From: Enterococcus phage nattely
Direction: 5' to 3' (one strand)
Sequence record: MT119360.1
Length of the DNA stretch: 64,000 nt
The notes below the pieces were generated by a model that saw only the letters and a list, made by a program, of their open reading frames with translations, had not been told where the DNA came from and searched no databases. The position numbers and the translations under genes were made by a program. This document shows, one piece after another, positions 1-64,000 of the stretch (within the stretch, counting starts at the first letter, position 1; the number at the start of each line of letters is the position of its first letter).

Positions 1-70
1 GAATTTCGCCTTTTTTCCTGAGGACTGTGCGGGCTATTTCGTCGACCGATGCGGATGGGTTGGTAGCCAT
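1..70 (-). CDS. 5' end of a minus-strand ORF running out of the window (MATNPSASVDEIARTVLRKKGEI...), GC-rich relative to the rest
   Basis: The reverse complement of 1-70 opens with ATG at 68-70 and stays open to the window edge. Local GC (about 55%) is far above the ~30% of the phage genes. Confidence 0.25.
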   Translation of the reverse strand, partial: MATNPSASVDEIARTVLRKKGEI

Positions 71-247
71 TTCACACTCTCAGGACAAAAATAATGAATG
101 ACTGAACACACTTTAATGCATTAATGAATGATGTGATGACACAGCACATATGTTGCACACATAAAGTTGAAGCAAAAAGTAAAAGTGTTTCACTGTCAGT
201 CACTCTCAAGCTGTCTATACTCACTATAGTAGCTATATCCTACATAC

Positions 248-285
248 CCTCAGGACGTCCCTCAGACATACCTCAGACACTACCC
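248..285. repeat. Iteron-like direct repeats CCTCAGGAC / CCTCAGAC (3 copies), with related copies near 18-28 (inverted) and 77-86
   Basis: cccTCAGGACgtcccTCAGACatacCTCAGACac read directly, plus tCCTGAGGAC near 19-28 and cTCAGGAC near 79-86, all in the non-coding left end. Confidence 0.5.
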
Positions 286-329
286 CTGCCTACTATACTC
301 TATATAATACACTACTATGATATAATATA

Positions 330-1000
330 ACAATAATATGTACTATTATGCTGTATATGTACACTATATAATGTACGTATAATGTACACCCTGAGTACAC
401 ATATAATATATATTATATATTTTGTGGTGCATATATGCTGTTATTATATAGCTGATATGCAATATATATAAATGATGTGTACACATTATGTACATTATAG
501 TGATGCAATATTATAATACAACAATATACTAACTTTATATATGATATATAATCTATATACGTGCTATATGGTATAATGGTATACAGCAATATATTTTACC
601 TGATATATATGGCATGTAATATACGGCTATCTATATACGGGTATATACGTGGATATATAGGTACTCTATGGTGTATATGTGCCTATCCTTATAGACGATA
701 TATGGTATATATAATAAGAGGATTATGACCGACTCCATGGAGTAGATAACAGATATTTATTGCATACATTTTTGCGAAGCAAAATGTATGCTCCTTACGT
801 TTTGCGAAGCAAAAACGTAAGGATTGGTAACTGCTTACTATTCTTCTTAAATATACAAATTCCTCTTATTCTAATATAAAATATCAAATAGTCTAATATA
901 TATAATATCTCCCTCTTTGATGTTTACACTTCCATGGTGTATAGTGTAAAATATCAAATATACTAATCTATATATATAGGATTCGGTGTTTTTGTGATTT
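330..1000. repeat. About 670-bp extremely AT-rich non-coding region of degenerate TATA/GTACAC repeats; candidate origin or packaging region
   Basis: No credible ORF. Dense tatata, (a)tgtacac and tataat-like reiterations. Also a near-direct repeat AAAATATCAAATA..CTAAT..TATATAT at about 877-905 and 948-978. Confidence 0.45.
770..830. promoter_or_regulatory. Nested hairpin/palindrome (TTTTGC-GAA-GCAAAA twice, embedded in a 13-bp stem CCTTACGTTTTGC/GCAAAAACGTAAGG)
   Basis: Inverted repeats read directly in tttttgcgaagcaaaatgtatgctccttacgttttgcgaagcaaaaacgtaagg. Confidence 0.4.
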
Positions 1001-1005
1001 TACAG

Positions 1006-1034
1006 TTTACAGTTGACAGTCAGTATGATATAAT
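1006..1034 (+). promoter_or_regulatory. Sigma-A-type promoter: TTTACA(1006-1011)-N17-TGaTATAAT(1029-1034)
   Basis: Consensus -35 and extended -10 with 17-nt spacer upstream of the first gene. RBS GAGGAG at about 1052. Confidence 0.6.
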
Positions 1035-1067
1035 ATAATTATCTTAAATATGAGGAGATGAGCTGAA

Positions 1068-1274
1068 TTGGAATTAGTTAAAGGACGTTTTAAAGTTGGA
1101 GACAGATTTAGACACATTCGTTATGGAAACTTGAATGTATTAAAAATTATAGAAGTCAGAGAATATGAGAGACATTTGCCAAACTATAGAGTGATTAGTG
1201 AAAATAATGGCTATAAATATTTGATTAGTGAAGATGAGTTAGTGAAATATCCAATTATTAGAAACGAGGAATAA
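1068..1274 (+). CDS. Hypothetical small protein (TTG start)
   Basis: ORF follows the promoter and a GAGGAG RBS. It may belong to the small beta-rich K-x-G-D-x-V family seen in several small ORFs here. Confidence 0.4.
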   Translation: MELVKGRFKVGDRFRHIRYGNLNVLKIIEVREYERHLPNYRVISENNGYKYLISEDELVKYPIIRNEE

Positions 1275-1277
1275 ATT

Positions 1278-2876
1278 GTGAAAAAGAATACAAAGGGAGA
1301 AATTGACTTACATTTAATTTTAGGTCAAGCTGGAAGTGGAAAGAGTAGTAAACTATTTAATATGATTGAAACTGAGATGAACGAAGGTAAAATGAGACCG
1401 ATTATCTTATGTAACAAATGGTTATTAGTTCGTTCAACTGAAAAGAAAGTTAGTAAGTTAAATGTCAACCATAATGTTCGTGTGCAAACAGTTCAATCAA
1501 TTACTGAACGAACGATTAATGTGCAGAATCAATTAGCTGGAATTGATACAATTATTTTAGATGAATTTAGTCAAATCGATTATAACACGTTGCTTTCATT
1601 AACAGATGCTTGTAAAAAAGTTGGAATTACAAGAATCGTTGCAGCAGGTGACTTCTTACAAAATGAACCGATTAAAGGTGGAAGTTATAGTCCAATGCGA
1701 TTAATTATTCGTCAATTCTTATTAGGAATTACGTCAAACTTCTTCGCTTCATTGAACTTTTATCCGATTTACGAGTGGCTAAAAGATCAATCACAATATA
1801 ACCATGGAGTGTTGGAAGTTCCTAAGGATTTGCGCACTATGCTAAAATCAATTACTTATGAAGCGCTTTTGGACAATTGGAGACAAAATGGTAAAGTAAC
1901 TATTCGTAATAGTCAAGATATGCGACAATTGTTAGCTGATAATTTATATCTATTTCAATATGATGGTGAATATAAAGATAAATTGAAAAAAGCTATTATG
2001 CGAAAAGATTGGCAGATTATAGTTGCAGATTGGAAGCAAATGGCTGTTGTTAATAAATTTGCGTATGATAATGGTTTAAATGGATGTCAAACTGATTATT
2101 ATATCGACATTCGTGGTTATCAAGATGAAAATTATCGCAACTATTATAAATTGACACAAAAAGGATATAGATTAATTAATGGTCGTGATGATTCAATTAA
2201 AGACGATTTTGAACTGATGCAATGTATTCGTCCGACATTTGCAATTATTGCTGATAGTGCACAAGGATTAGAATTTGACAACGTTATGCTTGTTTCATTA
2301 TTAGATGAAAGTGTAAATAAAGGAAGCAAATATAAAAGTTGGTCAAACTTTTCATTCAACTCATTATATATGGCAATGACTAGACACAAGATTGAAGTTG
2401 ACTTATGTGTTGATGAACATGGATGGAAAGATATGAATCGAACATTAGACATTGTGCCTTATGCGAAAAAAGATATGATTGAAGAAGAGTGGTTACATTA
2501 TTGTGCTCGTGTAAATATGCCAGCATTTGAAGCGTTAGAAATGTATAAGAACAAAAGTCACTATTTTGTGAACAATGGATATTTTGTTTCAAATATCGGT
2601 AATACTGTTGTCCGGTTCGCAAAAGGTACTAAAACGTTTGATATTGGATTAAAACCAGATTATACTCTTTTAAAATTATGGAAACAATATCACCCTAACA
2701 TTATTGATGAAAATGTTGAAAAAACATTGAAAAAAAGTAAAACAAACAATAGTAACACTGTTATTTTAGATTGGATTAATGAAATTGGTAAAGAAAATAT
2801 TGATATGAGTTTATCAGTTCGTAAATTCAAAGCAAAATATGGAAAAACAAAAAGTCAAGTTGAAAAATATTTATAA
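1278..2876 (+). CDS. SF1B DNA helicase (Pif1/Dda/RecD-like P-loop ATPase)
   Basis: Walker A GQAGSGKSS, Walker B IILDEFSQ, and motif III AAGDFLQNEPI (GDFxQLPPV-like). GTG start after RBS GAGGAA. Confidence 0.65.
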   Translation: MKKNTKGEIDLHLILGQAGSGKSSKLFNMIETEMNEGKMRPIILCNKWLLVRSTEKKVSKLNVNHNVRVQTVQSITERTINVQNQLAGIDTIILDEFSQIDYNTLLSLTDACKKVGITRIVAAGDFLQNEPIKGGSYSPMRLIIRQFLLGITSNFFASLNFYPIYEWLKDQSQYNHGVLEVPKDLRTMLKSITYEALLDNWRQNGKVTIRNSQDMRQLLADNLYLFQYDGEYKDKLKKAIMRKDWQIIVADWKQMAVVNKFAYDNGLNGCQTDYYIDIRGYQDENYRNYYKLTQKGYRLINGRDDSIKDDFELMQCIRPTFAIIADSAQGLEFDNVMLVSLLDESVNKGSKYKSWSNFSFNSLYMAMTRHKIEVDLCVDEHGWKDMNRTLDIVPYAKKDMIEEEWLHYCARVNMPAFEALEMYKNKSHYFVNNGYFVSNIGNTVVRFAKGTKTFDIGLKPDYTLLKLWKQYHPNIIDENVEKTLKKSKTNNSNTVILDWINEIGKENIDMSLSVRKFKAKYGKTKSQVEKYL

Positions 2877-2961
2877 AAAATATAGGAGGAAAGTGTTTAC
2901 TTTCTTCCTTTTTCATGATATAATATAAATATAAAATAATAAAAGAAAAAGAGGTAAGAAA

Positions 2962-4926
2962 ATGGACTTTAAAAGATATAATGAAAGAGAGGCAAAGCAG
3001 TATACAGCACACTTGTGTTACCAGTTAGGAATTGTTTACAACATTGCTAAACTGATTGCAGAAGATGAACCAACATTTACTGCATTGAACAAAGCTTATA
3101 AAAACAAAGATGACGAATCATATGATAAGGCATTCAATTTATTAAAACAAATACAAGGTGTTGGACCAAAACGTGCAGCTTTATATTTAGAAAAATATTA
3201 TGAAAATCCATATCGTTCTATCAACTGGGAAATGTTTAATATTTTACAAAAATATCAAAAAGTTACTGGTTGGTCAGATAATCGATTATATGATTTAGCT
3301 CGTCGTATTGATGATCCTTCAAAAATTTGGGACACATTTTTATATGATAGTTCAATCACATTGCCAATTGCTATCGAAATTTATAAAATGACAACTGAAG
3401 ATGATGTTTATTTACAAAACCAAACTATTGAATATTTTTCAAATTTCGTTAAGTTACGCGAAATTCAAAATGGACAAAATCGTCTTACAGTACAGAAATT
3501 CAATATTAACAAAGAATTAAATGAGAAATATGACGTTTTCTTAGAAGTGAAAGATTCAGTTATGTTGAAAAATACCGCTATGGATTATGTTACAATTCTC
3601 AAATATTTTAATGAAAATAAAGATAGTGAATTAATCTTTGAATTAAATGAGGATATTGATGTATCAGATTTTGGATCGGATCAGTTGGTTGCATTTGAGA
3701 AATTAAGATGTAAAAAGACAATGATGTTGACTGGTTTTGCTGGAACGGGTAAAACCTACATGTTAGACAAATATATCAAAAATTTAATTGGCGCGAAGGT
3801 TTACGCTTGTGCACTCGCGGGTAAAGCTGTTAAAAACTTTGTGAATGCAATGAGTCCAGATAGTATGAGAAAAGTTACACAATCCACGGTGGCTGGACTT
3901 CGATATGTTCCAAAGTATCAAAGTGAATTACATGATTCGACTATTGTCATTGTTGATGAAGTCTCCATGGTGTCTATGTCTGATTTAGCATTTATCATTA
4001 GAAACTTAGACGATGAACAAAAGCTCATTTTAATTGGAGATATTAATCAGTTACCAGCTATTGAGTTGGATGTTATGAATTGGTTAGTAAATGATGGAGA
4101 AATTGAATTAGTTACTTTAGACATTCCAAAACGTCAAAGTGCAGATTCCGGAATTTTTAAAGACAGTATGTCTATTATTCGTAAAGAAGTTCCTGATTTT
4201 AACACAGAAGATAGTCAAGTTAGAATTGGTGCAACAACAGTTCAAAAAATTATTTATGAAAATCGTGATGCAGACATTTTTCTAACAACAACGAATCAAG
4301 TGAAGGATATTATTAATGAAGTCAAATCCAATGAGGTTCGTCAAATTCCAAATCATTCCGTATTTAAAAATAAATTATATAAACAAGAAGTCGAATTCCA
4401 CGAAGGTTATCAAATTATGATTGGTAAAAACAATGTTGACACTGGTTTAATGAATGGTGATATTTTTGTTATTAATTACGAAGGACATTTAACCGATCCT
4501 TATACAGGAGAAATCGCAAGAGATTTAGATGGAAAACCTCTTAAAATAGGAGAAAATCGTGATTATGTTGATGCTGGCTTTGGTGGAAAAAGTAATATTA
4601 TCGACACCACGGCACATAACGTTCAAATGGCATTTGCTATTACGACACATAAGAGCCAAGGTTCGACTATGATGAAAGGTGTCACTGTTATGGGTAAAGG
4701 TCCATTAGCTAATCGTAATTTATTATATACAGCTTTAACACGTTTTAAAGAAAAACATGTGTTATACTTACCAGATGAAACTTTATTAGATACAATTTTA
4801 AATACTGATGTAAAATATGAAAAATTATCTAAAGAAGACCAACAATTTTTAACTGAAATTGTTGAATTAGAAAAAAAGAAAGAGGTAGGTACTAATGGTG
4901 CAAATGATACAGCAGAAATTTTTTAA
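2962..4926 (+). CDS. recD: RecD2-like ATP-dependent DNA helicase (SF1B)
   Basis: GFAGTGKTY Walker A, VIVDEVSM Walker B, GDINQLPAI, TTHKSQGST and ALTRFK motifs. N-terminal QGVGPKRAALYL HhH-like segment. Confidence 0.85.
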   Translation: MDFKRYNEREAKQYTAHLCYQLGIVYNIAKLIAEDEPTFTALNKAYKNKDDESYDKAFNLLKQIQGVGPKRAALYLEKYYENPYRSINWEMFNILQKYQKVTGWSDNRLYDLARRIDDPSKIWDTFLYDSSITLPIAIEIYKMTTEDDVYLQNQTIEYFSNFVKLREIQNGQNRLTVQKFNINKELNEKYDVFLEVKDSVMLKNTAMDYVTILKYFNENKDSELIFELNEDIDVSDFGSDQLVAFEKLRCKKTMMLTGFAGTGKTYMLDKYIKNLIGAKVYACALAGKAVKNFVNAMSPDSMRKVTQSTVAGLRYVPKYQSELHDSTIVIVDEVSMVSMSDLAFIIRNLDDEQKLILIGDINQLPAIELDVMNWLVNDGEIELVTLDIPKRQSADSGIFKDSMSIIRKEVPDFNTEDSQVRIGATTVQKIIYENRDADIFLTTTNQVKDIINEVKSNEVRQIPNHSVFKNKLYKQEVEFHEGYQIMIGKNNVDTGLMNGDIFVINYEGHLTDPYTGEIARDLDGKPLKIGENRDYVDAGFGGKSNIIDTTAHNVQMAFAITTHKSQGSTMMKGVTVMGKGPLANRNLLYTALTRFKEKHVLYLPDETLLDTILNTDVKYEKLSKEDQQFLTEIVELEKKKEVGTNGANDTAEIF

Positions 4927-4936
4927 AGGTCAGACC

Positions 4937-5431
4937 ATGGAGGTAGTTGGTGCTCTCAATGACGAAAATTATAACATTTATCTTTTACACATGGGAGATT
5001 TTTGTCAAATTGTAGAAGAATTAGAATATGATAAATATTTAGTGCAATTTGAAAATGGTAAAAAATATGTTTTACGTGGAAAATGTTTATCACCAAGTTC
5101 ATTTCCTTTTATTGATAAATCAACAATTATCATAGCTAATAATATAGGAGATTTTAACAACGTTAAATATGACGCAGATAAAAAAGCTTTCTGTTTTGAA
5201 TTAAAACATTTAGTGGATATTGTTTACTCCACGAAGGATATTCAGAAATTACGTTCAGTCGGATATACTAATTTTTCTACAGTGATCAATGAGAAAATAT
5301 TTGAAATTTGTAGACAGCATGGATTAGAAAATGCCACCATGGAGGAAGCAGCAGAACTCTTTAGTTATTTTATGAAAAAAGATTATGATCGTGCTATTGA
5401 GAAATATGGTGAACTCCATGGAATTCGATAA
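4937..5431 (+). CDS. Hypothetical protein
   Basis: ORF. ATG at 4937 chosen (RBS AAAGG just after the upstream stop) rather than the overlapping 4895 start. Confidence 0.4.
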   Translation: MEVVGALNDENYNIYLLHMGDFCQIVEELEYDKYLVQFENGKKYVLRGKCLSPSSFPFIDKSTIIIANNIGDFNNVKYDADKKAFCFELKHLVDIVYSTKDIQKLRSVGYTNFSTVINEKIFEICRQHGLENATMEEAAELFSYFMKKDYDRAIEKYGELHGIR

Positions 5432-5711
5432 TAAACTCTTATTGGAAAAATATTTTTTAGATATGTGCGATTATGAGTGGCAGAAACAAATAATTAAGAG
5501 AATTTTGGTTGACAAAGAGATAAACTCTTTTGTTATTAAAACTCCACGTAATCGTGGAAAAACCTTGTTTTTTAATACACTTCAGCATATTTGCTTACAA
5601 AATCAATATAATTTACAAAATCGAAAGGTAGGCTATAAATGGACACCATTATCACAAAAATTATTACTTCAATATCAATTGACTCCTTTATCGCCACAAT
5701 TTCTACAATAG
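5385..5711 (+). CDS. Hypothetical protein (start uncertain)
   Basis: ORF overlapping the previous gene. Weak RBS. Confidence 0.3.
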   Translation: MIVLLRNMVNSMEFDNKLLLEKYFLDMCDYEWQKQIIKRILVDKEINSFVIKTPRNRGKTLFFNTLQHICLQNQYNLQNRKVGYKWTPLSQKLLLQYQLTPLSPQFLQ

Positions 5712-5766
5712 GTTTTATAATACTATTTTTAGTATTAGCATACAATGATAAAAAAGATTAAAAAAA

Positions 5767-5792
5767 ATAGGAAAAAATTCCTATTTTTTTTA
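5767..5792 (+). terminator. Rho-independent terminator (TAGGA-AAAAAT-TCCTA plus T-run)
   Basis: Hairpin followed by tttttttt, directly upstream of the next promoter. Confidence 0.5.
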
Positions 5793-5809
5793 ATATTATG
5801 AAAAAACTG

Positions 5810-5838
5810 TTTACAATTGTATCAGTTTGTTATATAAT
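5810..5838 (+). promoter_or_regulatory. Promoter TTTACA(5810-5815)-N17-TATAAT(5833-5838)
   Basis: Consensus elements with the exact 17-nt spacing shared by the other promoters in this window. Confidence 0.6.
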
Positions 5839-5870
5839 ATAAATATAAAATAAAGAACGGAGAGAAGTAA

Positions 5871-6182
5871 ATGTACGAAAAATTAATTAAACATGATAAT
5901 GTTGGAAAATATTATCTAGTGGATAGTGACAGATTTATCTTTAAATTGGATGGAGTTAGTCGACTTCAAGCTTATAATTTTTTAATTGAAATTGGAGTGA
6001 TAAATGAATTTCAAGCATGGAGATGTGGAATTGAAAATTATGTCCAAACAATTGATAAAATTTTAGATGGAACTTTAAGAATTGGACGATTCAAATTTTA
6101 TAGAGTTTCACAACATACAGAGACATTAGATGAACAATTAAAAATTGAACGAAAAAGATCTTGGGAGGTAAGAACAAAATGA
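5871..6182 (+). CDS. Hypothetical protein
   Basis: ORF with RBS GGAGAGAAG. Confidence 0.5.
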   Translation: MYEKLIKHDNVGKYYLVDSDRFIFKLDGVSRLQAYNFLIEIGVINEFQAWRCGIENYVQTIDKILDGTLRIGRFKFYRVSQHTETLDEQLKIERKRSWEVRTK

Positions 6183-6616
6183 ATATTACAAAAGTTGCAA
6201 ATCAAAAAATACATGTATCAGACCATTGTATTGAACGTTATCGAGAACGAATTATGGCACATAGACACTGGAATGAACCAGAAACAAAAACTGAAACAAT
6301 TAAAAAAATTAAACGTGAAATCGATCCACGTAATATTTTAAAAGTTGTGTATTATGGAGATGATTATAAATTTGTATTCACTAAAAAACACACCGAATTT
6401 CGCTTTGAAAAAAGTAATGATAGAAAATTTTGGGTATTAGTAACTTGTGTAAGATACACACGTTTATTAGCTAGTGAAGAACCATGTGATATTGAACAAA
6501 TTCGTGAAGGCCATGTTTATGGAATTAGAACAGCAGTAAAAATTCGTGAAAAAAAGAAAAAAATGTATGAAGAGCATAAATTAAAAGAAAAAGATATGAA
6601 GGAGATTATGGACTAA
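6179..6616 (+). CDS. Hypothetical protein
   Basis: ORF. ATG at 6179 follows RBS GGGAGGTAAG. Confidence 0.5.
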   Translation: MNITKVANQKIHVSDHCIERYRERIMAHRHWNEPETKTETIKKIKREIDPRNILKVVYYGDDYKFVFTKKHTEFRFEKSNDRKFWVLVTCVRYTRLLASEEPCDIEQIREGHVYGIRTAVKIREKKKKMYEEHKLKEKDMKEIMD

Positions 6617-6870
6617 TGAAAAACATTAAAGCTGGAGATATGGTTCGTGTTATAAAAATAACAGATTTTGACATAGAAAGAGGAATTGAACTTGATATGT
6701 TATTAGTTGTTGAAGATAATTCAACAAAAGATTTACGAGGACTTTTTGTTCAAAATCCATTTGACCCACGATTTAAAGGTGTTCCAACAATTAACTACAT
6801 GTTTGAAGATCAAATTGAGTTAGCAATTTCAAAAAGAGATGAAAATGATTTTAAAGAAGGAGTTAAATAA
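6616..6870 (+). CDS. Hypothetical small protein
   Basis: ORF with RBS AAGGAG. N-terminal KAGDMVRV motif. Confidence 0.5.
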   Translation: MKNIKAGDMVRVIKITDFDIERGIELDMLLVVEDNSTKDLRGLFVQNPFDPRFKGVPTINYMFEDQIELAISKRDENDFKEGVK

Positions 6871-6872
6871 CC

Positions 6873-7106
6873 ATGGATATAATGACAAAAATGGCAGAAG
6901 AAAAAGCTAAACAAATTGAAGAACAATGCTTTATGGATGAAGCACAATATTTAATTAAATTATATTTAGATACTGTTAAAGATAGAGAAGAACAAAAAAT
7001 AAAAATTGCAAAATTAGAAAAAGAACTTAGTGATGAAAAACTAAAATTTGATAAATTAAATAACAAAACCCAAGAAATTTTTAGAAAAGTTAAAGATAAA
7101 TTATAA
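6873..7106 (+). CDS. Hypothetical coiled-coil protein
   Basis: ORF with RBS AAGGAG. Confidence 0.5.
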   Translation: MDIMTKMAEEKAKQIEEQCFMDEAQYLIKLYLDTVKDREEQKIKIAKLEKELSDEKLKFDKLNNKTQEIFRKVKDKL

Positions 7107-7137
7107 AATATTATAAAACGAAAAGAGGAAATTATTA

Positions 7138-8424
7138 ATGGAATGGTTTGAAATTTTAGAAGAAGTAAGTTTGGCAAAAGGTAAAGAAAAGATTGAAATA
7201 TTAAAAGAGCATAAAGATAATACGACTCTACCTGTTATTTTAAACTTTTTATATAATCCACGCATTGTAACTGGTATTAGCAAAAAGAAAATGGGTAAAG
7301 AATTAGATTCCATACAAATTGTAAATTTCCATGGAGTAACTAATAGAGTAATTTCAATTATTGAATATTTAACTGAAAATAACACAGGAAAAGATCAAGA
7401 TATTATACGTGTAAAATCATTAATTGAAACAACAGATGATATGAAAGAACGTCAATTTTTGGAATCTTTAGTTGTTAAAGATATGCCAATTGGAATTAGT
7501 GCAAATTCAGTTAACAAAGTATGGCCAAAATTAATTCCAACTTTCAAGTTACAAAAAGGACAATTATTTGAAGGTAAATTTGATGGTCCACAATTAGTAT
7601 CATTAAAATTAGATGGAAATAGTGCAACAGTCTTCAATTTAGAAGAGAAAACTTATATGCTCTCAAGAAGTGGTGCGATTATGGAAGGTTTTGACCATAT
7701 TCTCAATTATTATCGTCGTATTTTGCCTTTCGGATATGTTTATCAAGGTGAATTAATTGCTAAAAATTATAACAATTTAGACCATGGAGAATTATTCCGT
7801 TATTCAAATGGTATTACAAATAGTAAGAAAAATGATGAAAAGACAATGTTGCAACATGTTGTATTTGATGTAATTCCAATTGAGGACTTTGAAAAAGGAA
7901 AGAGTGACATGGTTTATGTTGATAGAATCTCAATTGCGCAGTCTTGCGTTGAGGAATATCAACCTTACGGAGAAACGTATAAAAACGTCTGTGTTGTGCC
8001 TTTCTATTCTCATACGACAAAAATTGAAAATATTATGAATTTAGCAAATGAAGTGATTAAAGATGGATTAGAAGGTTTGATGATTTGTACGTCAGATTCC
8101 AAATATAAAGTTGGTAAACAAAAGTGGCTGCAAAAAGTTAAAGAGTTTAACACAATGGACTTAGAAGTTATTGACATAAAAGAGCACGTTCGTGGTGGGA
8201 AAGTTGGAGCTCTTATTGTAAATTATAAAAATAATGAAATCGGTGTTGGCGGAATTACTGATGAATTAAGAGAAAAATGGTGGAATAATCCGAATGAAAT
8301 CATTGGTAAGATTATTGAAGTAAAATATTTCCGCTCCACGACGGATAAACATGGAAAAGAATCACTCCGTTTTCCTACTTTCGTCCGTGTACGTGAAGAT
8401 AAATTTGAAGAAAGTTTTGACTAA
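7138..8424 (+). CDS. lig: ATP-dependent DNA ligase
   Basis: Motif I KxDG (SLKLDGNSAT), LEGLMIC adenylation-domain motif, C-terminal OB-like region. RBS AAGAGGAA. Confidence 0.8.
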   Translation: MEWFEILEEVSLAKGKEKIEILKEHKDNTTLPVILNFLYNPRIVTGISKKKMGKELDSIQIVNFHGVTNRVISIIEYLTENNTGKDQDIIRVKSLIETTDDMKERQFLESLVVKDMPIGISANSVNKVWPKLIPTFKLQKGQLFEGKFDGPQLVSLKLDGNSATVFNLEEKTYMLSRSGAIMEGFDHILNYYRRILPFGYVYQGELIAKNYNNLDHGELFRYSNGITNSKKNDEKTMLQHVVFDVIPIEDFEKGKSDMVYVDRISIAQSCVEEYQPYGETYKNVCVVPFYSHTTKIENIMNLANEVIKDGLEGLMICTSDSKYKVGKQKWLQKVKEFNTMDLEVIDIKEHVRGGKVGALIVNYKNNEIGVGGITDELREKWWNNPNEIIGKIIEVKYFRSTTDKHGKESLRFPTFVRVREDKFEESFD

Positions 8425-8438
8425 GAAAGGAGATTCTT

Positions 8439-8630
8439 ATGTTTAATTGTGATTATGAAATGGTCATGAAAAGGGAATTTAATTATTTGTTACAAAATGG
8501 AAAATTAAGTGATTGGGCATTAAAAAATTTACCTCCAAGTAAAAAAGAAACATTATTTAATGCACTTGAAGCAAAAATTGATGGCGAAGCAACTGCAAAT
8601 GGACTATCTGAAATAATTGAACACAAATAG
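8439..8630 (+). CDS. Hypothetical protein
   Basis: ORF with RBS AAGGAG. Confidence 0.45.
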   Translation: MFNCDYEMVMKREFNYLLQNGKLSDWALKNLPPSKKETLFNALEAKIDGEATANGLSEIIEHK

Positions 8631-8642
8631 TTTTTTAGTGTT

Positions 8643-8690
8643 TTCGAAAGGTTGACCTTATAACCTTTCGGAAGCACTATTTTAAAATAA
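8643..8690 (+). terminator. Rho-independent terminator (TTCGAAAGGTT / AACCTTTCGGAA hairpin)
   Basis: Inverted repeat followed by a T-rich tract. Confidence 0.5.
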
Positions 8691-8738
8691 AAATTAGATT
8701 TTATTTTAAAAATTTGCATTTTTTTTATTAAAAAACTG

Positions 8739-8809
8739 TTTACAAATCGCAACTTATGTATTATAATAAATATATAATAAATAAACAAATAAAAAATAGA
8801 AAGTAGGAA
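8739..8809 (+). promoter_or_regulatory. Class-B promoter plus conserved leader: CTGTTTACA(8739-8744)-N17-TATAAT(8762-8767), then ATAAATATATAATAAATAAACAAA leader
   Basis: The same roughly 45-nt element recurs at least 9 times in the window. Confidence 0.55.
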
Positions 8810-8815
8810 ATGACA

Positions 8816-9031
8816 ATGGAAAACAAAAAACAAATGATGGAAAACAAAATTAACGAATTAAGAAAAGAAGCTGGTAAATTATATGAAGATTTAGATAAAG
8901 CTTTTGCAGCAAATGACATTAAATTATATGATGAAATTGGTGATGTTATGAGCGCAAAATACGAAGAATCTCGTAAATTAATCGTTGAATTTAATGCAAC
9001 ATTTGGTGAACCACCACATTTAAACTGGTAA
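8816..9031 (+). CDS. Small conserved protein, paralogue of 57588..57797
   Basis: MENKINELRKEAG...GDVMSAKYEE...EFNATFGE is roughly 55-60% identical to the ORF at 57588. Confidence 0.55.
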   Translation: MENKKQMMENKINELRKEAGKLYEDLDKAFAANDIKLYDEIGDVMSAKYEESRKLIVEFNATFGEPPHLNW

Positions 9032-9123
9032 AAAAATAGAGCCAACGGTTTACAAATCAGTAAATCGTTGGTATAATATAAATATAGATGATGATAATAA
9101 AAAAAAAGAAAGAAGAGATAATT

Positions 9124-9327
9124 ATGCTAACACTACTTATAATTTTGACAATTATTTTAAATTTTGTTCAACGTAATAATATTAAAAAATTAATTGAAAA
9201 AGATGATGCAGCTGCAAAAATGGAATTAGTTAAATTAGGACGCCGTGGATGTTTTATCACGAAAAAGAACAAGAATATGGTATTTAACTATTTAGCTGAA
9301 AAGAATTTAGAAGTAAATAACTTTTAA
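9124..9327 (+). CDS. Small membrane protein
   Basis: Hydrophobic N-terminus MLTLLIILTIILNF. ATG at 9124 after RBS AGAAGAG. Confidence 0.4.
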   Translation: MLTLLIILTIILNFVQRNNIKKLIEKDDAAAKMELVKLGRRGCFITKKNKNMVFNYLAEKNLEVNNF

Positions 9328-9345
9328 TTAGAAAGGGAAAATAAC

Positions 9346-9558
9346 ATGACAGAAAAGATGATTAATTGCGAATATGATGATAAATTTTTCATTAATAAAA
9401 GTATAAATTTAGGTGGAGAATATGTTGCTCAATTTCAAATGACAGAAAGTGATGGAAATTGTTATGTCGATCAAGTTAGCCTTAATAAGGAAGCATGTAT
9501 TGATTTAGTTAAATTTTTAAAAAAGGAAATGGAGATAAAAGATGAAGAATTGGTATGA
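9346..9558 (+). CDS. Hypothetical protein
   Basis: ORF with RBS AAGGGAAA. Confidence 0.5.
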   Translation: MTEKMINCEYDDKFFINKSINLGGEYVAQFQMTESDGNCYVDQVSLNKEACIDLVKFLKKEMEIKDEELV

Positions 9559-9952
9559 GGAAAATGATATTTTAATGTCTATTGAAAATAGTCAGAAATA
9601 TATTGTCGCAAAAGCTCCAGATGATGATAATAAATTTTATAAATTAATTCCTTTTAATAGTCGATCTGATTTGAGCAATAAAGAGATTATGCGTTCACAA
9701 TTGAAGATCATTGTTTTACCTAGAGTAGTCCATGGAGAAATGATCATGATTGGTAAAAATGATGATTATTGTCGTATCATTCCGGATCCTCTTAAAGTAA
9801 TTAATGAAAATGGTAAATTCATTCAATTGTCTGTAGATAGAGAAGTCCATGGAAAAATCGAAATAAAAATTGGAAAAGAACGTATCCATTTAGACGAAAA
9901 AGAACTCAATGATTTAATTGATGAAATTGAGGAAATAAAAAAATATCTATAA
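9542..9952 (+). CDS. Hypothetical protein
   Basis: ORF with RBS GGAGATAAAAG. Confidence 0.5.
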   Translation: MKNWYEENDILMSIENSQKYIVAKAPDDDNKFYKLIPFNSRSDLSNKEIMRSQLKIIVLPRVVHGEMIMIGKNDDYCRIIPDPLKVINENGKFIQLSVDREVHGKIEIKIGKERIHLDEKELNDLIDEIEEIKKYL

Positions 9953-9973
9953 AAAGTATTTTAATAAAATAGA

Positions 9974-10010
9974 CCATGGAGTTTACAAATATCCTCAAAT
10001 TTGATATAAT
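9974..10010 (+). promoter_or_regulatory. Promoter with CCATGGAG abutting the -35: CCATGGAG-TTTACA(9982-9987)-N17-TATAAT(10005-10010)
   Basis: Read directly. Same arrangement as at 11434-11472. Confidence 0.55.
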
Positions 10011-10048
10011 ATAAAAATAAACAATAGAAAGAAGAGATGTGTAAAATA

Positions 10049-10597
10049 ATGAATGTAGCAGTTTTTATGGGTTCAAGATTTGGAAAAAATAAAATGCACA
10101 AAATTAATGCTAAAAAATTAGGAAAAATTTTAGCATTAAATGATCATATGTTAATTTATGGTGGTTCTGTTTCAGGATTAATGGGAACAGTAGCAAAATC
10201 TGTTAAAAAATATGATGGAAAAGTAACTGGCGTTTATCCAAAAGGCCATTTTGAAGATGAGAAACCACTTTATGATATTGACTTTTTTATTGAAGTTGAC
10301 AATATGGATGATCGTAAGAGAAAATTGATTGATTTAGCGGATGCTTATGTAATTTTACCTGGCGGAACAGGTACACTTGAGGAATTCGCACAATTACTTT
10401 GTGAAATGATGATTAATATAACTCCATGGAGACCAATTTTTATCCTTAATGAAGATGGTTTCTACAATGGATTAGCTTCACAATTATATACTTTTATTCA
10501 CGAAGGCTTTAGTTATGAAAATGAAAAATTAGCTAAAAATATTTTCATTTGTGATACAGTTGATATTTTACAAGAAAAAATTGAGGGATTATCATGA
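10049..10597 (+). CDS. LOG-family protein (nucleotide 5'-monophosphate N-glycosidase/phosphoribohydrolase-like)
   Basis: YGGSVSGLMG ... ILPGGTGTLEE (PGGxGTxxE signature). Confidence 0.65.
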   Translation: MNVAVFMGSRFGKNKMHKINAKKLGKILALNDHMLIYGGSVSGLMGTVAKSVKKYDGKVTGVYPKGHFEDEKPLYDIDFFIEVDNMDDRKRKLIDLADAYVILPGGTGTLEEFAQLLCEMMINITPWRPIFILNEDGFYNGLASQLYTFIHEGFSYENEKLAKNIFICDTVDILQEKIEGLS

Positions 10598-10782
10598 AAC
10601 AAATTTTAAATGATAGAAAAATACATGTTGAAAGATCATTGTCATTTTTAACCAATATCATACAAATTTATAAAAATAAAGATGATAATGAATCAAAAGA
10701 AAAATTTAAAATTGTAAAATCTTTAATTAAATCATATCAAAAAGAATTAAAAGAAATTAATAGAAAACTGGAGGAAGATTAA
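10594..10782 (+). CDS. Hypothetical protein
   Basis: ORF overlapping the upstream stop by 4 nt. Confidence 0.4.
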   Translation: MKQILNDRKIHVERSLSFLTNIIQIYKNKDDNESKEKFKIVKSLIKSYQKELKEINRKLEED

Positions 10783-10783
10783 G

Positions 10784-11416
10784 TTGACATTATTAGAAAA
10801 AGGTCAAAAAGTTTTTGTAAAAAATAGTTTTAATGGTGGTAAAGAGAAAATTGGTCAAATTGTAGAAATTGATGATCAAGATTCAGAAATGCCATATTTT
10901 GTGCAATATAATGATGGAACAAAATATTGGGAATATGTAGACGAAGTTGAATTATACGATCCACGGCGGAACGTGTATTTAGCCGGACCATTCTTCAGCG
11001 AAAATCAAATTAATATTGTTAATGAACTCCATGGAGCATTAAATGAAAACAAAACTATTAAAAGTGTTTTTGTTCCAATGGAACACCAAATGAATGACGG
11101 AGAATTAGAAGAATTTACAGCTCCTTGGGCTCGAGCAGTTGCAATGAATGATTATGAAAATGTTCGAAATGCAGATATTGTAGTTGCAATTGTCGATTTT
11201 GATGGTCAAGATATGGATAGTGGAACTGCAGCAGAAATTGGATACGCATATGCTATTGGAAAACCAGTTTTCTTGTTTCATAAAGAAAACCACGAAATTA
11301 TGGTTAATTTAATGGTAACAGAGGTTGCTCAAGCATATTTCACAGAATTACAGCAAGTAAAAGATTATAACTTCACTTCTCAGGAAAAAGTTCCTTTCTC
11401 AGGAAATTATCGTTAA
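10784..11416 (+). CDS. Nucleoside 2-deoxyribosyltransferase family protein (NDT / DNPH1-like), with an N-terminal SH3/KOW-like domain
   Basis: YLAGPFF and DSGTAAEIGYAYAIGKPV signatures. TTG start after RBS GGAGGAAG. Confidence 0.6.
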   Translation: MTLLEKGQKVFVKNSFNGGKEKIGQIVEIDDQDSEMPYFVQYNDGTKYWEYVDEVELYDPRRNVYLAGPFFSENQINIVNELHGALNENKTIKSVFVPMEHQMNDGELEEFTAPWARAVAMNDYENVRNADIVVAIVDFDGQDMDSGTAAEIGYAYAIGKPVFLFHKENHEIMVNLMVTEVAQAYFTELQQVKDYNFTSQEKVPFSGNYR

Positions 11417-11433
11417 AAATTAAAAAATATTTG

Positions 11434-11472
11434 CTCCATGGAGTTTACAAAATTCCATGGAGTTGATATAAT
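11434..11472 (+). promoter_or_regulatory. Promoter with two CCATGGAG copies: CTCCATGGAG-TTTACA(11444-11449)-aaatTCCATGGAGttga-TATAAT(11467-11472)
   Basis: Read directly. One palindrome abuts the -35 and a second lies in the spacer. Confidence 0.55.
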
Positions 11473-11506
11473 ATAATTAAATAAATGATTGAAAGAGAGG
11501 AAACTA

Positions 11507-12343
11507 ATGTTGATTACAGCAGCTGGGAAAATTGGAGCTGGAAAAAGTACAATCACTAAATTATTATCAGATGTACTTGAAACAAAAGCAGTATATGAAC
11601 CAATTGAAGAAAATCCACTATTAGAAAAATTTTATGAAGATCGTGGAAAATATGGATTTGTATTTCAAATTGATATGATTAGTCGTCGATTTGAATTAAT
11701 TCAACAAGCACTAATGAAAGATAATTCAGTATTAGATCGTTCTATTTTAGAAGATTCAATTTTTCTTGATCAGTTACATTATGAAGGTTATGTAAATGAT
11801 TTTGAATGGGAAGCATATCATAAATTATTAGATAGAATGATGAAAGAATTAGCGTGTTTACCTAAAAAATTACCAGATTTATTAGTTTATATTGATGTTG
11901 ATTTTGAAACAGAAATTGAACATATTAATAAGCGAGCACGTGAATTTGAAAAAGTAAATAAAGGTGACGAATTATATGAATATTTCAAATTACATTCACA
12001 ATTTTATGATGAATGGATTGAAAATTTTGATTTAACACCTGTTATTAGAATTGATGCAAAACAATATGACTTTGCTAATAATAAAGAAGATCAACAAGAA
12101 GTTTTAGCTCAAATCGTGGCGAAATTAGTTGAAATTCGTGCACTAACATTTAATGAAGCAGTTTTAGCATATTGTAATATTTATGAAGCACAACCAAAAG
12201 ATGTAGCAATTAAATTGTATAATAAAGTGCAAACCCTAATGAATGGCATGCTTGAATACCATAATTTAGCTTTATTATATGATGAAAAATTAGATACAGT
12301 TGAAAAACTGAAAAAACGTATTAAAAACCAAAATAAAAAATAG
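11507..12343 (+). CDS. Deoxynucleoside kinase (dCK/dGK family)
   Basis: P-loop AAGKIGAGKST, YEPIEEN, and DRSILEDSIF (ERS-like) motifs. ATG at 11507 after RBS GAGAGGAAA. Confidence 0.75.
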   Translation: MLITAAGKIGAGKSTITKLLSDVLETKAVYEPIEENPLLEKFYEDRGKYGFVFQIDMISRRFELIQQALMKDNSVLDRSILEDSIFLDQLHYEGYVNDFEWEAYHKLLDRMMKELACLPKKLPDLLVYIDVDFETEIEHINKRAREFEKVNKGDELYEYFKLHSQFYDEWIENFDLTPVIRIDAKQYDFANNKEDQQEVLAQIVAKLVEIRALTFNEAVLAYCNIYEAQPKDVAIKLYNKVQTLMNGMLEYHNLALLYDEKLDTVEKLKKRIKNQNKK

Positions 12344-12364
12344 AAGAAAGTAGGAATTTATTTT

Positions 12365-13120
12365 ATGTTTGCAGCTTTAAAAGGAATTACGAAAAAAGAG
12401 ATTTTAGGAAATATTAAAGAATTATTCACATTACAATATTATAAAGAAGGATTAAGCGGCTGGATGCCAATCACAAAAATTGCATGGTTAATTGGTTTTG
12501 CGATTATCGTTGGTACAGGTGTTCCCCATGGATTCGCAATTACAAATATTATCTCGATTGTTTCAGGATTAATTGGATATACATGTGTTTTAGCAATTAC
12601 TAATGGTAAACGTATTAATGGTTTACTTGGTTTTATTTCAGCAGTTGGTATTGGTGGTATGGCAATTCATGCTGGTAACCCTGCAGATGCTGTTATGCAA
12701 TTAGCATATTTGTTAGCGTTGGATATTCCAGTAATTATCTTTGGTCACCGTTGGACTGCAGCTAAAATCAAAACTTTCGATTTTAATGCTCTAAAAATTA
12801 TTTTAGTAATTGGAATTATTGGTTTTGGATTAATGTACTCAATGGATGCATTTTGGTTACACACTCCACGGCCAATGTTGGATGCATTCGGTGCGACAAT
12901 CGGTTTCATTGGTTCTGGATTAATGTTAGCAAAATATTCAACACAATATTTCTTCTGGAATTTCCAAGGTATTATGAGTTTATTACTATGGGGTGTTACT
13001 GCATACCATGGAGATGCCAACTGGGTATTGTTCGCAACATACGCAATGTATTTAATGAATTCAATGATTGGAGCATTTCATTCTCCATGGGCTGAAGCTC
13101 GTAAAAATAAACATAAATAA
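12365..13120 (+). CDS. pnuC: PnuC-like nucleoside/nicotinamide riboside transporter (7-8 TM)
   Basis: Polytopic membrane protein of about 250 aa. Pattern ISIVSGLIGYTCVLAITNGKRINGL resembles the PnuC core. Lies in the nucleoside-salvage cluster. Confidence 0.45.
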   Translation: MFAALKGITKKEILGNIKELFTLQYYKEGLSGWMPITKIAWLIGFAIIVGTGVPHGFAITNIISIVSGLIGYTCVLAITNGKRINGLLGFISAVGIGGMAIHAGNPADAVMQLAYLLALDIPVIIFGHRWTAAKIKTFDFNALKIILVIGIIGFGLMYSMDAFWLHTPRPMLDAFGATIGFIGSGLMLAKYSTQYFFWNFQGIMSLLLWGVTAYHGDANWVLFATYAMYLMNSMIGAFHSPWAEARKNKHK

Positions 13121-13191
13121 AAAATATAATAATAAGAGAAAAATGTAAAACTCCACGTAATTGTGGAGTTTTTATTGAAAGGAAGAATATT

Positions 13192-13470
13192 ATGGAATTG
13201 AATGAGGGGTTAAGAGACGCGATCGTTTTATTTTTAAATAGTCAAAAATATATTAGTGAAATTGATTTAAATGAAGAAAGAACTGGAGAAAGCGTCATGG
13301 ATGTTATTCATTTTATCAATGGTTTAGGTGATGATGAAGTAGACTTAAGTGAAATGACAACAAATGGTTGGGAATGTGATATTTTTATTCCATTTGAATA
13401 TAATGGAAATAATTTCACGTTATATTTTGAATCTATGTATAATAAAATGAAATTATTTATGGAGGCTTAA
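13192..13470 (+). CDS. Small highly acidic protein (DNA-mimic candidate)
   Basis: About 25% D/E, no motifs. Confidence 0.45.
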   Translation: MELNEGLRDAIVLFLNSQKYISEIDLNEERTGESVMDVIHFINGLGDDEVDLSEMTTNGWECDIFIPFEYNGNNFTLYFESMYNKMKLFMEA

Positions 13471-13473
13471 TAT

Positions 13474-13722
13474 ATGGAAATTAATAGAATCGTGGTTTAT
13501 GGACGCACCAATTGTCCTCAATGTAAAATGACTTGTAAAGTGTTAGAAAAAGAAGGTATTGAATATCGATATATTAACATTGATGAAAATCAACCAGAAA
13601 GATTAAGATTAACACTTTTAGGTTTTCAAACAGTACCAGTTACACGCATTATTTTTGAAAATGGTGAACAAGATCAATATATCACTGGTTTTAGACCAAA
13701 TGAATTGAAAAAATTAAAATAA
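13474..13722 (+). CDS. nrdH: NrdH-like glutaredoxin
   Basis: CPQC redox motif at the N-terminus, thioredoxin-fold length (82 aa), VPV segment. Confidence 0.7.
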   Translation: MEINRIVVYGRTNCPQCKMTCKVLEKEGIEYRYINIDENQPERLRLTLLGFQTVPVTRIIFENGEQDQYITGFRPNELKKLK

Positions 13723-13812
13723 TTAACATGGGGCGTTTACATAACGTCTCTTTTTTGATATAATATAATTATAAAATTATTTCAAGAGAAAAGAAACGTA
13801 GGAGAGATTATA

Positions 13813-14850
13813 ATGGCAGGATACGCAGAAAACACAATGTTTTTTGGTCAAATTGATGGAAAAACATTGAATAGTTTGGGTAAATTAGATAGAAGTGTAA
13901 AAACATTAAAAGACAGATCAAAACAAGTAAATGACATTATTGATTCAACTAATTATTTTGTTGAATATTTATCAAAATATTATAAAGTAAGTATTAATGC
14001 AAATGAAGCAACTAGTGAAGACGTTGATATTTTTAAATATTTAGAAAGAATGGCAACATATTTGTTAAATAGTGATGAATCTATTGCTTTGGATAAAGCT
14101 GAACAAAAAACATATATTTTTCATAATCAAACAATGCAAAAATATTTAGATCGTGAAAAAATTAATGTAAATAACAGTAATGGACAAGAAAATATTGTTG
14201 ACTCCGAAAATGTGGTCCACGCTCTATTAGCAAAAAAACAAAACAGTCGAAAATTAAAAGTTCAAACAATTACAGTTGAGGATTTAAAACGTGACGACAA
14301 AGTTGGCGAAATTTTAAGAGAATATCAATTAATGCTCAATGCCATTGACAAAAAACTTAGTGAACCACAAGATAAAAAATGGGCAATATACACAAGACAA
14401 AAATATTTGGTTAAACAAGATATGGTTGATGCAAAAGATATGTTGCTCGGTGTATGGGGTTACAACACTAATTTTAAAGAATCACATATTCCAGATTTAG
14501 ACATTTTTGATTTTACAGACTTTAAAACAGTTAAATATTTACTAACATTTAATAAGCCAAATGTGTCAGAGAATGAAGACATGTGGTGTGTTTGGCAAGA
14601 CTTTATTGAAACAGTTAAAAAAGCTAATTTAACTCAAGAGGAATTGGAAATTTTTAAGTGTTTACAAGATGGGTGGAAATTACAAGAAATTAGTGATGAG
14701 TTTGGTATTAAATACCATGGACTTTACCAAACAACAATTCCAAGAATCGCTAAAAAGATTATGAAGGTTGGTAACAAATATGATTGTACTGATCCTAAAG
14801 TAAAAGAGAAAATTAATAATCGAAAAGAAAAAGCCAAATCACAAGAGTAG
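13813..14850 (+). CDS. Hypothetical protein with C-terminal sigma-70 region-4-like HTH (possible transcription regulator)
   Basis: The C-terminal LQDGWKLQEISDEFGIKYHGLYQTTIPRIAKKI resembles a sigma region 4 helix-turn-helix. Confidence 0.4.
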   Translation: MAGYAENTMFFGQIDGKTLNSLGKLDRSVKTLKDRSKQVNDIIDSTNYFVEYLSKYYKVSINANEATSEDVDIFKYLERMATYLLNSDESIALDKAEQKTYIFHNQTMQKYLDREKINVNNSNGQENIVDSENVVHALLAKKQNSRKLKVQTITVEDLKRDDKVGEILREYQLMLNAIDKKLSEPQDKKWAIYTRQKYLVKQDMVDAKDMLLGVWGYNTNFKESHIPDLDIFDFTDFKTVKYLLTFNKPNVSENEDMWCVWQDFIETVKKANLTQEELEIFKCLQDGWKLQEISDEFGIKYHGLYQTTIPRIAKKIMKVGNKYDCTDPKVKEKINNRKEKAKSQE

Positions 14851-14879
14851 TTTACAAAACTACTCTTTTTTGATATAAT
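14844..14879 (+). terminator. Fused terminator-promoter unit: AGAGTAG-TTTACAAAA-CTACTCT hairpin (loop is the -35), T-run, then TATAAT at 14874-14879
   Basis: The upstream stop codon sits in the stem. TTTACA is at 14851-14856 and the -10 lies exactly 17 nt downstream. Confidence 0.6.
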
Positions 14880-14909
14880 ATAATTATAAAATTGAAAGGA
14901 AATGGTTTC

Positions 14910-15764
14910 ATGAAATATAATGAATATATTAACGGTTCCGAATGGTTAGAAAAGAGTTCTAGATATTTAGAAATGTATCCAATTTGTGAATTATGTCACA
15001 AATTTCCGTCGACACAAGTTCACCATACTAGTTATGCAAGAATTGGTGAAGAATTACGTAAAGATTTAATGGGAGTTTGTGATCGTTGTCACACGCATTT
15101 GCATTTGTTACCACCAATGATTAAAGATGAAACACGCTTGAAAAAAGCAAATAAATTAATTCGTGATTTTATTAAATATCCTGAAATTAAAACAATCGCA
15201 TTAAATGAATTAATGTTAAAATATTATCCAGGTAAAATTTACATGAAAGAATTAGCAGAAGAAGCTTGTCCAGAAACAGCATTTTTCATGCAAAATGTTA
15301 TGGAAATTTTAGATGCAGATAGTAAAAATCTTAAAGTTGATTTAATTGAAGAATTAACACGTATCGTTTATATGCTAAAAGTTCAAGCGGCAAAAAATGC
15401 TAAAAAGAAAAAAGAAGATGAAAAAATTCGAAAAGAAAAATTTGAAAATGGTGAATTTGATTATCTTTATGATATTGCAGAACAAAGTAAAGCCGAAAAA
15501 GTGAAAGAAAGTACATTGGATGAAATTTTAGAAAATAGACGTAAAAATTTCTGTTTAAATGAATTAAGTTCAAAACCAATTTTGGGAGAAGCAATGCGTT
15601 GGGCAAATAATGAATATTTTAATGGTCAAATGTTCTTTAAGCGTTCCGGAATTGATACTCCAGCTAAATTTTATTTATGTTTATATGAAAAAGGTGCAGC
15701 TGAAGAATTATTCACACATTTAGGTGGTAAGCCAAAAGATTTAGTAGGTGAATTTAATGTTTAA
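14910..15764 (+). CDS. HNH endonuclease domain protein
   Basis: CELCHKF...HH...CDRCHTHLH gives the C-x2-C...H...C-x2-C-H HNH arrangement. ATG at 14910 after RBS GAAAGGAAA. Confidence 0.55.
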   Translation: MKYNEYINGSEWLEKSSRYLEMYPICELCHKFPSTQVHHTSYARIGEELRKDLMGVCDRCHTHLHLLPPMIKDETRLKKANKLIRDFIKYPEIKTIALNELMLKYYPGKIYMKELAEEACPETAFFMQNVMEILDADSKNLKVDLIEELTRIVYMLKVQAAKNAKKKKEDEKIRKEKFENGEFDYLYDIAEQSKAEKVKESTLDEILENRRKNFCLNELSSKPILGEAMRWANNEYFNGQMFFKRSGIDTPAKFYLCLYEKGAAEELFTHLGGKPKDLVGEFNV

Positions 15765-16551
15765 ATCTATTATTAATTTTTTCGAAAGAATTCGGCCTAA
15801 GAATAATCATGAATTAATCATGGAAGCGGAAGTTAACATGATTAATAATAAAATAAGAGAATTAGAAGATGAAATCCAATTAGCTAGTTTTCACTCAAAA
15901 GAACTCAAAGACTCATTTCTTGAATTAAAAAACGATATTGATGGTTTTTCAGAAAAAACCTCAAATAGTGATGTAAATCAAGAGGAAAACGATGATGAAG
16001 AACAATATAAAAGTTTTCCTTCGTTTGAAAGAGGAATTTTGAAAATCTCAATGAATTTGAGTTTAGAATTTATTGACTGCATTAAAAGTGGTTTAACTAA
16101 CTTAAATGGAAAAACCATTTTATATAGTGGAGATATTACAGAAGCAATTTTAAAAAATATCGCACCAAAAGTTGAAGGTTATGATTTATTTAACATAGAG
16201 TTTTTAGACAATGTCTATGAAGGCTCCATGGAGAAAAAAGTTGATTTTTATCTAATTAAAATATTGGATGAATCAATAATTTACGGTGGAGACGTAGAGT
16301 TACAAAGGTATAAAAATTATTTTGGTGGAGTAACTGCAGAAGACATTAAAAAAATATGCAAAATTTTTCGGAGGCATTTAAAAATGATAAAAACAGGTAA
16401 AATTGAAAAAGAAAAAATTGATTTTTCATTGCGTAAAAATGATAAAGGTGAAATTGTGAAAGTGCCTTTAAAAAAGAAAAAAGTTATAAGCCGTCAAGAA
16501 CGAGCTAAAAATAATAAAATTAAAAAAGCTTTGAAAAAACGTAAAAAATAA
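15748..16551 (+). CDS. Hypothetical protein with a lysine-rich basic C-terminal tail
   Basis: ORF. The tail is KKKKVISRQERAKNNKIKKALKKRKK. Confidence 0.45.
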   Translation: MNLMFKSIINFFERIRPKNNHELIMEAEVNMINNKIRELEDEIQLASFHSKELKDSFLELKNDIDGFSEKTSNSDVNQEENDDEEQYKSFPSFERGILKISMNLSLEFIDCIKSGLTNLNGKTILYSGDITEAILKNIAPKVEGYDLFNIEFLDNVYEGSMEKKVDFYLIKILDESIIYGGDVELQRYKNYFGGVTAEDIKKICKIFRRHLKMIKTGKIEKEKIDFSLRKNDKGEIVKVPLKKKKVISRQERAKNNKIKKALKKRKK

Positions 16552-16650
16552 GTTTACAAATTTTAAAATAGTTGATATAATATAAATATAAATAATGATT
16601 AATGAAAATCATTAAAAAATATAAAAGAAAAAGAAAGTAGGAATTTAATT

Positions 16651-17619
16651 ATGGCAGCAAATTCATTGCGAGAAGCGGCAAATGCGATCGAGGTAGTTGG
16701 AACAGTTAAGAAAGTTGAACTTGAAGAAAAAACAAGTCAAAAAACGGGTAAAGAAATGATTATGGGTCACATTTTAGTTGAAGTTAAAGAAAGCGCTGAA
16801 CGTATTCATAATATTAAAGTGAAAGTATTTTCAATGAAGCTTAATAAAAAAGGTGAAGTATCTGGTCTTTATAAAGGTTATAAAACAGTTAAAGATGAAT
16901 GGAAATCTGGTGATCGTGTAAAAATTACGGGTTCAATTGGTTTACAAGAATATTATGCACGTTCTGGAAATTTAGTTTCATTTAATGAAATGAAAGCACT
17001 ATTTTGTAATCGATTAGATGAAGGTGATCAAACACCGGATAAAGCGATTGCGACAGTTGAAATGGTCGTTAAAGGTATGACACCAGAAATTGATGCTGAA
17101 CAAATTCCAACAGGAAACTTGATTGTTGATGCATTTACAGTAGGTTATAATTCAACAATTATTCCATTACAAAACTTAATTATTAATGGTGAATTAGGAC
17201 AACAATTCCAAACTATGTATGCTCCAAATAGTACTGGTAAAATTACAATGAAAATTAATAATTATTCTACAGTAAGTAAAGAAGAAACACCACAAGTGAG
17301 CCATGGTTTCGGCTCAACTGAAGTAGTTGAAGACACAATCGTAAAAGATTATACAAATAATTTAGAAATTATCGGTGGAGATTTACCATATCAAGATGGT
17401 GTTAACAATTACTCAATGGAAGACATTGCACAAGCAGATAAAAATCGCGAGCTTGCATTACAAGAATTACAACAAAATGCTTCGGCAGCACCAACTCCTT
17501 CCGCGTCCGGATTTGGAACAACAGGTGCAACAACAAGTGACCCAATGGCAAGTGCATTTTCAAATGCGCCCGTAAATAATGAAGACCCATTTGCAAATGG
17601 TGGAACACCTGCATTTTAA
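16651..17619 (+). CDS. Putative ssDNA-binding protein (abundant early protein with a Q/A/S-rich linker and acidic DPF-type tail)
   Basis: Strong promoter and the conserved GAAAGTAGGAATTTA initiation context. The C-terminus NNEDPFANGGTPAF resembles SSB acidic tails. No OB-fold motif was verified. Confidence 0.35.
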   Translation: MAANSLREAANAIEVVGTVKKVELEEKTSQKTGKEMIMGHILVEVKESAERIHNIKVKVFSMKLNKKGEVSGLYKGYKTVKDEWKSGDRVKITGSIGLQEYYARSGNLVSFNEMKALFCNRLDEGDQTPDKAIATVEMVVKGMTPEIDAEQIPTGNLIVDAFTVGYNSTIIPLQNLIINGELGQQFQTMYAPNSTGKITMKINNYSTVSKEETPQVSHGFGSTEVVEDTIVKDYTNNLEIIGGDLPYQDGVNNYSMEDIAQADKNRELALQELQQNASAAPTPSASGFGTTGATTSDPMASAFSNAPVNNEDPFANGGTPAF

Positions 17620-17652
17620 TAAATAGACAACACTTCGGTGCTCATGTCGATT

Positions 17653-17686
17653 CTAGAGGAGATGAGTCTCCTCTAGTGATTTTTTC
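17653..17686 (+). terminator. Rho-independent terminator (CTAGAGGAG-atgagt-CTCCTCTAG plus T-run)
   Basis: Perfect 9-bp stem followed by tgattttttc. Confidence 0.65.
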
Positions 17687-17704
17687 AAAAAAGGAGAAAT
17701 ATAC

Positions 17705-18187
17705 ATGGAAAACAAACAAGAATTAACTTTGGAAGAATCATTAAAAAACTTTATTAAAGAAACAAAAATGTCTATTGTTGATAAAGTTGAAGATGCACAA
17801 ACCGATTTAGAAAAAGTTATTATTTTAGAACAAACATATAATGTTATGGTAACACAAGCTGAAGCTTTTATAAAAATTTGTGATTTTACTCAAACATTAC
17901 GTGATGATATTAATAAAAAAAATAAATCACTAGGTGAAAGAAATAATTTAATGGGAATGGTAGAAGTTGGATTATTTACAATGACAGATAATTCTAATAA
18001 TGTTATCGCGGACCCAGAATCACCTTGTTTTGAACAAATTGATTGGGATGCATTAGAAATTCCTTTTGTAAAACGTTTAGCTAATAAATTTATTGAAAAA
18101 TTAGCAGAAAAAGTTGATGGTAATGATTTATTAAATCGTGAAATCACTAGTGATGATATTAATTTAATTGATTGGAGTAAATTTTAA
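17705..18187 (+). CDS. Hypothetical protein
   Basis: ORF with RBS AAGGAGAAA. Confidence 0.5.
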   Translation: MENKQELTLEESLKNFIKETKMSIVDKVEDAQTDLEKVIILEQTYNVMVTQAEAFIKICDFTQTLRDDINKKNKSLGERNNLMGMVEVGLFTMTDNSNNVIADPESPCFEQIDWDALEIPFVKRLANKFIEKLAEKVDGNDLLNREITSDDINLIDWSKF

Positions 18188-18612
18188 TGGATAAAACATT
18201 TTTAGATAATTATAAAGCGGGATTAGAATTATACAAAAGTAGTAGTAAAAAAATTGAAATTTTTGAAAAATATTTAAATAAAGAAAAAAATAAAGATTTA
18301 AAAAAATTATTGAAAAAAGACTTTTCAGATTATGAAGACTATTCAAAATTATTAGAATTAGGCTCCGCAGCTTATGGCAGAATGATGGTTGCTAGAAAAT
18401 TAAGTGAAGCATATCACCAGCAATCAATTGCGTTAAAAATGATCATTTATCCAATTGACGAAGAAATGGTCCGCCATGGAGATGAAGACTTAAAACGTTT
18501 CCGAGAAACTTTATGCGAATCCATTGTGGTCGAATTACAACTCCATGGAGATATTTCCGATAATCGTTTTGTAGAATTAGTAGAAGATGCGATGCGTGAA
18601 AATTTATTATAA
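18187..18612 (+). CDS. Hypothetical protein
   Basis: ORF with TAATG stop/start overlap. Confidence 0.5.
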   Translation: MDKTFLDNYKAGLELYKSSSKKIEIFEKYLNKEKNKDLKKLLKKDFSDYEDYSKLLELGSAAYGRMMVARKLSEAYHQQSIALKMIIYPIDEEMVRHGDEDLKRFRETLCESIVVELQLHGDISDNRFVELVEDAMRENLL

Positions 18613-18685
18613 AATTGTTTACAAAATATAGTTTAATTGATATAATATAAAAGTAAAAAAGAAAAAAGAAAGTAGGAATTTAATT

Positions 18686-19756
18686 ATGATTGATATTTTT
18701 AATGTAGAGCCTGTAAAAGTGAGTGTTAACCCGGCGGATTATTCAACATTTATCTATGGTGTTCCAAAAATTGGTAAAACAACTTTAGCTTATGATTTAT
18801 ACAAAGAACGTGGATTATTTTTAGCAACTGAAGATCGTCACAAAACTTTAGCTGGTGCAAATGTAATTCGTATTACGTCATGGGTTGATTATCTACAAGT
18901 TATGGGGCAATTAAAACAACCAAAAGCGAAAGAATTATATGATGTTATTATTGTTGATACAGTTGAAAATTTATATAATATGTTAGAAAAATTTGTTGCA
19001 GCAAAATATAAAGAAAGCACTGTTGGTGAACGAAATGATTTATGGGGTAAAGACTGGACAGATTTGAAAAATATGTGGAAATCAGGACTAAATATGATCG
19101 GTGAAGCTGGTTTCGTTCCATGTTTTATCGCACACGCCACTGAACAAATGGTACAAATTCCAGCGTCTGGTGTTTTAAAATCAGATTTGGAAGGTGCACA
19201 AGTCGAATTAAAAACTGTAAAAGGTGAAGACGGTGCTAATTTAGAAGTTTATGAATTCCAAAAATATATGCCAGATTTAAAAGATAAAGTTTTTGCTCCA
19301 ATTAATCGAATGGTTGACAATATTTTATTTGCAAATACAACATTGGATGTTACAACTGGTGAAGAGCAGCGTGTACTTTATTTACGTGATACGTTACAAT
19401 GGATGGCTGGTTCAACATTTAAAAATATTGTACCAATTGTAAAATTAAGTGCAGACAGTTATATGAAAGCAGTTGAAGCAGCTTTAGGAACAGTAGATAA
19501 AAAAGACACTAAAAAATCTGAAGAACGTAAAGTTAAACAAGAATTAGATTTTAATACAATTCGAGCAGAAGTGATGAAATATGGTGCTGCATTTAATGAA
19601 GCTAAAAAATTAGAAGTATTAAACAAAATTAGTGCAGATATTTTCGGTATTGGAAATAAAATTACAGATGCTGATGAAAGTCAAGTTGAATTATTAGCAG
19701 CAGCACTTGAGGAAATCAAGAAAAAAGCAAAACAATTAAATATTACAATTAAATAA
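18686..19756 (+). CDS. AAA_24/Sak4-like RecA-fold ATPase (recombination or replication-associated)
   Basis: Walker A YGVPKIGKTT, Walker B DVIIVDTV. Conserved GAAAGTAGGAATTTA initiation context. Confidence 0.55.
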   Translation: MIDIFNVEPVKVSVNPADYSTFIYGVPKIGKTTLAYDLYKERGLFLATEDRHKTLAGANVIRITSWVDYLQVMGQLKQPKAKELYDVIIVDTVENLYNMLEKFVAAKYKESTVGERNDLWGKDWTDLKNMWKSGLNMIGEAGFVPCFIAHATEQMVQIPASGVLKSDLEGAQVELKTVKGEDGANLEVYEFQKYMPDLKDKVFAPINRMVDNILFANTTLDVTTGEEQRVLYLRDTLQWMAGSTFKNIVPIVKLSADSYMKAVEAALGTVDKKDTKKSEERKVKQELDFNTIRAEVMKYGAAFNEAKKLEVLNKISADIFGIGNKITDADESQVELLAAALEEIKKKAKQLNITIK

Positions 19757-19763
19757 ATTCATA

Positions 19764-19820
19764 AAGAGAGATTAATTTCTCTCTTTTTTTGTTTACAAAT
19801 TAAAAAGAATTTGATATAAT
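19764..19820 (+). terminator. Fused terminator-promoter unit (AAGAGAG-attaattt-CTCTCTT hairpin, T-run, TTTACA 19792-19797, TATAAT 19815-19820)
   Basis: Read directly. 17-nt spacer. Confidence 0.6.
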
Positions 19821-19864
19821 ATAAATATGAAATAATAAAAAAAAAAGAAATAGGAGATGTTATA

Positions 19865-20458
19865 ATGGATTTTACTAAAGAAGAAAAGGATATAATTCTT
19901 AATTTAGTTAGTGCGGAAAAAATTACATTTGATAAAAAGAAAAATGAGCTATTAAGCTCAATTGCTCAAAAAATTATTAAAGAAAATAAGCCTAAAGTAA
20001 ACATTTATTTAGTTGGGTCAGTTAGACAAGCAAAAAGACTAGTTGGTGAAACTATTGATAGAATCAATATGTTAGCTGGTCGCAAAATTACACATAAATC
20101 TTACAAAAGTCTTTTAGTTGAACATGTTCCATCAGATTTTAGTCTGAAATATGGACTTGATTATCAATATTCAGTTATAGAATCATTTATTTCAATGAGC
20201 TCAAATTGTCTCGATGGATTAGCTGCTGATAATGTATATATTTTATATGATACTTTCACAAAATTTGATGATGATAAAGTACAACGGGCTTTGTATTTAA
20301 AAAATGAAATTATGGGAAGAAAAAATAATAAAGGCGAAGCAAAAATTGTCAATGGTATTTTTTTATCACCAGAAGCACAAGATGAGTTAAATAATGCTAT
20401 TAAAAACTCAATGGGTGATAATTTTAAAGGAAATAATGAAGAAAGAGGTTTGTTATAA
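19865..20458 (+). CDS. Hypothetical protein
   Basis: ORF with RBS AGGAGATG. Confidence 0.5.
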   Translation: MDFTKEEKDIILNLVSAEKITFDKKKNELLSSIAQKIIKENKPKVNIYLVGSVRQAKRLVGETIDRINMLAGRKITHKSYKSLLVEHVPSDFSLKYGLDYQYSVIESFISMSSNCLDGLAADNVYILYDTFTKFDDDKVQRALYLKNEIMGRKNNKGEAKIVNGIFLSPEAQDELNNAIKNSMGDNFKGNNEERGLL

Positions 20459-20715
20459 TGTTAGGACCAATTGCAGGTGCATTTTTAACAATTTGTGTAT
20501 ATTTAGGCTTTATTGTATTTTTCTTTTTCGTATCATATTTATTTGCAGCTATGATTGCTTCAATGTTTTTCAAATATGATTATAAAATAAATGTGCATTT
20601 ATATATCTGTTTATCTTTTGTTGCAATTGCAATCTGTTTGACAATGATTGCATATGTTTTAGGAGGAGTCGATTGGTTAATTGACTTACGAAATATTGGA
20701 GTTGAGAATTTATGA
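20458..20715 (+). CDS. Small membrane protein (2-3 TM)
   Basis: Hydrophobic throughout. Confidence 0.45.
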   Translation: MLGPIAGAFLTICVYLGFIVFFFFVSYLFAAMIASMFFKYDYKINVHLYICLSFVAIAICLTMIAYVLGGVDWLIDLRNIGVENL

Positions 20716-20921
20716 AAGATTTTTTAATTAGTTTGTTTTTTGTAATTTTACTTTTAGGATATAAGATTTTTGTTATGTGGATCGTTGCTGCGGTTTTTGC
20801 TTATGGATTCTCATTGGTGTTTGGAGTTTATCTTAATGTTCAAGGACTATTCTTGATCATTTTATCATTATATGTTTTGTCAAATACTTTATTAGGAAAA
20901 GTAAAAAAGTATGTTGATTAA
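20712..20921 (+). CDS. Small membrane protein (2 TM)
   Basis: Hydrophobic. Overlaps the neighbouring genes by 4 nt. Confidence 0.45.
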   Translation: MKDFLISLFFVILLLGYKIFVMWIVAAVFAYGFSLVFGVYLNVQGLFLIILSLYVLSNTLLGKVKKYVD

Positions 20922-21651
20922 TGATTATAATTTAAAAAAGTTTAAAGAGAATTTTAATAACAAAAAGCGCACCGATGCTACACCACAAGAAAAATTCAAA
21001 ACCATTAAGAAAGAATTGATTGAATGGTGTCAGTTCGATTCCAATGAGAATTTAAGAGTTTTCAGAGATTTAAGTTTCTATATCGAGGGCTATTCTTTAG
21101 TAATGGAATTCAGAGAAACTACAAACACACAAATGAAAATTCGATTCACATGGAATTTGTCTGAAATTACGCCGTTAGAAGTACAAAACTATGTCACCCA
21201 TTTTTGTAAAGAAATTCTCAATGTGAAAGAGCCACGATTGACAATTACAGAACAATTCATGTATGAAAATTTAGGACTTTATTATCCTGAAGATGAAAAT
21301 TTAGTTATCTCACTCCACTTAATTTATCAACTAAAAAGGGAAACAGTTTTAGCTATTTTACGCCATGAATTAATTCACCATTATTGTTCAGTCAATGGAT
21401 TAGGAGCTAGAGACGTAGACAATGACTTTATTTCATTAATTATCAAATATGATGCATACGTCTCAATGGCTCCTAATGCGCAATATGCATATAAGAAATT
21501 CGTGGCGAATCTCGTAAAAAATGGCTCTGGTTTTGCCTCAGAGGAATTCTCTGAAGACCGTATGGAAGTTTTGTATAAAAAATGGTTGTTAAAAACCAGG
21601 ATTGATGAGGACACATATGGCACAACACCACATTTATACAGCTTATTTTAA
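20911..21651 (+). CDS. SprT-like zinc metalloprotease domain protein
   Basis: HELIHHYC (HExxH) in an SprT-like context. Confidence 0.4.
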   Translation: MLINDYNLKKFKENFNNKKRTDATPQEKFKTIKKELIEWCQFDSNENLRVFRDLSFYIEGYSLVMEFRETTNTQMKIRFTWNLSEITPLEVQNYVTHFCKEILNVKEPRLTITEQFMYENLGLYYPEDENLVISLHLIYQLKRETVLAILRHELIHHYCSVNGLGARDVDNDFISLIIKYDAYVSMAPNAQYAYKKFVANLVKNGSGFASEEFSEDRMEVLYKKWLLKTRIDEDTYGTTPHLYSLF

Positions 21652-21690
21652 TGTTTAAAATATGAATTTTATTTAATAGGAGGACACAAT

Positions 21691-21918
21691 ATGTTAGAAA
21701 AAGCAAGAGAATTATTAAAATCTCTAAATGGATATATATATTATCCAGCTTTCGAAGAGCTAAAAGATTTAGCTGATAAAGATAATAGAAAAACTTTTAC
21801 ACTTACCTGGACATTAGCTTATGATAACCCAGGTTGTGAAGTTTACACTATATCTTTAGCTTATATCGGTGAAGATGGTAAAATAGAATTAGAAACGGCA
21901 GTTAGTTATTCAGTATAG
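21691..21918 (+). CDS. Hypothetical protein
   Basis: ORF with RBS AGGAGGA. Confidence 0.5.
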   Translation: MLEKARELLKSLNGYIYYPAFEELKDLADKDNRKTFTLTWTLAYDNPGCEVYTISLAYIGEDGKIELETAVSYSV

Positions 21919-21930
21919 GAGGGAATATAA

Positions 21931-22173
21931 ATGGAACATGAAAAATTTTTAAAATTAGCAGCAGAAAAAGTTGCAGAAATGATTGGTTGTAGTAAATATG
22001 AAGTGTTTTGCGTTTGGTCTTGTAAAACTCTAAAAAATAGTAAAGCTATTATGTCAGCAAAACCAAAAGCTTCTCCACTTTTTGAAATTACAATGGATGG
22101 AACAAATGGAATCATTTATTTTGATTCTTACCGAAAAACTTCCCAACGAAAAATCTTCTTCAAACCAAAATAG
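21931..22173 (+). CDS. Hypothetical protein
   Basis: ORF with RBS AGGAGGGAA. Confidence 0.5.
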   Translation: MEHEKFLKLAAEKVAEMIGCSKYEVFCVWSCKTLKNSKAIMSAKPKASPLFEITMDGTNGIIYFDSYRKTSQRKIFFKPK

Positions 22174-22185
22174 GAGATAATTAAT

Positions 22186-22413
22186 ATGAAATATAATGGA
22201 AAAGAACAATTTTACAGCAATAATATTTTTATATTATTAGTTGTTTTACTATTCATTTTCTTAGGTGTTAACATTTATTTCGGCACCTTAATGATGCATT
22301 ATCGTGATGAATATATGAATCAAAAGAATTATAACGATATGAGAGAAAGAGTTTGGAATGAAAAGAATCATAAAGAAAATGATATTGAAAATGTTCCAAA
22401 AAGTGTAGCTTAA
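22186..22413 (+). CDS. Small membrane protein (1 TM)
   Basis: ORF with RBS AGGAGA. TM segment IFILLVVLLFIFLGVNIYFG. Confidence 0.45.
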   Translation: MKYNGKEQFYSNNIFILLVVLLFIFLGVNIYFGTLMMHYRDEYMNQKNYNDMRERVWNEKNHKENDIENVPKSVA

Positions 22414-22506
22414 AATAAATGGGTATTTTGTAAAAAAACTGTTTACAAATGCCCATTTTTGGTATATAATAAATATATAAATAAATAAAAGAAAGTAGGA
22501 ATTACA

Positions 22507-22719
22507 ATGAAAAAATTTGAAGATAATCCATTTAACTTTATCGAAGATGGAATTTTTATTGAGCCAATTAAAAATCCATTTTCATGTGAAGCAGCATATG
22601 AAGAAGCTTGTTCTCACGTATTAGGTATTATTAAAGTAAATGAAGAAGTTGGTAATGATGTAACAGTTGAAAAACAAATGATGTCATGGTTAGACAAATT
22701 ATCATATGAATATATTTAA
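22507..22719 (+). CDS. Hypothetical protein
   Basis: Preceded by a class-B promoter/leader (22437-22500). Confidence 0.5.
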   Translation: MKKFEDNPFNFIEDGIFIEPIKNPFSCEAAYEEACSHVLGIIKVNEEVGNDVTVEKQMMSWLDKLSYEYI

Positions 22720-22733
22720 AGGAGGAAATTATA

Positions 22734-23108
22734 ATGGAATTTTTTGGTGGAGAAGAAGTAACACAAGAACAACTTGAAGTATTTTTTAATAAACACAATA
22801 TTGGAGAACCGGGTGACAAGGCAATTTACTGGAGAGCAAAAGGGCAAATTAAAGATTTTGATGAGCGAATTGCAGAATATTTACTTCAAATTAATTTTTT
22901 AGAAAAAGAATATAGTGAAATGAAAAAACGAAAAATTGAACAAGAAAATGATGATAAAATTTCTAAAATGGATTGTGAAGAAGAATGTAAACGTTTAAAT
23001 AAACTAATTTATGCTTATAAAAAATTAGTTTATGTTACTTCTATGCTTAAAGATACTTATAAAAAAGATTTAGACATTAGTTTACATTTAGACGATATAT
23101 TGATATAA
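22734..23108 (+). CDS. Hypothetical protein
   Basis: ORF with RBS AGGAGGAAA. Confidence 0.5.
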   Translation: MEFFGGEEVTQEQLEVFFNKHNIGEPGDKAIYWRAKGQIKDFDERIAEYLLQINFLEKEYSEMKKRKIEQENDDKISKMDCEEECKRLNKLIYAYKKLVYVTSMLKDTYKKDLDISLHLDDILI

Positions 23109-23141
23109 TATAATTATAAAATTTTATAAGGAGTTGAGTAA

Positions 23142-23645
23142 ATGGCAAGATTGGTCAAATGTTATGGTGAAGCATGTGAAAGCATTGGAAAAAAATGGGA
23201 AAAAGACATGTTAGTAAAATATAAAAATAAAAATTATTGTCCACAATGTGCAGAAATTGAAAAGAAAAATGATGATGACCGTCAGTTATTATATAATTTA
23301 ATTTCTGAGTTGTATAAAATTCCATTTCCAAATGGGTTAATGCTTCGTCAAATTAAACAATTTAAAGAACAACGAAAATATTCATATGAAAATATTCGTA
23401 AAGCATTATTATATGCAAATTATGTTCAACATGTAAATTTTAGTCCAAAATATGGGTTGGGAATAGTTCCATATGTAATTGACGAAGCAATTCGTTATCA
23501 TGATGATCAAGTGAAAAAAGCCAAAGAAATGGAAGGCAAACAAGTGGTCACAACGAAGACAACGGTTCGTAAAAATTTTAACTCTTATGATAGAGATGAA
23601 AAAATGAAAAAGAAAATGATTGATTTGGAGGATATTGAATTATGA
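23142..23645 (+). CDS. Zinc-ribbon protein directly upstream of the replicative helicase (possible helicase loader/initiator)
   Basis: CYGEAC...CPQC. The loader role is inferred from position only. Confidence 0.35.
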   Translation: MARLVKCYGEACESIGKKWEKDMLVKYKNKNYCPQCAEIEKKNDDDRQLLYNLISELYKIPFPNGLMLRQIKQFKEQRKYSYENIRKALLYANYVQHVNFSPKYGLGIVPYVIDEAIRYHDDQVKKAKEMEGKQVVTTKTTVRKNFNSYDRDEKMKKKMIDLEDIEL

Positions 23646-25222
23646 GCACCATGGAGTTAACATTAAATCCGACAAGAGCGATTTATAATTTTTTTGGCTC
23701 TGTAATGAAATCACCGGAAATTTTGAAAGCACCTGAAATTATTTTAGGTGACCGTGATTTTGTTCAATCATTTCATAAAATTGTTTATGCAGCATTGAAT
23801 AACATTATTTTTAGTAATAGAGATAATATTAGTGATATTAGTCCAATTGATGTGGATAATTATCTTGCTAAGTATCCAAACTATTATCGAGTTTGGGAAG
23901 AAAATAATGGTGTTGAATATTTAAATAATGCAAAACAAGTTTCAAACACTCAAATTGCGACAAAAGACTATGAAACAATTAAAAAATTTAGTTTATTAAG
24001 AAACTATGTTGAAAATGGTATTGATGTTTCAGATATTTATGAATATGATAGCAATGATTTAGGAGCATTAACAGAGAGTAATAAAGTATTAGAAAATACA
24101 AGTATCAACGAAATTATTGAACATTTCACACAAAAAGCAATTGAGATTCGAAATGAGTGGAATGTTGATGATGGGAAAGTTAAAGATTTTAAAGCTGGTG
24201 ATGACTTAGATGGACTTTTGGATCGTTTAGTTGAGAACCCAGATTTAGGTTTTCCATTTCAGAACTTAATGTATAATACACTTTTTCGTGGAATGCGCAA
24301 AGAGAAATTTATGTTGAGATCGGGTGCAACGGGTACTGGTAAAACTAGACAAGCAATAAGAGATATGGTATCAATTGCTTGTGATAAAATTTGGGTCACA
24401 GGATTAGGTTGGAAAAGTTTGGGTCCTTCATTTCCAGCATTGTTTATATCAACCGAAATTGAACAAGAAGAATTACAAACAATTATGTTAGCATATTTAA
24501 CTGGAATTCCAGACTCTGATATTAAAAATGGTAACTATGATACGGCAACACGTAAGAGATTAGAAGAGGCAATTGAGATTTTGAAGAAAGCGCCTTTATT
24601 CATGACTTACATTGAGGACTTCTCAATCAGTGATATTGAAATGAAAATTGAAGAGTATATTGTCAAAGAAAACGTACAATATGTTGCATTTGACTATGTT
24701 CAAATGACGCCAAAATTGAGTAAAACAATGAATGATAATTTTGGAACAACTTTGCGTGAAGATCAAATTTTAGTTCATTTTTCGTCAGCATTAAAAGGTA
24801 TTGCTGGTCGTTATGGAATTTTTCTTGAAAGTAGTACACAATTAAATAGAGGTAGTAAAGAAATCGAAAATCGTGATGCATCTTCACTTCGTGGAGGTTT
24901 AGCGACAGCTGATAAGGTCGATTATGGTATTTTAACATTTAAAGTTTCTCAGAAAGAAAAAGATGGATTAAAACATATTTTGCAGCAAGGTTTTGGTGGA
25001 GATATTCAAAAAACACCGGATTTTTCACATTGGGTTTATAAAAATCGTGCTGGTTTAGACCATGTTGTAATTTGGACAAAAATGAATTTGGGAACAATGC
25101 GTGAAGAAGTATTATTTGTAACTGATTATGATTTTAATTTAATTGAGATAAATGGAACTGAAATTGAATTTGAAAGTGTTGATACAATGCCAGAAGAAAT
25201 TGAAAATGTTCCAGTATTTTAG
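23642..25222 (+). CDS. dnaB: DnaB-like replicative DNA helicase
   Basis: About 520 aa, C-terminal RecA-fold with Walker A GATGTGKT and FDYVQM, N-terminal helical domain. 4-nt overlap with the upstream gene. Confidence 0.7.
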   Translation: MSTMELTLNPTRAIYNFFGSVMKSPEILKAPEIILGDRDFVQSFHKIVYAALNNIIFSNRDNISDISPIDVDNYLAKYPNYYRVWEENNGVEYLNNAKQVSNTQIATKDYETIKKFSLLRNYVENGIDVSDIYEYDSNDLGALTESNKVLENTSINEIIEHFTQKAIEIRNEWNVDDGKVKDFKAGDDLDGLLDRLVENPDLGFPFQNLMYNTLFRGMRKEKFMLRSGATGTGKTRQAIRDMVSIACDKIWVTGLGWKSLGPSFPALFISTEIEQEELQTIMLAYLTGIPDSDIKNGNYDTATRKRLEEAIEILKKAPLFMTYIEDFSISDIEMKIEEYIVKENVQYVAFDYVQMTPKLSKTMNDNFGTTLREDQILVHFSSALKGIAGRYGIFLESSTQLNRGSKEIENRDASSLRGGLATADKVDYGILTFKVSQKEKDGLKHILQQGFGGDIQKTPDFSHWVYKNRAGLDHVVIWTKMNLGTMREEVLFVTDYDFNLIEINGTEIEFESVDTMPEEIENVPVF

Positions 25223-25233
25223 AGGTGAAATAA

Positions 25234-26283
25234 GTGGACGCTAAAAAAGTTGTAGAAATGTTAAATGATCGAGACATATTTGATCTTCTTGAGGAATTGG
25301 GTGGACAACCAATCGAAAGAGGAAATACAATTGATGCGTTGACAATTTGCCATGGTGGACATAAACATAAATTGACTTATTATAAAGAAAGTAAATCATT
25401 TCAATGTTGGACAAATTGCGGCCATATGTCAATTTTTGATATGGTCGCAAAAGTTATTGATGGTGAATTTATAGATGCTTTAAGATTTATAGTAAAAAAA
25501 TATAATTTACATGATAATGATTATCAAATTGGTTTTACATTTGAAAAAGTAGAAGATCCTGGTAAAAAATTATTAGAAAAAATGAAAGGAGTAGAAATGC
25601 CAACTTTCATGAAATTAAATTCTGATATTTTAAAAGATTTTTATCCATTTTATCACCAACTTTGGATAAATGATGGAATTTCTATAGAATCAATGAAAAA
25701 ATATAAAATTAAATATTCCATTGAGAATAATCAAATAATCATTCCACACTTTGATAAAAATGGAAATTTAATTGGAGTTCGAGCACGTAATTTGAATAAA
25801 AAAGAAATTGATGAAGGTAAAAAATATATGCCGATATTCCACGACGGAAAAGTTCTAAAACATATGACTGGAGCTAATTTGTATGGTCTTTATGAAAACA
25901 GAGAAAATATTGAAAAAGATAAAAAATTAATATTATTCGAATCAGAAAAAAGCGTTTTGCAATTAAATAGTATGTTGCCTGAGCATTCAATAGGTGTGTG
26001 TGTTTCTGGATCGTCATTAACACAATATCAACTTGAATTAATTAAGGAACTTAATATAGATGAAGTAATTATTGGTGTTGATAAAGAATTCAGTGAAGTT
26101 GGAACTGAAAAAGAGAAATTGTATGCTGAAAAAATATTAAGAGTTTTTAAGAGAAAATTAGCACCATATGTAAGAGTGTCAGTTTTATGGGATTTGGAAA
26201 ACGACATTGAGGAAAAAGATAGTCCAACGGATAAAGGAAAAGAAATATTTTTAAAATTATTTAAAAATAGAATATATATTTAG
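25234..26283 (+). CDS. dnaG: DnaG-like DNA primase (zinc-binding domain plus TOPRIM)
   Basis: CHGGHKHKLTYYKESKSFQCWTNCG zinc ribbon. TOPRIM residues ILFESEKS and IIGVDKEF. GTG start after RBS AGAGGTGA. Confidence 0.65.
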   Translation: MDAKKVVEMLNDRDIFDLLEELGGQPIERGNTIDALTICHGGHKHKLTYYKESKSFQCWTNCGHMSIFDMVAKVIDGEFIDALRFIVKKYNLHDNDYQIGFTFEKVEDPGKKLLEKMKGVEMPTFMKLNSDILKDFYPFYHQLWINDGISIESMKKYKIKYSIENNQIIIPHFDKNGNLIGVRARNLNKKEIDEGKKYMPIFHDGKVLKHMTGANLYGLYENRENIEKDKKLILFESEKSVLQLNSMLPEHSIGVCVSGSSLTQYQLELIKELNIDEVIIGVDKEFSEVGTEKEKLYAEKILRVFKRKLAPYVRVSVLWDLENDIEEKDSPTDKGKEIFLKLFKNRIYI

Positions 26284-26293
26284 GAGAGATTTG

Positions 26294-28120
26294 ATGGAAT
26301 TCACAGAGAAAAATTTGTTTAACCCAGGAAAAAATTCGTTTGTTAAGGATGTATTAGAACAAAATGGAGTTAATCCAGAAATGTTTTTAAATGGAAAAAA
26401 TTATGAAGATGAAATCGTAAGTCGTCCAAATTTGTATTTTAACATGTTTAAAGCTGTAAATTTAGTTAATAAACATGTGGCAACTAATTCTTCAATTGGA
26501 ATTTTAGTTGATGATGATGCTGATGGAATGACTTCAGCTTCTGCCATGGCGCGCGTGTTATTTAAGATGGGTCACCATGGAGCTAAATTCATTTTACACG
26601 ATGAGAAAGGACATGGACTCCATGGAGAAGTTGAAAAAATCATTGAACAGAAAATTGATTTTTTAATTGTGCCAGACGCGGGCTCAAATGATTTTGAAGA
26701 TCAAAAATCTGTGTTAGAAGCTGGGATCGACTTATTAATTCTTGATCACCATGATATGGATAATGAAAGACCAATTTTAGAATTGGAAGCATTATATGAT
26801 GGTTATGTATTAGTAAATAATCAATTATCTTATAATATCAAAGGTGTTAATAAAAATTTAGTTGGTGCAGGAATGGTGTATAAATTTGCACAAGCCGCTG
26901 ATGAAGAATTTGAAACAGATAAATTTTCGAAAGATATTGTTGATTTAGTTGCGGTTGGACAAATTGGAGATTCTAGTGACGTGTCCGATCTTGAAGTTCA
27001 ATTAATTGTGCGAGAAGGATTGGATAATTTAAAAAATCCACTATTAGTTGAAGCTTTAAAAAATCGTATTGTAAAAGGTCAAAAAATTGCTCCAATTAAT
27101 ATGTCGTTTGACATTATTCCATATATTAATGCAGTTACGCGTGTTGGTAAAAAAGAAGAGAAAATTGAATTAATAAAAGGATTAATTGGTTTTTGGCCAG
27201 CGGATGAAACTGTAATTATTCAAAAGAGAAGAAAAAATAAATTAACGAAAAAATTCGAAATTCGTGAAGAACCATGGACTCACTATGGAATCTTAATGGA
27301 TAATTTAACAAAAATAAAAGCTCGTCAAAACAAAGAAATTGACAAAGTTCTCAAAAAAATTGAGGATCCTTATAATGAAAACATTGTAATAGCGGCCCTC
27401 AATGAAGATGAGATTGAATATCGGTCCATTACCGGTCTCATTGCTAACAAATTGGTTTCTCAATATAATAAACCGGCTCTTGTATTAATTTCTGAAAATA
27501 ATGGAACGAAATTTAGTGGTTCAGCTCGTGGACATGAAAAAACTGTTTCTTCATTTAGGCAATGGTGTTTAAACACAGAATTATTTGAATTAGCACAAGG
27601 TCACGACAATGCATTTGGTGTTATTATTGATGATTTAAAATTAGAAAAATTAATGGAGAATAGTGCTTTAGAAACTGTAGTAAATGAAGTGACATACGAA
27701 GTTAATAAAATCTATGAAAATGAAACAAACATTGAGGAAATTAAAATGATCAATGATAACGCATGGATTTTTGGTGGCTCCATGGCGGCACCCAAATTCG
27801 GATATAAAAACTTAGTGATTGGACGTAATTGTGTATCACAAAGAGGTTCTGTTGTAACATTCTTCGACCATGGTCTAGAATTTATTATGTATAAACAACC
27901 AGCTGGTTTAGTTGATTCATTTTTAGAAAAAATGGGATTTGAACAAAAATTAGTTGTGAACCTTGTCGGACACGCAAGTAGAAATGAATGGAATGGTAGA
28001 GTAAAAGAACAAGTTGTTTTAGATGATTTTGAAATGATGACATTAGCAGAAAGTGGAATTGAAGATAAGGCACCAACTTTCGATCCTAACTTTGATGACG
28101 ATGGAAATTTAGTTTTTTAA
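26294..28120 (+). CDS. recJ: RecJ-like DHH-family ssDNA exonuclease
   Basis: DHH motifs ILVDDDADGMTS and LILDHHD, plus a DHHA1-like C-terminal region. Confidence 0.55.
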   Translation: MEFTEKNLFNPGKNSFVKDVLEQNGVNPEMFLNGKNYEDEIVSRPNLYFNMFKAVNLVNKHVATNSSIGILVDDDADGMTSASAMARVLFKMGHHGAKFILHDEKGHGLHGEVEKIIEQKIDFLIVPDAGSNDFEDQKSVLEAGIDLLILDHHDMDNERPILELEALYDGYVLVNNQLSYNIKGVNKNLVGAGMVYKFAQAADEEFETDKFSKDIVDLVAVGQIGDSSDVSDLEVQLIVREGLDNLKNPLLVEALKNRIVKGQKIAPINMSFDIIPYINAVTRVGKKEEKIELIKGLIGFWPADETVIIQKRRKNKLTKKFEIREEPWTHYGILMDNLTKIKARQNKEIDKVLKKIEDPYNENIVIAALNEDEIEYRSITGLIANKLVSQYNKPALVLISENNGTKFSGSARGHEKTVSSFRQWCLNTELFELAQGHDNAFGVIIDDLKLEKLMENSALETVVNEVTYEVNKIYENETNIEEIKMINDNAWIFGGSMAAPKFGYKNLVIGRNCVSQRGSVVTFFDHGLEFIMYKQPAGLVDSFLEKMGFEQKLVVNLVGHASRNEWNGRVKEQVVLDDFEMMTLAESGIEDKAPTFDPNFDDDGNLVF

Positions 28121-28128
28121 TAAAAATG

Positions 28129-28168
28129 TGGAGAATGTTGTTTACATTCTCCTTTTTTATGATATAAT
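28129..28168 (+). terminator. Fused terminator-promoter unit (GGAGAATG-ttgttta-CATTCTCC, T-run, TATAAT 28163-28168)
   Basis: TTTACA at 28141-28146 lies in the loop/3' arm. Confidence 0.6.
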
Positions 28169-28215
28169 ATAAATATAAATAAAAAAAAAAAGAAAAAAGA
28201 AAGTAGGAATTTATT

Positions 28216-28824
28216 ATGGCAAAAGTAAAATATTCAAAATATGATGTATATTCATTCTTAGATGACAAACAGGTTGAAATCACTGATAAAAAATTGAAAC
28301 CAATTCAAGATGATATTAAAAAATTAAAAGAAAATTATTTAGTAGAAAAATTTCCAAAAGAACAAATTGAAAAAATTAAAGTAGCACTAATTAATTATGT
28401 AGAAGCAACGCGTGACGTTCAATTTGATTATTCAACATATGCATCAAAAGTATATGATTCGTCTTCAGTTCTTGTAAATTTATTCAATACAGCTAAAGGC
28501 AGCAACCGCGCATTAGAAGATCAAATTATGCTTGATATTACAAGCACAGTTGATTGGTCCGATTGTCCAGATTTAGAACAATTAAAAAGTGTTGAGCGAA
28601 CGACTCGGAGCGAAATTCGTGAAGAATTTCAAAAATTAGAAGCGATGGTAAAAAGATGTAAAGATGGAGCACAAGCAGTTTTACAATTACAAAAATTAGG
28701 ATTCGATACTTCATCAATTAAATCAACATCGGGCGACACGTCAGTATTGGTATTAAATTTAAATAATGATTTACTAGGTTTGCCTGAAGAAAATTCTGAA
28801 GTCGTAGAAAATTCTCAATTTTAA
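28216..28824 (+). CDS. Hypothetical protein (likely abundant)
   Basis: Strong promoter and GAAAGTAGGAATTTA context. Confidence 0.5.
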   Translation: MAKVKYSKYDVYSFLDDKQVEITDKKLKPIQDDIKKLKENYLVEKFPKEQIEKIKVALINYVEATRDVQFDYSTYASKVYDSSSVLVNLFNTAKGSNRALEDQIMLDITSTVDWSDCPDLEQLKSVERTTRSEIREEFQKLEAMVKRCKDGAQAVLQLQKLGFDTSSIKSTSGDTSVLVLNLNNDLLGLPEENSEVVENSQF

Positions 28825-28837
28825 TGGAGGTTCTACA

Positions 28838-29224
28838 ATGATTGAAAATAATAAAATTGAAGATAGTAAAGTTGAGAAAATAGTAGATTTAATTGAATCA
28901 TTATTAATTGTTAGTGAAATTAATGAAGAAACAGAAGTGTGGATTGAAACACTAACTCCTTCGCATGGACAATGTCACTTACCGGTTACTGGTCTTTCCA
29001 TGGACGGTGAAAATGATCTCTTCTTACTGTTGGATATTGATAAAGACCATGGAGTGAAAGTTCCACAACTGCTTAAACATTTACAAAAATATATTGATGA
29101 GAATGAAGTAGAAGAATTATGGTATTGGAGTGGAATTAACGAACCTTTTACAGTTGATTCATATTATATTATGGAAGATAACACTTTAGTTTTTAGTGAT
29201 TATAATGGTGAACGTGATGAATAG
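28838..29224 (+). CDS. Hypothetical protein
   Basis: ORF with RBS GGAGG. Confidence 0.5.
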   Translation: MIENNKIEDSKVEKIVDLIESLLIVSEINEETEVWIETLTPSHGQCHLPVTGLSMDGENDLFLLLDIDKDHGVKVPQLLKHLQKYIDENEVEELWYWSGINEPFTVDSYYIMEDNTLVFSDYNGERDE

Positions 29225-29687
29225 AAGAATTGAAGGTCCATTAAAACATATTATTGATGATAAAAATAGGTATCTTGCACGAGATGTAAATTTTGTTCCA
29301 AAATTAAAAGATGAATTAATTAAGACATTTAGGCTGCTTTGTGATGGTGATGATAATGTTAGATTAGTTTATGATACTCATTTTAAACAATCATATATTT
29401 TTCATGCTCGAAAAGATGGAAATTTAATTTTTCCAATATTAGGTTTTTCTTTACAACAAAATGAAGATGAAATATGTGAAACCATTTTCGACCCATATAA
29501 AATGAGATATAACTATAACGTGTATATTATTGTTCATATTTTTGGTGAAGAAATATATCAATTGTCTATTGACCAAATATCAGTTTTTCATGATGAAAAA
29601 GGTGAAGAAATACCTATAGAGATTAAATTTTTAAATGGTAACACAAGAGAATTTAGTCGTTACAACAAACTATTAGATTTATTTTAA
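29217..29687 (+). CDS. Hypothetical protein
   Basis: ORF. Start ambiguous between 29196 and 29217. Confidence 0.45.
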   Translation: MNRRIEGPLKHIIDDKNRYLARDVNFVPKLKDELIKTFRLLCDGDDNVRLVYDTHFKQSYIFHARKDGNLIFPILGFSLQQNEDEICETIFDPYKMRYNYNVYIIVHIFGEEIYQLSIDQISVFHDEKGEEIPIEIKFLNGNTREFSRYNKLLDLF

Positions 29688-29699
29688 AAAATGAGACTT

Positions 29700-29776
29700 T
29701 GTAAAAAAACTATTTACAAAGTCTCATTTTTTATGTATAATAAATATATAATAAATAAACGAATAGAGGTAAGAAA
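29700..29776 (+). promoter_or_regulatory. Terminator hairpin (ATGAGACTTTGTAAA...TTTACAAAGTCTCAT) fused to a class-B promoter and conserved leader
   Basis: Read directly. Confidence 0.55.
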
Positions 29777-29908
29777 ATGCTTAATGAACAATCACCTTTA
29801 ACTGTAGAAGAAGAAGAAATTGAATTACAAATTCAATCAATAGAGATGATTATGGAAATTGAAGAAATAATTGATAAAAATGGAAAAATTTATGGAAAAA
29901 CTTTATAA
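29777..29908 (+). CDS. Very small acidic protein (43 aa)
   Basis: Own class-B promoter and RBS GAGGTAAGAAA. Not in the ORF track (under 60 aa). Confidence 0.35.
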   Translation: MLNEQSPLTVEEEEIELQIQSIEMIMEIEEIIDKNGKIYGKTL

Positions 29909-29911
29909 AAA

Positions 29912-29977
29912 CTGTTTACAAAACATAAAAGTTAATGTATAATAAATATATAATAAATAAACAAAAGAAAGTAGGAA
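29912..29977 (+). promoter_or_regulatory. Class-B promoter plus leader (CTGTTTACAAAA...AATGTATAATAAATATATAATAAATAAACAAAAGAAAGTAGGAAATGACA)
   Basis: Identical arrangement to 8739-8815. Confidence 0.55.
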
Positions 29978-30178
29978 ATGACAATGATGAAAAATTTAGA
30001 AAAATTCAGTTTAAACGCAGGAGATAAAGTATTAATTGATGGTGATGTATATTTAATCTTAGATAGAAAAATTACTCCATACAACATTGGAATGTATCAA
30101 TTACAAGATCCAACTGATGAAAAACATAGATTTTGGCAAGCTGCTCAAATCACAGAACAAATTTCAACAAAATTATAA
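29978..30178 (+). CDS. Hypothetical small protein
   Basis: ORF. AGDKVLIDGDVYLI motif. Confidence 0.5.
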   Translation: MTMMKNLEKFSLNAGDKVLIDGDVYLILDRKITPYNIGMYQLQDPTDEKHRFWQAAQITEQISTKL

Positions 30179-30202
30179 AAAAAAAGAAAGAGGTAAATAA
30201 AA

Positions 30203-30349
30203 ATGAAAAAACAATACCAATCTAAAGAACAAGAAATTTTAAACCAAGCTAAAACAGTATCAAAATTAGAAAGCTTGAGTGCAAAAGAAAAAATTGCAGT
30301 ATTAAAATTTTTAGAAAAGAAACATGTAAACATGGGAGGAAATTGGTAA
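30203..30349 (+). CDS. Very small protein (48 aa)
   Basis: RBS AGAGGTAAA. Not in the ORF track. Confidence 0.3.
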   Translation: MKKQYQSKEQEILNQAKTVSKLESLSAKEKIAVLKFLEKKHVNMGGNW

Positions 30350-30350
30350 C

Positions 30351-30551
30351 ATGAAAGAAAAATTAGAATCAGGAATGGCAGTAATGGTTAATGTGGACGA
30401 TGGTCAAACTTTAATCAAGGATAAAATTGGAATTATTACAGAAGTTTTTCCTCAAAAATATACAGCATTAACTGGTTTTCATTATGAAGTTTCACTTTTA
30501 AATTGTGGAACTGTTGTTAGATGTAATAAAAAAGAAATTAAGAAAATGTAG
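30351..30551 (+). CDS. Hypothetical small protein
   Basis: ORF with RBS GGGAGGAAA. Confidence 0.5.
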   Translation: MKEKLESGMAVMVNVDDGQTLIKDKIGIITEVFPQKYTALTGFHYEVSLLNCGTVVRCNKKEIKKM

Positions 30552-30622
30552 ACCGATAGGTTTACATTTTCACTATTTATTGATATAATATATTTATAAA
30601 ATAAATTAAATTGGAGGTATTT

Positions 30623-31138
30623 ATGAATTTAGTTATTGAGGGTCCTAAAGCAAGTGGAAAAAGCACAATTTCTCACCACTTTATTGAAAAATATTTAACG
30701 ACATATGACCATATGAGCTCCGATAGCGATAACTCATTAAAAGGACATTTAAATTTATTAAAAGGCAAAAAAGGTGAATCATTAAATCATGTAATAGATC
30801 GTTTTTCAGTTGGGGAAATGATTTATCCTAATTTATATGGCCGTGAAGGAAAATTAAATTTAGATGAGTTTAATGTCACAATGAGTTCAGAAAACACATT
30901 ATACGTTATTCTTTATTCTTCGTCTGATCAATTATTATTTGATCGAATTGAATGGAGAGGAAGAAACACTGATGATGAAGATCATGATTTAGTGTCAAAA
31001 TCAAATTTTGCATTTAAAATGATTGGTGAATCATTGAAATATCGTGAAAATGTATTATTATTTGATGTTGCAAAAGTAGGATTAAAAGAAATTATTAAAA
31101 TAATTGAAGATAAATTGGAGGAGTTAAACAGATGTTAA
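30623..31138 (+). CDS. Thymidylate-kinase-like dNMP kinase (candidate hm-dCMP/dTMP kinase)
   Basis: P-loop VIEGPKASGKST. DRF motif (VIDRFSVGEMIYPNLYG) corresponds to the TMPK DRY/DRF motif. RBS GGAGG. 7-nt overlap with the next gene. Confidence 0.5.
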   Translation: MNLVIEGPKASGKSTISHHFIEKYLTTYDHMSSDSDNSLKGHLNLLKGKKGESLNHVIDRFSVGEMIYPNLYGREGKLNLDEFNVTMSSENTLYVILYSSSDQLLFDRIEWRGRNTDDEDHDLVSKSNFAFKMIGESLKYRENVLLFDVAKVGLKEIIKIIEDKLEELNRC

Positions 31139-31977
31139 AATTTAAAAATGTAAATGATGCATGGATTCATTTGGCAAAAAATGTCGTTTATAAAGGTGAT
31201 GTTGTTGGAAATACAAAAGAATTAACAAATGTATCATTCCAAATTGAAAATCCATTAGATAACATTGTAAAAAGCCGTCACAATTTTTCATTAACATATT
31301 ATTTAGGTGAAACTGTATGGTATGGTGCTGGTAAAGACGATGTTGAATTTATTAGTAAATTTGGCCGTATTTGGAATCATTTAACAGATAATGGAATTTA
31401 TAACAATAGTGCTTATGGTTATATCTTAAAAAATAAGCATGGTTTTGACCAAATCGAAAAAGCAATTGAATTATTACGTGGAGATCAATATAGCCGACGA
31501 GCAGTGTTAAATATTAATATTCCACGGCGTGATGTTATTGAAACAAAAGATGAAATGTGCACAATTGCATTACAGTTTTTAATTCGCGATGGAAAATTAA
31601 ATATGACTGGAATTATGCGTTCAAATGATTTATGGACTGGTACTCCATATGATATTTTTTATTTCACAACATTACAACGATATGTTGCATATAAATTAAA
31701 TATTGATATGGGAACATATACGCATTTTGCAACTTCTTTACATTGTTATTTACGTGATGAAGAAAAATTAATTAAATCTTTTGAAAATGATGCAAATAAT
31801 ATTTATGCTGGTATCGATATTAATGGAATGCGTTTATTATTACAAGCTGAAGAATTATATTATACAACACGTAAAGAAGAAAATGCAAAATTAGAATTAG
31901 TTAAATTATGTAAAGAACGTAATATTATTAAAGGAAAAGAAGTTGAAAAAACTATTGAAAAACTATCTGCTATTTAG
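31132..31977 (+). CDS. Deoxycytidylate 5-hydroxymethyltransferase (ThyA family; T4 gp42-like)
   Basis: ThyA-fold motifs SRRAVL, DEMCTIALQFLIRDGKLN and IMRSNDLWTGTPYDIF. MCT, LIRD and MRSND match T4 dCMP hydroxymethylase rather than ThyA. Asp in GTPYD replaces the ThyA Asn of the PFNI motif that dictates uracil specificity. Confidence 0.65.
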   Translation: MLKFKNVNDAWIHLAKNVVYKGDVVGNTKELTNVSFQIENPLDNIVKSRHNFSLTYYLGETVWYGAGKDDVEFISKFGRIWNHLTDNGIYNNSAYGYILKNKHGFDQIEKAIELLRGDQYSRRAVLNINIPRRDVIETKDEMCTIALQFLIRDGKLNMTGIMRSNDLWTGTPYDIFYFTTLQRYVAYKLNIDMGTYTHFATSLHCYLRDEEKLIKSFENDANNIYAGIDINGMRLLLQAEELYYTTRKEENAKLELVKLCKERNIIKGKEVEKTIEKLSAI

Positions 31978-32005
31978 CAGATAGTTTGTATAAAGGAGAA
32001 GAGTT

Positions 32006-32422
32006 ATGAAAATTAAAATTAATATGTTTAGTGATGAAGAAATTTATCAACCAAAAAGAGCACATTATAATGACGCAGGAGCCGATGTTCGCTCAACAGA
32101 AGAAATGTTAATTTGGCCAGGAGAAACTCGAAAAATTCCACTAGGTTTTGGATTAGAATTACCAGATGGATATATGGGAGTTATGATGAGTCGTTCAGGA
32201 TTAGCTTCAAAAGGATTAGTTTCACAAAATGCACCGGTTGATTCTGGATATAAAGGTCAAGTTCACGCAATTATGACAAATGTATCAGATGAAGTTATTA
32301 AAATTGAAAAATATGATAGAATCGCACAATTAGTAATTATTCCAGTTATGGTTGCAGATTTTGTCACAGAAACAGGTAGTGAAAGAACCAGTGATGGTTT
32401 TGGAAGTACAGGTTTAAAATAG
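32006..32422 (+). CDS. dut: Trimeric dUTPase-family dNTP pyrophosphatase (dUTPase and/or dCTPase)
   Basis: All five dUTPase motifs are present: AGADV, SRSGLA, PVDSGYKGQV, RIAQL and RTSDGFGSTG. Confidence 0.8.
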   Translation: MKIKINMFSDEEIYQPKRAHYNDAGADVRSTEEMLIWPGETRKIPLGFGLELPDGYMGVMMSRSGLASKGLVSQNAPVDSGYKGQVHAIMTNVSDEVIKIEKYDRIAQLVIIPVMVADFVTETGSERTSDGFGSTGLK

Positions 32423-32431
32423 GAGGATTAT

Positions 32432-33490
32432 ATGGAAATTTTATTATTGAATGTCGCAAATAACATTACGGATTTTCGAACAGTATCAAGTGGGGAAACA
32501 GTTTATCTAAAACAAATGTTAGAACAGTTAGGCCATGGAGTTACAATTGCTTCAAATAAGAATGGTGAATATGCGGTTGCATTTGAGGAAATTGAGGATA
32601 TTAACAATTTTGACAAAGTAGTTGTTTTACCTGCTTCACTGAACTTTTTCGGTGGTGTAGAAAACCCGACAATTATTAAAAATTATAAATTATTAGCAAA
32701 ATATAATGGAACTATTAATATTTTGCAAACTGACGCACGTTTGCCATTTAAGCAGTTGTGGCCAGCAATTGAGAAGCGGGGATGGGGATATAAAAAAGAA
32801 GAAGTTTGGATTAATGCCCCAATTAAAGTAATTGCACAATCAAAAAATTTAGATGAAGTTAAAACACAATATGAAAAAGAAATTTTCAATAACATTGAGT
32901 TTACACATTTTCCAATTGAGCGTTATGCTGGCATTGTGGCGCTAATGAATCCAATTGATGAAGTCGAAGAAAAAGAACATGATTTAGTTTATTATGGTTC
33001 ATTCCGTGGAGGCAATCGTGCTGCTAAAATGGCAGAATTTTTATGTGGAAACATTGTAGAAAAATTAGATGTCCACGTATTTGGAACAATTCGAGAAAAA
33101 CAATTAGCTAAAAGTAGCGATGGTCCATTTCCTTCGTTTGGTAAAAAGATGAAAATGAATGAAATTAGACAAGAGGTTAGCAAAAGTTTCTCAACTTTAA
33201 TTATTGGTGAAAAATTTTATAATAATGCAATGTTGACAGTGAGGGTTTGGGAAACATTAAGTAGCGACGCAGTAGTTCTCATTGACAACGATTTTGACTC
33301 TTACCATAATTTATTTCCTAATTCGCCATGGCGGTATGTTGAAAAAGAAGAAGATCTTATCGAAGTAGTAAAATCTCTTAAAGATGATGAAAATAAGAGA
33401 AAATTAGCGATTCAAGAGCAAAAAGAAGTGTTAGAAAAAATGATTGATTCTTCTCAATGGTTAAGAGATTTTGAAAATATTTTAGCTTAA
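32432..33490 (+). CDS. bgt: DNA beta-glucosyltransferase (T4 BGT homologue)
   Basis: Collinear similarity over about 350 aa to T4 beta-glucosyltransferase as recalled: MEILLLNVANNITDFRTVSSGETVYL, NFFGG, DARLPFKQLWP, APIKVIAQSKNLD, EFTHFPIERY, YYGSFRGGNRAAKMAEFL, VFGTIREKQL, LIIGEKFYNNAMLTVRVWETLSSDAVVLIDNDFD. Same length (352 vs 351 aa). Confidence 0.7.
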   Translation: MEILLLNVANNITDFRTVSSGETVYLKQMLEQLGHGVTIASNKNGEYAVAFEEIEDINNFDKVVVLPASLNFFGGVENPTIIKNYKLLAKYNGTINILQTDARLPFKQLWPAIEKRGWGYKKEEVWINAPIKVIAQSKNLDEVKTQYEKEIFNNIEFTHFPIERYAGIVALMNPIDEVEEKEHDLVYYGSFRGGNRAAKMAEFLCGNIVEKLDVHVFGTIREKQLAKSSDGPFPSFGKKMKMNEIRQEVSKSFSTLIIGEKFYNNAMLTVRVWETLSSDAVVLIDNDFDSYHNLFPNSPWRYVEKEEDLIEVVKSLKDDENKRKLAIQEQKEVLEKMIDSSQWLRDFENILA

Positions 33491-33522
33491 CGGTTTACGT
33501 TAAGCTTTTTTTATGATATAAT
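33484..33522 (+). terminator. Fused terminator-promoter unit (AGCTTAACG-gttta-CGTTAAGCT, T-run, TATAAT 33517-33522)
   Basis: Perfect 9-bp stem that includes the upstream stop codon. TTTACg -35 in the loop. 17-nt spacer. Confidence 0.65.
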
Positions 33523-33561
33523 ATAACTATAAATAAATTAGAAAGAAATGGAGAGAAATTT

Positions 33562-34086
33562 ATGACGGTTCAGTTTAAAGCGAAAGGACATGAAGATAAC
33601 ATTATTCACTTATATTCAGATGGTGGTTGTCGGTCAACTGCTAAAAAAGGTGAAACTATAAAAGAAACAGATAAAAGTGCTTATGCATTCTTCTTAAAAC
33701 AAGGTGGAAATGAAAAATTAGATGGGCAAGCAAGTTATGGTAAAACAAATAATAATCAAGAAATTATGGGATTATTAATGGGCTTACGCGCTATTAAACG
33801 CCCAGAATTTCCAGTTGTTGCATATTTAGATTCAGCTTATGTTGTTAACTGTTTACAAGCTGGCTGGTGGAAGAAGTGGAAAGCTAATGGATGGACGAAA
33901 AAAGGTGGATTAGCAAATGCTAAAGAATGGAAAGAATTAATTGAAGAATTAGAACGTTTTCCATTTTTTAGAATTGAAAAAGTTAAAGGACACAGTGGCT
34001 TTGCAGATTATAATGATTTAGTTGATAAACACTTAAATAAATTAATGGATGAATTACCTGAAATTGGAAAGGGAAATGTTTTATGA
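33562..34086 (+). CDS. rnhA: Ribonuclease HI
   Basis: LYSDGGC, EIMGLLMGL, LDSAYVVNCL, W-x-x-WKANGW and VKGHSGFADYNDLVD motifs. Confidence 0.75.
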   Translation: MTVQFKAKGHEDNIIHLYSDGGCRSTAKKGETIKETDKSAYAFFLKQGGNEKLDGQASYGKTNNNQEIMGLLMGLRAIKRPEFPVVAYLDSAYVVNCLQAGWWKKWKANGWTKKGGLANAKEWKELIEELERFPFFRIEKVKGHSGFADYNDLVDKHLNKLMDELPEIGKGNVL

Positions 34087-35045
34087 TATATTATGGAGAG
34101 CCATATTTTGAACTATTTTCATATGAGGCGACTGATAAAGCAAGAAATGACACTTGTAAAATATTAAACTCCATGGGGTATTCACCTTTAAAATTATCTT
34201 GTTTTTCAGACGTGAACATTGAGAAAGCTGATGAAGAATTAGCTAACATTGAGGAAAATGACATAATTCTCTTACAATATCCAACTTACAGTGGAGCAGA
34301 TTATGAAAAGAGATTAATTGAAATTTCTCATAAGAAAAAAGCAAAAATCTGTGCAATTGTTCACGACTTAGAATCAATAAGATTCTATGGAAATGATAGT
34401 GACATTGAGATTTTGAATGGTTTCGATATTATATCTCTTCCCTCCATGGAGATGTATAAAAAACTCTTAAAACAAGGACTAAAAACAAAAGTAAAGATAC
34501 AGTTAATTTGGGATTTTCTCGCCATGGATAATCAACAATGGTATGATACAAATTCGGACATTGTCTTTGCTGGAAATTTAACAATGGAAAAGAGTAAATG
34601 GATAATGGATGTAGATTTTCCTATGTTGGTGTATGGCGACAATATAAATAATTTAATTTTTAATGATGATGTAAAATATTGTGGTAAAAAGAATGATTTG
34701 GAATTAGTAAAAGAAATTGGTGGACAAATTGGATTATTATGGGAAGAAGGATTATATAAAGATTATTTAAAATATAATTTATCGTTTAAGCCTTCTTTAT
34801 ATCTTGCAGCAAATTGTCCGATTATTGTTCCAGAAAAAACCCATATTGGAAATATTGTAAAAACATACAAAATAGGCGTAACTGTTAAAGATATTAAAAG
34901 ACAAACAATGTTGGATGCTGTTATTAAATTAAAAGATAATTTAAACTTTTATCAAGAACGTGTTTCAACATTTGGAGAAACAATTAGAAATGGGCAAAAT
35001 ATGAAAACGTTAGTTGAAAGTATGGTGAGAGAAATTGAAAATTGA
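34083..35045 (+). CDS. Hypothetical protein (320 aa) adjacent to the glucosyltransferase; candidate second sugar-transferase
   Basis: No recognisable motif. Position within the modification module only. Confidence 0.4.
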   Translation: MIYYGEPYFELFSYEATDKARNDTCKILNSMGYSPLKLSCFSDVNIEKADEELANIEENDIILLQYPTYSGADYEKRLIEISHKKKAKICAIVHDLESIRFYGNDSDIEILNGFDIISLPSMEMYKKLLKQGLKTKVKIQLIWDFLAMDNQQWYDTNSDIVFAGNLTMEKSKWIMDVDFPMLVYGDNINNLIFNDDVKYCGKKNDLELVKEIGGQIGLLWEEGLYKDYLKYNLSFKPSLYLAANCPIIVPEKTHIGNIVKTYKIGVTVKDIKRQTMLDAVIKLKDNLNFYQERVSTFGETIRNGQNMKTLVESMVREIEN

Positions 35046-35292
35046 AATGTATGTTTTTGATAAAGTTGAGGTCGATTATGAAAATTTCACTAATACTGAA
35101 TATGGAGAACAATGCAAAATTTATCGATTCTCGCTAGTTGGGTTAAATTCAGAAATAAAATCAAAAATTTATTCAATTAAATTTAGAAAATTATTAAAAT
35201 ATCAATGGTATGTTGATTTACAAATTTGGATTATGAAAATGAGAAAGAAAACATTTGTGCAAAATGTATTAGGAAGGGAATACTATGGATGA
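35035..35292 (+). CDS. Hypothetical protein
   Basis: ORF. Confidence 0.4.
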   Translation: MKIEMYVFDKVEVDYENFTNTEYGEQCKIYRFSLVGLNSEIKSKIYSIKFRKLLKYQWYVDLQIWIMKMRKKTFVQNVLGREYYG

Positions 35293-35476
35293 AAAAACTA
35301 GACTAATTAATAGGCAAGAAGAATTATCAGCACGATTAGAAGGTTTAAAATTTGCGGAAAAATGGATAAAAATTTTTGGACCTCTAAATGAAGATAATGT
35401 TCAAAAAGAAATTAAAACAACTATGGAGTTAATGGATGATAATTTAGCTAAATTGGAGGAAATTATATATGGTTGA
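35285..35476 (+). CDS. Hypothetical protein
   Basis: ORF. Confidence 0.4.
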   Translation: MDEKTRLINRQEELSARLEGLKFAEKWIKIFGPLNEDNVQKEIKTTMELMDDNLAKLEEIIYG

Positions 35477-35577
35477 AATATTAATTGATTTTTTATTGGT
35501 TTTTCCAGCGATAATTCTTATTATTTTATTTGCGGCTATCTTAGCAATTATTAGTGAAATTTAAAGGAGAATGAAAA

Positions 35578-36186
35578 ATGGCAAAATTTACATTTATGTA
35601 TGGAACTATGAAAAGCGGAAAAAGTATGGAGTTAATTAAAACTTATACAAATTATTTAGTAAAAGATCAAAAACCATTGGTGTTAAAAAGTGCAATTGAT
35701 ACACGTGACTCCAATACAGTTGCTACACGACTAGGCTCTGCAATTACATGTCAGCTATTAGGACAAAATCAAAATATTGCAGATTTTTTACAACAAGATG
35801 GTCGTAATAATCCTCCTGTTATTTTGATTGATGAAGCACAATTTTTAACAAAATCACAAGTTATCGAATGTGGTGTTCTAGTTGATACGCAAAATATTGA
35901 TGTAATATGCTTTGGTTTGAAAACTGATTTTACTAATCATTTATTCGAAGGAAGTAAAGCTTTAATTGAAGAAGCTGATAAATTAGTGGAAATTAAAACA
36001 TTATGCGCTTTTTGTAATAAAAAAGCAACCCATAATTTATTAACTGAATTAAGAGAAGATGGTTATCGTTATGCTGTTGATTCAGAAAATGTTGATGGAA
36101 ATATTGTGATTGGTGATGAAGACTTTTTCCAATGCTGCAGAAAACATTATTATTTTTATGGAACTCAAACAAGGAAAGTGCAATAA
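35578..36186 (+). CDS. tdk: Thymidine kinase (TK1 type)
   Basis: GTMKSGKSMEL P-loop, ILIDEAQFL, and C-terminal zinc ribbon CAFCNKK...CC. RBS AAAGGAGAA. Confidence 0.8.
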   Translation: MAKFTFMYGTMKSGKSMELIKTYTNYLVKDQKPLVLKSAIDTRDSNTVATRLGSAITCQLLGQNQNIADFLQQDGRNNPPVILIDEAQFLTKSQVIECGVLVDTQNIDVICFGLKTDFTNHLFEGSKALIEEADKLVEIKTLCAFCNKKATHNLLTELREDGYRYAVDSENVDGNIVIGDEDFFQCCRKHYYFYGTQTRKVQ

Positions 36187-36187
36187 T

Positions 36188-36430
36188 ATGAAAATAGAAA
36201 AAGATAAATTACAAAATATTGTTAAAAAATTAGAATATGAAGTTGAGTTTAATTCTCCAATTCCAGGAATAATCAATAATGAAAATATTGTTATTGATTG
36301 GGAAGATATAATGGAAGATAGCGAAGAAGATTTATGTGAAATTTGTGGTTGTGAACATATTGATTCGTGGGAAGCAGGCGCATGTTGGTCTTCACACAAC
36401 GATCCTGATTATGACCCATTCGACATTTAG
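36188..36430 (+). CDS. Small Cys-rich protein (CEICGCEH)
   Basis: ATG at 36188 directly after the thymidine-kinase stop. The upstream part of track ORF 36110 overlaps thymidine kinase. Confidence 0.4.
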   Translation: MKIEKDKLQNIVKKLEYEVEFNSPIPGIINNENIVIDWEDIMEDSEEDLCEICGCEHIDSWEAGACWSSHNDPDYDPFDI

Positions 36431-36440
36431 GAGGAATATT

Positions 36441-36656
36441 ATGAAAGCATTAGTGATGCAAGTGTTAGGATTATTAGAAAGAATTGATGAAGATAATAAA
36501 TATGTAATTTTTGATGAAATTGGTAGAATTGTCTCAGGAAATGAAAAATATCTATCTTTTAAAGTCGATTATCATATTAATTTTCCCGATTATTATTCAT
36601 TTGTTTATGTAGACGATGATGGTAACTTGAAACAAGAAACTGGAATAGTTTATTAA
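36441..36656 (+). CDS. Hypothetical small protein
   Basis: ATG at 36441 after RBS TTAGGAGGAATATT. Confidence 0.45.
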   Translation: MKALVMQVLGLLERIDEDNKYVIFDEIGRIVSGNEKYLSFKVDYHINFPDYYSFVYVDDDGNLKQETGIVY

Positions 36657-36756
36657 AAAATGTAAAAAAACTGTTTACAAACAGATCTGCTTAGTGTATA
36701 ATATATTTATAGTTAATAAACAAACTAAAATATTTTAACAAGAAAGAGGTAGTATT

Positions 36757-36945
36757 ATGTTAGAAACAGTTGAAGAGATCGTAGAATATTTATGGAAAAA
36801 GGTTGATCAATACGAAAAAGAAATTGAAGTTATTAAAAAGAAAATTTCTGTTTCGGGTGAAAACGAAAAAGATTTAGCAAATCTAAAAGGTTATCGATGG
36901 ATTTTAGCTGACACGATGGAATTAATTTCATCAATTAAAAAATAA
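36757..36945 (+). CDS. Hypothetical small protein
   Basis: Class-B-variant promoter upstream. RBS AAGAAAGAGGTAG. Confidence 0.5.
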   Translation: MLETVEEIVEYLWKKVDQYEKEIEVIKKKISVSGENEKDLANLKGYRWILADTMELISSIKK

Positions 36946-36959
36946 TATTTTTAGAAAAA

Positions 36960-36994
36960 AGACTGTTTACAAAACAGTCTTTTTTTGATATAAT
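36960..36994 (+). terminator. Fused terminator-promoter unit (AGACTGT-ttacaaa-ACAGTCT, T-run, TATAAT 36989-36994)
   Basis: TTTACA at 36966-36971 is in the loop. 17-nt spacer. Confidence 0.65.
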
Positions 36995-37027
36995 ATAAAT
37001 ATAAATTAATAGAAATGAGGTAAATTA

Positions 37028-40000
37028 ATGAGTTGGTTTAGTATTCACAATCATTCGCATTTTAGTAATTTTCGTTTAAGAGATGCAACCAATGCGCCAC
37101 AAGATATTTTAAGAGTCGCAAATGAAAAGGGATTGAAAGGAATTGTATTATCAGATCACGAGACTATTGCGGGTGCACCTACATTTTTAGATAATGCTAA
37201 AAAAATGAAAGAAGAAGGTAAATTACCAGAAGATTTTGTTGCAGCAATTGGTAATGAAGCATATTTAATTGATCGTAAATATGAGGAACCAATGAAAAAC
37301 CAAGAAAAAGTTAGATATTTTCATTTTTTAATGGTAGCAAAAAATCAACGTGGTTTTGAATTTTTGAAAAAACAAACAGCTAAAGCATGGGAAAATAGCA
37401 CATACTCAAGAGGTATGGAACGTGTTCCAACATTTAAAGATGATTTACAAGAATTAATGAAAGAATATAAAGGTGATGTAATTGCATCAACTGCGTGTAT
37501 TGGTGGCGAACTTCCGCAATTAATCCTTAAGTTAGAAGAATTTCAAAAATCAGGTGATGCGTTACGTATTGAAACAACAAAACGAGAGATACATTATTTC
37601 ATTCAATTTTTAGTTGAAACTTTTGGCCACGATAATGTATTTTTTGAATTACAACCATCAAAACAAAATGAACAATTGATTGTCAACAAATGGTTACCAA
37701 AAATTGCAAAAGCGTATAATATCAAATGTATCGTCACAACAGATGCTCACTATCTTACATTAGAACAGCAAGAATTTCATAAACAATATTTACAGGCATC
37801 TGAAGGTGAGCGTGAAGTTGAATCTTTTTATGCAACAACATATATTTTCTCATATGATGAATTATTGGAATATTTCGATAAAGAATTATTAGATGAATTA
37901 TGTGAAAACACATTGATTATTCGTGATATGGTTAATAATGAATTAAAATATAAACATGAGACAGTTATTCCACGATCACATATTCCACATTTTGAACAAG
38001 ATGAAAATGTGATGCAAAAAATTGATGAGACAAAATATCCGAACATTTATAAGATGATGAGATCTTCGGTTATTGAAGATAGATATTATCATTTTAAAGT
38101 TATGAAAGGTTTTGTTGAAAAAGAACAAGAATTTAATGATGAAAATTTAAGTAGAATTGATTTAGAATATAGTGAACTTCAAGCAATTAGTGAACAATTA
38201 AATCAACCGATGACGTCGTACTTTTTGGCAATGACAGAATTTGTTGATATTATGTGGGAATATTCATTAGTTGGGGTTGGACGTGGTTCTGCAGTATGTT
38301 ATTATACAAATTATTTATTAGATATTGTTCAATTAAATCCAATTAAATATGATTTACCATATTGGAGATTTTTATCTCGTGAATATGTTGGAGAATTTCC
38401 AGATATTGACGTTGATGCTCAAGGTAGTGAACGTGCAAATATTATTGAAGGTGTAAAAGAAAAATTTGGACATGAAAATGTGTTAAATATTGGAACTTAC
38501 ACAACTGAGGGACCTCGAGCAGCATCATTAACCGCATGTCGTGCATTCGGTTTAGATCCGGATACAGCACAAAATATCACAAATGCAATTCCGAGTGACA
38601 AGGGGTTCGCTTGGCCATTACAAGACGCATTTTTCGGAAATGAAAAAGAACACAGAAAACCAGATAAGCAATTTATTTATATGGTAAATGAATATCCAGG
38701 ACTGCAGGAGTTAATGTTACAATCTCAAGGTTTAGTAAGTGGACGTGGACAACATGCTTCAGGTGTTGTTGTTTTTCCAGACGGATATACTTCTTTAAAC
38801 ACAATGATGAAGACAAGTAAAGGGTTGCCAATCACTCAGTGGGATGCACATACAACTGAGGTCGCTGGTGGAATTAAATATGACTTTTTATCAATTAATG
38901 CACTAGATAGAATTAGAGCCGCAATTGATATGTTGTTAAAAGATGGTAAAATTGAATGGCAAGGATCATTACAAGAAACTTTCAATAAATATTTTCACCC
39001 GGACGTTTTAGATATGGAAAGTCAAGAAATGTTTGATATGCTATTTAATGGAGAAATTATTTCAGCTTTTCAGTTTGAAGCAAAAACAGGTAGACAAGCA
39101 TTAGAAAAAATTAATGCGCGTACATTCGATCAATTAGTTGCTGCAAATTCATTAATGCGTTTATCTTCAGATGGAGAACAGCCAATTGATAAATACATTC
39201 GTTATAAAAATGATTTAAACGAATGGGAAAAAGATATGGACGAATATAATTTAACTGAAGATGAAAAAGCAGTTATGCACGAATTATTAGATAAAAAATT
39301 TGGTGTGTGTGAAGTTCAAGAATCAATTATGAAAATTGCAATGCATGAAAAAGTAGCAAAATATAATTTGAGAGAAGCAAAAGGATTACGTAAAGCTTCA
39401 GCGAAAAAAGACCCAACAATTCAAGTTAAACAAAAAGAATTATTCTTTAAAAAAGGTAGAGAAAATGGAACTAGTGATAATTTATTAAATTATATTTGGA
39501 ATGAATGTTATGTTCCAACATTTGGTTATTCATTTTCAGAACCTCACGTAGCAGCATATACAATGATTTTAATGATTGAAATGAATATTGCTTATAGATA
39601 TGGGGTTCATTATTGGAAAGCAGCATGTTTGAATGTTGATGCGGGAATTATCGGAGAACTTGAAGCGGGGACAAAATACGGTAAAGTCGCAAAAGCATTA
39701 TCAAATTTCCGAGAAGATGTTATTCCACCGTCAGTTAATAAAAGCGATATTGGTTTTACACCGGATCAAAATACAGGCAAAATTATGTATGGATTAAAAC
39801 CAATTGTTGGTATGAATAGTAAATTAGCAAAACAAATTATTGAAGGTCGTCCATATAAAAATATGCAACATTTTATTGATCATAATGTTATAAATGGTGA
39901 TTTAACAAATACAAAAATGGTAACATTAATTAAAAGTGGATTATTTGATGAATTATATCCAAATAGGAAACAATTAATGGTAAATTTTGTTATGTATGTA

Positions 40001-40882
40001 GAACCATTTAAACAAAAATTGTCAACTTCAGTGATTCCAAAAATTGCACATTTAATTCCAGATAAATATAAAGATGCAAAAGAAGCATATTTCTTTTTGA
40101 AAGAAATTAAAAGTAAAAAAGTTCATGATGAATATACGGAATATTTCTTTAATAATTTTAAAGAAGATTGTGATAAAAAAGTAACTAAAAAATATCCAGA
40201 ATCATATACCTATAATGATAATGGGAATTTTATAATTGAAATTAAAGTTTTAGAAAAAGTTGTAAAAGATAGAATGGAAAAATTAAAAGAATGGTTACAA
40301 ACAGAAGACGCACTAAAAGCTGAAGCTTCACTAAGAAGAAGTGCATATTGGCAAAAATATTGTTTAGGAACAATATCTCACTGGGAAATGGAATCAATCA
40401 CATTCTATATTTCACAACATGAGTTAGAAGAATATCCAATTCATTCATTTTTCGAATTATCTAATTTCAATGAATTACCGAGAGAGCCAGAAGTTGATGG
40501 TTGGAATAATGGACGTGGTGGTAAAAAATGGCCAAAATATAAAAGTCATGTAATTGCGGGAACGGTAATTGACACACTTCCACAAAAAGGTATAGTTACT
40601 TTAATCACCAAAGACGGTGTTGTTGATGTTCGTGTTGGAAAAGGAAAATATCAATATTATAATAAAAAGATCATGATTGGACAAGGTAAAGAACGTGTTA
40701 ATATTGATGATACATGGTGGAAACGCGGAAATATGGTAGTTGTTGTTGGTTACCGTAGAGAAAATGATTTTTATGCTAATGCAAAAAATAGTGCATATCA
40801 ACATTCAGTTATGTTAATTAAAGGACATGATGGAGAAAAAATATTTTTACAACAAGAAAAAAGAAAAGTTGAAGAAGATTAA
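37028..40882 (+). CDS. dnaE: DNA polymerase III alpha subunit-like replicative polymerase (DnaE type, N-terminal PHP domain)
   Basis: PHP motifs (HNHSHFS, LSDHETIAG). Palm region GRGSAVCYYTNYLLDIVQLNPIKYDLPYWRFLSRE...PDIDVD matches the DnaE catalytic core. 1284 aa. Confidence 0.85.
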   Translation: MSWFSIHNHSHFSNFRLRDATNAPQDILRVANEKGLKGIVLSDHETIAGAPTFLDNAKKMKEEGKLPEDFVAAIGNEAYLIDRKYEEPMKNQEKVRYFHFLMVAKNQRGFEFLKKQTAKAWENSTYSRGMERVPTFKDDLQELMKEYKGDVIASTACIGGELPQLILKLEEFQKSGDALRIETTKREIHYFIQFLVETFGHDNVFFELQPSKQNEQLIVNKWLPKIAKAYNIKCIVTTDAHYLTLEQQEFHKQYLQASEGEREVESFYATTYIFSYDELLEYFDKELLDELCENTLIIRDMVNNELKYKHETVIPRSHIPHFEQDENVMQKIDETKYPNIYKMMRSSVIEDRYYHFKVMKGFVEKEQEFNDENLSRIDLEYSELQAISEQLNQPMTSYFLAMTEFVDIMWEYSLVGVGRGSAVCYYTNYLLDIVQLNPIKYDLPYWRFLSREYVGEFPDIDVDAQGSERANIIEGVKEKFGHENVLNIGTYTTEGPRAASLTACRAFGLDPDTAQNITNAIPSDKGFAWPLQDAFFGNEKEHRKPDKQFIYMVNEYPGLQELMLQSQGLVSGRGQHASGVVVFPDGYTSLNTMMKTSKGLPITQWDAHTTEVAGGIKYDFLSINALDRIRAAIDMLLKDGKIEWQGSLQETFNKYFHPDVLDMESQEMFDMLFNGEIISAFQFEAKTGRQALEKINARTFDQLVAANSLMRLSSDGEQPIDKYIRYKNDLNEWEKDMDEYNLTEDEKAVMHELLDKKFGVCEVQESIMKIAMHEKVAKYNLREAKGLRKASAKKDPTIQVKQKELFFKKGRENGTSDNLLNYIWNECYVPTFGYSFSEPHVAAYTMILMIEMNIAYRYGVHYWKAACLNVDAGIIGELEAGTKYGKVAKALSNFREDVIPPSVNKSDIGFTPDQNTGKIMYGLKPIVGMNSKLAKQIIEGRPYKNMQHFIDHNVINGDLTNTKMVTLIKSGLFDELYPNRKQLMVNFVMYVEPFKQKLSTSVIPKIAHLIPDKYKDAKEAYFFLKEIKSKKVHDEYTEYFFNNFKEDCDKKVTKKYPESYTYNDNGNFIIEIKVLEKVVKDRMEKLKEWLQTEDALKAEASLRRSAYWQKYCLGTISHWEMESITFYISQHELEEYPIHSFFELSNFNELPREPEVDGWNNGRGGKKWPKYKSHVIAGTVIDTLPQKGIVTLITKDGVVDVRVGKGKYQYYNKKIMIGQGKERVNIDDTWWKRGNMVVVVGYRRENDFYANAKNSAYQHSVMLIKGHDGEKIFLQQEKRKVEED

Positions 40883-40919
40883 GAGAAGTGTTTACACTTC
40901 TCTTTCTTTTTGATATAAT
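40882..40919 (+). terminator. Fused terminator-promoter unit (AGAGAAGTG-ttta-CACTTCTCT, T-run, TATAAT 40914-40919)
   Basis: 9-bp stem overlapping the dnaE stop codon. TTTACA at 40891-40896. 17-nt spacer. Confidence 0.65.
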
Positions 40920-40951
40920 ATAAATATAAAATTAATGAAAGAGGTTAGAAC

Positions 40952-41227
40952 ATGGATAAGAAAGAACATGAGTTATTATCTAAACAATTGAGGGATAGCT
41001 ATGAAGCGTACAATATTTCTCTAAATGATATTGTCCGTAAAGAAAGAGAAATTAATAAAATGGATTTAGAAATTAGTAGATTATCAGCTCAAATTGATGG
41101 AATAAAAGCAGAAAAACGCAAAGAAGAACAATTATTATTATTAGATAAAGCAGATAGTGAGCGTTATAAAGAACAATTAGAAAAAATTAAAGATAAAATT
41201 TTTGAAGGGATGTTAAATAATGGATGA
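40952..41227 (+). CDS. Hypothetical coiled-coil protein
   Basis: ORF with RBS AAGAGG. Confidence 0.5.
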   Translation: MDKKEHELLSKQLRDSYEAYNISLNDIVRKEREINKMDLEISRLSAQIDGIKAEKRKEEQLLLLDKADSERYKEQLEKIKDKIFEGMLNNG

Positions 41228-41489
41228 TAAAAAAGTAGCATTAATATTATTTAAAGCAAAAAATCATTTATCTAAAGACGAATTATTTGCTTTAGGATAT
41301 TTATTTGGTCATGTTGATGGAGCAATTGGTGCAGCAAAATCTATTAATAATTTATCAACGGAAGATGCACAAGAATTAGCAGACGACATTTTTGATTTAA
41401 AACGATTAGAAAGTGATTGGGATAAATTAGTTGAGAAATTAAATATTAAAGCACGAAGCTTTGAGGAAATTGTCGTAATATTTAAATAA
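41220..41489 (+). CDS. Hypothetical protein
   Basis: ORF overlapping the upstream gene by 8 nt. Confidence 0.5.
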   Translation: MDDKKVALILFKAKNHLSKDELFALGYLFGHVDGAIGAAKSINNLSTEDAQELADDIFDLKRLESDWDKLVEKLNIKARSFEEIVVIFK

Positions 41490-41562
41490 TAAAGAGGTGA
41501 CTAGTTCACCTTTTTATTTTCTCAACTTAAAGTAAAAATTTGATAAAAAATGGGAGTGATGG

Positions 41563-41591
41563 TTTACAAACACTTTTTCTCTTGATATAAT
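41563..41591 (+). promoter_or_regulatory. Promoter TTTACA(41563-41568)-N17-TATAAT(41586-41591) driving a roughly 125-nt non-coding, hairpin-rich transcript
   Basis: Consensus elements. No ORF of 60 aa or more before the next promoter at 41724-41752. Confidence 0.5.
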
Positions 41592-41597
41592 ATTAAT

Positions 41598-41723
41598 ATG
41601 CGCGATAAAGAGATACATGAATAAAAATAAACAACTCGGAAACTTCCTTGAAGTTGACGAAGGTGCAACGTTCCGTTGCAACCTTACTTAGCGAAAATTA
41701 TGCAAACTTTTTGCATTTTACTG
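41598..41723 (+). ncRNA. Candidate small RNA or structured leader (three hairpins; only a possible 24-aa micro-ORF)
   Basis: Hairpins AACTTC-ctt-GAAGTT, GGTGCAACG-ttc-CGTTGCAACC and ATGCAAA-ctt-TTTGCAT, then a T-rich tract. Locally GC-richer than the surroundings. Confidence 0.3.
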
Positions 41724-41790
41724 TTTACATATTGCTCAAGATAGTATATAATAAATATATAATAAATAAACAAAAGAAAGAGTGATTATA

Positions 41791-41973
41791 ATGGAGTATA
41801 ATGAACTATTAGACTTTGATGACATGTTAGACCTTGATGAACTATTAGACAGTGAAGAATTTAAAAAAGAAATGGATAATCTTAATCATGTCCCTCAAAT
41901 GCAACCACAATCACACACAAGTAATACATTAGCAGATACTGGACGCTATCCAGATAAATATATAATCAATTAG
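41791..41973 (+). CDS. Small very acidic protein (DNA-mimic candidate)
   Basis: MEYNELLDFDDMLDLDELLDSEEF. Class-B promoter/leader upstream. ATG at 41791 is preferred over the GTG at 41782. Confidence 0.5.
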   Translation: MEYNELLDFDDMLDLDELLDSEEFKKEMDNLNHVPQMQPQSHTSNTLADTGRYPDKYIIN

Positions 41974-41985
41974 GAGGAAACAACG

Positions 41986-42183
41986 ATGATGAAAAAACTA
42001 AACAATCTATCATATTTAGATGGTGTAGACATTTACAAATATCTCACTAAGACACATGGTAAGAAAAATGTAGAACGCAAATTACGTAAACATACAACTG
42101 ACATTTATTTATGTGGAAAATACTTTGACACGTATGATAATGAAGGAGAAGAACAAGGTTATAAATTAGTAGCAATAAATTAG
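41986..42183 (+). CDS. Hypothetical small protein
   Basis: RBS TTAGGAGGAAA. Confidence 0.5.
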   Translation: MMKKLNNLSYLDGVDIYKYLTKTHGKKNVERKLRKHTTDIYLCGKYFDTYDNEGEEQGYKLVAIN

Positions 42184-42196
42184 AGGAGGAACTTAT

Positions 42197-42505
42197 ATGT
42201 CATATTATGATTATATACACAAACAGGAAGAGATTGATCGAATGGTTGACCAACTACAATTATTAGATTTAACAATTGGTTGGTCGACTGATAATAAAGA
42301 CTTAGGATACGCAACACTAATTATCGAATCAGGTGATTTTAGAATGTGCTTTAATGTCGACTATTTTGCTTATATGGGTAAAGATCTTAAAAGCACTGAA
42401 GATAGAACTAAAATCATTGATTATAGCATTAATAAATTTAAGAGAGCATATGTACAATATAAATATAATTTAAAAGAAATAGGAGAGATCAATCATGTTA
42501 TTTAG
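42197..42505 (+). CDS. Hypothetical protein
   Basis: RBS AGAGGAGGAA. Confidence 0.5.
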   Translation: MSYYDYIHKQEEIDRMVDQLQLLDLTIGWSTDNKDLGYATLIIESGDFRMCFNVDYFAYMGKDLKSTEDRTKIIDYSINKFKRAYVQYKYNLKEIGEINHVI

Positions 42506-43040
42506 AGAAAATGAAAGAGCACAAAGATTAAAAAATAATCACATTAATTTACAAGGTGCAATCCAAGACGCAGGATATGATGCACAAAATATGTTTCCAG
42601 TAATGGTTCAGTTTAAAACTAATGATGGCCTTTGGAGTAAAAATGAATATTGTTATTTGTTTGACATTCAATGTGGAGTTAAAGTAATTTTAAGAGATGA
42701 TATTGTTGTCGTTCAAGCAAAACGGCCTGGTAATTATGAAATTGCTCGTATTTCAAAAATTCCTGACGATATTGTGAATAATAATAATTTAATGCAAAAA
42801 TTTATTGACATCATCGAAGATGGTGAACATCCATTAAGAGTAGTTGTCACAAATATTCAGCATCATATTGATCAGTATGAAAAAACTGAGCGAGATAAAG
42901 CTGAAGCAGAAAAATTAAAAATGCAATTAGAAGAAGAATTTGAAAAAGCAAATAAGATTGCACTATATGAACAGCTTGCTGAAAATAATCCTAAATTTAA
43001 GGAAAAATTAGATCGTATTAAAGAACTTGGAGGACTATAA
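42495..43040 (+). CDS. Hypothetical protein with coiled-coil C-terminus
   Basis: ORF with RBS AGGAGAG. Confidence 0.5.
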   Translation: MLFRENERAQRLKNNHINLQGAIQDAGYDAQNMFPVMVQFKTNDGLWSKNEYCYLFDIQCGVKVILRDDIVVVQAKRPGNYEIARISKIPDDIVNNNNLMQKFIDIIEDGEHPLRVVVTNIQHHIDQYEKTERDKAEAEKLKMQLEEEFEKANKIALYEQLAENNPKFKEKLDRIKELGGL

Positions 43041-43041
43041 T

Positions 43042-43329
43042 ATGAAATTTGAAAAAGGTAAATTATATATTGTTCGTGAAGATGAAAATAACTATATTTT
43101 CAAAGTAAAGAAAGAGCCAAATCCAGGACATATTATCGCTGAAAATGCAGTACGTATTGACAAAGTTTTTGGACAAGAGCAAATTTTAGTATTTTTACAT
43201 GATAATGAAATGCTAATGCAGCTTTTTAAAAATGGCGCAGAAGAAGTTACTGATGATTATGAAAAAGAAAAATATTATGATTTAATTAATGTGCATACAC
43301 AAATGTATAACACAAATTTAGGAAGATAA
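43042..43329 (+). CDS. Hypothetical small protein
   Basis: ATG after RBS GGAGGA. Confidence 0.45.
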   Translation: MKFEKGKLYIVREDENNYIFKVKKEPNPGHIIAENAVRIDKVFGQEQILVFLHDNEMLMQLFKNGAEEVTDDYEKEKYYDLINVHTQMYNTNLGR

Positions 43330-43346
43330 TATAGGAGGAATTAAAA

Positions 43347-43625
43347 ATGGAGCAAAATAATAAAGAAGTAATAGAAGAATTACAGAAAATTATTAATAAA
43401 TTATATAGTGAAGAAATTTATGCTATAGCTTTTTTACAAGGTGCGATTAGTGGATCACTACAATCAATTAAAATATTAGAAAATTTAACAGATGAACAAT
43501 TAGAAATTACAAGAAATAATATTTTCACTGATGAATATTTTGAAAATAAATGGAAAGAACTTAGTGATAAATATCAACTTGAATTACGTCCTTTTTCTAA
43601 AATAGCTGAAATTATTGGTGAATAA
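43347..43625 (+). CDS. Hypothetical protein
   Basis: RBS AGGAGGAA. Confidence 0.5.
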   Translation: MEQNNKEVIEELQKIINKLYSEEIYAIAFLQGAISGSLQSIKILENLTDEQLEITRNNIFTDEYFENKWKELSDKYQLELRPFSKIAEIIGE

Positions 43626-43688
43626 CTATTTACAGTTATATAAGTTTATGATATAATATAAACATAAATAAAGAAAGAGAGTGATTAT

Positions 43689-43910
43689 ATGACATTTGAT
43701 GAAGCATTTGCAACAGTTTCTAAAAATCGTAATGTATATATGGCATTACCAACGTGGAAAGATGATGTAAAAATTTTCTGTCAATTTCCAGATGAAAAAA
43801 GCAAAATGACACATAAATATTTATATGTGGATTCGCGTTTTGGTCGCGTACCATGGTTACCGACCCAAGTTGAATTATTTAGTGATAAATGGAAGGTGGC
43901 AGCAATCTAA
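43689..43910 (+). CDS. Hypothetical small protein
   Basis: Promoter at 43630-43665. RBS AGAGAGTGA. Confidence 0.5.
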   Translation: MTFDEAFATVSKNRNVYMALPTWKDDVKIFCQFPDEKSKMTHKYLYVDSRFGRVPWLPTQVELFSDKWKVAAI

Positions 43911-44611
43911 TGGAAAGAAAATTTGAAAAAGTAAGTGGATATGAAGATGTAAATATCCCATTAAGAGCGACTCGTTTTTCGGCCGGTTACGATTTTGAAG
44001 CGGCGGAAGATATTACAATTCCTTCGTTGGTGATTGGAATTGACCAATACACAGAAAATATCAAACGAAAAATTGATGCAACAGATGATGTATCTATCAC
44101 TGAAGATCAATTTGAAAAACTTAATAATATTAATAGTGAATTTGAAGATAATTCAATTTACACTCAAGCTGATGAAAAAAATTATTTGGACGTATTAACA
44201 ATTATGAATGATATTTTAGATGAAGATGTGGATGCTGATACTGTTTTAGACCATTTGAATCAATTTAAAAATACATTCAAACCAACTTTAGTTCCAACTG
44301 GTATTAAAGCAAAAATGCCAAGTGATGAAATGTTATTATTATATAATCGTTCTTCAAATCCATTAAAACGTTTCTTGTTTTTAGCAAATGGTGTTGGAGT
44401 TATTGACAGTGATTATTATAATAATGAAGGAAATGAAGGTCACATTATGTTCCAATTTATTAATTTAGGTCCCACACCGATCACTATTAAAAAAGGTGAA
44501 CGAATTGGCCAAGGAATTTTCCAAAAGTTCTTATTAACGACAGATGTTGAAATTACACAAGACGTTGAACGAACTGGTGGTTTTGGTTCGACTAATAAGG
44601 AGGAACAATAA
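43910..44611 (+). CDS. Second dUTPase-family protein carrying a roughly 100-aa acidic insertion (dCTP/dUTP pyrophosphatase or deaminase-like)
   Basis: Motifs ATRFSAGYDF, ANGVGVIDSDYYNNEGNEGHI, GERIGQG and RTGGFGST, with a long D/E-rich insert between motifs II and III. TAATG overlap with the upstream gene. Confidence 0.6.
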   Translation: MERKFEKVSGYEDVNIPLRATRFSAGYDFEAAEDITIPSLVIGIDQYTENIKRKIDATDDVSITEDQFEKLNNINSEFEDNSIYTQADEKNYLDVLTIMNDILDEDVDADTVLDHLNQFKNTFKPTLVPTGIKAKMPSDEMLLLYNRSSNPLKRFLFLANGVGVIDSDYYNNEGNEGHIMFQFINLGPTPITIKKGERIGQGIFQKFLLTTDVEITQDVERTGGFGSTNKEEQ

Positions 44612-44904
44612 TGGAACGTAAAGTTATTCATGTGTTTTATGACAAAAATCATACAACAGACTTAGCTGTCTTGAATGTTATTGAAGAAATTGAAAGCAAA
44701 TTTGATTCAAAATTAAATTTAATTATTCAACCATTAGAAGTTGAGCAAGATATTGTTATGACAAATGCATATGGTATTCCTTTATCTTTTGAAGGTGTTT
44801 ATATTATTGTATTAGATAAAGATAATAATCAAGAGCAATGTATTCATGCAAAAACAAAAATTCAAGCTTTATCTAAATTGAAAGGAACGAGCGTTTATAA
44901 ATGA
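44611..44904 (+). CDS. Hypothetical protein
   Basis: ORF with TAATG overlap. Confidence 0.45.
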   Translation: MERKVIHVFYDKNHTTDLAVLNVIEEIESKFDSKLNLIIQPLEVEQDIVMTNAYGIPLSFEGVYIIVLDKDNNQEQCIHAKTKIQALSKLKGTSVYK

Positions 44905-45527
44905 AATTGACTAAGCCAATATTTGTTCTTGCTGGAAAAACACTTTCTGGTAAGACAACATTATTAAATTATTTAATTGATGAATGCCATATGAATAATC
45001 ATAAAAAAGTAGAAAAAGTTGTAACAATCACGACACGCCCCAAACGCCCGGGCGAAATGGATGGCAAAGATTATTACTTTATTACTAATGATCAATTTGA
45101 TAAAATGGTAAAAGAAAATAAGATTATTGCTCCACGGGAATACCATGTTGCGACAGGAGAAGTGTGGAAATATGGAATTGAAAAAGGTTTTGAAAATGAA
45201 TATGAAATTCCAGTTGTTGTAACAGATGTTCAAGGAATTAAAGATTTGAAAAAAGAATTTGGAGCACATAATGTAATTGTATTTTATAAAGAAATTTCAA
45301 CTATTTTACAATTAAAAAGAGCGATGAGTCGCAAAGAAAATAGTCGTGACGAACAAATTCGTCGCATTATCTCAGATGATGAAGATTTTAAACATATTTG
45401 GGAATGGGCAGATTATATTCTAGATGATGAAGAAAGTAATATGCCTGATGATGCTGGTTTTATGTTAAATCAAGTGGATTATGAAATTGACCAATTCAAT
45501 GATCCTGACCGTGACATTTATATCTAA
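44901..45527 (+). CDS. gmk: Guanylate-kinase-like nucleoside monophosphate kinase
   Basis: P-loop VLAGKTLSGKTT and TTRPKRPGEMDGKDYYFIT, matching the GMP-kinase signature. Confidence 0.6.
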   Translation: MKLTKPIFVLAGKTLSGKTTLLNYLIDECHMNNHKKVEKVVTITTRPKRPGEMDGKDYYFITNDQFDKMVKENKIIAPREYHVATGEVWKYGIEKGFENEYEIPVVVTDVQGIKDLKKEFGAHNVIVFYKEISTILQLKRAMSRKENSRDEQIRRIISDDEDFKHIWEWADYILDDEESNMPDDAGFMLNQVDYEIDQFNDPDRDIYI

Positions 45528-46102
45528 TGTCAAAATCAATTAAGATAGTTCTGCCAATTCCACCTTCAGTTAATGGATATTTATACGCGAAGATGATTCG
45601 TGTAGGAGGAAGAATGATTGGTAGATTGGCAGAAACTATCGAGTCTAAAGAATATAAGGCTCATGTTATTAATATTATTAAGAAAAGAATGAAGGAAGAG
45701 AATTGGGAAGCTCCAAAATCGGGTAAGTTCTTAAATGTTAAAGTTGATTATTTTTTCCCACGAAAAAGAATGGACCCTTCAAATTATGTAAAAATTCCAT
45801 ATGATGCGTTTACAGCAGCAGGATTGTGGAATGATGATGATATGGCAAAGCCACAAACCGGAATGGTTATAATTGATAAATTCGATCCACGAATGGAGTT
45901 TACAATTTACGAAAGTGAACAAATTGGAATTTTTCATTCTGAAAAAGATCGAAATAGATTTATTAATAAATATAGCGAGCGAATGCCTAAAAGATCATTT
46001 GATGCACTGATGAAAAAACTAGATGAAGGGCGTTTAACTGAAAAAGTTTATTTAAATAAAAATATGAAAGTAGAGATAAAAAATGAATTTCTTAAAGCAT
46101 AA
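45527..46102 (+). CDS. rusA: RusA-like Holliday junction resolvase
   Basis: LPIPPSVNGY...GGR...DPSNYVKIPYDAFTAAGLWNDD matches the RusA pattern. Confidence 0.55.
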   Translation: MSKSIKIVLPIPPSVNGYLYAKMIRVGGRMIGRLAETIESKEYKAHVINIIKKRMKEENWEAPKSGKFLNVKVDYFFPRKRMDPSNYVKIPYDAFTAAGLWNDDDMAKPQTGMVIIDKFDPRMEFTIYESEQIGIFHSEKDRNRFINKYSERMPKRSFDALMKKLDEGRLTEKVYLNKNMKVEIKNEFLKA

Positions 46103-46412
46103 CTTTAAAGAAGTTATATTATTTGCTCTTTTAGCTATGACTGCATCTCTGATTATTAAAAATAATAATCTAGAGGTGTCAGTTAAAACTTTAAAAGATA
46201 AAAATGAAACATATCAAAACGTAATTAAAACAGTAAATGAAAATAAACGTTTTGTTTCAGATTCAAAATATGGCAATCCAAATTGGCAAGTAGTTGGACA
46301 TGATTATTTTGATGGAAAATCAATGACAATTATAAAAGATAGTAAAAACAATACTGAATATATCGTTATTGAAAATGGTAAAGCTTTAGGTGTAACACAG
46401 CGTATAAAATAG
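46083..46412 (+). CDS. Membrane-anchored hypothetical protein
   Basis: N-terminal TM segment ILFALLAMTASLII. Confidence 0.45.
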   Translation: MNFLKHNFKEVILFALLAMTASLIIKNNNLEVSVKTLKDKNETYQNVIKTVNENKRFVSDSKYGNPNWQVVGHDYFDGKSMTIIKDSKNNTEYIVIENGKALGVTQRIK

Positions 46413-46492
46413 TACCATTTTACTATCAAATATCTTTATGATATAATATAATTATAGAAGAGTTAGAAATATATAGAAAGAAGGAAACTATA

Positions 46493-47041
46493 TTGAAAAA
46501 ATTTTTATTAGGAATTTTATTAGTTTCAGGTTTAGTTATAGTTGGTTGTCAAAATAAATATGAAAATAAAGACAATAAAACTTCAGAATCAACAGTTGTT
46601 TCAACTACGAAAGAAACAACTAATAAAACTGAAGAAACAACGACAATCACCGAGGAAAATAGCGCTGAACCATCGGTTACGAAAACTTCAAAACAGTTAG
46701 AGGAAAAACGTAAAGATGAAGCAAAACCTGATTATGAGGGAAAAATTGATAAAGAAACATATGATCAATTATATCGATTAAATCAATATTTAACTTCATT
46801 TAAAGTTTATGTATCTGCTGGAGATATGGATTCATTAATTGCTGAAGCTGGCGTTTGGGACGATCAATTTTTAAAAGATCCTAAACTAAAAGATATTTAT
46901 GCACAATTAGTAACTTTAACTGACGAAACAAATGAATTATATTTGAACAAACAATTAACACCAGAAAAACAAAAAGAAGCTTTAGATAAAGTGGATAAAA
47001 TGATTGAACAAGTTCGTGAGATGTCGAACGGTTCAATGTAA
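46493..47041 (+). CDS. Lipoprotein (superinfection-exclusion candidate)
   Basis: Signal peptide with lipobox LVIVGC. TTG start after RBS GAAAGAAGGAAA. Promoter at 46410-46450. Confidence 0.5.
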   Translation: MKKFLLGILLVSGLVIVGCQNKYENKDNKTSESTVVSTTKETTNKTEETTTITEENSAEPSVTKTSKQLEEKRKDEAKPDYEGKIDKETYDQLYRLNQYLTSFKVYVSAGDMDSLIAEAGVWDDQFLKDPKLKDIYAQLVTLTDETNELYLNKQLTPEKQKEALDKVDKMIEQVREMSNGSM

Positions 47042-47064
47042 AAAAATAAAAAAAATATATAAAA

Positions 47065-47150
47065 GGCTGTTTACAAACAGCCTTTTTTGGTTTATAATAT
47101 ATTTATAGTTAATTAATAAATAAATAAATAAACGAAATGAGGAATTTACA
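47065..47150 (+). terminator. Fused terminator (GGCTGTTT-ac-AAACAGCC), class-B-variant promoter (TATAAT 47093-47098) and conserved leader
   Basis: TTTACA at 47070-47075 is inside the palindrome. 17-nt spacer. Confidence 0.6.
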
Positions 47151-47342
47151 ATGACAATCAATCAATTTTTACAAATCACAGAACGCGGAATTAAAGTAGT
47201 TATCAATTTTGAAAATGGCGAAACTGCTTCATTTAATTATTTTAGTTCATTCGAAAAAAATGATGTATACCAAGCAAACAAAGATAAAGAAATCGTGTTA
47301 GTCCAACCTGCTGCAGGAGCAATCTTTCTAACGGTTAAATAA
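47151..47342 (+). CDS. Hypothetical small protein
   Basis: RBS GAGGAA. Confidence 0.5.
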   Translation: MTINQFLQITERGIKVVINFENGETASFNYFSSFEKNDVYQANKDKEIVLVQPAAGAIFLTVK

Positions 47343-47444
47343 AAAAATAAATAAATTGTAAAAACTGTTTACAAATTACAAAAGTTAATGTATAATAAAT
47401 ATATAATAAATAAACAAATAAAAAACAGAAAGAGGAGATACAAA

Positions 47445-47594
47445 ATGACAAAAGAACAACAAATCAAAATGACAGAAGAAATGCTAAAAGGTTTGAGAGA
47501 TTCATTATTAGAAGCAAAAGATGAAACAACTAAACGAGGTATTCAATCATTGATTGATATGGCAGTTAAAAATATCGAAGAATTAAAAAAATAA
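47445..47594 (+). CDS. Small protein (49 aa)
   Basis: ATG after RBS AAAGAGGAGA. The track ORF start at 47388 would translate the promoter/leader. Confidence 0.45.
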   Translation: MTKEQQIKMTEEMLKGLRDSLLEAKDETTKRGIQSLIDMAVKNIEELKK

Positions 47595-47696
47595 TTTTAA
47601 AAAATATCATAAAGGCTGTTTACTTTTCAGCCTTTATGATATATAATAAATACATGATAAACAAACAAAACAAAAAATAGAAAGTAGGAAATTAAA

Positions 47697-48044
47697 ATGA
47701 CAAACTTATTAAACGAAAACGAAACTCTAGCAGTGAAAATCTTACGAGATAATTTACTTTATGATTATCAAGGATTAGTAAATGGAATTAATGATGGTGA
47801 AATTGAAATGCAAGAATGGTTAGATAATTTCGATTATAAAATTTTAATTCAATCAGCAGAACAAGAATTTAATAAAGCATACAAAAATGGATATTTAACA
47901 AACAATATGAATGGTACTACACTTGAAATTAAACATATTAATTTCTCTGGTAAAGATAAGAAAAAATTAATTTTTGAAACCGCGGCTGCACTAGCATTTA
48001 TCAAACTTGATAATAATTGGAAAATTGGAAATTTATTCTTCTAA
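47697..48044 (+). CDS. Hypothetical protein
   Basis: Class-B-like promoter. GAAAGTAGGAAATTA context. Confidence 0.5.
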   Translation: MTNLLNENETLAVKILRDNLLYDYQGLVNGINDGEIEMQEWLDNFDYKILIQSAEQEFNKAYKNGYLTNNMNGTTLEIKHINFSGKDKKKLIFETAAALAFIKLDNNWKIGNLFF

Positions 48045-48057
48045 AATGTTTACAATC

Positions 48058-48095
48058 TACTGTGGATATGATATAATATATCCACAGTAGTAATT
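48058..48095 (+). promoter_or_regulatory. Promoter whose -10 (GATATAAT) is the loop of a 13-bp perfect hairpin CTACTGTGGATAT / ATATCCACAGTAG
   Basis: Read directly. TTTACA lies upstream at about 48050. Confidence 0.5.
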
Positions 48096-48121
48096 AATCA
48101 AAATGAATGGAGCGTATATTA

Positions 48122-48757
48122 ATGAACAAATTATTTTTATTAAACACAGAAAACGGTATTAAAAAAATTAGCATGTCGTACAACGATCTTTATGATCATT
48201 TTTTCAATATGATTCAAAATGAAACTTGGAAAATCACTAGAGTTTATTCTAATAGTATTGATAGAGATGAAGTAGAGCAGCAGTTCACAATCGAGTTATG
48301 GTACGCATTTGAAAATTATGATATTTCAACTGGTAACTGTATTTCAACATATATCTTCCACAGATTTAAAAAAGCAAAACGCGATTTATTATATCCTGTT
48401 CTGCAATCTAAACGCAATAAATGGAAAAATTCAAATGTTTCTTCATTAAATGTAAAATTAAGTGAAGACGATAAATATGATTCTTCAAATAAAAAATTTG
48501 AAAATGATGAAACATATCAACAAATGGAGAGCAATGGCGCAGAAGCTTTATTAAATGATGAAGCATTGGTTGATTTAATTTTATCACATTTTAAAACTGA
48601 TTCAGAATTAGATTTAATTAGAATTTTAATAGATAAGAAAAATTTTAGTGTTGTAAAATATGCAGAAAAATATTCAATTTCACGCGTGGCGGCAAATAAT
48701 CGAGTTAAAAAAATGAAAGAAAAAATGGCAGAAATTTTAATAAATGAATGGTTATAG
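48122..48757 (+). CDS. Sigma-70-family RNA polymerase sigma factor-like protein
   Basis: Region 2-like segment ELWYAFENYD...CISTYIFHRFKKAKRD and a C-terminal region 4-like HTH (VVKYAEKYSISRVAANNRVKKMKEK). Confidence 0.5.
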   Translation: MNKLFLLNTENGIKKISMSYNDLYDHFFNMIQNETWKITRVYSNSIDRDEVEQQFTIELWYAFENYDISTGNCISTYIFHRFKKAKRDLLYPVLQSKRNKWKNSNVSSLNVKLSEDDKYDSSNKKFENDETYQQMESNGAEALLNDEALVDLILSHFKTDSELDLIRILIDKKNFSVVKYAEKYSISRVAANNRVKKMKEKMAEILINEWL

Positions 48758-48772
48758 TGGAGGATAAGTAAT

Positions 48773-48985
48773 ATGAAATACAAATGGATAGAAAAAGGAA
48801 CTCGCTTCAACAATAAAGATTATTTGTTTTCAATAGAGGAATCTGACTATTACAACGCCGTTTTAGTTACGTGTCAGTATGGCTCTTATGTAACGCAAGC
48901 ATTAGTAGAACCATCACAAGAAGCTTATTGGTCTGAAACTTTAGACGAGATGAAAGAATTATTATATAATAAAAATTATAATTAA
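48773..48985 (+). CDS. Hypothetical small protein
   Basis: RBS GGAGGATAAG. Confidence 0.5.
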   Translation: MKYKWIEKGTRFNNKDYLFSIEESDYYNAVLVTCQYGSYVTQALVEPSQEAYWSETLDEMKELLYNKNYN

Positions 48986-48998
48986 AAGAGGGATAAAT

Positions 48999-49160
48999 AT
49001 GACAGTAGAAGAATTATACAATAAATTAGGCGAAATGCTAAAATCAGAAGAAGTTTACAATCATTCACGTGTTTGGATTGATCGCGGAACAAACACTTAT
49101 GATACACTTGAAAGAGCGACGTCTGATATCGATAATGATTTAATATTAATAGTAGATTAA
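48999..49160 (+). CDS. Small protein, member of a tandem paralogue trio (MTVEELYNKLGEML...)
   Basis: RBS AGAGGGATAAAT. N-terminal motif shared with 49183 and 49652. Not in the ORF track. Confidence 0.4.
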   Translation: MTVEELYNKLGEMLKSEEVYNHSRVWIDRGTNTYDTLERATSDIDNDLILIVD

Positions 49161-49182
49161 AAAAATAAAAGAGGGAAAATAA

Positions 49183-49380
49183 ATGACTGTAGATGAATTA
49201 TATAAAAAATTAGGTGAAATATTAGAAAAAGGTGAAGTGAGAGAAAGTTCGCCAGTTTGGTTTATTGGTGGTGATGATGAATTAGTGTCTGTTGAAAATT
49301 TAGAAATTGATAATGATGGAGATATAATTTTAACTATGTGGACTAAAGAAGGACTATATAAAAGTAAAAGAATGGTATAA
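49183..49380 (+). CDS. Small protein, member of the tandem paralogue trio (MTVDELYKKLGEIL...)
   Basis: RBS AGAGGGAAAATAA. Confidence 0.5.
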   Translation: MTVDELYKKLGEILEKGEVRESSPVWFIGGDDELVSVENLEIDNDGDIILTMWTKEGLYKSKRMV

Positions 49381-49392
49381 GGAGAGAATGAA

Positions 49393-49602
49393 ATGATCTT
49401 AAAAAGCTTTTTAATCACAGTTTGCATATTTTTATTTGTTGGTTTAATTATTGGTTTAGTTGAAGGATATGATAGATTGCAAAGATATATTAAATGGCGT
49501 TGGAATTTTGATATTGGGCCCTGGTTTTTATTTTTAATAATTTTCTTAGGATTTTGGTTCTTAATATATGGAATTGTTCAAAGTGGCGGGTTTACATTTT
49601 AG
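49393..49602 (+). CDS. Small membrane protein (2 TM)
   Basis: Hydrophobic. RBS AAGGAGAG. Confidence 0.45.
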   Translation: MILKSFLITVCIFLFVGLIIGLVEGYDRLQRYIKWRWNFDIGPWFLFLIIFLGFWFLIYGIVQSGGFTF

Positions 49603-49651
49603 TCCTTATATGATATAATATAAAAAAGATATAAAGAAAGAGGTAATATAA

Positions 49652-49813
49652 ATGAAAGCAATGGATTTGTATCGTAAGCTAGACAAACTAATTAAAGATA
49701 AAAAAATTGATGAATTAAGTAATGTATATTTTCTTGACACTCCGGGAATATACGCAGAAATGGAAAAAGTAAAAGTTGATGAAGATAAAGATTTGATTTT
49801 GGAGGAATTTTAG
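49652..49813 (+). CDS. Small protein, third member of the paralogue trio (MKAMDLYRKLDKLIKDKKIDEL...)
   Basis: Own promoter (TATAAT near 49618). RBS AAAGAGG. Ends at the topoisomerase start. Confidence 0.4.
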   Translation: MKAMDLYRKLDKLIKDKKIDELSNVYFLDTPGIYAEMEKVKVDEDKDLILEEF

Positions 49814-51742
49814 ATGGCTGATAAAATTAAAAAATTAGATGATCGCGCACAAGCTAGGGAAAAACTGAGCATATGGTATGGCTCACGTGATAATTTTTAT
49901 CACGGTGTAAAGGAGCTTATTGCAAACGCTGCAGATGAACTTAGAAATCACTCTAGTGAACCTGGTAAAATCGAAGTTACTTTATCCAATAATAATAAAA
50001 GAATTATGGTTAGTGATAATGGTAGAGGCATTCGTATTGGTGGCGAAACAGACGGTGAAAAAAATTATGACTTATTATTCCGTACACTATTTGCAGGAAC
50101 AAAATATGATGTTACCGAAAATGTGACAACCGGAACTAATGGAGTTGGAACAACCGTATTAAATTATACTTCAAAATTATTTGCTGTTATGTCACATTAT
50201 GATAACAAAGTTCATAAAGTACGTTTCATTAATGGTGGAGAACTAGATGGTGAATATATGGAAAAAGATATGAGTGAAATTGAAAATGCTCACGGTTCAA
50301 CTTTTGTTGTTGAACTTGACGAAACAATTTACACACATACTCAATTTGACCCTAATCATATCAAAGAAATTGTCAAACATTTTGCTGTGGCTTCACCAGG
50401 TATCGAATATCGTTTTGTTCATGATGAAACAGTTACAAAATTTAAATATGAAGGTATTCGCGATCGTTTTGATGAATTAATTGGAACAACTACAACGTCA
50501 GGTATTTTCACACTGGGCGAAGTAGAAAATACTAGTGAGGTTCCACAAATTGACGGGGAGGTAGTAGTTGAAAAAAACAAATATAATATTGTATTAACAA
50601 CCTCACCGGACACGCATCAAGAATCATATTTGAATATGACATGGTTAGAAGAAGGTGGCGCAATTAATGACGGGGTTTTAGATGGTGTTCGTTTATATAT
50701 GAATAAATATTGTCGAGCTAAAAAATTATTCCCTAAAAAAGTGACTGCTTTTAATAAAGAAGACATTGAAAATTCACTATCGTTTATCACTGTGGTTGAA
50801 TCAAACATTGTTGAATTTAGTAACCAAACAAAATTAAGTACAAATAAGAAAAAATATAAAGATGAAGTAAAAGTATATATTGAAAATTTATTAACAGCAA
50901 TGGAAGCACAACAGCCGAAAGAATTCAATAAATTTGTTGATCATTTGTTAACTGTCCAAAAGGCAAATGGCGCAAACGATCGTGCTCGTCAAAAATTGAA
51001 AAAACAATTGACGGAAAAAGTGACTGGAATTGGCAATAAGATTGAAAAATTAATTGATTGTGAAATTCATGGATTAGATGCGGAACTATTTTTAACAGAA
51101 GGTGATTCAGCGAATGGATCGATTGTTGATAGTCGGGATGATCATTTTCAAGCTGCATTTCCATTGCGTGGCAAAGTGTTAAATGTTTTACGCGCTTCAC
51201 CTGAAGATATTTTCAAAAATAAAGAAATTGTAAATATGATCAAAATTATTGGAACTGGAATTCAATTTGGTAAAAAAGATGATTTTGATATTGATAACTT
51301 ACGTTTTGGAAAAATTATTATTACAACAGACGCAGATGCAGATGGTGGACATATTATGTCACTATTAGTTGCATTTATTTATCGGTTTATGAAACCATTA
51401 TTGGAAAAAGGACATGTGTACGTTGCACAAACACCATTATATGAATTGAAATTTAGTGATGATTCAGTAGTTTACTTTTTAACTGAAGATGAAAAAAATA
51501 AAAATATTGGCAAATATGAAGGTCAAAAATATACTATTAATCGTCTAAAAGGATTAGGTGAAGTTGATGCTGAAACAATGGAAGCAACAACTATGAATCC
51601 AAAAACCCGTAATCTTATTCAATTAACAACAGAAAAAGCAGAAGATTTTCTAATGATTGATAAATGGATGAACGATGATGTTGAACCCAGAAAAGAAATG
51701 ATTAATAATCAACTTGCAAATTATGTTCACGACATTGATTAG
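49814..51742 (+). CDS. Type IIA DNA topoisomerase large subunit (ATPase plus TOPRIM; GyrB/ParE/T4 gp39-like)
   Basis: GHKL ATPase N-terminus. TOPRIM ELFLTEGDSA, PLRGKVLNV and ITTDADADGGHI. QTPLYE. Confidence 0.85.
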   Translation: MADKIKKLDDRAQAREKLSIWYGSRDNFYHGVKELIANAADELRNHSSEPGKIEVTLSNNNKRIMVSDNGRGIRIGGETDGEKNYDLLFRTLFAGTKYDVTENVTTGTNGVGTTVLNYTSKLFAVMSHYDNKVHKVRFINGGELDGEYMEKDMSEIENAHGSTFVVELDETIYTHTQFDPNHIKEIVKHFAVASPGIEYRFVHDETVTKFKYEGIRDRFDELIGTTTTSGIFTLGEVENTSEVPQIDGEVVVEKNKYNIVLTTSPDTHQESYLNMTWLEEGGAINDGVLDGVRLYMNKYCRAKKLFPKKVTAFNKEDIENSLSFITVVESNIVEFSNQTKLSTNKKKYKDEVKVYIENLLTAMEAQQPKEFNKFVDHLLTVQKANGANDRARQKLKKQLTEKVTGIGNKIEKLIDCEIHGLDAELFLTEGDSANGSIVDSRDDHFQAAFPLRGKVLNVLRASPEDIFKNKEIVNMIKIIGTGIQFGKKDDFDIDNLRFGKIIITTDADADGGHIMSLLVAFIYRFMKPLLEKGHVYVAQTPLYELKFSDDSVVYFLTEDEKNKNIGKYEGQKYTINRLKGLGEVDAETMEATTMNPKTRNLIQLTTEKAEDFLMIDKWMNDDVEPRKEMINNQLANYVHDID

Positions 51743-51826
51743 AATTTTGGGAAAAGTAGTTTACTTTTCCCCATTTTCTTGATATAATATAAACATAGAT
51801 ATTAATAGAAATGAGGAATATAAATT

Positions 51827-52039
51827 ATGTTGGACGTTTTAAATTATCAATCTAGATTAGCTATGATTAAACAACAAATGAATGCTAATATGGATATTAT
51901 TATTTTTTTAAGTTGTAAACAAACATTGGAAAAAGAAGAAATTGATGAGCTACAAAGTAGATTAAAAGCACATTATAGTTTGGCTCATAAATTTCAAGCT
52001 ATTGTTGAAAAACGTATTAAAATGGAGGAAGATAAATGA
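51827..52039 (+). CDS. Small protein between the two topoisomerase subunits
   Basis: RBS ATGAGGAATA. Promoter at 51760-51795. Confidence 0.45.
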   Translation: MLDVLNYQSRLAMIKQQMNANMDIIIFLSCKQTLEKEEIDELQSRLKAHYSLAHKFQAIVEKRIKMEEDK

Positions 52040-54024
52040 TTAATAAAGTTGGTTTAGGCGAACAATTAAACGATGCAATGATGGGAATGAGTGCATACAC
52101 TATTTTACAACGTGCAATCCCTGATTTTCGTGATGGTTTTAAACCAGTAAATAGACGTATTATTACATCAATGCTTTTAAATAAGACTTTTAATTTCACC
52201 AAAAGTGCAACAGTTGAAGGCCGCGTAATGCAATTGCATCCACATGGAGGATCATATGGTTCAATCGTTGGATTAGTTCAAAAAGATCGAAATAGTCTTC
52301 CATTTTTAACTGGAAAAGGAAGTTGGGGTCAATATACATCAAGTGACCAACAACCAGCTGCTGCTCGATACACTGAAGTAAAATTAGGTAAAAACGCACT
52401 TGAAGTAACAAAAGAGTTAAAAGAAAAAAGTGTTGATTATGTACCAAATTATGATGGCACAATTAATGTCCCCGAAGTTTTACCTGTGACATATCCATCA
52501 ATTTTAACTCAATCACAAAGTGGTATCGCAAATGGTTTTGCAACTTCTATTTTATCATATAATATTCATGAATTATATGATATGATTGATGATATTTTAA
52601 TGTTACGTGGAAGGACAAAACCAATTTATCCAGATTTTCCAACAGGTGCAACGATCATAAAAGATGATGAGGAAGCACTTAATGTAATTAGAACTGGGCG
52701 TGGTTCATTTACAATGAGAGCAAAAATTGAAATTGATAATAATAAATTAATTGTAACTGAAATTCCTTATGGTGTAAAACGTGAACAAATCATTAAAAAA
52801 ATTATTGAGTTGAATAAACGTGGAACACTAAAAGAAGTTACAGATGTTCGTGATGGTACGTCATTTAAAGGTATGAAAATTGTAATTACAGCTAAGAAAA
52901 ATACAGATATGAAAGAATTAATTGTAAAACTGTATAAGCTTACTCCACTTCAAGCGAAAGTTAGTGCTAATATGAACGTATTAATTGATGGTAGATTAGA
53001 AGTTTTAGGAGTAGAAGAATTATTATTAAATTGGATTAAATGGCGTGTATCTGTAATTAAACGTGGATTAAATAATAAATTAACAAACATGAAAAAAGAT
53101 TTACACATTTTAGAAGGTTTGCGTAAAATTGCTTCAGTTGATGAAGTTATTCGTATCGTTCGTTTCGAAGATGATGATAAAGTTGATCAATTGTTAATGG
53201 AAGCATTTAATTTAACAGAAGAACAAGCAGAATATATCGGTAAAATGACATTACGCTCATTAAATGAAAAACGTATCCAAAATAGATTAAAAGATATTGA
53301 AGATTTGGAAAGTAGAATTAAAGATTTAGAAGAAACAATTGATAATGATGGATTATTAAAAGTTATTTTGCAACGTCGTATGATGGAAACAATGAAAGAA
53401 ATTGATGCTCCAAAACGTAAAACTGAAATTATCACAATTGATGAAGAAAAAGAAAAAGAAGTTCATAAGATTGTAAAAGTAAAAGAAGTAGATAATGCTA
53501 AATATTTTGTGTGCTTCACCAAAAATGGATGGTTATTAAAAGGTAAAAATAAAAATGATATGGAATCACAATTAATTTTAGGTGATGAAATTGTTCAATA
53601 TTGGGAAGTACAAAATGATAAAAATATTGTTCTATTTATGAAAGATAAATCAGTTAGAAACATTAAAGTAAAACAAATTAAAGATAAAGAATTTGTTGGA
53701 AATGATGCTTTATTTGCTGAATGTAATGTTGATGAAAGTGCATTAGTTTTATTAGTCTTTGATGAAGGACATATCGTAAAAATTCCAATTGATGCATTTG
53801 TGAAAAATCGTCAAATTATGGAAAAAGGATATTTTGATGGTGAAAACTTAATTTACGTAAAACAATTAAATGGTGAAAAATTAATCAATATTTTCATTGG
53901 TGATAAACAAAAACCAAAAACAATTGAAGTTGAAACTATCAATATTAAAAAGAACCGTTTAGCGCGTGGTCAAAAACTATTTAATAATAAAAAATTAGAA
54001 AAAGTGAATGTCACTCTGGGTTAA
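52036..54024 (+). CDS. Type IIA DNA topoisomerase subunit A (GyrA/ParC/T4 gp52-like)
   Basis: DGFKPVNRRII motif and the active-site tyrosine region AARYTEVKL. Confidence 0.85.
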   Translation: MINKVGLGEQLNDAMMGMSAYTILQRAIPDFRDGFKPVNRRIITSMLLNKTFNFTKSATVEGRVMQLHPHGGSYGSIVGLVQKDRNSLPFLTGKGSWGQYTSSDQQPAAARYTEVKLGKNALEVTKELKEKSVDYVPNYDGTINVPEVLPVTYPSILTQSQSGIANGFATSILSYNIHELYDMIDDILMLRGRTKPIYPDFPTGATIIKDDEEALNVIRTGRGSFTMRAKIEIDNNKLIVTEIPYGVKREQIIKKIIELNKRGTLKEVTDVRDGTSFKGMKIVITAKKNTDMKELIVKLYKLTPLQAKVSANMNVLIDGRLEVLGVEELLLNWIKWRVSVIKRGLNNKLTNMKKDLHILEGLRKIASVDEVIRIVRFEDDDKVDQLLMEAFNLTEEQAEYIGKMTLRSLNEKRIQNRLKDIEDLESRIKDLEETIDNDGLLKVILQRRMMETMKEIDAPKRKTEIITIDEEKEKEVHKIVKVKEVDNAKYFVCFTKNGWLLKGKNKNDMESQLILGDEIVQYWEVQNDKNIVLFMKDKSVRNIKVKQIKDKEFVGNDALFAECNVDESALVLLVFDEGHIVKIPIDAFVKNRQIMEKGYFDGENLIYVKQLNGEKLINIFIGDKQKPKTIEVETINIKKNRLARGQKLFNNKKLEKVNVTLG

Positions 54025-54131
54025 CCAGGGTGCTCGTTCATTTTATAGTAATATAATTAATTGAATGAATTAATTAAGCATCATGTATAATTGTTAAAAT
54101 TGACAACATTATGATATAATTATTATAAGAA

Positions 54132-54148
54132 GATGATCAATGATCATC
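54132..54148. promoter_or_regulatory. 17-bp perfect palindrome GATGATCAaTGATCATC just downstream of an atypical promoter (operator candidate)
   Basis: Read directly. Promoter TTGTTA-N18-TATAAT immediately upstream. Confidence 0.5.
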
Positions 54149-54175
54149 AAAAAGGAAGAATGGAGATAGATATTT

Positions 54176-54337
54176 ATGGATAAAAATATCGAACCAAAAA
54201 GAGAAGTATTAGAAAATGGCGACATCAAAGTAAATGTTGGTGATAATCAAATTTTAGTTACTCATGTTTCCGATGAAATTCCTGTTGATCAAATTGTGAC
54301 AACTCAAACGACTAAAAATCATAATAGTGTTAATTAG
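54176..54337 (+). CDS. Small protein (53 aa)
   Basis: RBS AAAGGAAGAATGGAG. Not in the ORF track. Confidence 0.35.
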   Translation: MDKNIEPKREVLENGDIKVNVGDNQILVTHVSDEIPVDQIVTTQTTKNHNSVN

Positions 54338-54402
54338 AAGAAAAATAGTGTATAATAATAATATAGCCTTTGGGCTAACAAATATATTTGGAGAGTGATA
54401 TC

Positions 54403-54591
54403 ATGGTTCAAGTAGCAAAAGTAGCATATACTGGTGAAGAACAAGATTTACCATTAGATGTAACGGAGAAAAATTTATTCGCCGGCGCTGTAACAAAATC
54501 AACAGTTAAAGAAGCTATTGATGAAGCAGCAGCTTTGGATAAAAAAGAATTACACCCAACGACAACAACTACGACGACAGTTGGTGGTTAA
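54403..54591 (+). CDS. Small protein with a C-terminal poly-Thr tract
   Basis: ATG at 54403 after RBS GGAGAGTGA. Confidence 0.45.
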   Translation: MVQVAKVAYTGEEQDLPLDVTEKNLFAGAVTKSTVKEAIDEAAALDKKELHPTTTTTTTVGG

Positions 54592-54597
54592 TTTAAA

Positions 54598-54628
54598 AGA
54601 TAGGACTTCGGTCCTATTTTTTTTACAT
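54598..54628 (+). terminator. Rho-independent terminator (TAGGAC-ttcg-GTCCTA plus T8)
   Basis: Classic GNRA-like tetraloop hairpin with a T-run. Confidence 0.7.
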
Positions 54629-54745
54629 TAATATTACTAAAATTACATTGGTGAAATACTGTTTACTTCTATTAGTTAACATGATATAATATACCTATAA
54701 TCAATTAATGATTATAAAAAAATATAGAAAAGAGAGTGAATTATT

Positions 54746-55453
54746 TTGCTAAAAGGAACTATCACGAAAGGTACAATTTTATTATTAGCTACTGTTGGTT
54801 TATCCGGATTCGCATACCAATCGAACCAGGAGAATATTAAAGAACAACAGGAGAAGCAGCAAAAACTTGAAAAGGAATTCTTCGAATATCAGGCAAAACA
54901 AGATAAGAAAATGATCATTCGCAATCAAAAGCAAAAAGCTCAATTGGCGAAAATGTCTGTTGATTTTAAAAAGAAAATTGCAGAAGAAAAGAAAAAAATT
55001 GCCGAACAAAAACAAGCAGAATACGAAGCGACTTTAACTAGACAAGCTGAAGAAAAGCGGAAACAAGAAGAAGAATTTGCGGCTTGGCAAGCAGAAATTG
55101 CTCATCAAGAAAAAATTAAAAAAGAACAAGAAGCAGCAGCTCAAGCAGCTCAAATTGCACAACAAGAACAACAAGTTCAACAACAGGTTCAACAAACACA
55201 AATTCAGCAACAACAAGAACAAGCTCCTGCACAATCGAGTGATGCAAAAAGTCAAATTGCTATGATTGAAAGCACGAATAATTACAATGCGACTAATGGA
55301 AAATATATTGGTAAATATCAACTAGATGCAGCGTATTTAAATGGAGATCATTCTCCGGCAAATCAAGAAGCGACAGCAGACCGTTACGTGGCGGAACGTT
55401 ATGGATCATGGGAAGCAGCCCTGGCATTCCATCAAGCAAATGGTTGGTACTAA
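54746..55453 (+). CDS. Secreted/membrane-anchored coiled-coil protein with a C-terminal IsaA/SceD-type transglycosylase-like domain
   Basis: N-terminal TM/signal segment, Q/E/K-rich coiled coil, and C-terminal IAMIESTNNYNATNGKYIGKYQL...HQANGWY resembling ES-x-NY-x-A-x-G-KYQ-x-TW transglycosylase-like domains. TTG start. Confidence 0.5.
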   Translation: MLKGTITKGTILLLATVGLSGFAYQSNQENIKEQQEKQQKLEKEFFEYQAKQDKKMIIRNQKQKAQLAKMSVDFKKKIAEEKKKIAEQKQAEYEATLTRQAEEKRKQEEEFAAWQAEIAHQEKIKKEQEAAAQAAQIAQQEQQVQQQVQQTQIQQQQEQAPAQSSDAKSQIAMIESTNNYNATNGKYIGKYQLDAAYLNGDHSPANQEATADRYVAERYGSWEAALAFHQANGWY

Positions 55454-55581
55454 ATAAAAAATAAATTTTATTTAAAATAATTGTACTTTGTGAGCAAAAA
55501 CTGTTTACAGAGTACAATTTCTAATGTATAATAAATATATAATAAATAAACAAATAAAAAATAAAGAAAAGAGGAAATGAA

Positions 55582-55800
55582 ATGATTGAAACAACTCTAT
55601 TTATGACAGGTAAAGAAAATGAAGAACAGTTAGCAGATTTTAACAAAAAGAGAGCGTTAGCATTGAACTTAATGGGATATGTTATTATTAAAACACCGGA
55701 GTTCAACAAAATGCTTATCAGAAAAGGTTTAGAATTAACATCGGATAAAATGATTGAGTTTATAAATGAATATAAATTAGACTTAATTGAAGTAGCTTAA
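55582..55800 (+). CDS. Hypothetical small protein
   Basis: Class-B promoter/leader at 55498-55578. Confidence 0.5.
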   Translation: MIETTLFMTGKENEEQLADFNKKRALALNLMGYVIIKTPEFNKMLIRKGLELTSDKMIEFINEYKLDLIEVA

Positions 55801-55868
55801 AATAAAAAAATGTACACCTATATAAAAATATAGGTGTACATAAATAAAAATGAAAAGAGGAAAATAAG

Positions 55869-56279
55869 ATGGAATACACAATAAAAGACATTAAAGAAGG
55901 CATGAAATTAATTTGTACAAATGACGGTGATTGGACATTTTGGACGAAAGATAAAATATATGTTGTTAAAAAGACAGATAGTGGAACATTATATATTAAA
56001 AATGATGATGGTAAAATGCGTTTCGTAACTAATATAGTAACATATTTAAATAATAAAGGTGATAGACGCGTAGTTAGTTTAGAAGTTATGGACACAGAAG
56101 AAAATAAAATTATAAATAAAGAAGAAGAAAACATTAAAAAATTAGAAGTTAAATGTTTTACAAGTTTAGAAAATTTAAATGATTTTTTAGATTCTTTAAA
56201 ACCAGGTGAAAAAATTATTTCACATGCTATAGGGCAATTTAATTTTCATTATATTATTTATGAAAAAATAGTTGGTTAA
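55869..56279 (+). CDS. Hypothetical protein
   Basis: RBS AAAGAGGAAAATAAG. Confidence 0.5.
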   Translation: MEYTIKDIKEGMKLICTNDGDWTFWTKDKIYVVKKTDSGTLYIKNDDGKMRFVTNIVTYLNNKGDRRVVSLEVMDTEENKIINKEEENIKKLEVKCFTSLENLNDFLDSLKPGEKIISHAIGQFNFHYIIYEKIVG

Positions 56280-56362
56280 AATAAAAAAAAACTATTTACA
56301 ATATCTTTATTATATGATATAATTATTTATGTAAAACAAATAATAAATCGGAGGAATTTAAA

Positions 56363-56575
56363 ATGACATTAGAAAAATTATTAGAAGTAATGGAATATGG
56401 TAAAAGAGTAATGATCACTATTGGAGAAACAGGTGCCACTTCAGCTTGGATGCATAATGAACGTTCAAAAATGATTTTAAACTATAAAGAAAATAAAGAC
56501 CGTAATGTATTATCATTTACACCGTCTACAAACGGTATTGAAATTGTTTTAGAAGGTGATAAAGATGAAAATTAA
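56363..56575 (+). CDS. Hypothetical small protein
   Basis: Promoter at 56285-56325. RBS CGGAGGAAT. Confidence 0.5.
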   Translation: MTLEKLLEVMEYGKRVMITIGETGATSAWMHNERSKMILNYKENKDRNVLSFTPSTNGIEIVLEGDKDEN

Positions 56576-56969
56576 TAAATATTTCTTAAGTAGTGATAAC
56601 CCAGCAGAATATGCTGATGAATTACGTTCATTAAATAAGACAATGAAAGACGTAAGATTTGAAGATAACTTCAATTACCGTCATCCTTATGTTTTAATTG
56701 AAGTTAAAGATGACAAAAAGAAAAAGAATAATAATAAAAAAATTAAATATTTTGTTATTCTTCCAGGACTTCCTAATTCTAAAAAATATTTAATTAAAGA
56801 TCAATCTTCAGGCAATATCGAATTCGGCTCTAAAAATGGTATTATGGAAAATTTAAATAAAGGCCAAGTTCTTTTCACAATTGATGAAATTAATTTAATC
56901 GATCCATTATATTTAAACTTTAGAAAAATTGCATTTAATTTTAAAGGAGAAGAAATTGATTATGACTAA
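56556..56969 (+). CDS. Hypothetical protein
   Basis: ORF overlapping the neighbouring genes. Confidence 0.45.
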   Translation: MIKMKINKYFLSSDNPAEYADELRSLNKTMKDVRFEDNFNYRHPYVLIEVKDDKKKKNNNKKIKYFVILPGLPNSKKYLIKDQSSGNIEFGSKNGIMENLNKGQVLFTIDEINLIDPLYLNFRKIAFNFKGEEIDYD

Positions 56970-57168
56970 AAAAGATAAGTTAGAAAACACTATAATGATG
57001 TGTATTGATTTGGATACGGGGCAATATTTTAAAAGAGAAAATACAGAAATTAAAACTGGTGTTGTTGAAGATCTTATTATTGATTTAGAAAAAATGACTA
57101 GTCAAATGATCGATTTATGTAGACAATTGTGTGAAGAAGAGGAGCTAAAAAATGAAGGATTGGATTAA
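56962..57168 (+). CDS. Hypothetical small protein
   Basis: ATG after RBS AAGGAGAAG. Confidence 0.45.
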   Translation: MTKKDKLENTIMMCIDLDTGQYFKRENTEIKTGVVEDLIIDLEKMTSQMIDLCRQLCEEEELKNEGLD

Positions 57169-57388
57169 AGCTATATTTTTAGGAGTATTTCAAGTTATGT
57201 TATTTATAATTGTGCCAACAATATTCCTAGGATTAATGGCAGGTTTTATGTATTTATTTATTATTTATGCCCTTATTCCAATTAAAGAATATATGCCCAC
57301 AATTCTATTGTCCATTTTATCAATAGCTGTTTTCATTATTGTTCTATTATCTGTAGTTGATGCACATGATAGAATGAAAAATAACTAA
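57152..57388 (+). CDS. Small membrane protein (2 TM)
   Basis: Hydrophobic. Confidence 0.45.
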   Translation: MKDWIKAIFLGVFQVMLFIIVPTIFLGLMAGFMYLFIIYALIPIKEYMPTILLSILSIAVFIIVLLSVVDAHDRMKNN

Positions 57389-57587
57389 AAAATAATAAAA
57401 AAATGAGCATTTACTGTTTACAAATGCTCATTTTTGGTTTATAATATATTTATAGTTAATTAATAAATATTCTTCCATAAAGAAAAAAACTTTTAAAAAT
57501 ATTTTAAAAAACTATTTACAAATTACAAGTAATAATGTATAATAAATATATAATAAATAAACAAATAAAAGAAAAGAGGAAATTAAA

Positions 57588-57797
57588 ATGACTAAACAAA
57601 CTATGGAAAACAAAATCAATGAATTAAGAAAAGAAGCTGGATTAATGTACGGTGACTTAGATAAAGCATTAGCTGAAGGAAACTATGATTTATATGAAGA
57701 ACTTGGTGATATTATGAGCGCTAAATATGAAGAAGCTCGTCAATTGATTATTGAATTTAACGAAACATTTGGAGAAACTCCAAACTTACTTTTCTAA
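57588..57797 (+). CDS. Small conserved protein, paralogue of 8816..9031
   Basis: MENKINELRKEAG...GDIMSAKYEEARQLIIEFNETFGE. Class-B promoter/leader at 57507-57585. Confidence 0.55.
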   Translation: MTKQTMENKINELRKEAGLMYGDLDKALAEGNYDLYEELGDIMSAKYEEARQLIIEFNETFGETPNLLF

Positions 57798-57829
57798 TAA
57801 AAAATATAAAATGAAATGAGGAATATAAA

Positions 57830-58036
57830 ATGCAAGAAAATTACAAATACGCAGTGAACATCTTAAATGCAAAACACGAAAGTGATAGAGAATGGTTACA
57901 AAAATTATTTGATGAATCAATTCCTAAAACAAAAACTATTTTTGAATTTGATACAGAAGAAGAAGCTGATGAGTTTGAAAAGAAATTAAATAAAGATGGA
58001 CATAAAACTTTTAGAAATAGAATCATTCATTTTTAA
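57830..58036 (+). CDS. Hypothetical small protein
   Basis: RBS ATGAGGAATA. Confidence 0.5.
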   Translation: MQENYKYAVNILNAKHESDREWLQKLFDESIPKTKTIFEFDTEEEADEFEKKLNKDGHKTFRNRIIHF

Positions 58037-58119
58037 AAATATTTACAAAATGTTCTCACTATGATATAATATTATCATAGTGAGATATAAATAAAAAAAA
58101 AAGAAAAGAGGAACATATA

Positions 58120-58281
58120 ATGAATAAATTAATTTTAGTAGTGGGATTATTAGTAGCTTGGTTTTTTGTAGTAACAAACGTTACATTATCTTCTCAATTT
58201 TTACAAACGCTTATGGTTGGAACTTTAACAGTTTTTATTGGTATTTTAGAAATTGGAGTTTTAGTTGGAGGTAAAAAATAA
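58120..58281 (+). CDS. Small membrane protein (53 aa, 2 TM)
   Basis: Promoter at 58040-58080. RBS AAAAGAGGAAC. TAATG overlap with the next gene. Not in the ORF track. Confidence 0.35.
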   Translation: MNKLILVVGLLVAWFFVVTNVTLSSQFLQTLMVGTLTVFIGILEIGVLVGGKK

Positions 58282-58841
58282 TGGAAAAATTTACATGTTT
58301 TAATTATAATCCTACTAAAGCCCGAATTGGTGATTGTGTATTAAGAGCTATTACCGCGTTTGAATATGTTGAAAGAAAATTAAAAAATGTTGAACAAATT
58401 TCTAGTGAAGAATTATATGAAAAAGTGAAATTAGGAATTACAAGTTATGGAGATTATACATTACAACGTTATTTTGAAAAATATTTGAGTGAACATGGTT
58501 ATGTTAGAGTAGAAGCATTTAATTATATTGATAATATTAGAATAAGAACAGAAAATCAGTTAGCTATGTTTTGTAAAAATTTTAATGTTATGGCTTTAGC
58601 ACTTTCAAATACGCATATGGCTTATGTCGACCCGATTTTAGGAGTTGTCGATACATGGGATAGCAGAAGAAAAAGATTGGAATATTTTTATATAAAAGAG
58701 GAAGATGTTGAAAGATTAGAATTAAAATTAACGGAAGATGTAGATGGAAATACTAATATTAAACGTGTAAGTACAAAAGAAAATACTATTGGTTATAATA
58801 AGATTAATGGTAAATCTCCAATACAAATGGGATTAAAATAA
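58281..58841 (+). CDS. Hypothetical protein; last plus-strand gene
   Basis: ORF followed by the bidirectional terminator. Confidence 0.5.
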   Translation: MEKFTCFNYNPTKARIGDCVLRAITAFEYVERKLKNVEQISSEELYEKVKLGITSYGDYTLQRYFEKYLSEHGYVRVEAFNYIDNIRIRTENQLAMFCKNFNVMALALSNTHMAYVDPILGVVDTWDSRRKRLEYFYIKEEDVERLELKLTEDVDGNTNIKRVSTKENTIGYNKINGKSPIQMGLK

Positions 58842-58885
58842 AAAAAATAGGAGCCAATCGGTTAAGATTGACTCCTATTTTTATT
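58840..58885. terminator. Bidirectional rho-independent terminator at the convergence point (A8-ATAGGAG..CAATC-ggttaa-GATTG..CTCCTAT-T5)
   Basis: Hairpin flanked by an A-run upstream and a T-run downstream, lying between convergent genes. Confidence 0.65.
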
Positions 58886-59861
58886 ATATCCCAAATGCTT
58901 CAAAGAGAATTTCTTCACTTCTGTCCATTAGGTAAGATTCAGTAGTTGATACATCCTCATGATGAGCGATTAATTTTAATACTTTTAAATCTAATTGGTC
59001 TTTGCCTAATTCTTTTAACACATGATGAGTTCCGTTAGAATAATTATCTAATGATGAATGGCGGAAACAGTGTGGATTAATATCTACAACTTCTCCAGTT
59101 TTCAATTCTAAAACTTTTCTGAAATATAGACAAAAATTATATAATGATTCATATGATCTTGCTCTAATATTTTCGCCTTTTCCAGCAACCCATAAAGAGT
59201 CAATATTATCATTTCCGCGTTGATCAAACCATAATTTTGCTATTTCTCTAGTGCGATCAAAATATAAAAGTTGGAATTTTTTACCACGTTTACCAATAAC
59301 TTCATTAGTCATTTTCGATTCTAAGAAATTTTGTTTTTTAACTTGTAGAATTTCATTACGACGAGCAGCACTATCATATGATAAAGATAAATATAAAGCC
59401 ATTTCATATTTTTCTTCTTCTAATAAATGTTCTAAAATAATATCAATTTGCTCATCAGTTAGAAAAACAATATCTCTAACTTTTTCACCTTGAATTCCTT
59501 TAATTGCACGCATAACATTTTTATCATAATCATATTCATCTTCATCATCTTCAGCAAAAGCTAATAAATTTCGAATTGAACTTTGAAAACGATTAATTCT
59601 AGCTGCGCTCGTGCCCATTTCTTGCATTGATAAGAAAAATGTTCGAAACATGCGTTTCTTAAGGTCTAATATTGATTTATTTCCTGCATTTTGAGCTATC
59701 CAACAGAAAAAGCCTTTAATGTCGGCAGTATATTGGTAAATAGTTTTTTCAGCTCGACCTTTACTTTTAAGTTCTAAAATATAATCTTCTAATAACATTT
59801 TGTTTTCCGCATTAACTTCTTCCCATATTTTTTCATCAAATAAATTATTGCGTTTTGCCAT
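58884..59861 (-). CDS. int: Tyrosine recombinase / phage integrase family protein
   Basis: Catalytic-domain signatures AARRNEIL (Arg), HCFRHS (H-x-x-R-H) and LIAHHEDVSTTESYL (His...Tyr nucleophile). N-terminal SAM-like core-binding domain. Confidence 0.7.
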   Translation of the reverse strand: MAKRNNLFDEKIWEEVNAENKMLLEDYILELKSKGRAEKTIYQYTADIKGFFCWIAQNAGNKSILDLKKRMFRTFFLSMQEMGTSAARINRFQSSIRNLLAFAEDDEDEYDYDKNVMRAIKGIQGEKVRDIVFLTDEQIDIILEHLLEEEKYEMALYLSLSYDSAARRNEILQVKKQNFLESKMTNEVIGKRGKKFQLLYFDRTREIAKLWFDQRGNDNIDSLWVAGKGENIRARSYESLYNFCLYFRKVLELKTGEVVDINPHCFRHSSLDNYSNGTHHVLKELGKDQLDLKVLKLIAHHEDVSTTESYLMDRSEEILFEAFGI

Positions 59862-59890
59862 ATCAATTTCTCCATTCTTTATTAAATATA

Positions 59891-59920
59891 TGTAAAAAGG
59901 AGAGCGTTAACTCTCCTTAA
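59891..59920 (-). terminator. Rho-independent terminator downstream of the endolysin (AAGGAGAG-cgttaa-CTCTCCTT plus T-run on the minus strand)
   Basis: 8-bp perfect stem. A plus-strand A-run is a T-run on the minus strand. Confidence 0.6.
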
Positions 59921-59928
59921 TTTTACAA

Positions 59929-61071
59929 TTAAAATCCCCATCCCCAGGTATTAGCTGGATTATTATCGTTAGGGCCAATTGCTACATAGCTACGTCCACC
60001 ACCATAGTTAATATATGTTAACCATACATAACCATTAGCAACAACGTAACCATCATATGTGAACGACATTCCTGCATTATAGTAGTCTAATGCTGGGCTG
60101 TTTGGATCGACATCACCAGAAACTGGTAATTGGATAGATGTTGTGAAAGTTCCGTAAGCAGGATAAATAGTTGCAGTATTTTGACTTGGCACTGCTGGTT
60201 TATTTGGGTTCCAAATTTCAGCGATGTCGCCATCATTTGCATATCCTAATAATTTACCACTGTTACGAATTTCATACAAGTTTTTACGTCCATCTAACTT
60301 CTTAGTGATTGTTCCAACTTGTGTCCATAATGTATCTGCATTGATGTGTTGGCCAATTGGTGCATCTGGGTTTTTGTAGATTGTTGTGAAACGAACGTTG
60401 TCTCCGACTTTATATCGAGGTTTATTCGGTTTAGCAGGTTGATCAGGTTTGTTTGGCACATTAGCTGTAGAATCACTAGAAACTCCATTTGCCAAATCTT
60501 GTGCTAATTGTGCTTTACTAATACCCATTTCAGCTAAATATCCATAAGGATCTTGGTGATCGCCCCAAATATTGTCAGAAACCCATTTATGTGTTTTAAT
60601 ACCATTTCCAGGTTGGTCCAACGTCAATGGAATACCAAAATAATTAGCGGCATCACGAGCTAAAGAGATATATGCTTTATAGTTCTTTTTAAATAAAGCA
60701 GGATCATGGGTGTGTTGTAATTCAATTTGAACTGGAGCATATGGATTGGCATTACCCGCTCCCCAACTTACGATTCCCCATTGACCAACACGATAATCAA
60801 TTCCACCATCACCGATGATGTCTGTTGTATATGCGTTAAACCAATTTCTTTTCATGTAAGTCGCTTCATTTCGGCCAGTTGCTGTCTCATTTGCTGTTTC
60901 GTGTAAAATGATATAGTTTGGTGAAGCTGCATATCCGGCGCCCTCACCTGGAGCTAAATTAAATTCATTGTTAATGGTATAATCTGCAGCTTCAGCTTTA
61001 TCTACTGCTCCAAAACCTAATCCAATCATTAAAGTTCCAGCAATTGCCATAAATAATTTACTTGCTTTCAT
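59929..61071 (-). CDS. Endolysin: secreted N-acetylmuramoyl-L-alanine amidase (Amidase_2/PGRP-like) with C-terminal SH3b-like cell-wall-binding repeats
   Basis: N-terminal signal peptide MKASKLFMAIAGTLMIGLGFGAVDKAEA. Amidase region YIILHETANE...QIELQHTH. C-terminal YKVGDNVRF..W..G and GY-rich repeats. Confidence 0.7.
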   Translation of the reverse strand: MKASKLFMAIAGTLMIGLGFGAVDKAEAADYTINNEFNLAPGEGAGYAASPNYIILHETANETATGRNEATYMKRNWFNAYTTDIIGDGGIDYRVGQWGIVSWGAGNANPYAPVQIELQHTHDPALFKKNYKAYISLARDAANYFGIPLTLDQPGNGIKTHKWVSDNIWGDHQDPYGYLAEMGISKAQLAQDLANGVSSDSTANVPNKPDQPAKPNKPRYKVGDNVRFTTIYKNPDAPIGQHINADTLWTQVGTITKKLDGRKNLYEIRNSGKLLGYANDGDIAEIWNPNKPAVPSQNTATIYPAYGTFTTSIQLPVSGDVDPNSPALDYYNAGMSFTYDGYVVANGYVWLTYINYGGGRSYVAIGPNDNNPANTWGWGF

Positions 61072-61151
61072 TTCATTACCTCTTTCGAATAATATTTATT
61101 TATAATAACATTTATCCCAAATGTTCTTGGCCAAACACTTGGGAAAAATGA

Positions 61152-61517
61152 TTATTTATCTTTCTTTTTATTACTTTCGTTTAATTGTCCGTCATCTAAA
61201 AGATCTTCAATATTATCCCAATCTTTAATTTTACCACTTAAAATTGCTGCCACAATTTTAATTAAATCTTTACCTCCAGCTGCAATCAAACCAGCTAAAA
61301 AACCGTCATAAACACCGATTGCAATGGAGTTACCTGTGATCCATGTTGCGAAAATACCAATTACTACACCAGTTGTCACGGCAATAATCGGTAATAATCT
61401 ATTGTCGATTTTCTCAACATTTTTAAACAAGTATGTCACTAAAAATACTCCAGCACCAATCATTAAAATATAATTATTGTGCAGAGCTGCTGTTGCATTT
61501 GCGATCATTTCTAACAT
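61152..61517 (-). CDS. Holin-like membrane protein (2-3 TM, charged C-terminus)
   Basis: TM segments ILMIGAGVFLVTYLF and IAVTTGVVIGIFATWITG. Lysine/acidic tail. Lies adjacent to the lysin. Confidence 0.5.
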   Translation of the reverse strand: MLEMIANATAALHNNYILMIGAGVFLVTYLFKNVEKIDNRLLPIIAVTTGVVIGIFATWITGNSIAIGVYDGFLAGLIAAGGKDLIKIVAAILSGKIKDWDNIEDLLDDGQLNESNKKKDK

Positions 61518-61531
61518 ACAAAATTCCTCCT

Positions 61532-61876
61532 TTATAATTTACTTTCTACTAACTTAGTCAATCGTTCAATTTCTTCATCTTTCTCATCTAACAACTCATA
61601 CATCTCTTTTTCTTTTTTTTCTAACTTCTCCAATAAATCTTGAGATTGGTCTAATTGAAGTCGTAACTTTTCGGCTAATTCTTCTAGGCGAGAGATTTCT
61701 TTATCCTTATCCGCGTTTTGGGCTTTCAGTTCGCTAATAATAGCTCTAATTTCAGTTGTGTAAATTCCAACTGTATCAGATTTGCTTTTTCTAGCGACAC
61801 CGAGATAAGTCATATAACCGCCGAATACAGCGGTTATAAGACCAATAAACACCTCATTTGTCCATAGTTCTTTCAT
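61532..61876 (-). CDS. Single-TM coiled-coil protein in the lysis cassette (antiholin or spanin-like candidate)
   Basis: N-terminal TM segment VFIGLITAVFGGYMTYLGV followed by a long coiled coil. Confidence 0.4.
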   Translation of the reverse strand: MKELWTNEVFIGLITAVFGGYMTYLGVARKSKSDTVGIYTTEIRAIISELKAQNADKDKEISRLEELAEKLRLQLDQSQDLLEKLEKKEKEMYELLDEKDEEIERLTKLVESKL

Positions 61877-62252
61877 AAAGCCATCTATCTCCTTTGTACC
61901 TTATAGCGAAAATAAGGATAAAAAATAGCGTATATAATAATATCCATGTAATATTTTGATAACCATTCATGGCTCTTATTGCATACACTGTTCCAAGGGA
62001 GAAATACAATGAACCTAAGGCAACGACAGAGAATTGCTGAAGTGAGATACGCTTGGCCAAGAAAGCATATCCCATTATTAAAGCAAAACCAACAATCACA
62101 GCTCCAGTAACATTGTCATCAATCCATTGAAAACTTTTCGGCCATTTATCTAATCCATATCTAGCTAAATAATCATCATTGATGATTTGAAATACACCGA
62201 TTATAAAGGTTGAAATAGTCAGAGTAAAAGCCATTGACCTTTTCATGATCAT
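61854..62252 (-). CDS. Four-TM membrane protein (holin-like)
   Basis: Four hydrophobic helices. Overlaps the downstream gene by 23 nt. Confidence 0.45.
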   Translation of the reverse strand: MIMKRSMAFTLTISTFIIGVFQIINDDYLARYGLDKWPKSFQWIDDNVTGAVIVGFALIMGYAFLAKRISLQQFSVVALGSLYFSLGTVYAIRAMNGYQNITWILLYTLFFILIFAIRYKGDRWLYERTMDK

Positions 62253-62298
62253 ACATATCGGCTCCTTTTTAAATATTTGACCTTACGGTCATTTTATA

Positions 62299-63870
62299 TT
62301 AAGGAAGTTCATCATATGAACCATCCGCATTTCGTTTAGTAATATAAACCGTTCCACCGTCAAGAGAGCCAGCTGAAGGGAACGGGTCTTTTGTGAAAAA
62401 TGTAGCTTGTAAATAATGGTTTCCATTTTTATTACTTGCCCAACGAACATCATTATTACTTTGTTCCACAATTCCGGCATATTGGATAAGAGCTGTATTG
62501 TGAAAAGAATATTGAGTAGTATTCACAGGAATATTGTAAATTGTACCAGCCATATCAAAGAATGGTCTAAACCCAACTGGGAACCAATAAAACTTCGGCA
62601 TACTATTTTCAAATTTAGTATTGTCTTTTACGTTTACACGCCAGTTAGCGACAATAGTGTTACCTTGTCTAAATAACTCCACTTTAGACTCAGCATCGTT
62701 TATTGCATCTTTTGCTTTTTGTTCCCATTGCGTGGTATCAAGCGATGATCTACGATACCGATAAAGAATCGCTTCATCTTCATTTAAAATAATTTTATCA
62801 TTGTTTGTGATTATTCCAGTAAAGTTTAATGGAGTACTAACATTTATTTTTGATGTTCCCGCTTTTGGAATAGCACCAACTTGATCTGCTGTAACGCCAT
62901 GTGGATTATTTTTATCATTTTTATGTGTTTGCAACTCATTTTTTACTGGTAAAATTTCAGCAGTAACTTCATCTCTTGTTGGATAATTTGATAAATCGGG
63001 TGACTGGATTTTCCATGCAGTCCATTGATTACCATAAAATGAACGAGTATAAATTTGTCCAGAGCTATGAGTGAAACGTTGAATAATTAATGAAGTTTGA
63101 TTAAATACCTCTAAAGTACCGGATGAATAATCTGCCATAGGGCGATTTACACCTGTTGCTTTATTCACTTGATAAAAACCAGACTCTTTAATAGTATTCC
63201 AGTCTTCACTTGAGATTTGACCTTTAATCAACATTACTTCATCTTTCATTGCGGCACCATTATTTTCTAGTGCCGCCATTCTTTTTTCAAAATCACTAAT
63301 CGTGCTTTGGATTGTATCTAATCTTCCATTTAAAGTATCAACTCTAAGTGCTTCAGCGTCAATCTTTTTCGCTAATTCATCAATGTGTTGTTTACTTAAT
63401 TCATCATAATCATTTAATGCTTTTTTGTAAGCATCATTTAATTTATCAATCAATTTATTGTATTCTGTTATAATTGTTTCTGCTTCTTTTGCAGTTATGT
63501 CTGCAACTTCTAAGACAGAAATTTGGAAATTTGAAGTCGTGCTTCTTTGTCTTGATTCAGTTTCTGTGATTGAAAAATAAGCTCTTTCATAATCTCCAGG
63601 AACTCCAAAAGCCATATTTGGAAAAATATAATCAAATTTACCATTTTTATCATCACGATTTACAACACCTTCTGTGTCCATCACGACTGTAGCATTTCCG
63701 TTTGTCATTCCTTCAAATGTGATTATATATCCAGTTAAATCAATTGGCTCATCATTTAAGGTGAGATAGACGGTAACTTTTTGAACGCTACCGTCACCAA
63801 CTCTCCCGTAAATGATAGGCGTTAATCTTGGCTGTTTAGATAAATCAAAATTCATTTCTCTATTTGCCAT
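62299..63870 (-). CDS. Baseplate/receptor-binding protein with a BppU-like N-terminal domain, coiled coil and C-terminal head domain
   Basis: The N-terminal roughly 120 aa follow the BppU_N pattern (FDLSKQ...GRVGD...ITFEG...AYFSI). Central heptad repeats. RBS GGAGTGATAGG. Confidence 0.5.
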   Translation of the reverse strand: MANREMNFDLSKQPRLTPIIYGRVGDGSVQKVTVYLTLNDEPIDLTGYIITFEGMTNGNATVVMDTEGVVNRDDKNGKFDYIFPNMAFGVPGDYERAYFSITETESRQRSTTSNFQISVLEVADITAKEAETIITEYNKLIDKLNDAYKKALNDYDELSKQHIDELAKKIDAEALRVDTLNGRLDTIQSTISDFEKRMAALENNGAAMKDEVMLIKGQISSEDWNTIKESGFYQVNKATGVNRPMADYSSGTLEVFNQTSLIIQRFTHSSGQIYTRSFYGNQWTAWKIQSPDLSNYPTRDEVTAEILPVKNELQTHKNDKNNPHGVTADQVGAIPKAGTSKINVSTPLNFTGIITNNDKIILNEDEAILYRYRRSSLDTTQWEQKAKDAINDAESKVELFRQGNTIVANWRVNVKDNTKFENSMPKFYWFPVGFRPFFDMAGTIYNIPVNTTQYSFHNTALIQYAGIVEQSNNDVRWASNKNGNHYLQATFFTKDPFPSAGSLDGGTVYITKRNADGSYDELP

Positions 63871-63887
63871 TTACCTATCACTCCTAA

Positions 63888-64000
63888 TCTAATTTAAACA
63901 TTTAACATGTACATCTCGTAAATCAGCTTGTAATAATGTTTTACCCGATTCCAAATCAACAGACATAGCCATTGATTCACCAGCTTTCATCGAAATAATT
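63888..64000 (-). CDS. 3' end of an upstream late (structural) gene, partial
   Basis: Open minus-strand frame (...SVDLESGKTLLQADLRDVHVKCLN*) running in from the window edge. Confidence 0.3.

Follow-up and report, generated by a model that had tools for sequence, protein, structure and literature searches.

Features of the Locus

The window analyzed here, a stretch of 64,000 nucleotides, belongs to an 86-kb Enterococcus siphophage of the genus Vipetofemvirus (VPE25 / vB_EfaS_140 group). The phage is obligately lytic, and glucosyl-hydroxymethylcytosine (glucosyl-hmC) has been reported for the DNA of its group (PMC4999554). Many VPE25 proteins find their best match in SPbeta-type proteins of B. 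subtilis, and the replication module is common to both. The left arm of the window carries genes for helicases, ligase, nucleotide salvage, a sigma-like factor, SSB, Sak4, DnaB, primase and RecJ, together with the hmC/glucosylation genes. Its called genes all lie on one strand and are transcribed rightward. Stereotyped TTTACA-17-TATAAT promoters are found in both arms, 17 in the left and 15 in the right.

By exact search, the window contains 41 copies of CCATGG, 40 of them at 735-34527 and one at 43851, with none in 43857-64000. They are listed below; a strand is given for the promoter only, and flank matches refer to CT..AG around the hexamer.

735-34527: motif-enriched domain with 40 CCATGG, 33 of them with at least two of four flank matches; left part of the rightward-transcribed arm
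733-742: perfect CTCCATGGAG; non-coding control region, upstream of the first strong promoter
930-939: TTCCATGGTG, member of the local repeat T(C/A)(C/T)ATGGTGTATA; in the spacer of a promoter-like element (923 TTTACA-18-TAAAAT)
1800-1809: AACCATGGAG, within ORF 1278-2876
3963-3972: CTCCATGGTG, within the RecD-like helicase ORF
4933-5423: three sites of ORF 4895-5431, 4935 GACCATGGAG, 5337 CACCATGGAG and 5416 CTCCATGGAA, the last two spaced by 79 bp
6869-7789: ligase region, 6871 AACCATGGAT (on a start codon), 7329 TTCCATGGAG and 7782 GACCATGGAG
9728-9981: sites 9730, 9847 and 9974; 9974 CCATGGAG adjoins the -35 TTTACA of the promoter at 9982
10422-11036: perfect CTCCATGGAG at 10424 and 11029
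11434-11472, plus strand: promoter TTTACA(11444)-17-TATAAT, driving the dA/dG kinase and PnuC genes; CTCCATGGAG (11436) adjoins the -35 and TTCCATGGAG (11455) lies in the spacer
12524-13092: PnuC gene, with sites 12526, 13006 and 13085; 13006 and 13085 are again spaced by 79 bp
14713-18550: sites 14715, 16226 (perfect), 17301, 18474 and 18543 (perfect)
23647-25357: sites 23649 (start of DnaB) and 25350 (primase)
26542-27875: six sites in the RecJ-like gene, 26544, 26575, 26620 (perfect), 27272, 27780 and 27868
28996-29054: sites 28998 and 29047, 49 bp apart
32531-34529: right-edge sites, 32533 and 33326 in the beta-glucosyltransferase gene, and 34171, 34444 (perfect) and 34522 in the glycosyltransferase-like gene
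43851-43856: TACCATGGTT, the sole CCATGG outside the domain; no flank matches (0/4)

Results

A preliminary description, made by eye, had reported that CCATGG is over-represented in the left ca 35 kb only, and the exact search agrees with it: 40 + 1 sites are found where ca 4.5 to 5 are expected. Its site coordinates hold within 0-2 nt, except for 34181, which should read 34171. Dinucleotide shuffles of the whole window give 5.2 ± 2.1 copies (maximum 11), and for positions 1-35000 Markov models of order 0, 2 and 3 predict 1.7, 4.5 and 7.2 copies, respectively, all far below the observed number. The enrichment in the arm is ca 9-fold, with a Poisson probability of ca 1e-24 for at least 40 sites given 4.45, and CCATGG is the most over-represented hexamer of the arm (z = 16; runner-up 7.5). 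The motif is thus neither at background frequency (40 vs ca 4.5) nor equally frequent in 35-64 kb, where it occurs once; if the 41 sites were uniformly placed, the probability of at most one in the last 28.7 kb would be 9e-10. The confinement is in fact sharper than first stated, because sites with at least two flank matches number 33 in the arm and zero elsewhere in the window. With none of its four flanks matching, site 43851 is of the background type. In VPE25, one of the eight sites outside the arm has at least two flank matches.

The selected unit is the 10-bp palindrome CTCCATGGAG. Its 6-bp core is all-or-none: exact cores number 40 compared to 4.7 in simulations, one-mismatch cores are at the background level or below it, with no case having perfect flanks, and half-sites alone are not enriched. 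The enrichment of the flanks is symmetric (C at -2, 4.6-fold, and G at +7, 4.1-fold over background), and no information was found outside the 10 bp at the positions flanking the arm sites. At least two flank matches are present in 33 of the 40 sites, vs 1.6 expected, and both flanks in eight, vs 7.2 expected, so the flanks vary independently. The earlier statements that more than half of the sites carry a GGAG extension and that at least eight are perfect 10-bp palindromes are both correct, as CCATGGAG occurs in 22 of the 40 arm sites and perfect CTCCATGGAG exactly eight times in the window; CTCCATGG occurs 13 times in the arm, and the two further variants named there are GACCATGGTC (27868) and CGCCATGGCG (33326). 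There is no orientation bias, the counts in VPE25 being 21 for CTCCATGG and 21 for CCATGGAG, and no polarity was found along the arm. Since the motif is symmetric and without polarity while the called genes of the arm are all on one strand, an RNA-level signal is unlikely.

Site placement is random relative to the genes. All three reading frames are used, as first noted (19, 11 and 5 sites), and six sites lie outside called ORFs; the non-coding share is 6/40 vs 2.7 expected (P = 0.05). It had been pointed out that two copies flank promoter elements. This is true of 11436/11455, which flank or occupy a TTTACA-17-TATAAT promoter, but only 2 of the 17 left-arm promoters bear sites. The promoter-proximal sites 9974 and 11436/11455 are conserved in all genomes.

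The suggestion that the enriched part is an early domain is not supported, as the same promoter class is used in both arms. The published VPE25 transcriptome distinguishes two gene clusters only, early and late, and its per-gene table contains no sharp expression change near 35 kb. The right boundary was likewise said to coincide with the end of the DNA-modification module. The coincidence is approximate only, because no transcription-unit limit is evident there and because VPE25 has an extra site at 35179, past the glycosyltransferase-like gene. No strong promoter-like match was seen between ca 33.5 and 36.67 kb, suggesting that the domain's right edge lies within a single transcription unit.

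We now turn to selection. The sites are not a coding artefact, as had been argued before: 35 of them lie in coding regions, where synonymous resampling gives 6.2 and shuffling of the codon order 2.9. His-Gly dipeptides number 25 in the arm vs 9.6 expected, and 6 vs 6.0 in 35-58 kb. When the window is aligned with VPE25, 35 of the 40 cores are unchanged, compared to 25.0 ± 3.1 for random hexamers (P = 0.0006), and site 18543 is fully conserved although the surrounding stretch is only 79% identical. The density of sites is equal in segments of high and low divergence. Among 20 polymorphic site columns, the site is the derived state wherever phage 9183 aligns. Several gains consist of 2-3 substitutions clustered within 10 bp that yield perfect CTCCATGGAG, and site 12526, which reads ACATGG in both VPE25 and 9183, was gained in the lineage of the window and vB_EfaS_140. 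Selection has thus built and kept the motif, altering protein sequences to fit; the positive selection proposed earlier acts at the DNA level and is accompanied by purifying selection.

The motif and its restriction to one arm are common to all five vipetofemviruses compared (VPE25, KM29, vB_EfaS_140, vipetofem and contig L014). The pattern is absent in phage 9183, a member of the sister genus with the same gene order, where CCATGG is depleted (one site in 86 kb vs 8-12 expected), and it is also absent in L009. In SANTOR1 and LY0322, unrelated phages of E. faecalis, the counts are 3 and 5, which is background (3.5-7.4 expected), and no comparable palindrome was found in the homologous arms of GR1, SEP9 and 8014-B2. 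Within the genus, the left and right arms are alike in divergence (0.904 and 0.895 identity), and they are equally diverged from 9183 too, so there is no sign of a different origin for either arm.

Discussion

The explanation that we tentatively place first is that a homodimeric DNA-binding protein specific to this lineage docks on the CTCCATGGAG-type palindromes and so marks the left arm. A dimeric protein was among the original ideas, and it fits the symmetric 10-bp palindrome. Such a protein, peculiar to Vipetofemvirus, would dock on double-stranded DNA, reading the strict core CCATGG with its dyad on the A-T step and making weaker symmetric contacts with 2 bp on either side. Some 40-48 copies, ca one per 0.9 kb, would decorate the first ca 35 kb of the replication/nucleotide-metabolism arm regardless of genes, and thereby set it apart as a domain. 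The advantage would lie in the many sites occupied together along the arm, and not in any one of them, as with dispersed operators and the sites that mark domains on bacterial chromosomes. The effect may be arm-wide transcriptional damping or a roadblock; alternatively, binding may protect or organize what is probably the first part of the genome to enter the cell. Since a site abuts or occupies the promoters at 9982 and 11444, the bound protein could also regulate the nucleotide-salvage operons directly.

It is important to note that both the reading by a dimer and the outcome of binding are what we infer from the pattern of sites. No DNA-binding domain was found in the lineage-specific proteins with Pfam and PHROGs (ca 60 ORFs). 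Two small lineage-specific proteins were modeled; one is a helical hairpin, in whose model no recognizable DNA-binding fold was found, and the other model is of low confidence. Against arm-marking, promoters of the same class serve both arms and the right boundary is not an evident transcription-unit limit. The small non-coding share of the sites (6/40) also counts against a docking protein. Because of the reported glucosyl-hmC (PMC4999554), any reader of the motif would meet as many as six sugar-bearing bases in 10 bp, which it must either tolerate or depend on.

Several known systems resemble such an arrangement in part. The matS/MatP, Noc-binding and SlmA-binding sites of bacterial chromosomes are short palindromes bound by dimers; by being present in or absent from a region they delimit a chromosomal domain, and their many weakly selected copies act collectively. 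However, these sites are 12-16 bp long and tolerate degeneracy, unlike the all-or-none 6-bp core, and the setting differs, being an 86-kb phage genome with glucosyl-hmC DNA; no MatP, ParB/Noc or TetR/SlmA homologs were detected among the ORFs scanned. The L5 gp71 stoperators of cluster A mycobacteriophages and the P1 C1 operators are dozens of dispersed, short, well-conserved sites that are thought to act as an ensemble. Like the present motif, they occur in many copies inside or between genes, away from classical promoters. They are, on the other hand, asymmetric 13-17-mers that are oriented with transcription, spread over the whole genome of temperate phages and bound by a known repressor, whereas the present motif is a 10-bp palindrome without orientation bias, in one arm of an obligately lytic phage (PMC4999554).

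The SPbeta repeated element (SPBRE), to which the tyrosine-recombinase-like repressor MrpR binds (PMC10516654), is likewise repeated and has a regulatory role, and the phage group that carries it has its replication module in common with the present phage. It is, however, a 15-bp motif of ca 10 intergenic promoter regions, compared to ca 40 mostly intragenic 10-bp palindromes. The window does encode a tyrosine-recombinase-like protein (58884-59861, minus strand), which is 86% identical in the motif-free phage 9183 and gave no match to MrpR in a PDB sequence search. Finally, TF1 of the Bacillus phage SPO1 is a dimeric HU-type protein that prefers hydroxymethyluracil DNA and has its sites concentrated in the early-gene region. 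It resembles the proposed binder as a phage-encoded dimer on hypermodified DNA with sites clustered in one part of the genome, but TF1 has few sites, and these are loosely defined. The window gave no convincing HU-type protein, the sole match (PF18175, E = 0.046) being below threshold.

The all-or-none 6-bp core is more typical of restriction/modification-type enzymes than of transcription factors, which counts against a docking protein. An unlikely alternative is that a sequence-specific enzyme of one of two types acts at these sites on the DNA of the phage itself. It could be a nicking or cleaving endonuclease, serving recombination-dependent replication or making T5-like nicks, or else a modifying or de-modifying enzyme whose specificity for CCATGG is restriction-enzyme-like. 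The hexamer is indeed a classical type II recognition sequence (NcoI-type), the contrast between exact and one-mismatch cores is the discrimination of a type II enzyme, and the arm encodes RecD-like, RecJ-like, Sak4, SSB and HNH proteins. NcoI-type sites are, however, normally lost by phages and not enriched, and a 6-bp enzyme site would need no flank preference. Neither a methyltransferase nor a restriction-type nuclease, nor a cognate NcoI-type enzyme gene, is annotated in the records or was detected in the ORFs scanned. The sites are not associated with recombination or mosaic breakpoints between genomes, and nicking a palindrome on both strands would break the genome at ca 40 places. The HNH protein (14892-15764), previously put forward as a candidate enzyme, shows no tie to the motif: its ortholog in the site-free phage 9183 is 61% identical and evenly diverged.

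Quite improbable is a Chi-like signal for a phage helicase-nuclease, made up of the RecJ-like exonuclease and the two RecD-like proteins encoded where the arm begins. Degradation would be attenuated and recombination promoted for phage DNA with free ends in or near the arm, for example the unpackaged end from a pac cut or the first-entering end. Chi is strictly recognized and of comparable density (here ca one site per kb), and the flanks are selected independently, as if CCATGGAG were counted per strand. Among the syntenic proteins, moreover, the RecD/SF1-like P-loop protein of ORF 1278-2876, at the head of the arm, has diverged most relative to 9183 (20% identical; other shared proteins mostly 50-88%). 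Known Chi sites, however, are asymmetric and polar, unlike the palindromic core with its even orientation counts, the helicase-like proteins showed no nuclease domain, and a connection of the arm with DNA ends is conjectural.

Still less probable is that an Enterococcus DNA-binding protein or defense component reads the motif, the phage having accumulated sites to recruit or titrate it. This would agree with the failure of Pfam and PHROGs to find a phage-encoded binder among the ORFs, and the motif-bearing and motif-free genera were mostly isolated on different hosts. Nevertheless, the Vipetofemvirus vB_EfKM29, with E. faecium as its listed host, shows the full pattern, SANTOR1 and LY0322 on E. 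faecalis remain at background, and the confinement to one arm is left unexplained. Least probable of all is a non-adaptive origin, by sequence-biased mutation or repair (of very-short-patch type) or by mosaic descent (only the left arm coming from a CCATGG-rich lineage, or the right part being replaced), for although the gains of 2-3 adjacent substitutions could hint at templated conversion, and TCCACG/CCACGG, one transition from the motif, is over-represented in the arm too, the site-creating substitutions are diverse (A>C, T>C, T>A, A>G, multi-base), one-mismatch neighbors are not systematically depleted, cores are more conserved than their surroundings, the two arms are equally diverged, and a repair bias would work genome-wide.

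Returning to the docking protein, the occurrence of the motif throughout one phage lineage and its absence from the sister genus is what would be expected of a co-evolving pair of protein and sites.

Results

An exact search of the window gives 41 copies of CCATGG, 40 of them at 735-34527 and one at 43851. The regional over-representation that the preliminary description had seen by eye is thereby confirmed: dinucleotide shuffles predict 5.2 ± 2.1 copies for the whole window, Markov models predict 1.7 (order 0), 4.5 (order 2) or 7.2 (order 3) for positions 1-35000, and the exact counts are neither at background nor equal in 35-64 kb. In this motif-rich first ~35 kb, called the arm below, CCATGG is enriched about 9-fold, is the top hexamer (z = 16, the runner-up having 7.5) and is the sole enriched palindrome. 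With uniformly distributed sites, the probability of at most one of the 41 falling in the last 28.7 kb is 9e-10.

The matches of a megablast search with window positions 9-19 kb were only Enterococcus siphophages of about 86 kb. vB_EfaS_140 is 98% identical there, and VPE25, VFW, vipetofem and vB_EfKM29, all of the genus Vipetofemvirus in the subfamily Andrewesvirinae, are ~92% identical; phage 9183 (genus Denvervirus) matches in short stretches of ~80% identity. The window and VPE25 are colinear from about position 1. Genes for replication, recombination, nucleotide metabolism and DNA glucosylation lie on the + strand up to ~58.5 kb, and beyond that point the lysis and structural genes run leftward. 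The DNA of VPE25 and VFW is reported to resist bisulfite conversion, EcoRI and MspI and to be cut by PvuRts1I, a chemistry that was read as glucosyl-hydroxymethylcytosine, and the genome is described there as circularly permuted and terminally redundant (PMC4999554). Phage 140 DNA also resisted restriction enzymes (PMC7820071).

A comparison of related phages gave a divided picture, in that the motif is present throughout the Vipetofemvirus examined but is missing from phage 9183 and from a third lineage.

CCATGG counts in related phages
VPE25: 56 in total, 48 in the first 36 kb
vB_EfKM29: 56 in total, 48 in the first 36 kb
vB_EfaS_140: 40 in total, 38 in the first 36 kb
vipetofem (arm segment L007): 24 in 21.6 kb
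metagenomic vipetofemvirus L014: 23 in 21.6 kb
phage 9183, whole genome: 1 against 8-12 expected, 0 at orthologous positions
third lineage L009: 0 in 21.5 kb

In each of the five Vipetofemvirus genomes or contigs compared, the motif sites stay within 0.5-35.3 kb. Phage 9183 has the gene order of the window, and the proteins that they share are mostly 50-88% identical. A comparable palindrome was absent from the more distant relatives L015, L016, Geobacillus GR1, Staphylococcus SEP9 and Lactobacillus 8014-B2. As for an alternative palindrome in the sister genus, just a mild excess of TTGATCAA/TGATCA was seen in the homologous arm (14 against 3.3-5.6 in 9183, 1-36 kb; 7 against 1.8 in L009); either a GAT-CAA codon effect or a faint counterpart of the CCATGG pattern may lie behind it.

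We now turn to the evidence for selection. The window and VPE25 are ~90% identical in the arm, and 35 of the 40 sites have a core that does not differ between the two, against 25.0 ± 3.1 for random hexamers (P = 0.0006); core identity is 96.7% and that of nearby sequence 91.9%, and strongly diverged segments hold sites equally well. Among four genomes there are 20 polymorphic site columns, and wherever 9183 could be aligned (12526, 11051 and 26641) the non-site allele is the 9183 base, so that those sites are derived. Several gains involve two to three substitutions inside 10 bp that yield the perfect decamer CTCCATGGAG, in which CCATGG is flanked by CT and AG. One such gain is the change from CAAAATGGAG to CTCCATGGAG at VPE25 26254, and further ones are found at VPE25 13081 and 26641.

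The excess is not an artefact of coding or composition, as had been argued before from the reading frames: in addition to the Markov and shuffle controls, the coding regions of the arm hold 35 sites where synonymous-codon resampling gives 6.2 and codon-order shuffling 2.9. His-Gly, encoded in the commonest frame (xxC CAT GGx), occurs 25 times in the arm against 9.6 expected (2.6-fold), and 6 times against 6.0 in the right part (35-58.5 kb). Both codon choice and amino-acid sequence are thus bent to host the motif. The His-Gly excess in left-arm proteins is a protein-level footprint of a DNA motif.

Divergence is equal in the left and right arms, whether measured within the genus or against 9183. 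This argues against a mosaic origin, and the sites thus arose in place in the Vipetofemvirus lineage rather than being imported. A recombination hotspot can also be dismissed, since the sites do not coincide with mosaic breakpoints. Selection maintains and multiplies a strict, symmetric, lineage-specific motif in one contiguous 35-kb arm.

The information in the motif is limited to 10 bp, with C at -2 in 20/40 sites, T at -1 in 19/40, A at +6 in 30/40 and G at +7 in 29/40. Relative to the skewed base composition, the flanks are equally enriched on both sides (C 4.6-fold, G 4.1-fold). The one-sided forms CTCCATGG and CCATGGAG occur 21 times each in VPE25; counted by flank orientation, the window gives 22/13 and VPE25 21/21, the two flanks vary independently of one another, and no polarity of the AG/CT flanks along the arm was found. 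The core is all-or-none. There are 40 exact cores against 4.7 in order-2 Markov simulations, and one-mismatch cores are at or below background, none of them with perfect flanks. At least two of the four flank positions match at 33/40 sites (1.6 expected), and zero or one match at the lone window site outside the arm and at seven of the eight such sites in VPE25. Half-sites by themselves are not enriched.

Site placement is random relative to gene starts and stops, with 34/40 sites inside ORFs and 6 non-coding against 2.7 expected (P = 0.05). Distances between neighbouring sites are approximately Poisson (CV 1.16), and the widest site-free stretches are 18.5-23.6 kb and 29.0-32.5 kb. Among close pairs, spacings of 19, 49, 68-69, 78-79, 88 and 127-129 bp are preferred, and their best period is ~9.9 bp, which is marginal after correction for the period scan (P about 0.02-0.06).

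Close site pairs
78-79 bp (three times): 5337/5416, 13006/13085, 34444/34522
69, 88 and 19 bp: 18474/18543, 27780/27868, 11436/11455

Together, these features identify the motif as a double-stranded DNA signal, and neither RNA nor coding would account for it. An RNA-level signal, such as a RegB-like GGAG cleavage site, is rejected because the flanks are symmetrically enriched even though every called gene of the arm is on the same strand.

The sequences TCCACG/CCACGG, which differ from the motif by a single transition, are likewise in excess in window 1-35300 (TCCACG 14 against 2.5, CCACGG 5 against 0.9; e.g. 5543, 13152, 10960, 12865 and 31521), and two copies form hairpin stems (CTCCACGTAATYGTGGAG). 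In VPE25, compensatory stem changes in a hairpin after the PnuC gene create a CTCCATGGAG.

The window contains 32 near-identical promoters between 1006 and 58070, (CTG)TTTACA-N17-(TG)nTATAAT, 17 in the left part and 15 in the right (examples are 13730-13764, 14843-14879, 28130-28168, 33484-33522 and 40881-40919). In many of them the -35 GTTTACA lies in the loop of the preceding terminator hairpin, which makes a compact terminator-promoter unit. Two subclasses can be distinguished, 'TGATATAATATAA' and 'AAAAACTGTTTACA...TATAATAAATATATAATAAATAA', the latter preceding small ORFs. The earlier remark that two copies of the motif flank promoter elements is correct, CCATGGAG adjoining the -35 at 9974 and 11436, the latter promoter having a second site in its spacer (11455). 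These are only 2/17 promoters of the arm and 2/32 overall, and with the same promoters filling both arms the motif is not an element of a special promoter class.

The right edge of the domain lies at 34.5 kb in the window and at 35.2 kb in VPE25. No strong promoter-like match was seen at ~33.5-36.67 kb, and the edge is therefore without an evident transcription-unit boundary; statistically, a boundary may lie as far right as ~36.7 kb. Values in the published expression table of VPE25 are row-scaled and noisy; no boundary could be drawn from them, and they give only a hint that the motif-poor groups orf30-36 and orf55-62 rise later. The suggestion of an early domain is thus not borne out by the shared promoters or by this table.

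A non-coding control region is found at the left end:
240-1000: iteron-like repeats T(C/A)(C/T)ATGGTGTATA and TATATACGGG
765-788, 796-819: twin hairpins TACATTTTTGCGAAGCAAAATGTA / TACGTTTTGCGAAGCAAAAACGTA
In the window this region contains two CCATGG sites; VPE25 has four there, packed into 340 bp, of which three are 68-69 bp apart. The region may serve as an origin, as a pac region or as an operator region.

In the search for a protein that reads the motif, the following ORFs were considered:
14892-15764: protein with an HNH-type Cys/His motif, its 9183 ortholog uniformly 61% identical
58884-59861 (-): tyrosine-recombinase-like, with integrase domains, 100% identical to that of VPE25 and 86% to that of 9183
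10594-10782 (+): 62-aa basic protein, vipetofemviruses only
1068-1274: first gene of the arm, with a low-confidence, unreliable structural model
1278-2876 (+): RecD/SF1-like P-loop protein, encoded at the start of the arm

Pfam and PHROGs searches of ~60 ORFs, including nearly all those that lack a 9183 homolog, gave no DNA-binding domain in any lineage-specific protein. The HNH protein, previously put forward as the site enzyme, has to be discarded because of its uniformly similar ortholog in the site-free 9183. ORF 10594-10782 lies between LOG-like and deoxyribosyltransferase genes, in the operon that follows the 9982 promoter with its motif site. Its model is a confident two-helix hairpin (pLDDT 95), and such a predicted hairpin is not a recognisable DNA-binding fold. 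ORF 1278-2876 and the syntenic 9183 protein share just 20% identity, the largest divergence among the shared proteins, and the ORF has no sequence match in the PDB. ORF 58884-59861 is a recombinase-like gene in an obligately lytic phage and is late-expressed in VPE25 (orf_105). A separate observation is ORF 13192-13470 (+), which encodes a small, very acidic, lineage-specific protein (92 aa, pI ~4.1) with no detectable family; its composition is of the kind seen in DNA-mimic anti-restriction proteins.

Discussion

Full-text literature searches for the CCATGG motif in Enterococcus phages and for over-represented palindromes gave nothing relevant. The most economical reading, which we favour tentatively, is that the sites are docking sites for a genus-specific homodimeric protein. 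The effect of such a protein would come from occupying the arm in bulk, and two nucleotide-salvage promoters would also be bound by it.

The closest concepts are stoperators and P1 C1 sites, matS, Noc and SlmA sites, SPBRE/MrpR and SPO1 TF1, each of which has a defining feature that is lacking or unverified here. Stoperators and other dispersed operators are asymmetric, with an orientation that tracks transcription, whereas here a palindrome with symmetric flanks shows no polarity; stoperators are also genome-wide, while the present sites occupy 0.5-35.3 kb alone. The reader of stoperators is an immunity repressor of the phage; a repressor-like domain was found in none of ~60 ORFs scanned here, most small ORFs having no detectable family. 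The sites of matS/MatP, NBS/Noc and SBS/SlmA are palindromes confined to or excluded from one domain, as is the case here, but the Pfam families of MatP, ParB/Noc and SlmA (TetR) are absent from the scanned ORFs, a subset of the genome. The SPBRE of SPbeta is a 15-bp element of intergenic promoter regions, unlike a 10-bp motif that is mostly inside ORFs. A link to MrpR (YopR) through ORF 58884-59861 fails on this architecture, on a PDB sequence search that gave no match to MrpR, and on the 9183 ortholog, which is similar yet site-free.

Among the alternatives, an enzyme target for nicking, cleavage or modification is the least improbable, although we consider it unlikely. T5-type nicks are single-strand interruptions at a consensus in virion DNA, and the all-or-none core would suit an enzyme. 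The flank preference speaks against it, and no enzyme gene was found. Type II restriction-modification sites have cognate enzymes encoded in phage or host; no methyltransferase or endonuclease is annotated in the relatives or was detected by Pfam in the phage ORFs scanned. Such sites are avoided in exposed phages, while CCATGG is enriched and depletion is seen only in 9183. Phage 9183 is strongly depleted in GAATTC (4 against 33-53 expected).

A Chi-like signal for phage RecD-like/RecJ machinery has in its favour the strictness and density of the sites, and the divergent helicase-like ORF 1278-2876 is a sequence-based lead in this direction. Chi is read by helicase-nucleases of the RecBCD/AddAB type, for which two RecD-like ORFs and a RecJ-like ORF would be the candidates here. 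However, Chi is asymmetric and polar with respect to DNA ends or replication, and the palindromic core and the absence of polarity make this explanation quite improbable.

That a host factor reads the motif could be argued from the failure to find a phage binder. Nevertheless, host species is not the determinant, because unrelated E. faecalis phages have CCATGG at background and KM29, listed on E. faecium, carries the full pattern; a host-driven signal is at best very improbable. A non-adaptive origin, which clustered substitutions might suggest, is still harder to credit given the conserved core and the equally diverged arms.

Returning to docking sites for a homodimeric protein, it can be noted that in P22 and SPP1 packaging runs in the direction of late-gene transcription. 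If packaging follows that direction here too, the arm would be packaged last and be the first to enter the cell, which, by analogy, would agree with it serving in early protection or organisation. A bolder proposal, less likely than not but with a real chance of being true, is that a lytic glucosyl-hmC phage has evolved genome-domain marking, in which a putative protein reads a sugar-decorated 10-bp palindrome and sets the 35-kb arm, probably the first DNA to enter the cell, apart from the rest of the chromosome.

Conclusions

Short palindromes are usually lost from phage genomes. The one described here has accumulated to about 9-fold excess in a single arm, at a cost to protein sequence, and has been kept across the genus. 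If domain marking is true, the selection would be strong enough to rewrite codons and amino acids of essential replication genes; no domain-organising pair of site and protein would have been described in a phage before, nor any sequence-specific reader of this kind of hypermodified DNA. The motif is a precise, testable target. The VPE25 group are phages studied for therapy, and in engineering or recoding them, 'silent' changes to the left arm may turn out to have an effect. A reader, if it exists, would be a novel protein that regulates or organises a hypermodified genome, and would open a way to study how the early and replication half of the programme is run in these phages.

What the first reader, a model, noticed from the sequence alone, without database searches (positions are those of the whole stretch)
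8739..57585. Two promoter classes; class B carries a conserved roughly 45-nt leader dispersed at least 11 times
Class A is tgTTTACAaa-N-TTGATATAATATAAaTATAAA. Class B is aaaaCTGTTTACAAA-N-AATGTATAATAAATATATAATAAATAAACAAA(t/a)AAAA, found at about 8739, 22437, 29712, 29912, 41724, 47370, 47615, 55498 and 57507. A B2 variant GGTTTATAATATATTTATAGTTAAT(T)AATAAA lies at 36690, 47085 and 57440. Class B precedes almost only very small ORFs (43-115 aa) scattered over 50 kb, and it contains a second in-register TATATAAT that could act as a tandem promoter or as operator/leader sequence. This looks like a regulon of highly expressed early small genes, the kind in which host-takeover or anti-defence proteins are found, under distinct control from class A replication genes. 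A conserved ribosome-binding context GAAAGTAGGAA(T/A)TTA recurs at 8795, 12345, 16632, 18668, 22487, 28198, 29965 and 47678 and may be a shared translational-control site.
Basis: seen in the sequence. Interest (0 to 1): 0.55.

Follow-up and report, generated by a model that had tools for sequence, protein, structure and literature searches.

The report
Two early promoter classes, Enterococcus phage
This Enterococcus phage drives its early genes from two sharply distinct host-type promoter designs. One is a portable cassette with a doubled -10 box that sits in front of small orphan genes, shuts down sooner, and marks the places where related phages swap genes; it is a tidy but not revolutionary regulatory architecture.

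Summary
The window is a VPE25-like Enterococcus siphophage (Andrewesvirinae). It carries 31 exact TTTACA-N17-TATAAT sites, all on the + strand (0.14 expected).

- **Class A (26 sites):** extended -10 (TGaTATAAT) followed by ATAAATATAAA.
- **Class B (9 sites) and B2 (3 sites):** AAAAACTG-TTTACA, no TGn, then an invariant 22-nt block. The block holds a second TATAAT exactly 11 bp after the first, followed by AAATAAACAAA.

The block is under selection. Between this window and VPE25 it diverges 2.7%, against 18.6% for the spacer. It recurs in the sister genus Denvervirus.

Published VPE25 TPM data show both classes on at time 0. Class B units fall faster by 10 min and then plateau, while class A falls between 10 and 20 min. 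Class B genes are not more highly expressed, and none of their 11 first-gene proteins was detected by mass spectrometry.

The leaders are unstructured, and the genes are orphans of unknown function. Gene gain, loss and replacement between this phage and two relatives starts right at class B leaders, as with T4 PeSL cassettes.

The GAAAGTAGGAA ribosome-binding motif is real (8 copies) but is not specific to either class.

What the block does mechanistically (sigma-dependent pause element, operator, or leader) remains inferred.

The parts
8730..8789 (+). Class B cassette: A-tract+CTG, -35 8739-8744, -10 8762-8767, 22-nt block 8768-8789
22433..22492 (+). Class B cassette (degenerate block, second hexamer TATAAA). 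The -35 at 22442 lies inside a terminator hairpin.
29704..29763 (+). Class B cassette, -35 at 29713, inside a 21-bp-stem hairpin (dG -24)
29906..29965 (+). Class B cassette, -35 at 29915
41715..41774 (+). Class B cassette, -35 at 41724. A synteny break with VPE25 and with vB_EfaS_140 falls at 41779-41782, directly after the block.
47359..47418 (+). Class B cassette, -35 at 47368. Indel junctions with both relatives fall here.
47610..47669 (+). Class B cassette (degenerate: TTTACT, second hexamer CATGAT), -35 at 47619 inside a hairpin
55495..55554 (+). Class B cassette, -35 at 55504 inside a hairpin (dG -21). A gene-replacement junction lies at 55596.
57506..57565 (+). Class B cassette, -35 at 57515, 98 nt downstream of a B2 promoter. 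A synteny break with VPE25 lies at 57592.
36665..36724 (+). B2 cassette, -35 at 36674. Block is ATATTTATAGTTAATAAACAAA (second hexamer TATAGT).
47061..47120 (+). B2 cassette, -35 at 47070 in the loop of a terminator-like hairpin 47061-47086. The junction of the gene X insertion lies at 47114-47121.
57408..57467 (+). B2 cassette, -35 at 57417 inside a hairpin. No ORF lies before the next class B promoter.
1006..58081 (+). Class A promoters (TTTACA-N16/17-TGnTATAAT-ATAAATATAAA). The -35 hexamers start at 1006, 2896, 5810 (no TGn, a hybrid with the class B upstream half), 9049, 9982, 11444, 13736, 14851, 16553, 18618, 19792, 23081, 28141, 30561, 33494, 36966, 40891, 41563, 43629, 46419, 48049, 49591, 51760, 54662 (TGn plus a second TATAAT, a hybrid), 56295 and 58042.
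8810..9031 (+). First ORF of a class B unit (71-73 aa). It is a paralog of 57588-57797, and only 3 homologs were found in 5.8 billion proteins.
22507..22719 (+). First ORF of a class B unit (70 aa, phrog_27612, unknown function)
29777..29908 (+). First ORF of a class B unit (43 aa)
29978..30178 (+). First ORF of a class B unit (66 aa)
41791..42183 (+). Two small ORFs directly after the class B block. They are absent at this site in vB_EfaS_140 and in VPE25. The first resembles VPE25 orf_92, which lies at 55.6 kb in that genome.
47151..47342 (+). Gene X (63 aa), lying between B2 47070 and B 47368. Its 98%-identical ortholog sits behind class B at 58416 in VPE25.
47445..47594 (+). First ORF of class B unit 47368 (49 aa)
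47697..48044 (+). First ORF of class B unit 47619 (115 aa, phrog_22747, unknown function)
55582..56279 (+). Two ORFs after class B 55504 with no DNA counterpart in VPE25 or vB_EfaS_140 (a replaced segment)
57588..57797 (+). First ORF of class B unit 57515 (69 aa), a paralog of 8810-9031
36757..36945 (+). ORF behind B2 36674 (62 aa)
8799..8809 (+). GAAAGTAGGAA Shine-Dalgarno variant. Other copies start at 12346, 16633, 18668, 22491, 28199, 29967 and 47680 (each 11 nt).

Best explanation
Both classes are promoters for the host primary-sigma (sigma-A) RNA polymerase. They fire as soon as the DNA enters the cell, but they are built from different modules and are therefore regulated differently.

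Class A relies on -35 TTTACA plus an extended -10 (TGnTATAAT). It drives the replication and nucleotide-metabolism operons, which stay on through about 10 min.

Class B/B2 lacks the TGn. Instead it has an UP-like A-tract (AAAAACTG) abutting the -35. It also has a selected 22-bp initial-transcribed block whose core is a second consensus -10 hexamer one helical turn (11 bp) after the real one, followed by AAATAAACAAA. Class B units behave as immediate-early genes: they are present at time 0, drop about 8-fold by 10 min, and then hold at a low plateau.

I infer that the doubled -10 acts on DNA. It lies at about -1 to +5, the position of the sigma-dependent pause element of lambda PR'. It would re-capture sigma-A just after initiation, and the conserved block ends about where such a pause would occur (+16). 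This would make escape from class B promoters the regulated step. This part is inference, not shown.

Independently of that mechanism, the class B cassette is a portable expression platform. It comprises a terminator hairpin enclosing the -35, the promoter, and an unstructured A-rich leader. Small orphan genes are inserted, lost and exchanged directly behind it by recombination, as with PeSL cassettes of T4-type phages.
For: Shown:
- 31 exact TTTACA-N17-TATAAT sites, all in the sense orientation, versus 0.14 expected.
- TGn is present in 25/26 class A sites and 0/12 class B/B2 sites.
- Consensus and boundaries of each class are defined.
- Divergence between this window and VPE25: block 2.7%, -35 2.8%, -10 0%, spacer 18.6%. 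In class A the constraint ends 11 nt after the -10.
- Among paralogous copies, spacer identity is 0.48 and block identity is 0.90.
- The same architecture occurs in the Denvervirus phages 9183 and Planchet and in a metagenomic contig, with a genus-specific variant TATAAT-N5-TATAATCAATAAACAAA.
- In VPE25 at time 0, 93% of phage TPM comes from the + strand and both classes are expressed, so host polymerase reads both. The kinetic differences have p=0.012 (0 to 10 min) and p=0.0012 (10 to 20 min).
- A natural promoter-down allele exists. VPE25 29601 has TGTACA and a lost A-tract but an intact block. Its gene has TPM 85, against 1800-8000 for other class B genes, and is not expressed later either. 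So the -35/UP region is needed and the second TATAAT is not a promoter on its own.
- The sixth base of the hexamer at offset +5 is T in 11/12 B/B2 sites but in only 5/26 class A sites (usually TATAAA).
- The leaders fold with dG of about 0 and there is no Rfam match.
- Synteny breaks with VPE25 (41779, 47121, 47355/60, 55596, 57592) and with the 93-98%-identical vB_EfaS_140 (41782, 47401-47459, 55596) fall at class B/B2 leaders. Gene X and an orf_92-like gene occupy different class B sites in different phages.
- Hairpin terminators enclose the -35.

From the literature:
- In lambda PR' the -10-like element lies at +1 to +6 and the pause occurs at about 16 nt (PMC4604602).
- PeSL properties are described in PMC2839356 and PMC4122927.
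Against: - No transcription start sites are mapped, so the position of the second hexamer relative to +1 is assumed (start 6-8 nt after the -10).
- The expression data come from the relative VPE25, not this phage. They are relative TPM at four time points, with small n (22 versus 10 units), and gene length is confounded with class. The 0-to-10 min difference loses significance when length is a covariate (p=0.13). The 10-to-20 min difference keeps it (p=0.024).
- Some TGn promoters also fall fast: VPE25 8987, and the two promoters with palindromes at the -10.
- Class B genes are neither more abundant as RNA nor detected as protein.
- No candidate trans-acting factor was identified.
- Sigma-dependent pausing has been characterised in E. 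coli (per the literature read), not in Enterococcus.
Confidence: 0.6

Rival explanations
1. The 22-bp block is an operator. A phage early protein (or a host protein) binds the tandem 11-bp repeat TATAATAAATA-TATAATAAATA-AACAAA, which overlaps the start site, and represses class B a few minutes after infection.
For: - The block shows sharp conservation boundaries.
- It contains a direct repeat with one-turn periodicity.
- Genus-specific variants are shared by all copies within a genome, as expected if the block co-evolves with a trans-acting factor.
- Class B falls fast between 0 and 10 min.
Against: - No DNA-binding protein was identified. The early ORFs tested have no family hits.
- After the early drop, class B stays flat while class A keeps falling. 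A simple repressor does not predict this.
Confidence: 0.2
2. The conserved sequence works in the RNA. It forms an unstructured A/U-rich 5' end (AUAAUAAAUAAACAAA...) that sets mRNA stability or boosts translation initiation of small genes.
For: - The leaders are 28-43 nt long and 19% GC, with predicted dG of about 0.
- The block would form the first ~16 nt of every class B mRNA.
Against: - The products of all 11 first genes are missing from the proteomics table, and RNA levels are ordinary.
- The most conserved feature is a perfect -10 hexamer in register with the promoter, which is a DNA-level signature.
- Any A-rich sequence would be unstructured, so invariance is not explained.
Confidence: 0.15
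3. There is no functional distinction between the classes. Class B is a family of promoter cassettes spread and homogenised by recombination or duplication together with mobile orphan genes. The expression differences reflect gene length or position.
For: - Cassettes coincide with gene-exchange junctions, and one cassette plus its gene is duplicated (8810 and 57588).
- The 0-to-10 min difference weakens when gene length is included.
Against: - Gene conversion would also homogenise the 17-nt spacer, yet it is near random (0.48) between invariant islands.
- The architecture is kept in a second genus with about 72-76% DNA identity in thymidylate synthase, the one gene compared.
- The TGn dichotomy is absolute.
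- The 10-to-20 min difference survives the length covariate.
Confidence: 0.12
4. The block is a second, overlapping promoter read by one of the two phage-encoded sigma-like proteins. This would explain why class B persists from 10 to 20 min.
For: - The phage encodes sigma-like proteins: 13813-14850 matches phrog_5767 'sigma factor' (E=7e-45), and 48107-48757 is a sub-threshold sigma70-ECF match.
- Class B stays flat from 10 to 20 min.
Against: - VPE25 orf_46 has an intact block but a damaged -35/UP region. It is almost silent at all times (TPM 85, 64, 6, 2).
- Late operons carry a different motif (ACTTATATATAATATA, no -35).
- The box AATAAACAAA never occurs on the late strand.
Confidence: 0.06

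Closest known systems
PeSL (promoter-early stem-loop) cassettes of T4-type phages (Arbiol et al. 2010, PMC2839356; Comeau et al. 2014, PMC4122927)
   Same: - Both are composite terminator hairpins plus consensus host-sigma early promoters with an AT-rich stretch upstream of the -35.
- Both are repeated many times, flank small orphan genes in plastic regions, and mark indel and replacement junctions between close relatives.
   Different: - There is no sequence homology. The host is Gram-positive and the phage is a siphovirus.
- Here the -35 lies inside the hairpin (loop or 3' arm) and the T-run forms the promoter spacer.
- The stems are not GGGG...CCCC.
- Class B adds a 22-bp invariant initial-transcribed block with a second -10.
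- Mini-circle formation was not tested.
Sigma-70-dependent promoter-proximal pause element of lambdoid late promoters (lambda PR'; PMC4604602, PMC4005639)
   Same: A -10-like hexamer lies immediately downstream of the start site (+1 to +6 in lambda; about -1 to +5 here). The sequence is conserved up to about +16, where lambda pauses.
   Different: - Here the element sits on early promoters, not late ones.
- No Q-like antiterminator or Q-binding element is evident, because the spacer is variable.
- Pausing was not demonstrated.
- The host sigma is the enterococcal sigma-A.
Early-promoter families of virulent phages with conservation beyond the hexamers: T5 PN25-type promoters, and the SPO1 host-takeover module promoters in front of many small genes (own knowledge: Gentz and Bujard 1985; Stewart et al. 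1998)
   Same: - Many near-identical strong-consensus host-type promoters, with conserved A/T-rich upstream and initial-transcribed regions.
- They are paired with strong ribosome-binding sites in front of small early genes of unknown function.
   Different: - The class B sites are dispersed over 50 kb rather than clustered in a terminal module.
- VPE25 data do not show exceptional strength.
- The -35 is always TTTACA, never TTGACA.
- To my knowledge the doubled -10 is not a described feature of those families.
Extended -10 (TGn) versus UP-element/-35-dependent promoter modules, and phage factors that discriminate between them, such as T4 AsiA and Staphylococcus phage G1 gp67 (own knowledge)
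   Same: Class A has TGn. Class B has an A-tract close to the proximal UP subsite consensus and no TGn. Factors of this kind exploit exactly this modular difference to switch promoter sets.
   Different: No AsiA or gp67 homolog was searched for or found. The link to timing is correlative.

Membership tests
Primary-sigma (sigma-70/sigma-A) promoter | -35-like and -10 hexamers with 17 +/- 1 bp spacing, in the sense orientation upstream of genes | tested here: met
   31 exact TTTACA-N17-TATAAT sites, all on the + strand, versus 0.14 expected. They are the top-scoring sites of the independent scan. They lie 28-70 nt before start codons.
Primary-sigma (sigma-70/sigma-A) promoter | Active before any phage protein is made | tested here: met
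   Orthologous VPE25 genes of both classes have thousands of TPM at 0 min, when 93% of phage TPM comes from the early strand. This is by orthology, not measured in this phage.
Primary-sigma (sigma-70/sigma-A) promoter | Mapped transcription start 6-8 nt after the -10 | not testable with these tools
   No 5'-end data are available.
Extended -10 promoter | TG at -15/-14 (TGnTATAAT) | tested here: met
   Class A: 25/26 sites. Class B/B2: 0/12, so class B is not a member.
PeSL-type mobile regulatory cassette | Consensus early promoter with an AT-rich upstream region | tested here: met
   Class B consensus is AAAaACTg-TTTACA...TATAAT.
PeSL-type mobile regulatory cassette | Adjacent stable stem-loop acting as terminator | tested here: inconclusive
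   Strong hairpins followed by a T-run are found at 4 of 9 class B sites and 2 of 3 B2 sites, and at many class A sites. The other five class B sites have weak or no hairpins. Termination activity was not measured.
PeSL-type mobile regulatory cassette | Preferential association with orphan genes, and with indel or replacement junctions between close relatives | tested here: met
   No family or only unknown-function PHROGs. Three homologs in 5.8 billion proteins. Junctions fall at 41779/82, 47114-47121, 47355-47459, 55596 and 57592 against two relatives.
PeSL-type mobile regulatory cassette | Sequence relatedness to T4-type PeSLs (polyG/polyC stems) and formation of excised mini-circles | tested here: not met
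   Stems are A/T-rich and unique to each site. Mini-circles are not testable. This is therefore an analogue, not a member.
Sigma-dependent promoter-proximal pause element (lambda PR' type) | -10-like hexamer with A2 and T6 in the first ~6 transcribed bases | tested here: inconclusive
   A perfect TATAAT lies 5 bp after the -10 in 7/9 class B sites, and TATAGT in 3/3 B2 sites. Its position relative to +1 rests on an assumed start site.
Sigma-dependent promoter-proximal pause element (lambda PR' type) | Paused ~16-nt nascent RNA; dependence on sigma region 2; a factor loaded at the pause | not testable with these tools
   This needs in vitro transcription or nascent-RNA mapping.
Structured RNA leader / riboswitch / known RNA family | Conserved secondary structure or a match to an Rfam model | tested here: not met
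   0 Rfam hits at gathering thresholds in the whole window. Leader MFE is 0 to -2.9 kcal/mol.

The most novel reading that the evidence does not exclude
The class B cassette may be a dual-purpose element not described for phages of Gram-positive bacteria. On this reading it is a portable gene-capture platform. Its doubled -10 is a sigma-A-dependent promoter-proximal checkpoint, a lambda-PR'-like pause placed on immediate-early promoters. A phage factor, or competition from the two phage sigmas, would act through that checkpoint to time a whole set of orphan genes.
Probability: 0.2. Interest if true: 0.65.

Novelty: new variant of a known kind. Interest (0 to 1): 0.42.

Why it matters
VPE25-type phages are the main model for enterococcal phage-host studies and are candidates for therapy, yet no promoter map of this group turned up in the searched library. 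The two classes give three practical things:

- A sequence rule to predict immediate-early versus early transcription units.
- Compact, insulated terminator-promoter-leader parts for engineering.
- Markers for the places where these phages acquire and exchange orphan genes, which are the likely host-interaction genes.

The doubled -10 offers a clean, easily mutated test of whether sigma-dependent promoter-proximal pausing is used as a timing device outside the lambdoid late promoters and outside Proteobacteria.

Tried and rejected
- **Chatterjee 2020 z-score table.** Replicates disagree for early genes, so it is too noisy. I used the TPM re-analysis instead.
- **'Highly expressed regulon'.** Rejected on TPM and proteomics.
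- **RNA structure or known RNA family in the leader.** None found. There are also no tRNAs in the window.
- **Block as a late or phage-sigma promoter.** Rejected. Late operons carry a different motif, and the silent VPE25 orf_46 has an intact block.
- **Block as an independent second sigma-A promoter.** There is no -35-like hexamer 17 bp upstream of the second TATAAT, because that position falls in the variable spacer. The same orf_46 argument applies.
- **Recent duplication artefact.** Rejected on spacer divergence and cross-genus conservation.
- **Function of class B proteins.** Pfam, PHROGs and NCBIfam gave nothing above threshold. One deep homology search found only 3 relatives.
- **Distribution of the leader.** The exact leader and a degenerate version were sought in IMG/VR. 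Matches came only from three contigs of this phage group.
- **Literature.** Searches for promoter descriptions of this phage group found none.
- **Loose box search (AATAAACAA with 1 mismatch).** It was too permissive in this AT-rich DNA and was dropped.
- **TGn alone as the explanation for timing.** Not clean: VPE25 8987 and the two promoters with palindromes at the -10 have TGn but decline fast.

Full report
**What the window is.**
The window is about 28% GC. All genes lie on the + strand up to about 58.8 kb, and the late genes then run on the - strand. A 4-kb probe is 97.7% identical to Enterococcus phage vB_EfaS_140 and about 88% identical to VPE25, VFW, vipetofem and vB_EfKM29. The Denvervirus phages 9183, Planchet and TJE4 match at 72-76% only in thymidylate synthase. 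All belong to the subfamily Andrewesvirinae. VPE25 is collinear with the window, which lets its published expression data be transferred by orthology.

**Checking the observation.**
- Exact TTTACA-N17-TATAAT occurs 31 times, all on the + strand, against 0.14 expected. The canonical TTGACA is never used in this context in any of the four genomes examined.
- The independent consensus scan ranks the same sites top. It marks 'TG before -10' as yes for the class A sites in its range (40-59 kb) and no for the class B/B2 sites there.
- Class B -35 hexamers start at 8739, 22442, 29713, 29915, 41724, 47368, 47619, 55504 and 57515. B2 hexamers start at 36674, 47070 and 57417. About 26 class A sites run from 1006 to 58042.
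- Aligned on the -10, class B reads AAAaACTg-TTTACA-N17-TATAAT-AAATATATAATAAAtAAACAAA. Class A reads g-TTTACA-N14-TGA-TATAAT-ATAAatATaaA.
- TGn is present in 25/26 class A sites and 0/12 B/B2 sites (Fisher p=5e-9).
- The class B block is a tandem 11-bp unit (TATAATAAATA twice) followed by AACAAA, so a second perfect TATAAT lies exactly one helical turn after the first. TATAAT-N5-TATAAT occurs 9 times against 0.19 expected, and 7 of these are class B.
- B2 keeps a -10-like TATAGT at the same offset. Site 36674 also keeps AATAAACAAA.
- In class A the hexamer at that offset is usually TATAAA. The sixth base is T in 11/12 B/B2 sites and in 5/26 class A sites.
It is 22 nt after the -10, after which only A-richness and the Shine-Dalgarno sequence recur.

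**Is it selected, or a recent copy?**
- Among the nine paralogous copies, pairwise identity is 1.0 for the -10, 0.96 for the -35, 0.90 for the block and 0.74 for the A-tract+CTG. It is only 0.48 in the 17-nt spacer and 0.48 after the block, against 0.37 expected from composition.
- Between orthologous cassettes of the window and VPE25, divergence is 0% (-10), 2.8% (-35), 2.7% (block), 18.6% (spacer) and 13% (upstream 9 nt).
- In class A the constraint covers only the first 11 nt after the -10 (3.7%). The next 11 nt diverge by 12.4%.
- The same two-class design exists in Denvervirus. Phages 9183 and Planchet and a metagenomic 89.5-kb contig each carry four or five sites of the form aaaaTTG-TTTACA-N17(no TGn)-TATAAT-N5-TATAAT(A/C)AATAAACAAA.
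- The exact or degenerate leader was found in IMG/VR only in this phage group.
- The block is therefore an old, constrained element and not a duplication artefact.

**Expression evidence (VPE25 orthologs).**
- The z-scores of Chatterjee et al. 2020 (PMC7064774) are too noisy for early genes.
- A later re-analysis gives mean TPM per phage gene at 0, 10, 20 and 40 min (PMC11100838 supplement).
- I assigned each + strand gene to its nearest upstream promoter in VPE25.
- At 0 min the early strand holds 93% of phage TPM and both classes are expressed. Both are therefore read by unmodified host polymerase.
- First genes of class B/B2 units (n=10) are not more abundant than class A first genes (n=22) at 0 min. 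For class B alone (n=9) the median log2 TPM is 11.5 versus 12.5 (p=0.13); with B2 included, p=0.34.
- From 0 to 10 min, B/B2 falls more: median log2 ratio -2.9 versus -1.4 (p=0.012).
- From 10 to 20 min, B/B2 is nearly flat (-0.4) while class A falls about 4-fold (-1.9) (p=0.0012).
- With log gene length as covariate, the 10-to-20 min effect remains (p=0.024) and the 0-to-10 min effect does not (p=0.13).
- None of the 11 class B/B2 first-gene products appears in the table of 93 detected phage proteins. Small size may explain this, but it gives no support to 'highly expressed'.
- Natural variants are informative:
  - VPE25 29601 has TGTACA and a lost A-tract but a perfect block. Its gene is almost silent at all times (TPM 85, 64, 6, 2).
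  - The hybrid at window 5810 (VPE25 5765) has the class B upstream half, no TGn and a class A downstream sequence. It drops like B from 0 to 10 min and like A from 10 to 20 min.
  - The hybrid at 54662 (VPE25 53837) has TGn plus a second TATAAT. It is flatter than typical class A from 10 to 20 min.
  - These are single cases.

**What lies behind class B.**
- First ORFs are 43-115 aa, although some units continue into ORFs of up to 181 aa.
- Pfam, PHROGs and NCBIfam give no function.
- The 8810 protein has only three relatives among 5.8 billion proteins, and it has a paralog behind class B at 57588.
- The leaders are 28-43 nt long and 19% GC, and they are predicted to be unstructured. No Rfam family matches anywhere in the window.

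**Cassettes as joints of gene turnover.**
- Many promoters of both classes lie inside terminator-like hairpins. The -35 sits in the loop or 3' arm and the T-run forms the spacer. An example is 29713, with a 21-bp stem and dG of -24. Terminator-like sites number 16 against 4.1 expected between 40 and 59 kb.
- Synteny with VPE25 breaks at 41779, 47114-47121, 47355-47360, 55596, 56325, 57592 and 58060. All of these lie inside promoter cassettes, and five lie at class B/B2 leaders.
- Gene X (47151-47342) lies between B2 and B in the window but behind class B at 58416 in VPE25.
- The gene after class B 41724 resembles VPE25 orf_92, which lies at 55.6 kb.
- The comparison with the much closer vB_EfaS_140 repeats the pattern:
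  - A two-ORF, 400-bp insertion lies directly after the block at 41782.
  - A leader-bounded indel lies at 47401-47459.
  - A replacement starts at 55596.
  - One replacement starts in the leader of class A 19792.
- This is the behaviour described for PeSL cassettes of T4-type phages (PMC2839356, PMC4122927).

**The ribosome-binding motif.**
GAAAGTAGGAA occurs 8 times on the + strand, always 7-10 nt before a start codon. It lies behind class A promoters (16633, 18668, 28199), behind class B promoters (8799, 22491, 29967, 47680) and on an internal operon gene (12346). Related variants are also common: GAAAGAGG (10 copies), GAAAAGAGG (5) and GAAATGAGG (4). The perfect GAAAGGAGG never occurs. The motif is a preferred imperfect Shine-Dalgarno sequence, not a class-specific control site.

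**Mechanism.**
- *Shown:* there are two host-type promoter architectures, the 22-bp block is under selection, the two classes have different kinetics in a close relative, and the -35/UP half is needed for class B activity.
- *Inferred:* the block acts on DNA. If transcription starts 6-8 nt after the first -10, the second TATAAT occupies about -1 to +5 and the block ends near +16. In lambda PR' a -10-like element at +1 to +6 re-binds sigma-70 and pauses polymerase at about 16 nt (PMC4604602). By analogy, escape from class B promoters would be the controlled step.
- The modular contrast (UP-like A-tract without TGn, versus TGn) is the kind of difference that sigma- or alpha-targeting phage factors exploit (own knowledge).
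- *Rivals:* an operator for an unidentified protein, an RNA-level leader function, no functional distinction, and a phage-sigma promoter. The last is disfavoured by the silent orf_46 and by the different late motif ACTTATATATAATATA.

**Novelty and limits.**
No description of promoters for this phage group was found in the searched library. The finding is a new variant of known kinds: phage early-promoter families and PeSL-like cassettes, with an added in-register second -10. The main limits are that no start sites are mapped, expression is borrowed from VPE25, there are four time points of relative TPM, n is small, and no trans-acting factor is known.

Noticed in passing
window, whole + strand (also VPE25, 9183, Planchet): The -35 hexamer is TTTACA (33 times) or TTTACT (7 times) before TATAAT. 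The canonical TTGACA is never used in that context (0 times) in any of four genomes from two genera.
   Followed up: partly
window 48049-48090 and 58042-58085; VPE25 47582 and 58860: Two TGn promoters have the -10 embedded in a perfect 12-13-bp palindrome: CTACTGTGGATAT/ATATCCACAGTAG before the sigma-like gene, and CTCACTATGATA/TATCATAGTGAG at the second site. The arm sequences differ between sites and phages, but the palindromic character is kept. Their VPE25 genes fall very fast after 0 min (TPM 51,287 to 967 for SCO93483).
   Followed up: partly
window 13813-14850 and 48107-48757: There are two phage-encoded sigma-like proteins. The first matches phrog_5767 'sigma factor' (E=7e-45). The second is a sub-threshold full-length match to sigma70-ECF (E=1e-6) with a C-terminal HTH. 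They are annotated as sigma factors in phage 9183.
   Followed up: partly
window 54020-54600 (ORFs 54176-54337 and 54388-54591): The VPE25 orthologs (SCO93466/67) are the only + strand genes that peak at 20 min (84,036 TPM), so they form a middle class. The upstream DNA has TG-TATAAT-like boxes without a TTTACA -35.
   Followed up: no
window 5639-5800: The VPE25 ortholog of the 40-aa ORF (SCO93384) reaches 78,445 TPM at 10 min, the highest non-structural value. It lies just before a strong terminator hairpin (about 5766-5792). It may be a stable RNA or 3' fragment rather than a gene.
   Followed up: no
VPE25 (L008) rc of 74405-74529 and 85095-85375: Late operons are preceded by a shared motif, ACTTATATATAATATA, with no -35. 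This is a candidate late promoter for the phage sigma. It lies outside the window, and no good copy occurs in the window.
   Followed up: partly
window 1-1000: This is a non-coding, repeat-rich stretch. It has iterated about-25-nt units (TATAGNNGATAT...TATATA), twin TTTTGCGAAGCAAAA palindromes at 770 and 800, and several inverted repeats. It could be a genome end, an origin or a packaging region.
   Followed up: partly
window, all gene starts: The perfect Shine-Dalgarno sequence GAAAGGAGG is never used. Genes use GAAAG-N-AGG variants with a central mismatch or bulge.
   Followed up: partly
window 31132-33490: Thymidylate synthase (annotated thymidylate synthase/pyrimidine hydroxymethylase in Planchet), dUTPase and a beta-glucosyltransferase sit in one class A operon. 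Together they hint at hypermodified (glucosylated hydroxymethyl-pyrimidine) DNA.
   Followed up: no
window 58884-59861 (- strand): A tyrosine recombinase/integrase-family gene is present in an apparently strictly lytic phage. It is annotated in VPE25, 9183 and Planchet.
   Followed up: no

What the first reader, a model, noticed from the sequence alone, without database searches (positions are those of the whole stretch)
10049..13722. Nucleoside salvage/editing cluster: LOG-like, SH3-fused deoxyribosyltransferase-like, dNK, PnuC-like transporter, NrdH
Five consecutive genes form a module that could import nucleosides (PnuC-like), phosphorylate them (dNK) and exchange or cleave bases. The LOG-family and NDT/DNPH1-family proteins are both N-glycosidases acting on nucleoside monophosphates. 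The NDT-like protein carries an unusual N-terminal SH3/KOW-like extension. In a phage that apparently replaces dC with hm-dC, N-glycosidases of this type are candidates for destroying canonical dCMP/dNMP pools or recycling host DNA breakdown products. This would be a different solution from the T4 dCTPase/dCMP deaminase route. Both promoters in this cluster (9974-10010 and 11434-11472) carry CCATGGAG abutting the -35.
Basis: partly seen in the sequence, partly recalled or inferred. Interest (0 to 1): 0.65.

Follow-up and report, generated by a model that had tools for sequence, protein, structure and literature searches.

The report
Phage deoxynucleoside salvage gene cluster
This Enterococcus phage carries an early-gene cluster for importing, base-swapping and phosphorylating deoxynucleosides; close relatives carry the same genes with the same public annotations, and it looks like ordinary Lactobacillus-type salvage, not a new way to exclude cytosine from DNA.

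Summary
All five family assignments hold: LOG (10049-10597), SH3/Tudor-like domain fused to a nucleoside 2-deoxyribosyltransferase (NDT, 10784-11416), deoxynucleoside kinase (11507-12343), PnuC-like transporter (12365-13120) and NrdH-like redoxin (13474-13722). Two small unknown ORFs lie between them.

The window is a Vipetofemvirus-type Enterococcus phage, 98.5% identical to vB_EfaS_140 and 92% to VPE25. The same genes are already annotated in VPE25, VFW, vipetofem and 9183.

The hmC-specific reading is not supported:
- The NDT keeps every residue of true nucleoside transferases, including the Asp/Asn that bind the 5'-OH. It is not DNPH1/MilB-like.
- The LOG keeps the Arg/Glu that bind ribose 2'/3'-OH, so it should act on ribonucleotides.
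- dCMP is the precursor of hm-dCMP, not a contaminant to destroy.
- The phage has its own block of kinase-like protein, dCMP-type hydroxymethylase, dUTPase-family protein and beta-glucosyltransferase at 30.6-33.5 kb.

The best reading is a salvage module typical of Lactobacillales. Analogous modules recur in other phages of these hosts that mostly lack the hydroxymethylase. Bacterial homologues of the transporter sit behind NrdR-box-like sites and next to dNK or nrdF.

Modestly new points are the constant LOG-NDT pairing, the SH3/Tudor fusion, and CCATGGAG abutting the -35 of only these two of 32 promoters.

The parts
9974..10010 (+). Promoter P1: CCATGGAG (9974-9981) directly abutting TTTACA (-35, 9982), a 17-nt spacer, then an extended -10 TGATATAAT. 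It drives LOG, orf62 and NDT.
   Evidence: The motif position is conserved in VPE25.
10049..10597 (+). LOG-family (TIGR00730) nucleotide 5'-monophosphate phosphoribohydrolase, 182 aa. It keeps GGSxxGLMG, the Glu and RK ribose-binding residues, and PGGTGTLEE.
   Evidence: The best solved relative is B. subtilis YvdD (1T35), 2e-28.
10594..10782 (+). orf62, a small lysine-rich ORF of unknown function. It is absent between LOG and NDT in more distant relatives.
   Evidence: no family match; absent in L005, L007 and phage 9183.
10784..10960 (+). N-terminal SH3/Tudor-like five-stranded beta-barrel domain (aa 1-59) of the NDT fusion protein.
   Evidence: weak DUF1918 hit; pLDDT about 90, strands 9-12, 22-29, 38-42, 47-50, 55-57; Foldseek TM 0.77-0.85 to Tudor and PsaE domains.
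10961..11416 (+). Nucleoside 2-deoxyribosyltransferase domain (aa 60-210). It has Y65, Q102, D123, D143/D145, E151 (nucleophile) and N175, and a conserved C-terminal GNYR.
11436..11472 (+). Promoter P2: CCATGGAG abutting TTTACA (11444), a 17-nt spacer holding a second CCATGGAG (11455-11462), then TGATATAAT. It drives dNK and PnuC-like.
11507..12343 (+). Deoxynucleoside kinase (278 aa). It has a P-loop (GAGKST), YEP, a DRS motif, a KRAREFE lid, and a C-terminal extension of about 70 aa that it shares with Enterococcus phage EFDG1.
   Evidence: 52% identity to the EFDG1 dNK.
12365..13120 (+). PnuC-like (Pnu family) membrane facilitator of the paralogue type that is linked to dNK and NrdR. It is the predicted deoxynucleoside importer.
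13147..13177 (+). Terminator-like hairpin (ACTCCAC...GTGGAGT followed by a T run) after the PnuC-like gene.
13192..13470 (+). orf92, function unknown. It is conserved in L007, replaced by an HNH endonuclease gene in L005, and absent in phage 9183.
13474..13722 (+). NrdH-like glutaredoxin (82 aa) with a CPQC active site and a TGFRP motif. No phage ribonucleotide reductase accompanies it.
13730..13764 (+). Terminator-like hairpin overlapping the next promoter (TTTACA at 13736). This promoter drives the sigma-like gene and lacks CCATGGAG.
30611..33490 (+). Context, not part of the cluster: the phage's own cytosine-modification block. It holds a P-loop NMP-kinase-like gene (30611-31138), a dCMP-type hydroxymethylase (31132-31977), a dUTPase-family gene (32006-32422) and a T4-type beta-glucosyltransferase (32432-33490).

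Best explanation
This is an early-expressed deoxynucleoside salvage module of the kind native to Lactobacillales, carried by the phage to enlarge and rebalance the dNTP supply for its 71% A+T genome.

Proposed flow (every step is inferred unless marked shown):
1. The PnuC-like facilitator lets deoxynucleosides into the cell.
2. The deoxynucleoside kinase phosphorylates and so traps them. A separate TK1-type thymidine kinase at 35578-36186 handles dT/dU.
3. The NDT moves the deoxyribosyl group between bases through a covalent Glu151 intermediate. Whatever deoxynucleoside is available can then become the one that is needed.
4. The LOG enzyme, which is always encoded next to the NDT, hydrolyses ribonucleoside 5'-monophosphates to ribose-5-phosphate plus free base. 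That free base is the acceptor the NDT needs.
5. The NrdH-like redoxin has no phage reductase partner. It most likely feeds electrons to the host class Ib ribonucleotide reductase.

dCMP made this way would feed, not bypass, the phage's separate dCMP hydroxymethylase and glucosyltransferase route.

Shown here: family membership, retained catalytic and specificity residues, operon architecture, and conserved synteny. Inferred: the transported substrate, the kinase's base specificity, LOG as base supplier, the redoxin's partner, and the role of the SH3/Tudor domain (possibly oligomerisation or docking to a partner).
For: **Families and residues**
- All family calls are confirmed.
- All six L. 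leichmannii NDT active-site residues are conserved: Y7, Q46, D72, D92, E98, N123. The fold matches PDT/NDT at E 4e-12 to 1e-7, against DNPH1 at 9e-6 and BcmB at 2e-4.
- The LOG keeps PGGxGTxxE and the ribose-binding Glu and Arg (PMC4979012; bioRxiv 10.1101/2025.04.13.648610).

**Operon structure**
- Two consensus promoters and two terminator-like hairpins delimit the operons.
- VPE25 early genes include the nucleotide-metabolism genes (PMC7064774).

**Synteny**
- LOG-NDT-dNK-PnuC-(x)-Grx is kept at about 60% identity in phage 9183 and in metagenomic relatives.
- It is rearranged to dNK-PnuC-LOG-NDT in L012.
- A LOG-NDT-dNK triad without the SH3 domain occurs in L039.
- EFDG1 has NrdD-dNK-PnuC-like-NrdH. 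Lactobacillus phage ATCC 8014-B2 has PnuC-like, a thioredoxin-domain gene and NDT within about 2 kb, with two small ORFs between the first two.
- An unrelated phage contig has TK-dNK-NDT with a NupC-type nucleoside transporter in the equivalent place.

**Transporter**
- It is 40% identical to the dNK-linked EFDG1 paralogue. It shows no similarity to EFDG1's second PnuC, which sits next to an NMN adenylyltransferase gene.
- Among 23 Lactobacillaceae homologues, 5 are directly followed by dNK.
- 13 of the 23 have NrdR-box-like palindromes upstream, often in tandem 30 bp apart. 20 of 37 hits fall in 3.9% of the sequence scanned.
- One locus reads nrdF-nrdF-box-PnuC-like-dNK.

**Distribution**
- The 41 phage records with an NDT almost all infect Lactobacillales. 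This follows host taxonomy, not cytosine modification.
Against: - No enzyme or transport assay exists for any of these proteins.
- Deoxynucleoside transport by the PnuC-like clade rests only on genomic association.
- LOG enzymes often prefer N6-modified AMP, so a general role as base supplier is unproven.
- The phage could reuse host-DNA dNMPs directly without an NDT. The benefit of the module therefore depends on nucleoside availability.
- The function of the SH3/Tudor domain is unknown.
- The CCATGGAG element at exactly these two promoters hints at regulation that this model does not explain.
Confidence: 0.6

Rival explanations
1. One reading: LOG and the NDT-like protein are nucleotide N-glycosidases. 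They destroy canonical dCMP/dNMP pools, or discriminate canonical from hydroxymethylated nucleotides, and so replace the T4 dCTPase route.
For: The phage lineage has modified cytosine (PMC4999554). NDT-superfamily hydrolases of this kind exist: MilB acts on hmCMP (PMC4081090) and DNPH1 on dNMPs. A phage NDT-family enzyme, DmtZ, removes dAMP in Z-genome phages (PMC12884076).
Against: - The NDT keeps Asp143/145 and Asn175, the 5'-OH binders that the hydrolases lack (PMC12884076).
- Sequence and fold rank true transferases far above DNPH1, MilB and BcmB.
- The LOG keeps its ribose 2'/3'-OH binders.
- dCMP is the hydroxymethylase's substrate, so destroying it would be counterproductive.
- Two dUTPase-family genes are present, one beside the hydroxymethylase.
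- Similar modules occur in phages that do not match this hydroxymethylase.
Confidence: 0.08
2. Same biochemistry, different selective purpose. The module exists mainly as a counter-defence, refilling dNTP pools when host systems that deplete nucleotides are triggered (dCTP deaminase, dGTPase and similar).
For: It is compatible with early expression and with the conserved import, exchange and phosphorylation logic. It is not distinguishable from plain salvage by sequence.
Against: No component matches any PADLOC defence or counter-defence model. The distribution follows Lactobacillales hosts, where this salvage chemistry is native.
Confidence: 0.15
3. A ribonucleotide route to the modified base: CMP to hmCMP by the MilA-like enzyme, hmCMP to free 5hmC by LOG (playing the part of MilB), 5hmC to hm-dC by NDT, and hm-dC to hm-dCMP by dNK.
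For: The phage thymidylate-synthase homologue is closest to MilA, a CMP 5-hydroxymethylase, at 9e-26. T4 dCMP hydroxymethylase scores only 4e-8. NDTs are known to accept many modified bases (background knowledge).
Against: The two residues that make MilA prefer ribose, Lys133 and Ala176, are Arg122 and Ser164 in the phage enzyme. That is the deoxy-type state, equivalent to the MilA A176S/K133R mutant that prefers dCMP (PMC5175136). A kinase-like gene and a dUTPase-family gene flank the hydroxymethylase, as in a dCMP route.
Confidence: 0.04
4. NAD+ salvage: the PnuC-like protein imports nicotinamide riboside, the kinase phosphorylates it, and LOG/NDT act on pyridine nucleotides.
For: Pfam and NCBIfam name the transporter family after nicotinamide riboside and NMN transport, and the score passes the TIGR01528 cut-off. 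Public records label it the same way.
Against: - The kinase is a full-length dNK (5.7e-40).
- No NadR, NMNAT or Nampt homologue is found in the window or in the complete vipetofem genome.
- The transporter groups with the dNK/NrdH-linked paralogue of EFDG1, not with the one beside the NMN adenylyltransferase gene.
- Bacterial homologues sit behind NrdR-box-like sites and next to dNK or nrdF.
Confidence: 0.04

Closest known systems
Lactobacillus-type deoxynucleoside salvage: nucleoside 2-deoxyribosyltransferases (L. leichmannii NDT 1F8X, L. helveticus PDT 1S2D, B. psychrosaccharolyticus NDT 6EVS) together with deoxynucleoside kinases
   Same: The NDT catalytic and specificity residues and the fold are the same. 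The dNK family and its motifs are the same. The logic is the same: exchange the base, then phosphorylate.
   Different: The module is phage-encoded. The NDT carries an N-terminal SH3/Tudor-like domain and a conserved C-terminal GNYR. It is always paired with a LOG gene. It is packaged with a Pnu-family transporter and an orphan NrdH-like redoxin.
The same cluster as publicly annotated in Enterococcus phages VPE25, VFW, vipetofem, vB_EfaS_140 and 9183 (Andrewesvirinae)
   Same: These are orthologous genes in the same order, at 92-98.5% DNA identity (Vipetofemvirus) or about 60% amino-acid identity (Denvervirus). They are already labelled lysine decarboxylase family, purine trans deoxyribosylase, deoxyadenosine/deoxyguanosine kinase, NrdR-regulated PnuC-like transporter and NrdH-like glutaredoxin.
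   Different: Nothing structural differs. The papers read here contain no functional study of the cluster.
The dNK, PnuC-like and NrdH triad of Enterococcus phage EFDG1 (Schiekvirus); the dNK (gp051) and PnuC-like (gp052) genes of the record that VPE25 Table S2A cites as best hit (YP_0014690xx, which I take from memory to be Lactococcus phage KSY1)
   Same: The dNK is 52% identical and the PnuC-like protein 40% identical, in the same gene order, followed by the redoxin. The VPE25 supplement lists gp051 and gp052 as best hits at 68% and 54% identity.
   Different: EFDG1 places the triad next to its own anaerobic reductase gene nrdD, and it lacks the LOG and NDT genes. The phage studied here has no reductase gene.
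NDT-superfamily nucleotide hydrolases and transferases: DNPH1/Rcl, MilB/BcmB, and phage DmtZ
   Same: The same superfamily fold and the same Tyr/Asp/Glu catalytic triad.
   Different: Those enzymes have a 5'-phosphate pocket without the Asp/Asn pair. The phage protein keeps that pair, and its sequence and structural similarity to them is marginal.
LOG/PpnN nucleotide 5'-monophosphate nucleosidases (B. subtilis YvdD 1T35, C. glutamicum LOG, P. aeruginosa PA4923, E. coli PpnN)
   Same: The PGGxGTxxE motif and the Arg/Glu ribose binders are the same. It has the single-domain size of type-I LOGs.
   Different: It is phage-borne, which is rare: only 20 of 50,697 phage records have a homologue. It is fixed next to an NDT gene. 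It scores far below the cytokinin-LOG equivalog cut-off (78 against 300 bits).

Membership tests
LOG / TIGR00730 (PF03641) phosphoribohydrolases | The profile score is above the curated cut-offs. | tested here: met
   PF03641 scores 96.8 bits against 27. TIGR00730 scores 125 bits against 96.35. The cytokinin-LOG equivalog NF058542 scores 78 against 300, which is not met, so it is not filed as a cytokinin-specific LOG.
LOG / TIGR00730 (PF03641) phosphoribohydrolases | The PGGxGTxxE motif with its catalytic Glu, plus the conserved Arg and Glu that hold ribose 2'/3'-OH. | tested here: met
   PGGTGTLEE, the RK of MDDRKRK and the Glu of IEV all align with YvdD (1T35). The residue roles come from PMC4979012 and bioRxiv 10.1101/2025.04.13.648610.
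LOG / TIGR00730 (PF03641) phosphoribohydrolases | Hydrolysis of a nucleoside 5'-monophosphate to free base plus ribose-5-phosphate. | not testable with these tools
   This needs an enzyme assay.
Nucleoside 2-deoxyribosyltransferase (PF05014), transferase branch | The profile score is above the cut-off, and the closest solved relatives are true transferases. | tested here: met
   PF05014 scores 86.1 bits against 28.8. 6EVS scores 2e-20, 1F8X 1.5e-11 and 1S2D 2.1e-11. The top 35 Foldseek hits are all transferases or transferase-family structures.
Nucleoside 2-deoxyribosyltransferase (PF05014), transferase branch | The catalytic Glu nucleophile with Tyr and Asp (L. leichmannii Y7, D72, E98) and the base-binding Gln46. 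| tested here: met
   Y65, D123, E151 and Q102 align with them. Y65, D123, D145 and E151 are invariant across 47 homologues.
Nucleoside 2-deoxyribosyltransferase (PF05014), transferase branch | The Asp and Asn that bind the 5'-OH (D92, N123). These separate nucleoside transferases from nucleotide hydrolases. | tested here: met
   D143/D145 and N175 are present. The criterion is stated in PMC12884076.
DNPH1 / MilB-type (deoxy)nucleotide N-glycosidases | A 5'-phosphate pocket with uncharged small residues in place of the Asp/Asn pair, and closest similarity to DNPH1, MilB or BcmB. | tested here: not met
   The Asp/Asn pair is retained. MilB and BlsM score only E about 0.004. DNPH1 scores 9e-6 at 18% identity, ranked after 35 transferase-family structures.
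Deoxynucleoside kinase (PF01712) | A full-length profile match, with the P-loop, the Glu-Pro and DRS motifs, and an Arg-rich lid. | tested here: met
   137.7 bits against 27, covering 1-202 of 203 profile positions. GAGKST, YEP, DRS and KRAREFE are visible in the alignments to 8PUU and 2JAS. Base specificity was not determined.
Pnu transporter family (PF04973 / TIGR01528) | The profile score is above the cut-off. | tested here: met
   PF04973 scores 70.9 against 27.3. TIGR01528 scores 71 against 42.45. The match to PnuC 4QTN is weak, 3.4e-06.
Pnu transporter family: nicotinamide riboside-specific PnuC | Genomic coupling to NadR or NMN adenylyltransferase (NAD salvage). | tested here: not met
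   No NadR-like gene is found in the window or in vipetofem. There is no similarity to EFDG1's PnuC paralogue that lies next to its NMN adenylyltransferase gene.
Pnu transporter family: predicted deoxynucleoside clade (the 'NrdR-regulated PnuC-like' annotation) | Coupling to dNK or nrd genes, and NrdR boxes upstream in bacterial homologues. | tested here: met
   5 of 23 bacterial loci have an adjacent dNK. 13 of 23 have NrdR-box-like palindromes upstream, often in tandem 30 bp apart. One locus reads nrdF-nrdF-box-PnuC-like-dNK. The transported substrate itself cannot be tested with these tools.
NrdH redoxin (TIGR02194) | The curated score cut-off, the CVQC-type active site and the WSGFRP motif. 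| tested here: inconclusive
   It scores 69.8 bits, below the cut-off of 85.75. It has CPQC and TGFRP. It passes glutaredoxin PF00462 at 47.4 against 22.9. It is therefore filed only as NrdH-like.
NrdH redoxin (TIGR02194) | A cognate class Ib ribonucleotide reductase (NrdEF) as partner. | tested here: not met
   tblastn finds no NrdD or NrdF homologue in the window or in the complete vipetofem genome. Any partner would have to be the host enzyme.

The most novel reading that the evidence does not exclude
The LOG and SH3/Tudor-NDT pair, which are always adjacent, form a dedicated base-swap shunt. LOG strips bases from the abundant ribonucleotide pool. The NDT loads those bases onto salvaged deoxyribose, retuning the deoxynucleoside pool to the phage's A+T-rich, cytosine-modified genome. 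The SH3/Tudor domain docks the enzyme to a phage nucleotide-synthesis or replication complex. The CCATGGAG element found at only these two promoters co-regulates the two operons.
Probability: 0.2. Interest if true: 0.5.

Novelty: new member of a known kind. Interest (0 to 1): 0.3.

Why it matters
If the salvage reading is right, large lytic phages of lactic acid bacteria carry the host clade's own deoxynucleoside economy (import, base exchange, phosphorylation) as a portable early-gene cassette. That would bear on phage fitness in nucleoside-rich habitats such as gut, sewage and cheese, and on therapeutic use of VPE25-like phages. It also gives a tractable system for testing the long-predicted, never demonstrated deoxynucleoside specificity of the NrdR-linked PnuC-like transporters. 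The constant LOG-NDT pairing suggests a physiological role for bacterial-type LOG enzymes as suppliers of free bases. It does not appear to reveal a new way of excluding canonical cytosine from DNA.

Tried and rejected
1. **DNPH1/MilB-type hydrolase reading of the NDT.** Rejected on the residue, sequence and fold tests.
2. **Ribonucleotide route to 5hmC through the MilA-like enzyme.** Tested by mapping MilA Lys133, Ala176 and Asp186 onto the phage enzyme. It has Arg, Ser and Asp, the deoxy-cytosine signature. Rejected.
3. **NAD salvage.** There are no NadR, NMNAT or second-PnuC homologues, and the transporter belongs to the other paralogue type. Rejected.
4. **Defence or counter-defence families.** The PADLOC scan gave only sub-threshold noise.
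5. **NrdR boxes inside the phage cluster.** None were found in 9500-14000, so there is no sign that host NrdR controls the phage genes.
6. **Whole-library search with the 61-aa N-terminal domain.** It returned only repeat-domain proteins (Tudor, DUF1918, SH3-like, plus WW and beta-propeller noise). It gave no informative fusion partner.
8. **Expression values in VPE25 Table S2A.** The values for orf_15 to orf_21 were found, but they are normalised scores shown without column headers. Only the paper's general statement on early genes is used.

Full report
**Identity of the window.** The region 9500-14000 is 98.5% identical to Enterococcus phage vB_EfaS_140. It is about 92% identical to VPE25, VFW, vipetofem and vB_EfKM29, which are Andrewesvirinae of the genus Vipetofemvirus with genomes of about 86 kb. 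The window has 28.9% G+C, and nearly all genes up to about 58 kb lie on the + strand.

**The observation.**
- LOG, 10049-10597: PF03641 1.5e-27, and TIGR00730 above its curated cut-off.
- NDT fusion, 10784-11416: PF05014 2.5e-24.
- Deoxynucleoside kinase: PF01712 5.7e-40. The likely start is ATG 11507, as annotated in relatives, not the TTG at 11489.
- PnuC-like transporter, 12365-13120: PF04973 1.7e-19.
- Glutaredoxin-fold protein, 13474-13722: closest to NrdH but below the TIGR02194 cut-off.

Two small ORFs with no family match, orf62 and orf92, also lie in the interval. The same genes carry essentially the same names in the public records of VPE25, vB_EfaS_140, vipetofem and 9183, and in a supplementary table of a VPE25 paper. 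At the annotation level the cluster is therefore not new.

**The NDT-like protein.** Its closest solved relatives are genuine nucleoside 2-deoxyribosyltransferases: B. psychrosaccharolyticus NDT 6EVS at 2e-20, then L. leichmannii NDT and L. helveticus PDT at about 1e-11. MilB, BlsM and BcmB appear only at E about 0.004.
- Mapping the L. leichmannii active site onto the phage protein shows all six residues conserved: Y7/Y65, Q46/Q102, D72/D123, D92/D143-145, E98/E151 and N123/N175. The catalytic ones are invariant across 47 homologues.
- The Asp/Asn pair binds the 5'-OH in transferases. It is replaced by small uncharged residues in the nucleotide hydrolases, as stated for the phage enzyme DmtZ in PMC12884076.
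- An AlphaFold2 model (pLDDT 90, pTM 0.84) matches PDT/NDT structures at E 4e-12 to 1e-7. DNPH1 matches only at 9e-6 with 18% identity.

The protein therefore passes the transferase membership tests and fails the DNPH1/MilB one.

**The N-terminal extension.**
- Residues 1-59 form a confident five-stranded barrel. Its nearest structural neighbours are Tudor domains (PHF1, PHF19) and the SH3-like PsaE, at TM 0.77-0.85 but E no better than 2e-3.
- Pfam gives a weak DUF1918 hit.
- A full-library search found only Tudor, DUF1918 and SH3-like repeat proteins plus noise.
- The fusion is present in about 36 protein clusters, on contigs of up to about 88 kb (many are short fragments). In those clusters the domain's sequence diverges while the NDT domain and a C-terminal GNYR stay conserved. 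In the curated phage collection only the ten Andrewesvirinae records have it.

The domain's function is unknown.

**The LOG protein.** It is about 40% identical to B. subtilis YvdD (1T35, 2e-28). It keeps GGSxxGLMG, the conserved Glu and Arg-Lys, and PGGTGTLEE. In characterised LOG and PpnN enzymes the Arg and Glu hold the ribose 2'- and 3'-hydroxyls, and the motif Glu activates water (PMC4979012; bioRxiv 10.1101/2025.04.13.648610). That predicts ribonucleoside monophosphate substrates. LOG homologues are rare in phages: 20 of 50,697 records, mostly this lineage.

**Kinase, transporter and redoxin.**
- The kinase shows the dNK motifs and is 52% identical to the EFDG1 kinase.
- The transporter is 40% identical to the EFDG1 PnuC-like gene that lies between that kinase and an NrdH-like gene, beside nrdD. 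It has no detectable similarity to EFDG1's second PnuC, which lies next to an NMN adenylyltransferase gene.
- A scan of one genome per bacterial species found 23 homologues at 33-41% identity: 22 in Lactobacillaceae and one in the bifidobacterium Alloscardovia.
  - Five are directly followed by a dNK.
  - Thirteen have NrdR-box-like palindromes in the 400 nt upstream, often two boxes 30 bp apart. 20 of 37 hits fall in 3.9% of the scanned sequence.
  - In Nicoliella the arrangement is nrdF-nrdF-box-PnuC-like-dNK.
- This supports, but does not prove, the existing "NrdR-regulated deoxyribonucleotide transporter" label.
- The redoxin has CPQC and TGFRP. Neither the window nor the complete vipetofem genome has an NrdD or NrdF homologue. 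Its partner, if it is a reductase, must be the host's.

**Synteny.**
- The order LOG-NDT-dNK-PnuC-(orf92 or HNH)-Grx-sigma-like is kept in relatives whose NDT is only 60-67% identical, and in Denvervirus 9183.
- In another contig of about 81 kb the order is dNK-PnuC-LOG-NDT.
- An unverified Listeria-phage contig has LOG-NDT-dNK with no SH3 domain.
- Lactobacillus phage ATCC 8014-B2 has PnuC-like, a thioredoxin-domain gene and NDT within about 2 kb, with two small ORFs between the first two.
- An unrelated phage contig has TK-dNK-NDT followed by a NupC-type nucleoside transporter. That is a non-orthologous transporter in the equivalent place.
- LOG-NDT and dNK-PnuC are thus two stable pairs that travel together.

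**Transcription signals.**
- Three 11-of-12 consensus promoters with an extended -10 lie at 9982, 11444 and 13736.
- Terminator-like hairpins follow the PnuC-like and NrdH-like genes.
- VPE25 transcriptomics places nucleotide-metabolism genes among the 78 early genes (PMC7064774).

**Relation to cytosine modification.**
- VPE25 and VFW DNA resist bisulfite conversion and are partly cut by PvuRts1I (PMC4999554).
- The window encodes a contiguous block: a P-loop kinase-like protein, a thymidylate-synthase homologue, a dUTPase-family protein and a T4-type beta-glucosyltransferase (30611-33490). It also encodes a second dUTPase-family protein, a TK1 thymidine kinase and a guanylate-kinase-like protein.
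- The thymidylate-synthase homologue is closest to MilA, a CMP hydroxymethylase (9e-26). But it has Arg122 and Ser164 where MilA's ribose preference needs Lys133 and Ala176, and Asp174 at the cytosine-specifying position (PMC5175136). It carries the dCMP signature.
- The phage therefore has the parts for a route from dCTP/dCDP through dCMP to modified dCMP, and dCMP is that route's substrate. A dCMP-destroying glycosidase would work against it.
- NDT genes in phages follow host taxonomy: 41 records, nearly all from Lactobacillales hosts. Of those listed, only Lactobacillus phage ATCCB, outside this lineage, also matches this hydroxymethylase.
- One caveat: some MilA-like phage enzymes make 5-hydroxy-dCMP and not 5-hydroxymethyl-dCMP (PMC13326640). 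The exact modification in this lineage has not been chemically defined.

**Conclusion.** The cluster is best read as a deoxynucleoside salvage cassette built from import, base exchange and phosphorylation. LOG probably supplies free bases from ribonucleotides, and an orphan NrdH-like redoxin probably supports the host reductase. NAD salvage and a ribonucleotide route to 5hmC were tested and are unlikely. What remains mildly novel is the invariant LOG-NDT pairing, the SH3/Tudor fusion, and the shared CCATGGAG element at the two cluster promoters.

Noticed in passing
window 733-34451 (35 copies; for example 733-742, 10422-10431, 11027-11036, 11434-11443, 16224-16233, 18541-18550, 26618-26627, 34442-34451): CCATGGAG, often as the 10-bp palindrome CTCCATGGAG, is the most over-represented 8-mer in the window: 35 copies against 0.47 expected. 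Every copy lies in the first 34.5 kb. Most are inside genes and in different reading frames, so the signal is at the DNA level. VPE25 has 28 copies in its first 26 kb. Vipetofem has 41 copies in its early-gene half and 1 in its structural half. Many positions are shared between the window and VPE25. The motif is absent from Denvervirus 9183, the more distant metagenomic relatives and EFDG1. It remains unexplained; it could be a protein-binding, nicking or recombination site.
   Followed up: partly
window 9974-10010 and 11436-11472: The + strand of the window has 32 strict TTTACA-N16-18-TATAAT promoters. Only the two that drive the salvage cluster have CCATGGAG directly abutting the -35. The two share the 16-mer CCATGGAGTTTACAAA. 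This suggests either common regulation or duplication of one promoter.
   Followed up: partly
window 31132-31977: The thymidylate-synthase homologue is closer to the antibiotic-pathway CMP hydroxymethylase MilA (9e-26) than to T4 dCMP hydroxymethylase (4e-8). It nevertheless carries the deoxy-type Arg122 and Ser164 and the cytosine-type Asp174. Some MilA-like phage enzymes make 5-hydroxy-dCMP (PMC13326640), so the exact base modification in this lineage still needs chemical proof.
   Followed up: partly
window 32006-32422 and 43889-44611: There are two dUTPase-family genes. One lies directly after the hydroxymethylase. The other is 240 aa long and has an N-terminal extension of about 100 residues. 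One of them may serve as the dCTPase of the modification pathway.
   Followed up: no
window 13813-14850: The gene immediately downstream of the cluster matches a phage sigma-factor family (phrog_5767, 6.9e-45) but no Pfam family. It has its own consensus promoter at 13736, overlapping the terminator-like hairpin of the NrdH-like gene.
   Followed up: no
L010 (Enterococcus phage EFDG1) 5989-6747 and 9910-10653: EFDG1 carries two unrelated Pnu-family transporters. One lies between a dNK and an NrdH-like gene, beside nrdD. The other lies next to an NMN adenylyltransferase gene. This is a natural pair for testing deoxynucleoside against nicotinamide riboside specificity.
   Followed up: partly
L037 2306-5920 (metagenomic phage contig): An unrelated phage carries TK-dNK-orf-NDT-gp49-like followed by a NupC-type concentrative nucleoside transporter, with a NAMPT gene nearby. 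It is an analogous salvage module with a different class of transporter.
   Followed up: no
L013 5001-7046 (bacterial contig): A bacterial LOG homologue, 38% identical to the phage LOG, is directly followed by a xanthine/uracil-family nucleobase permease gene. This fits a role for LOG enzymes in free-base metabolism.
   Followed up: no
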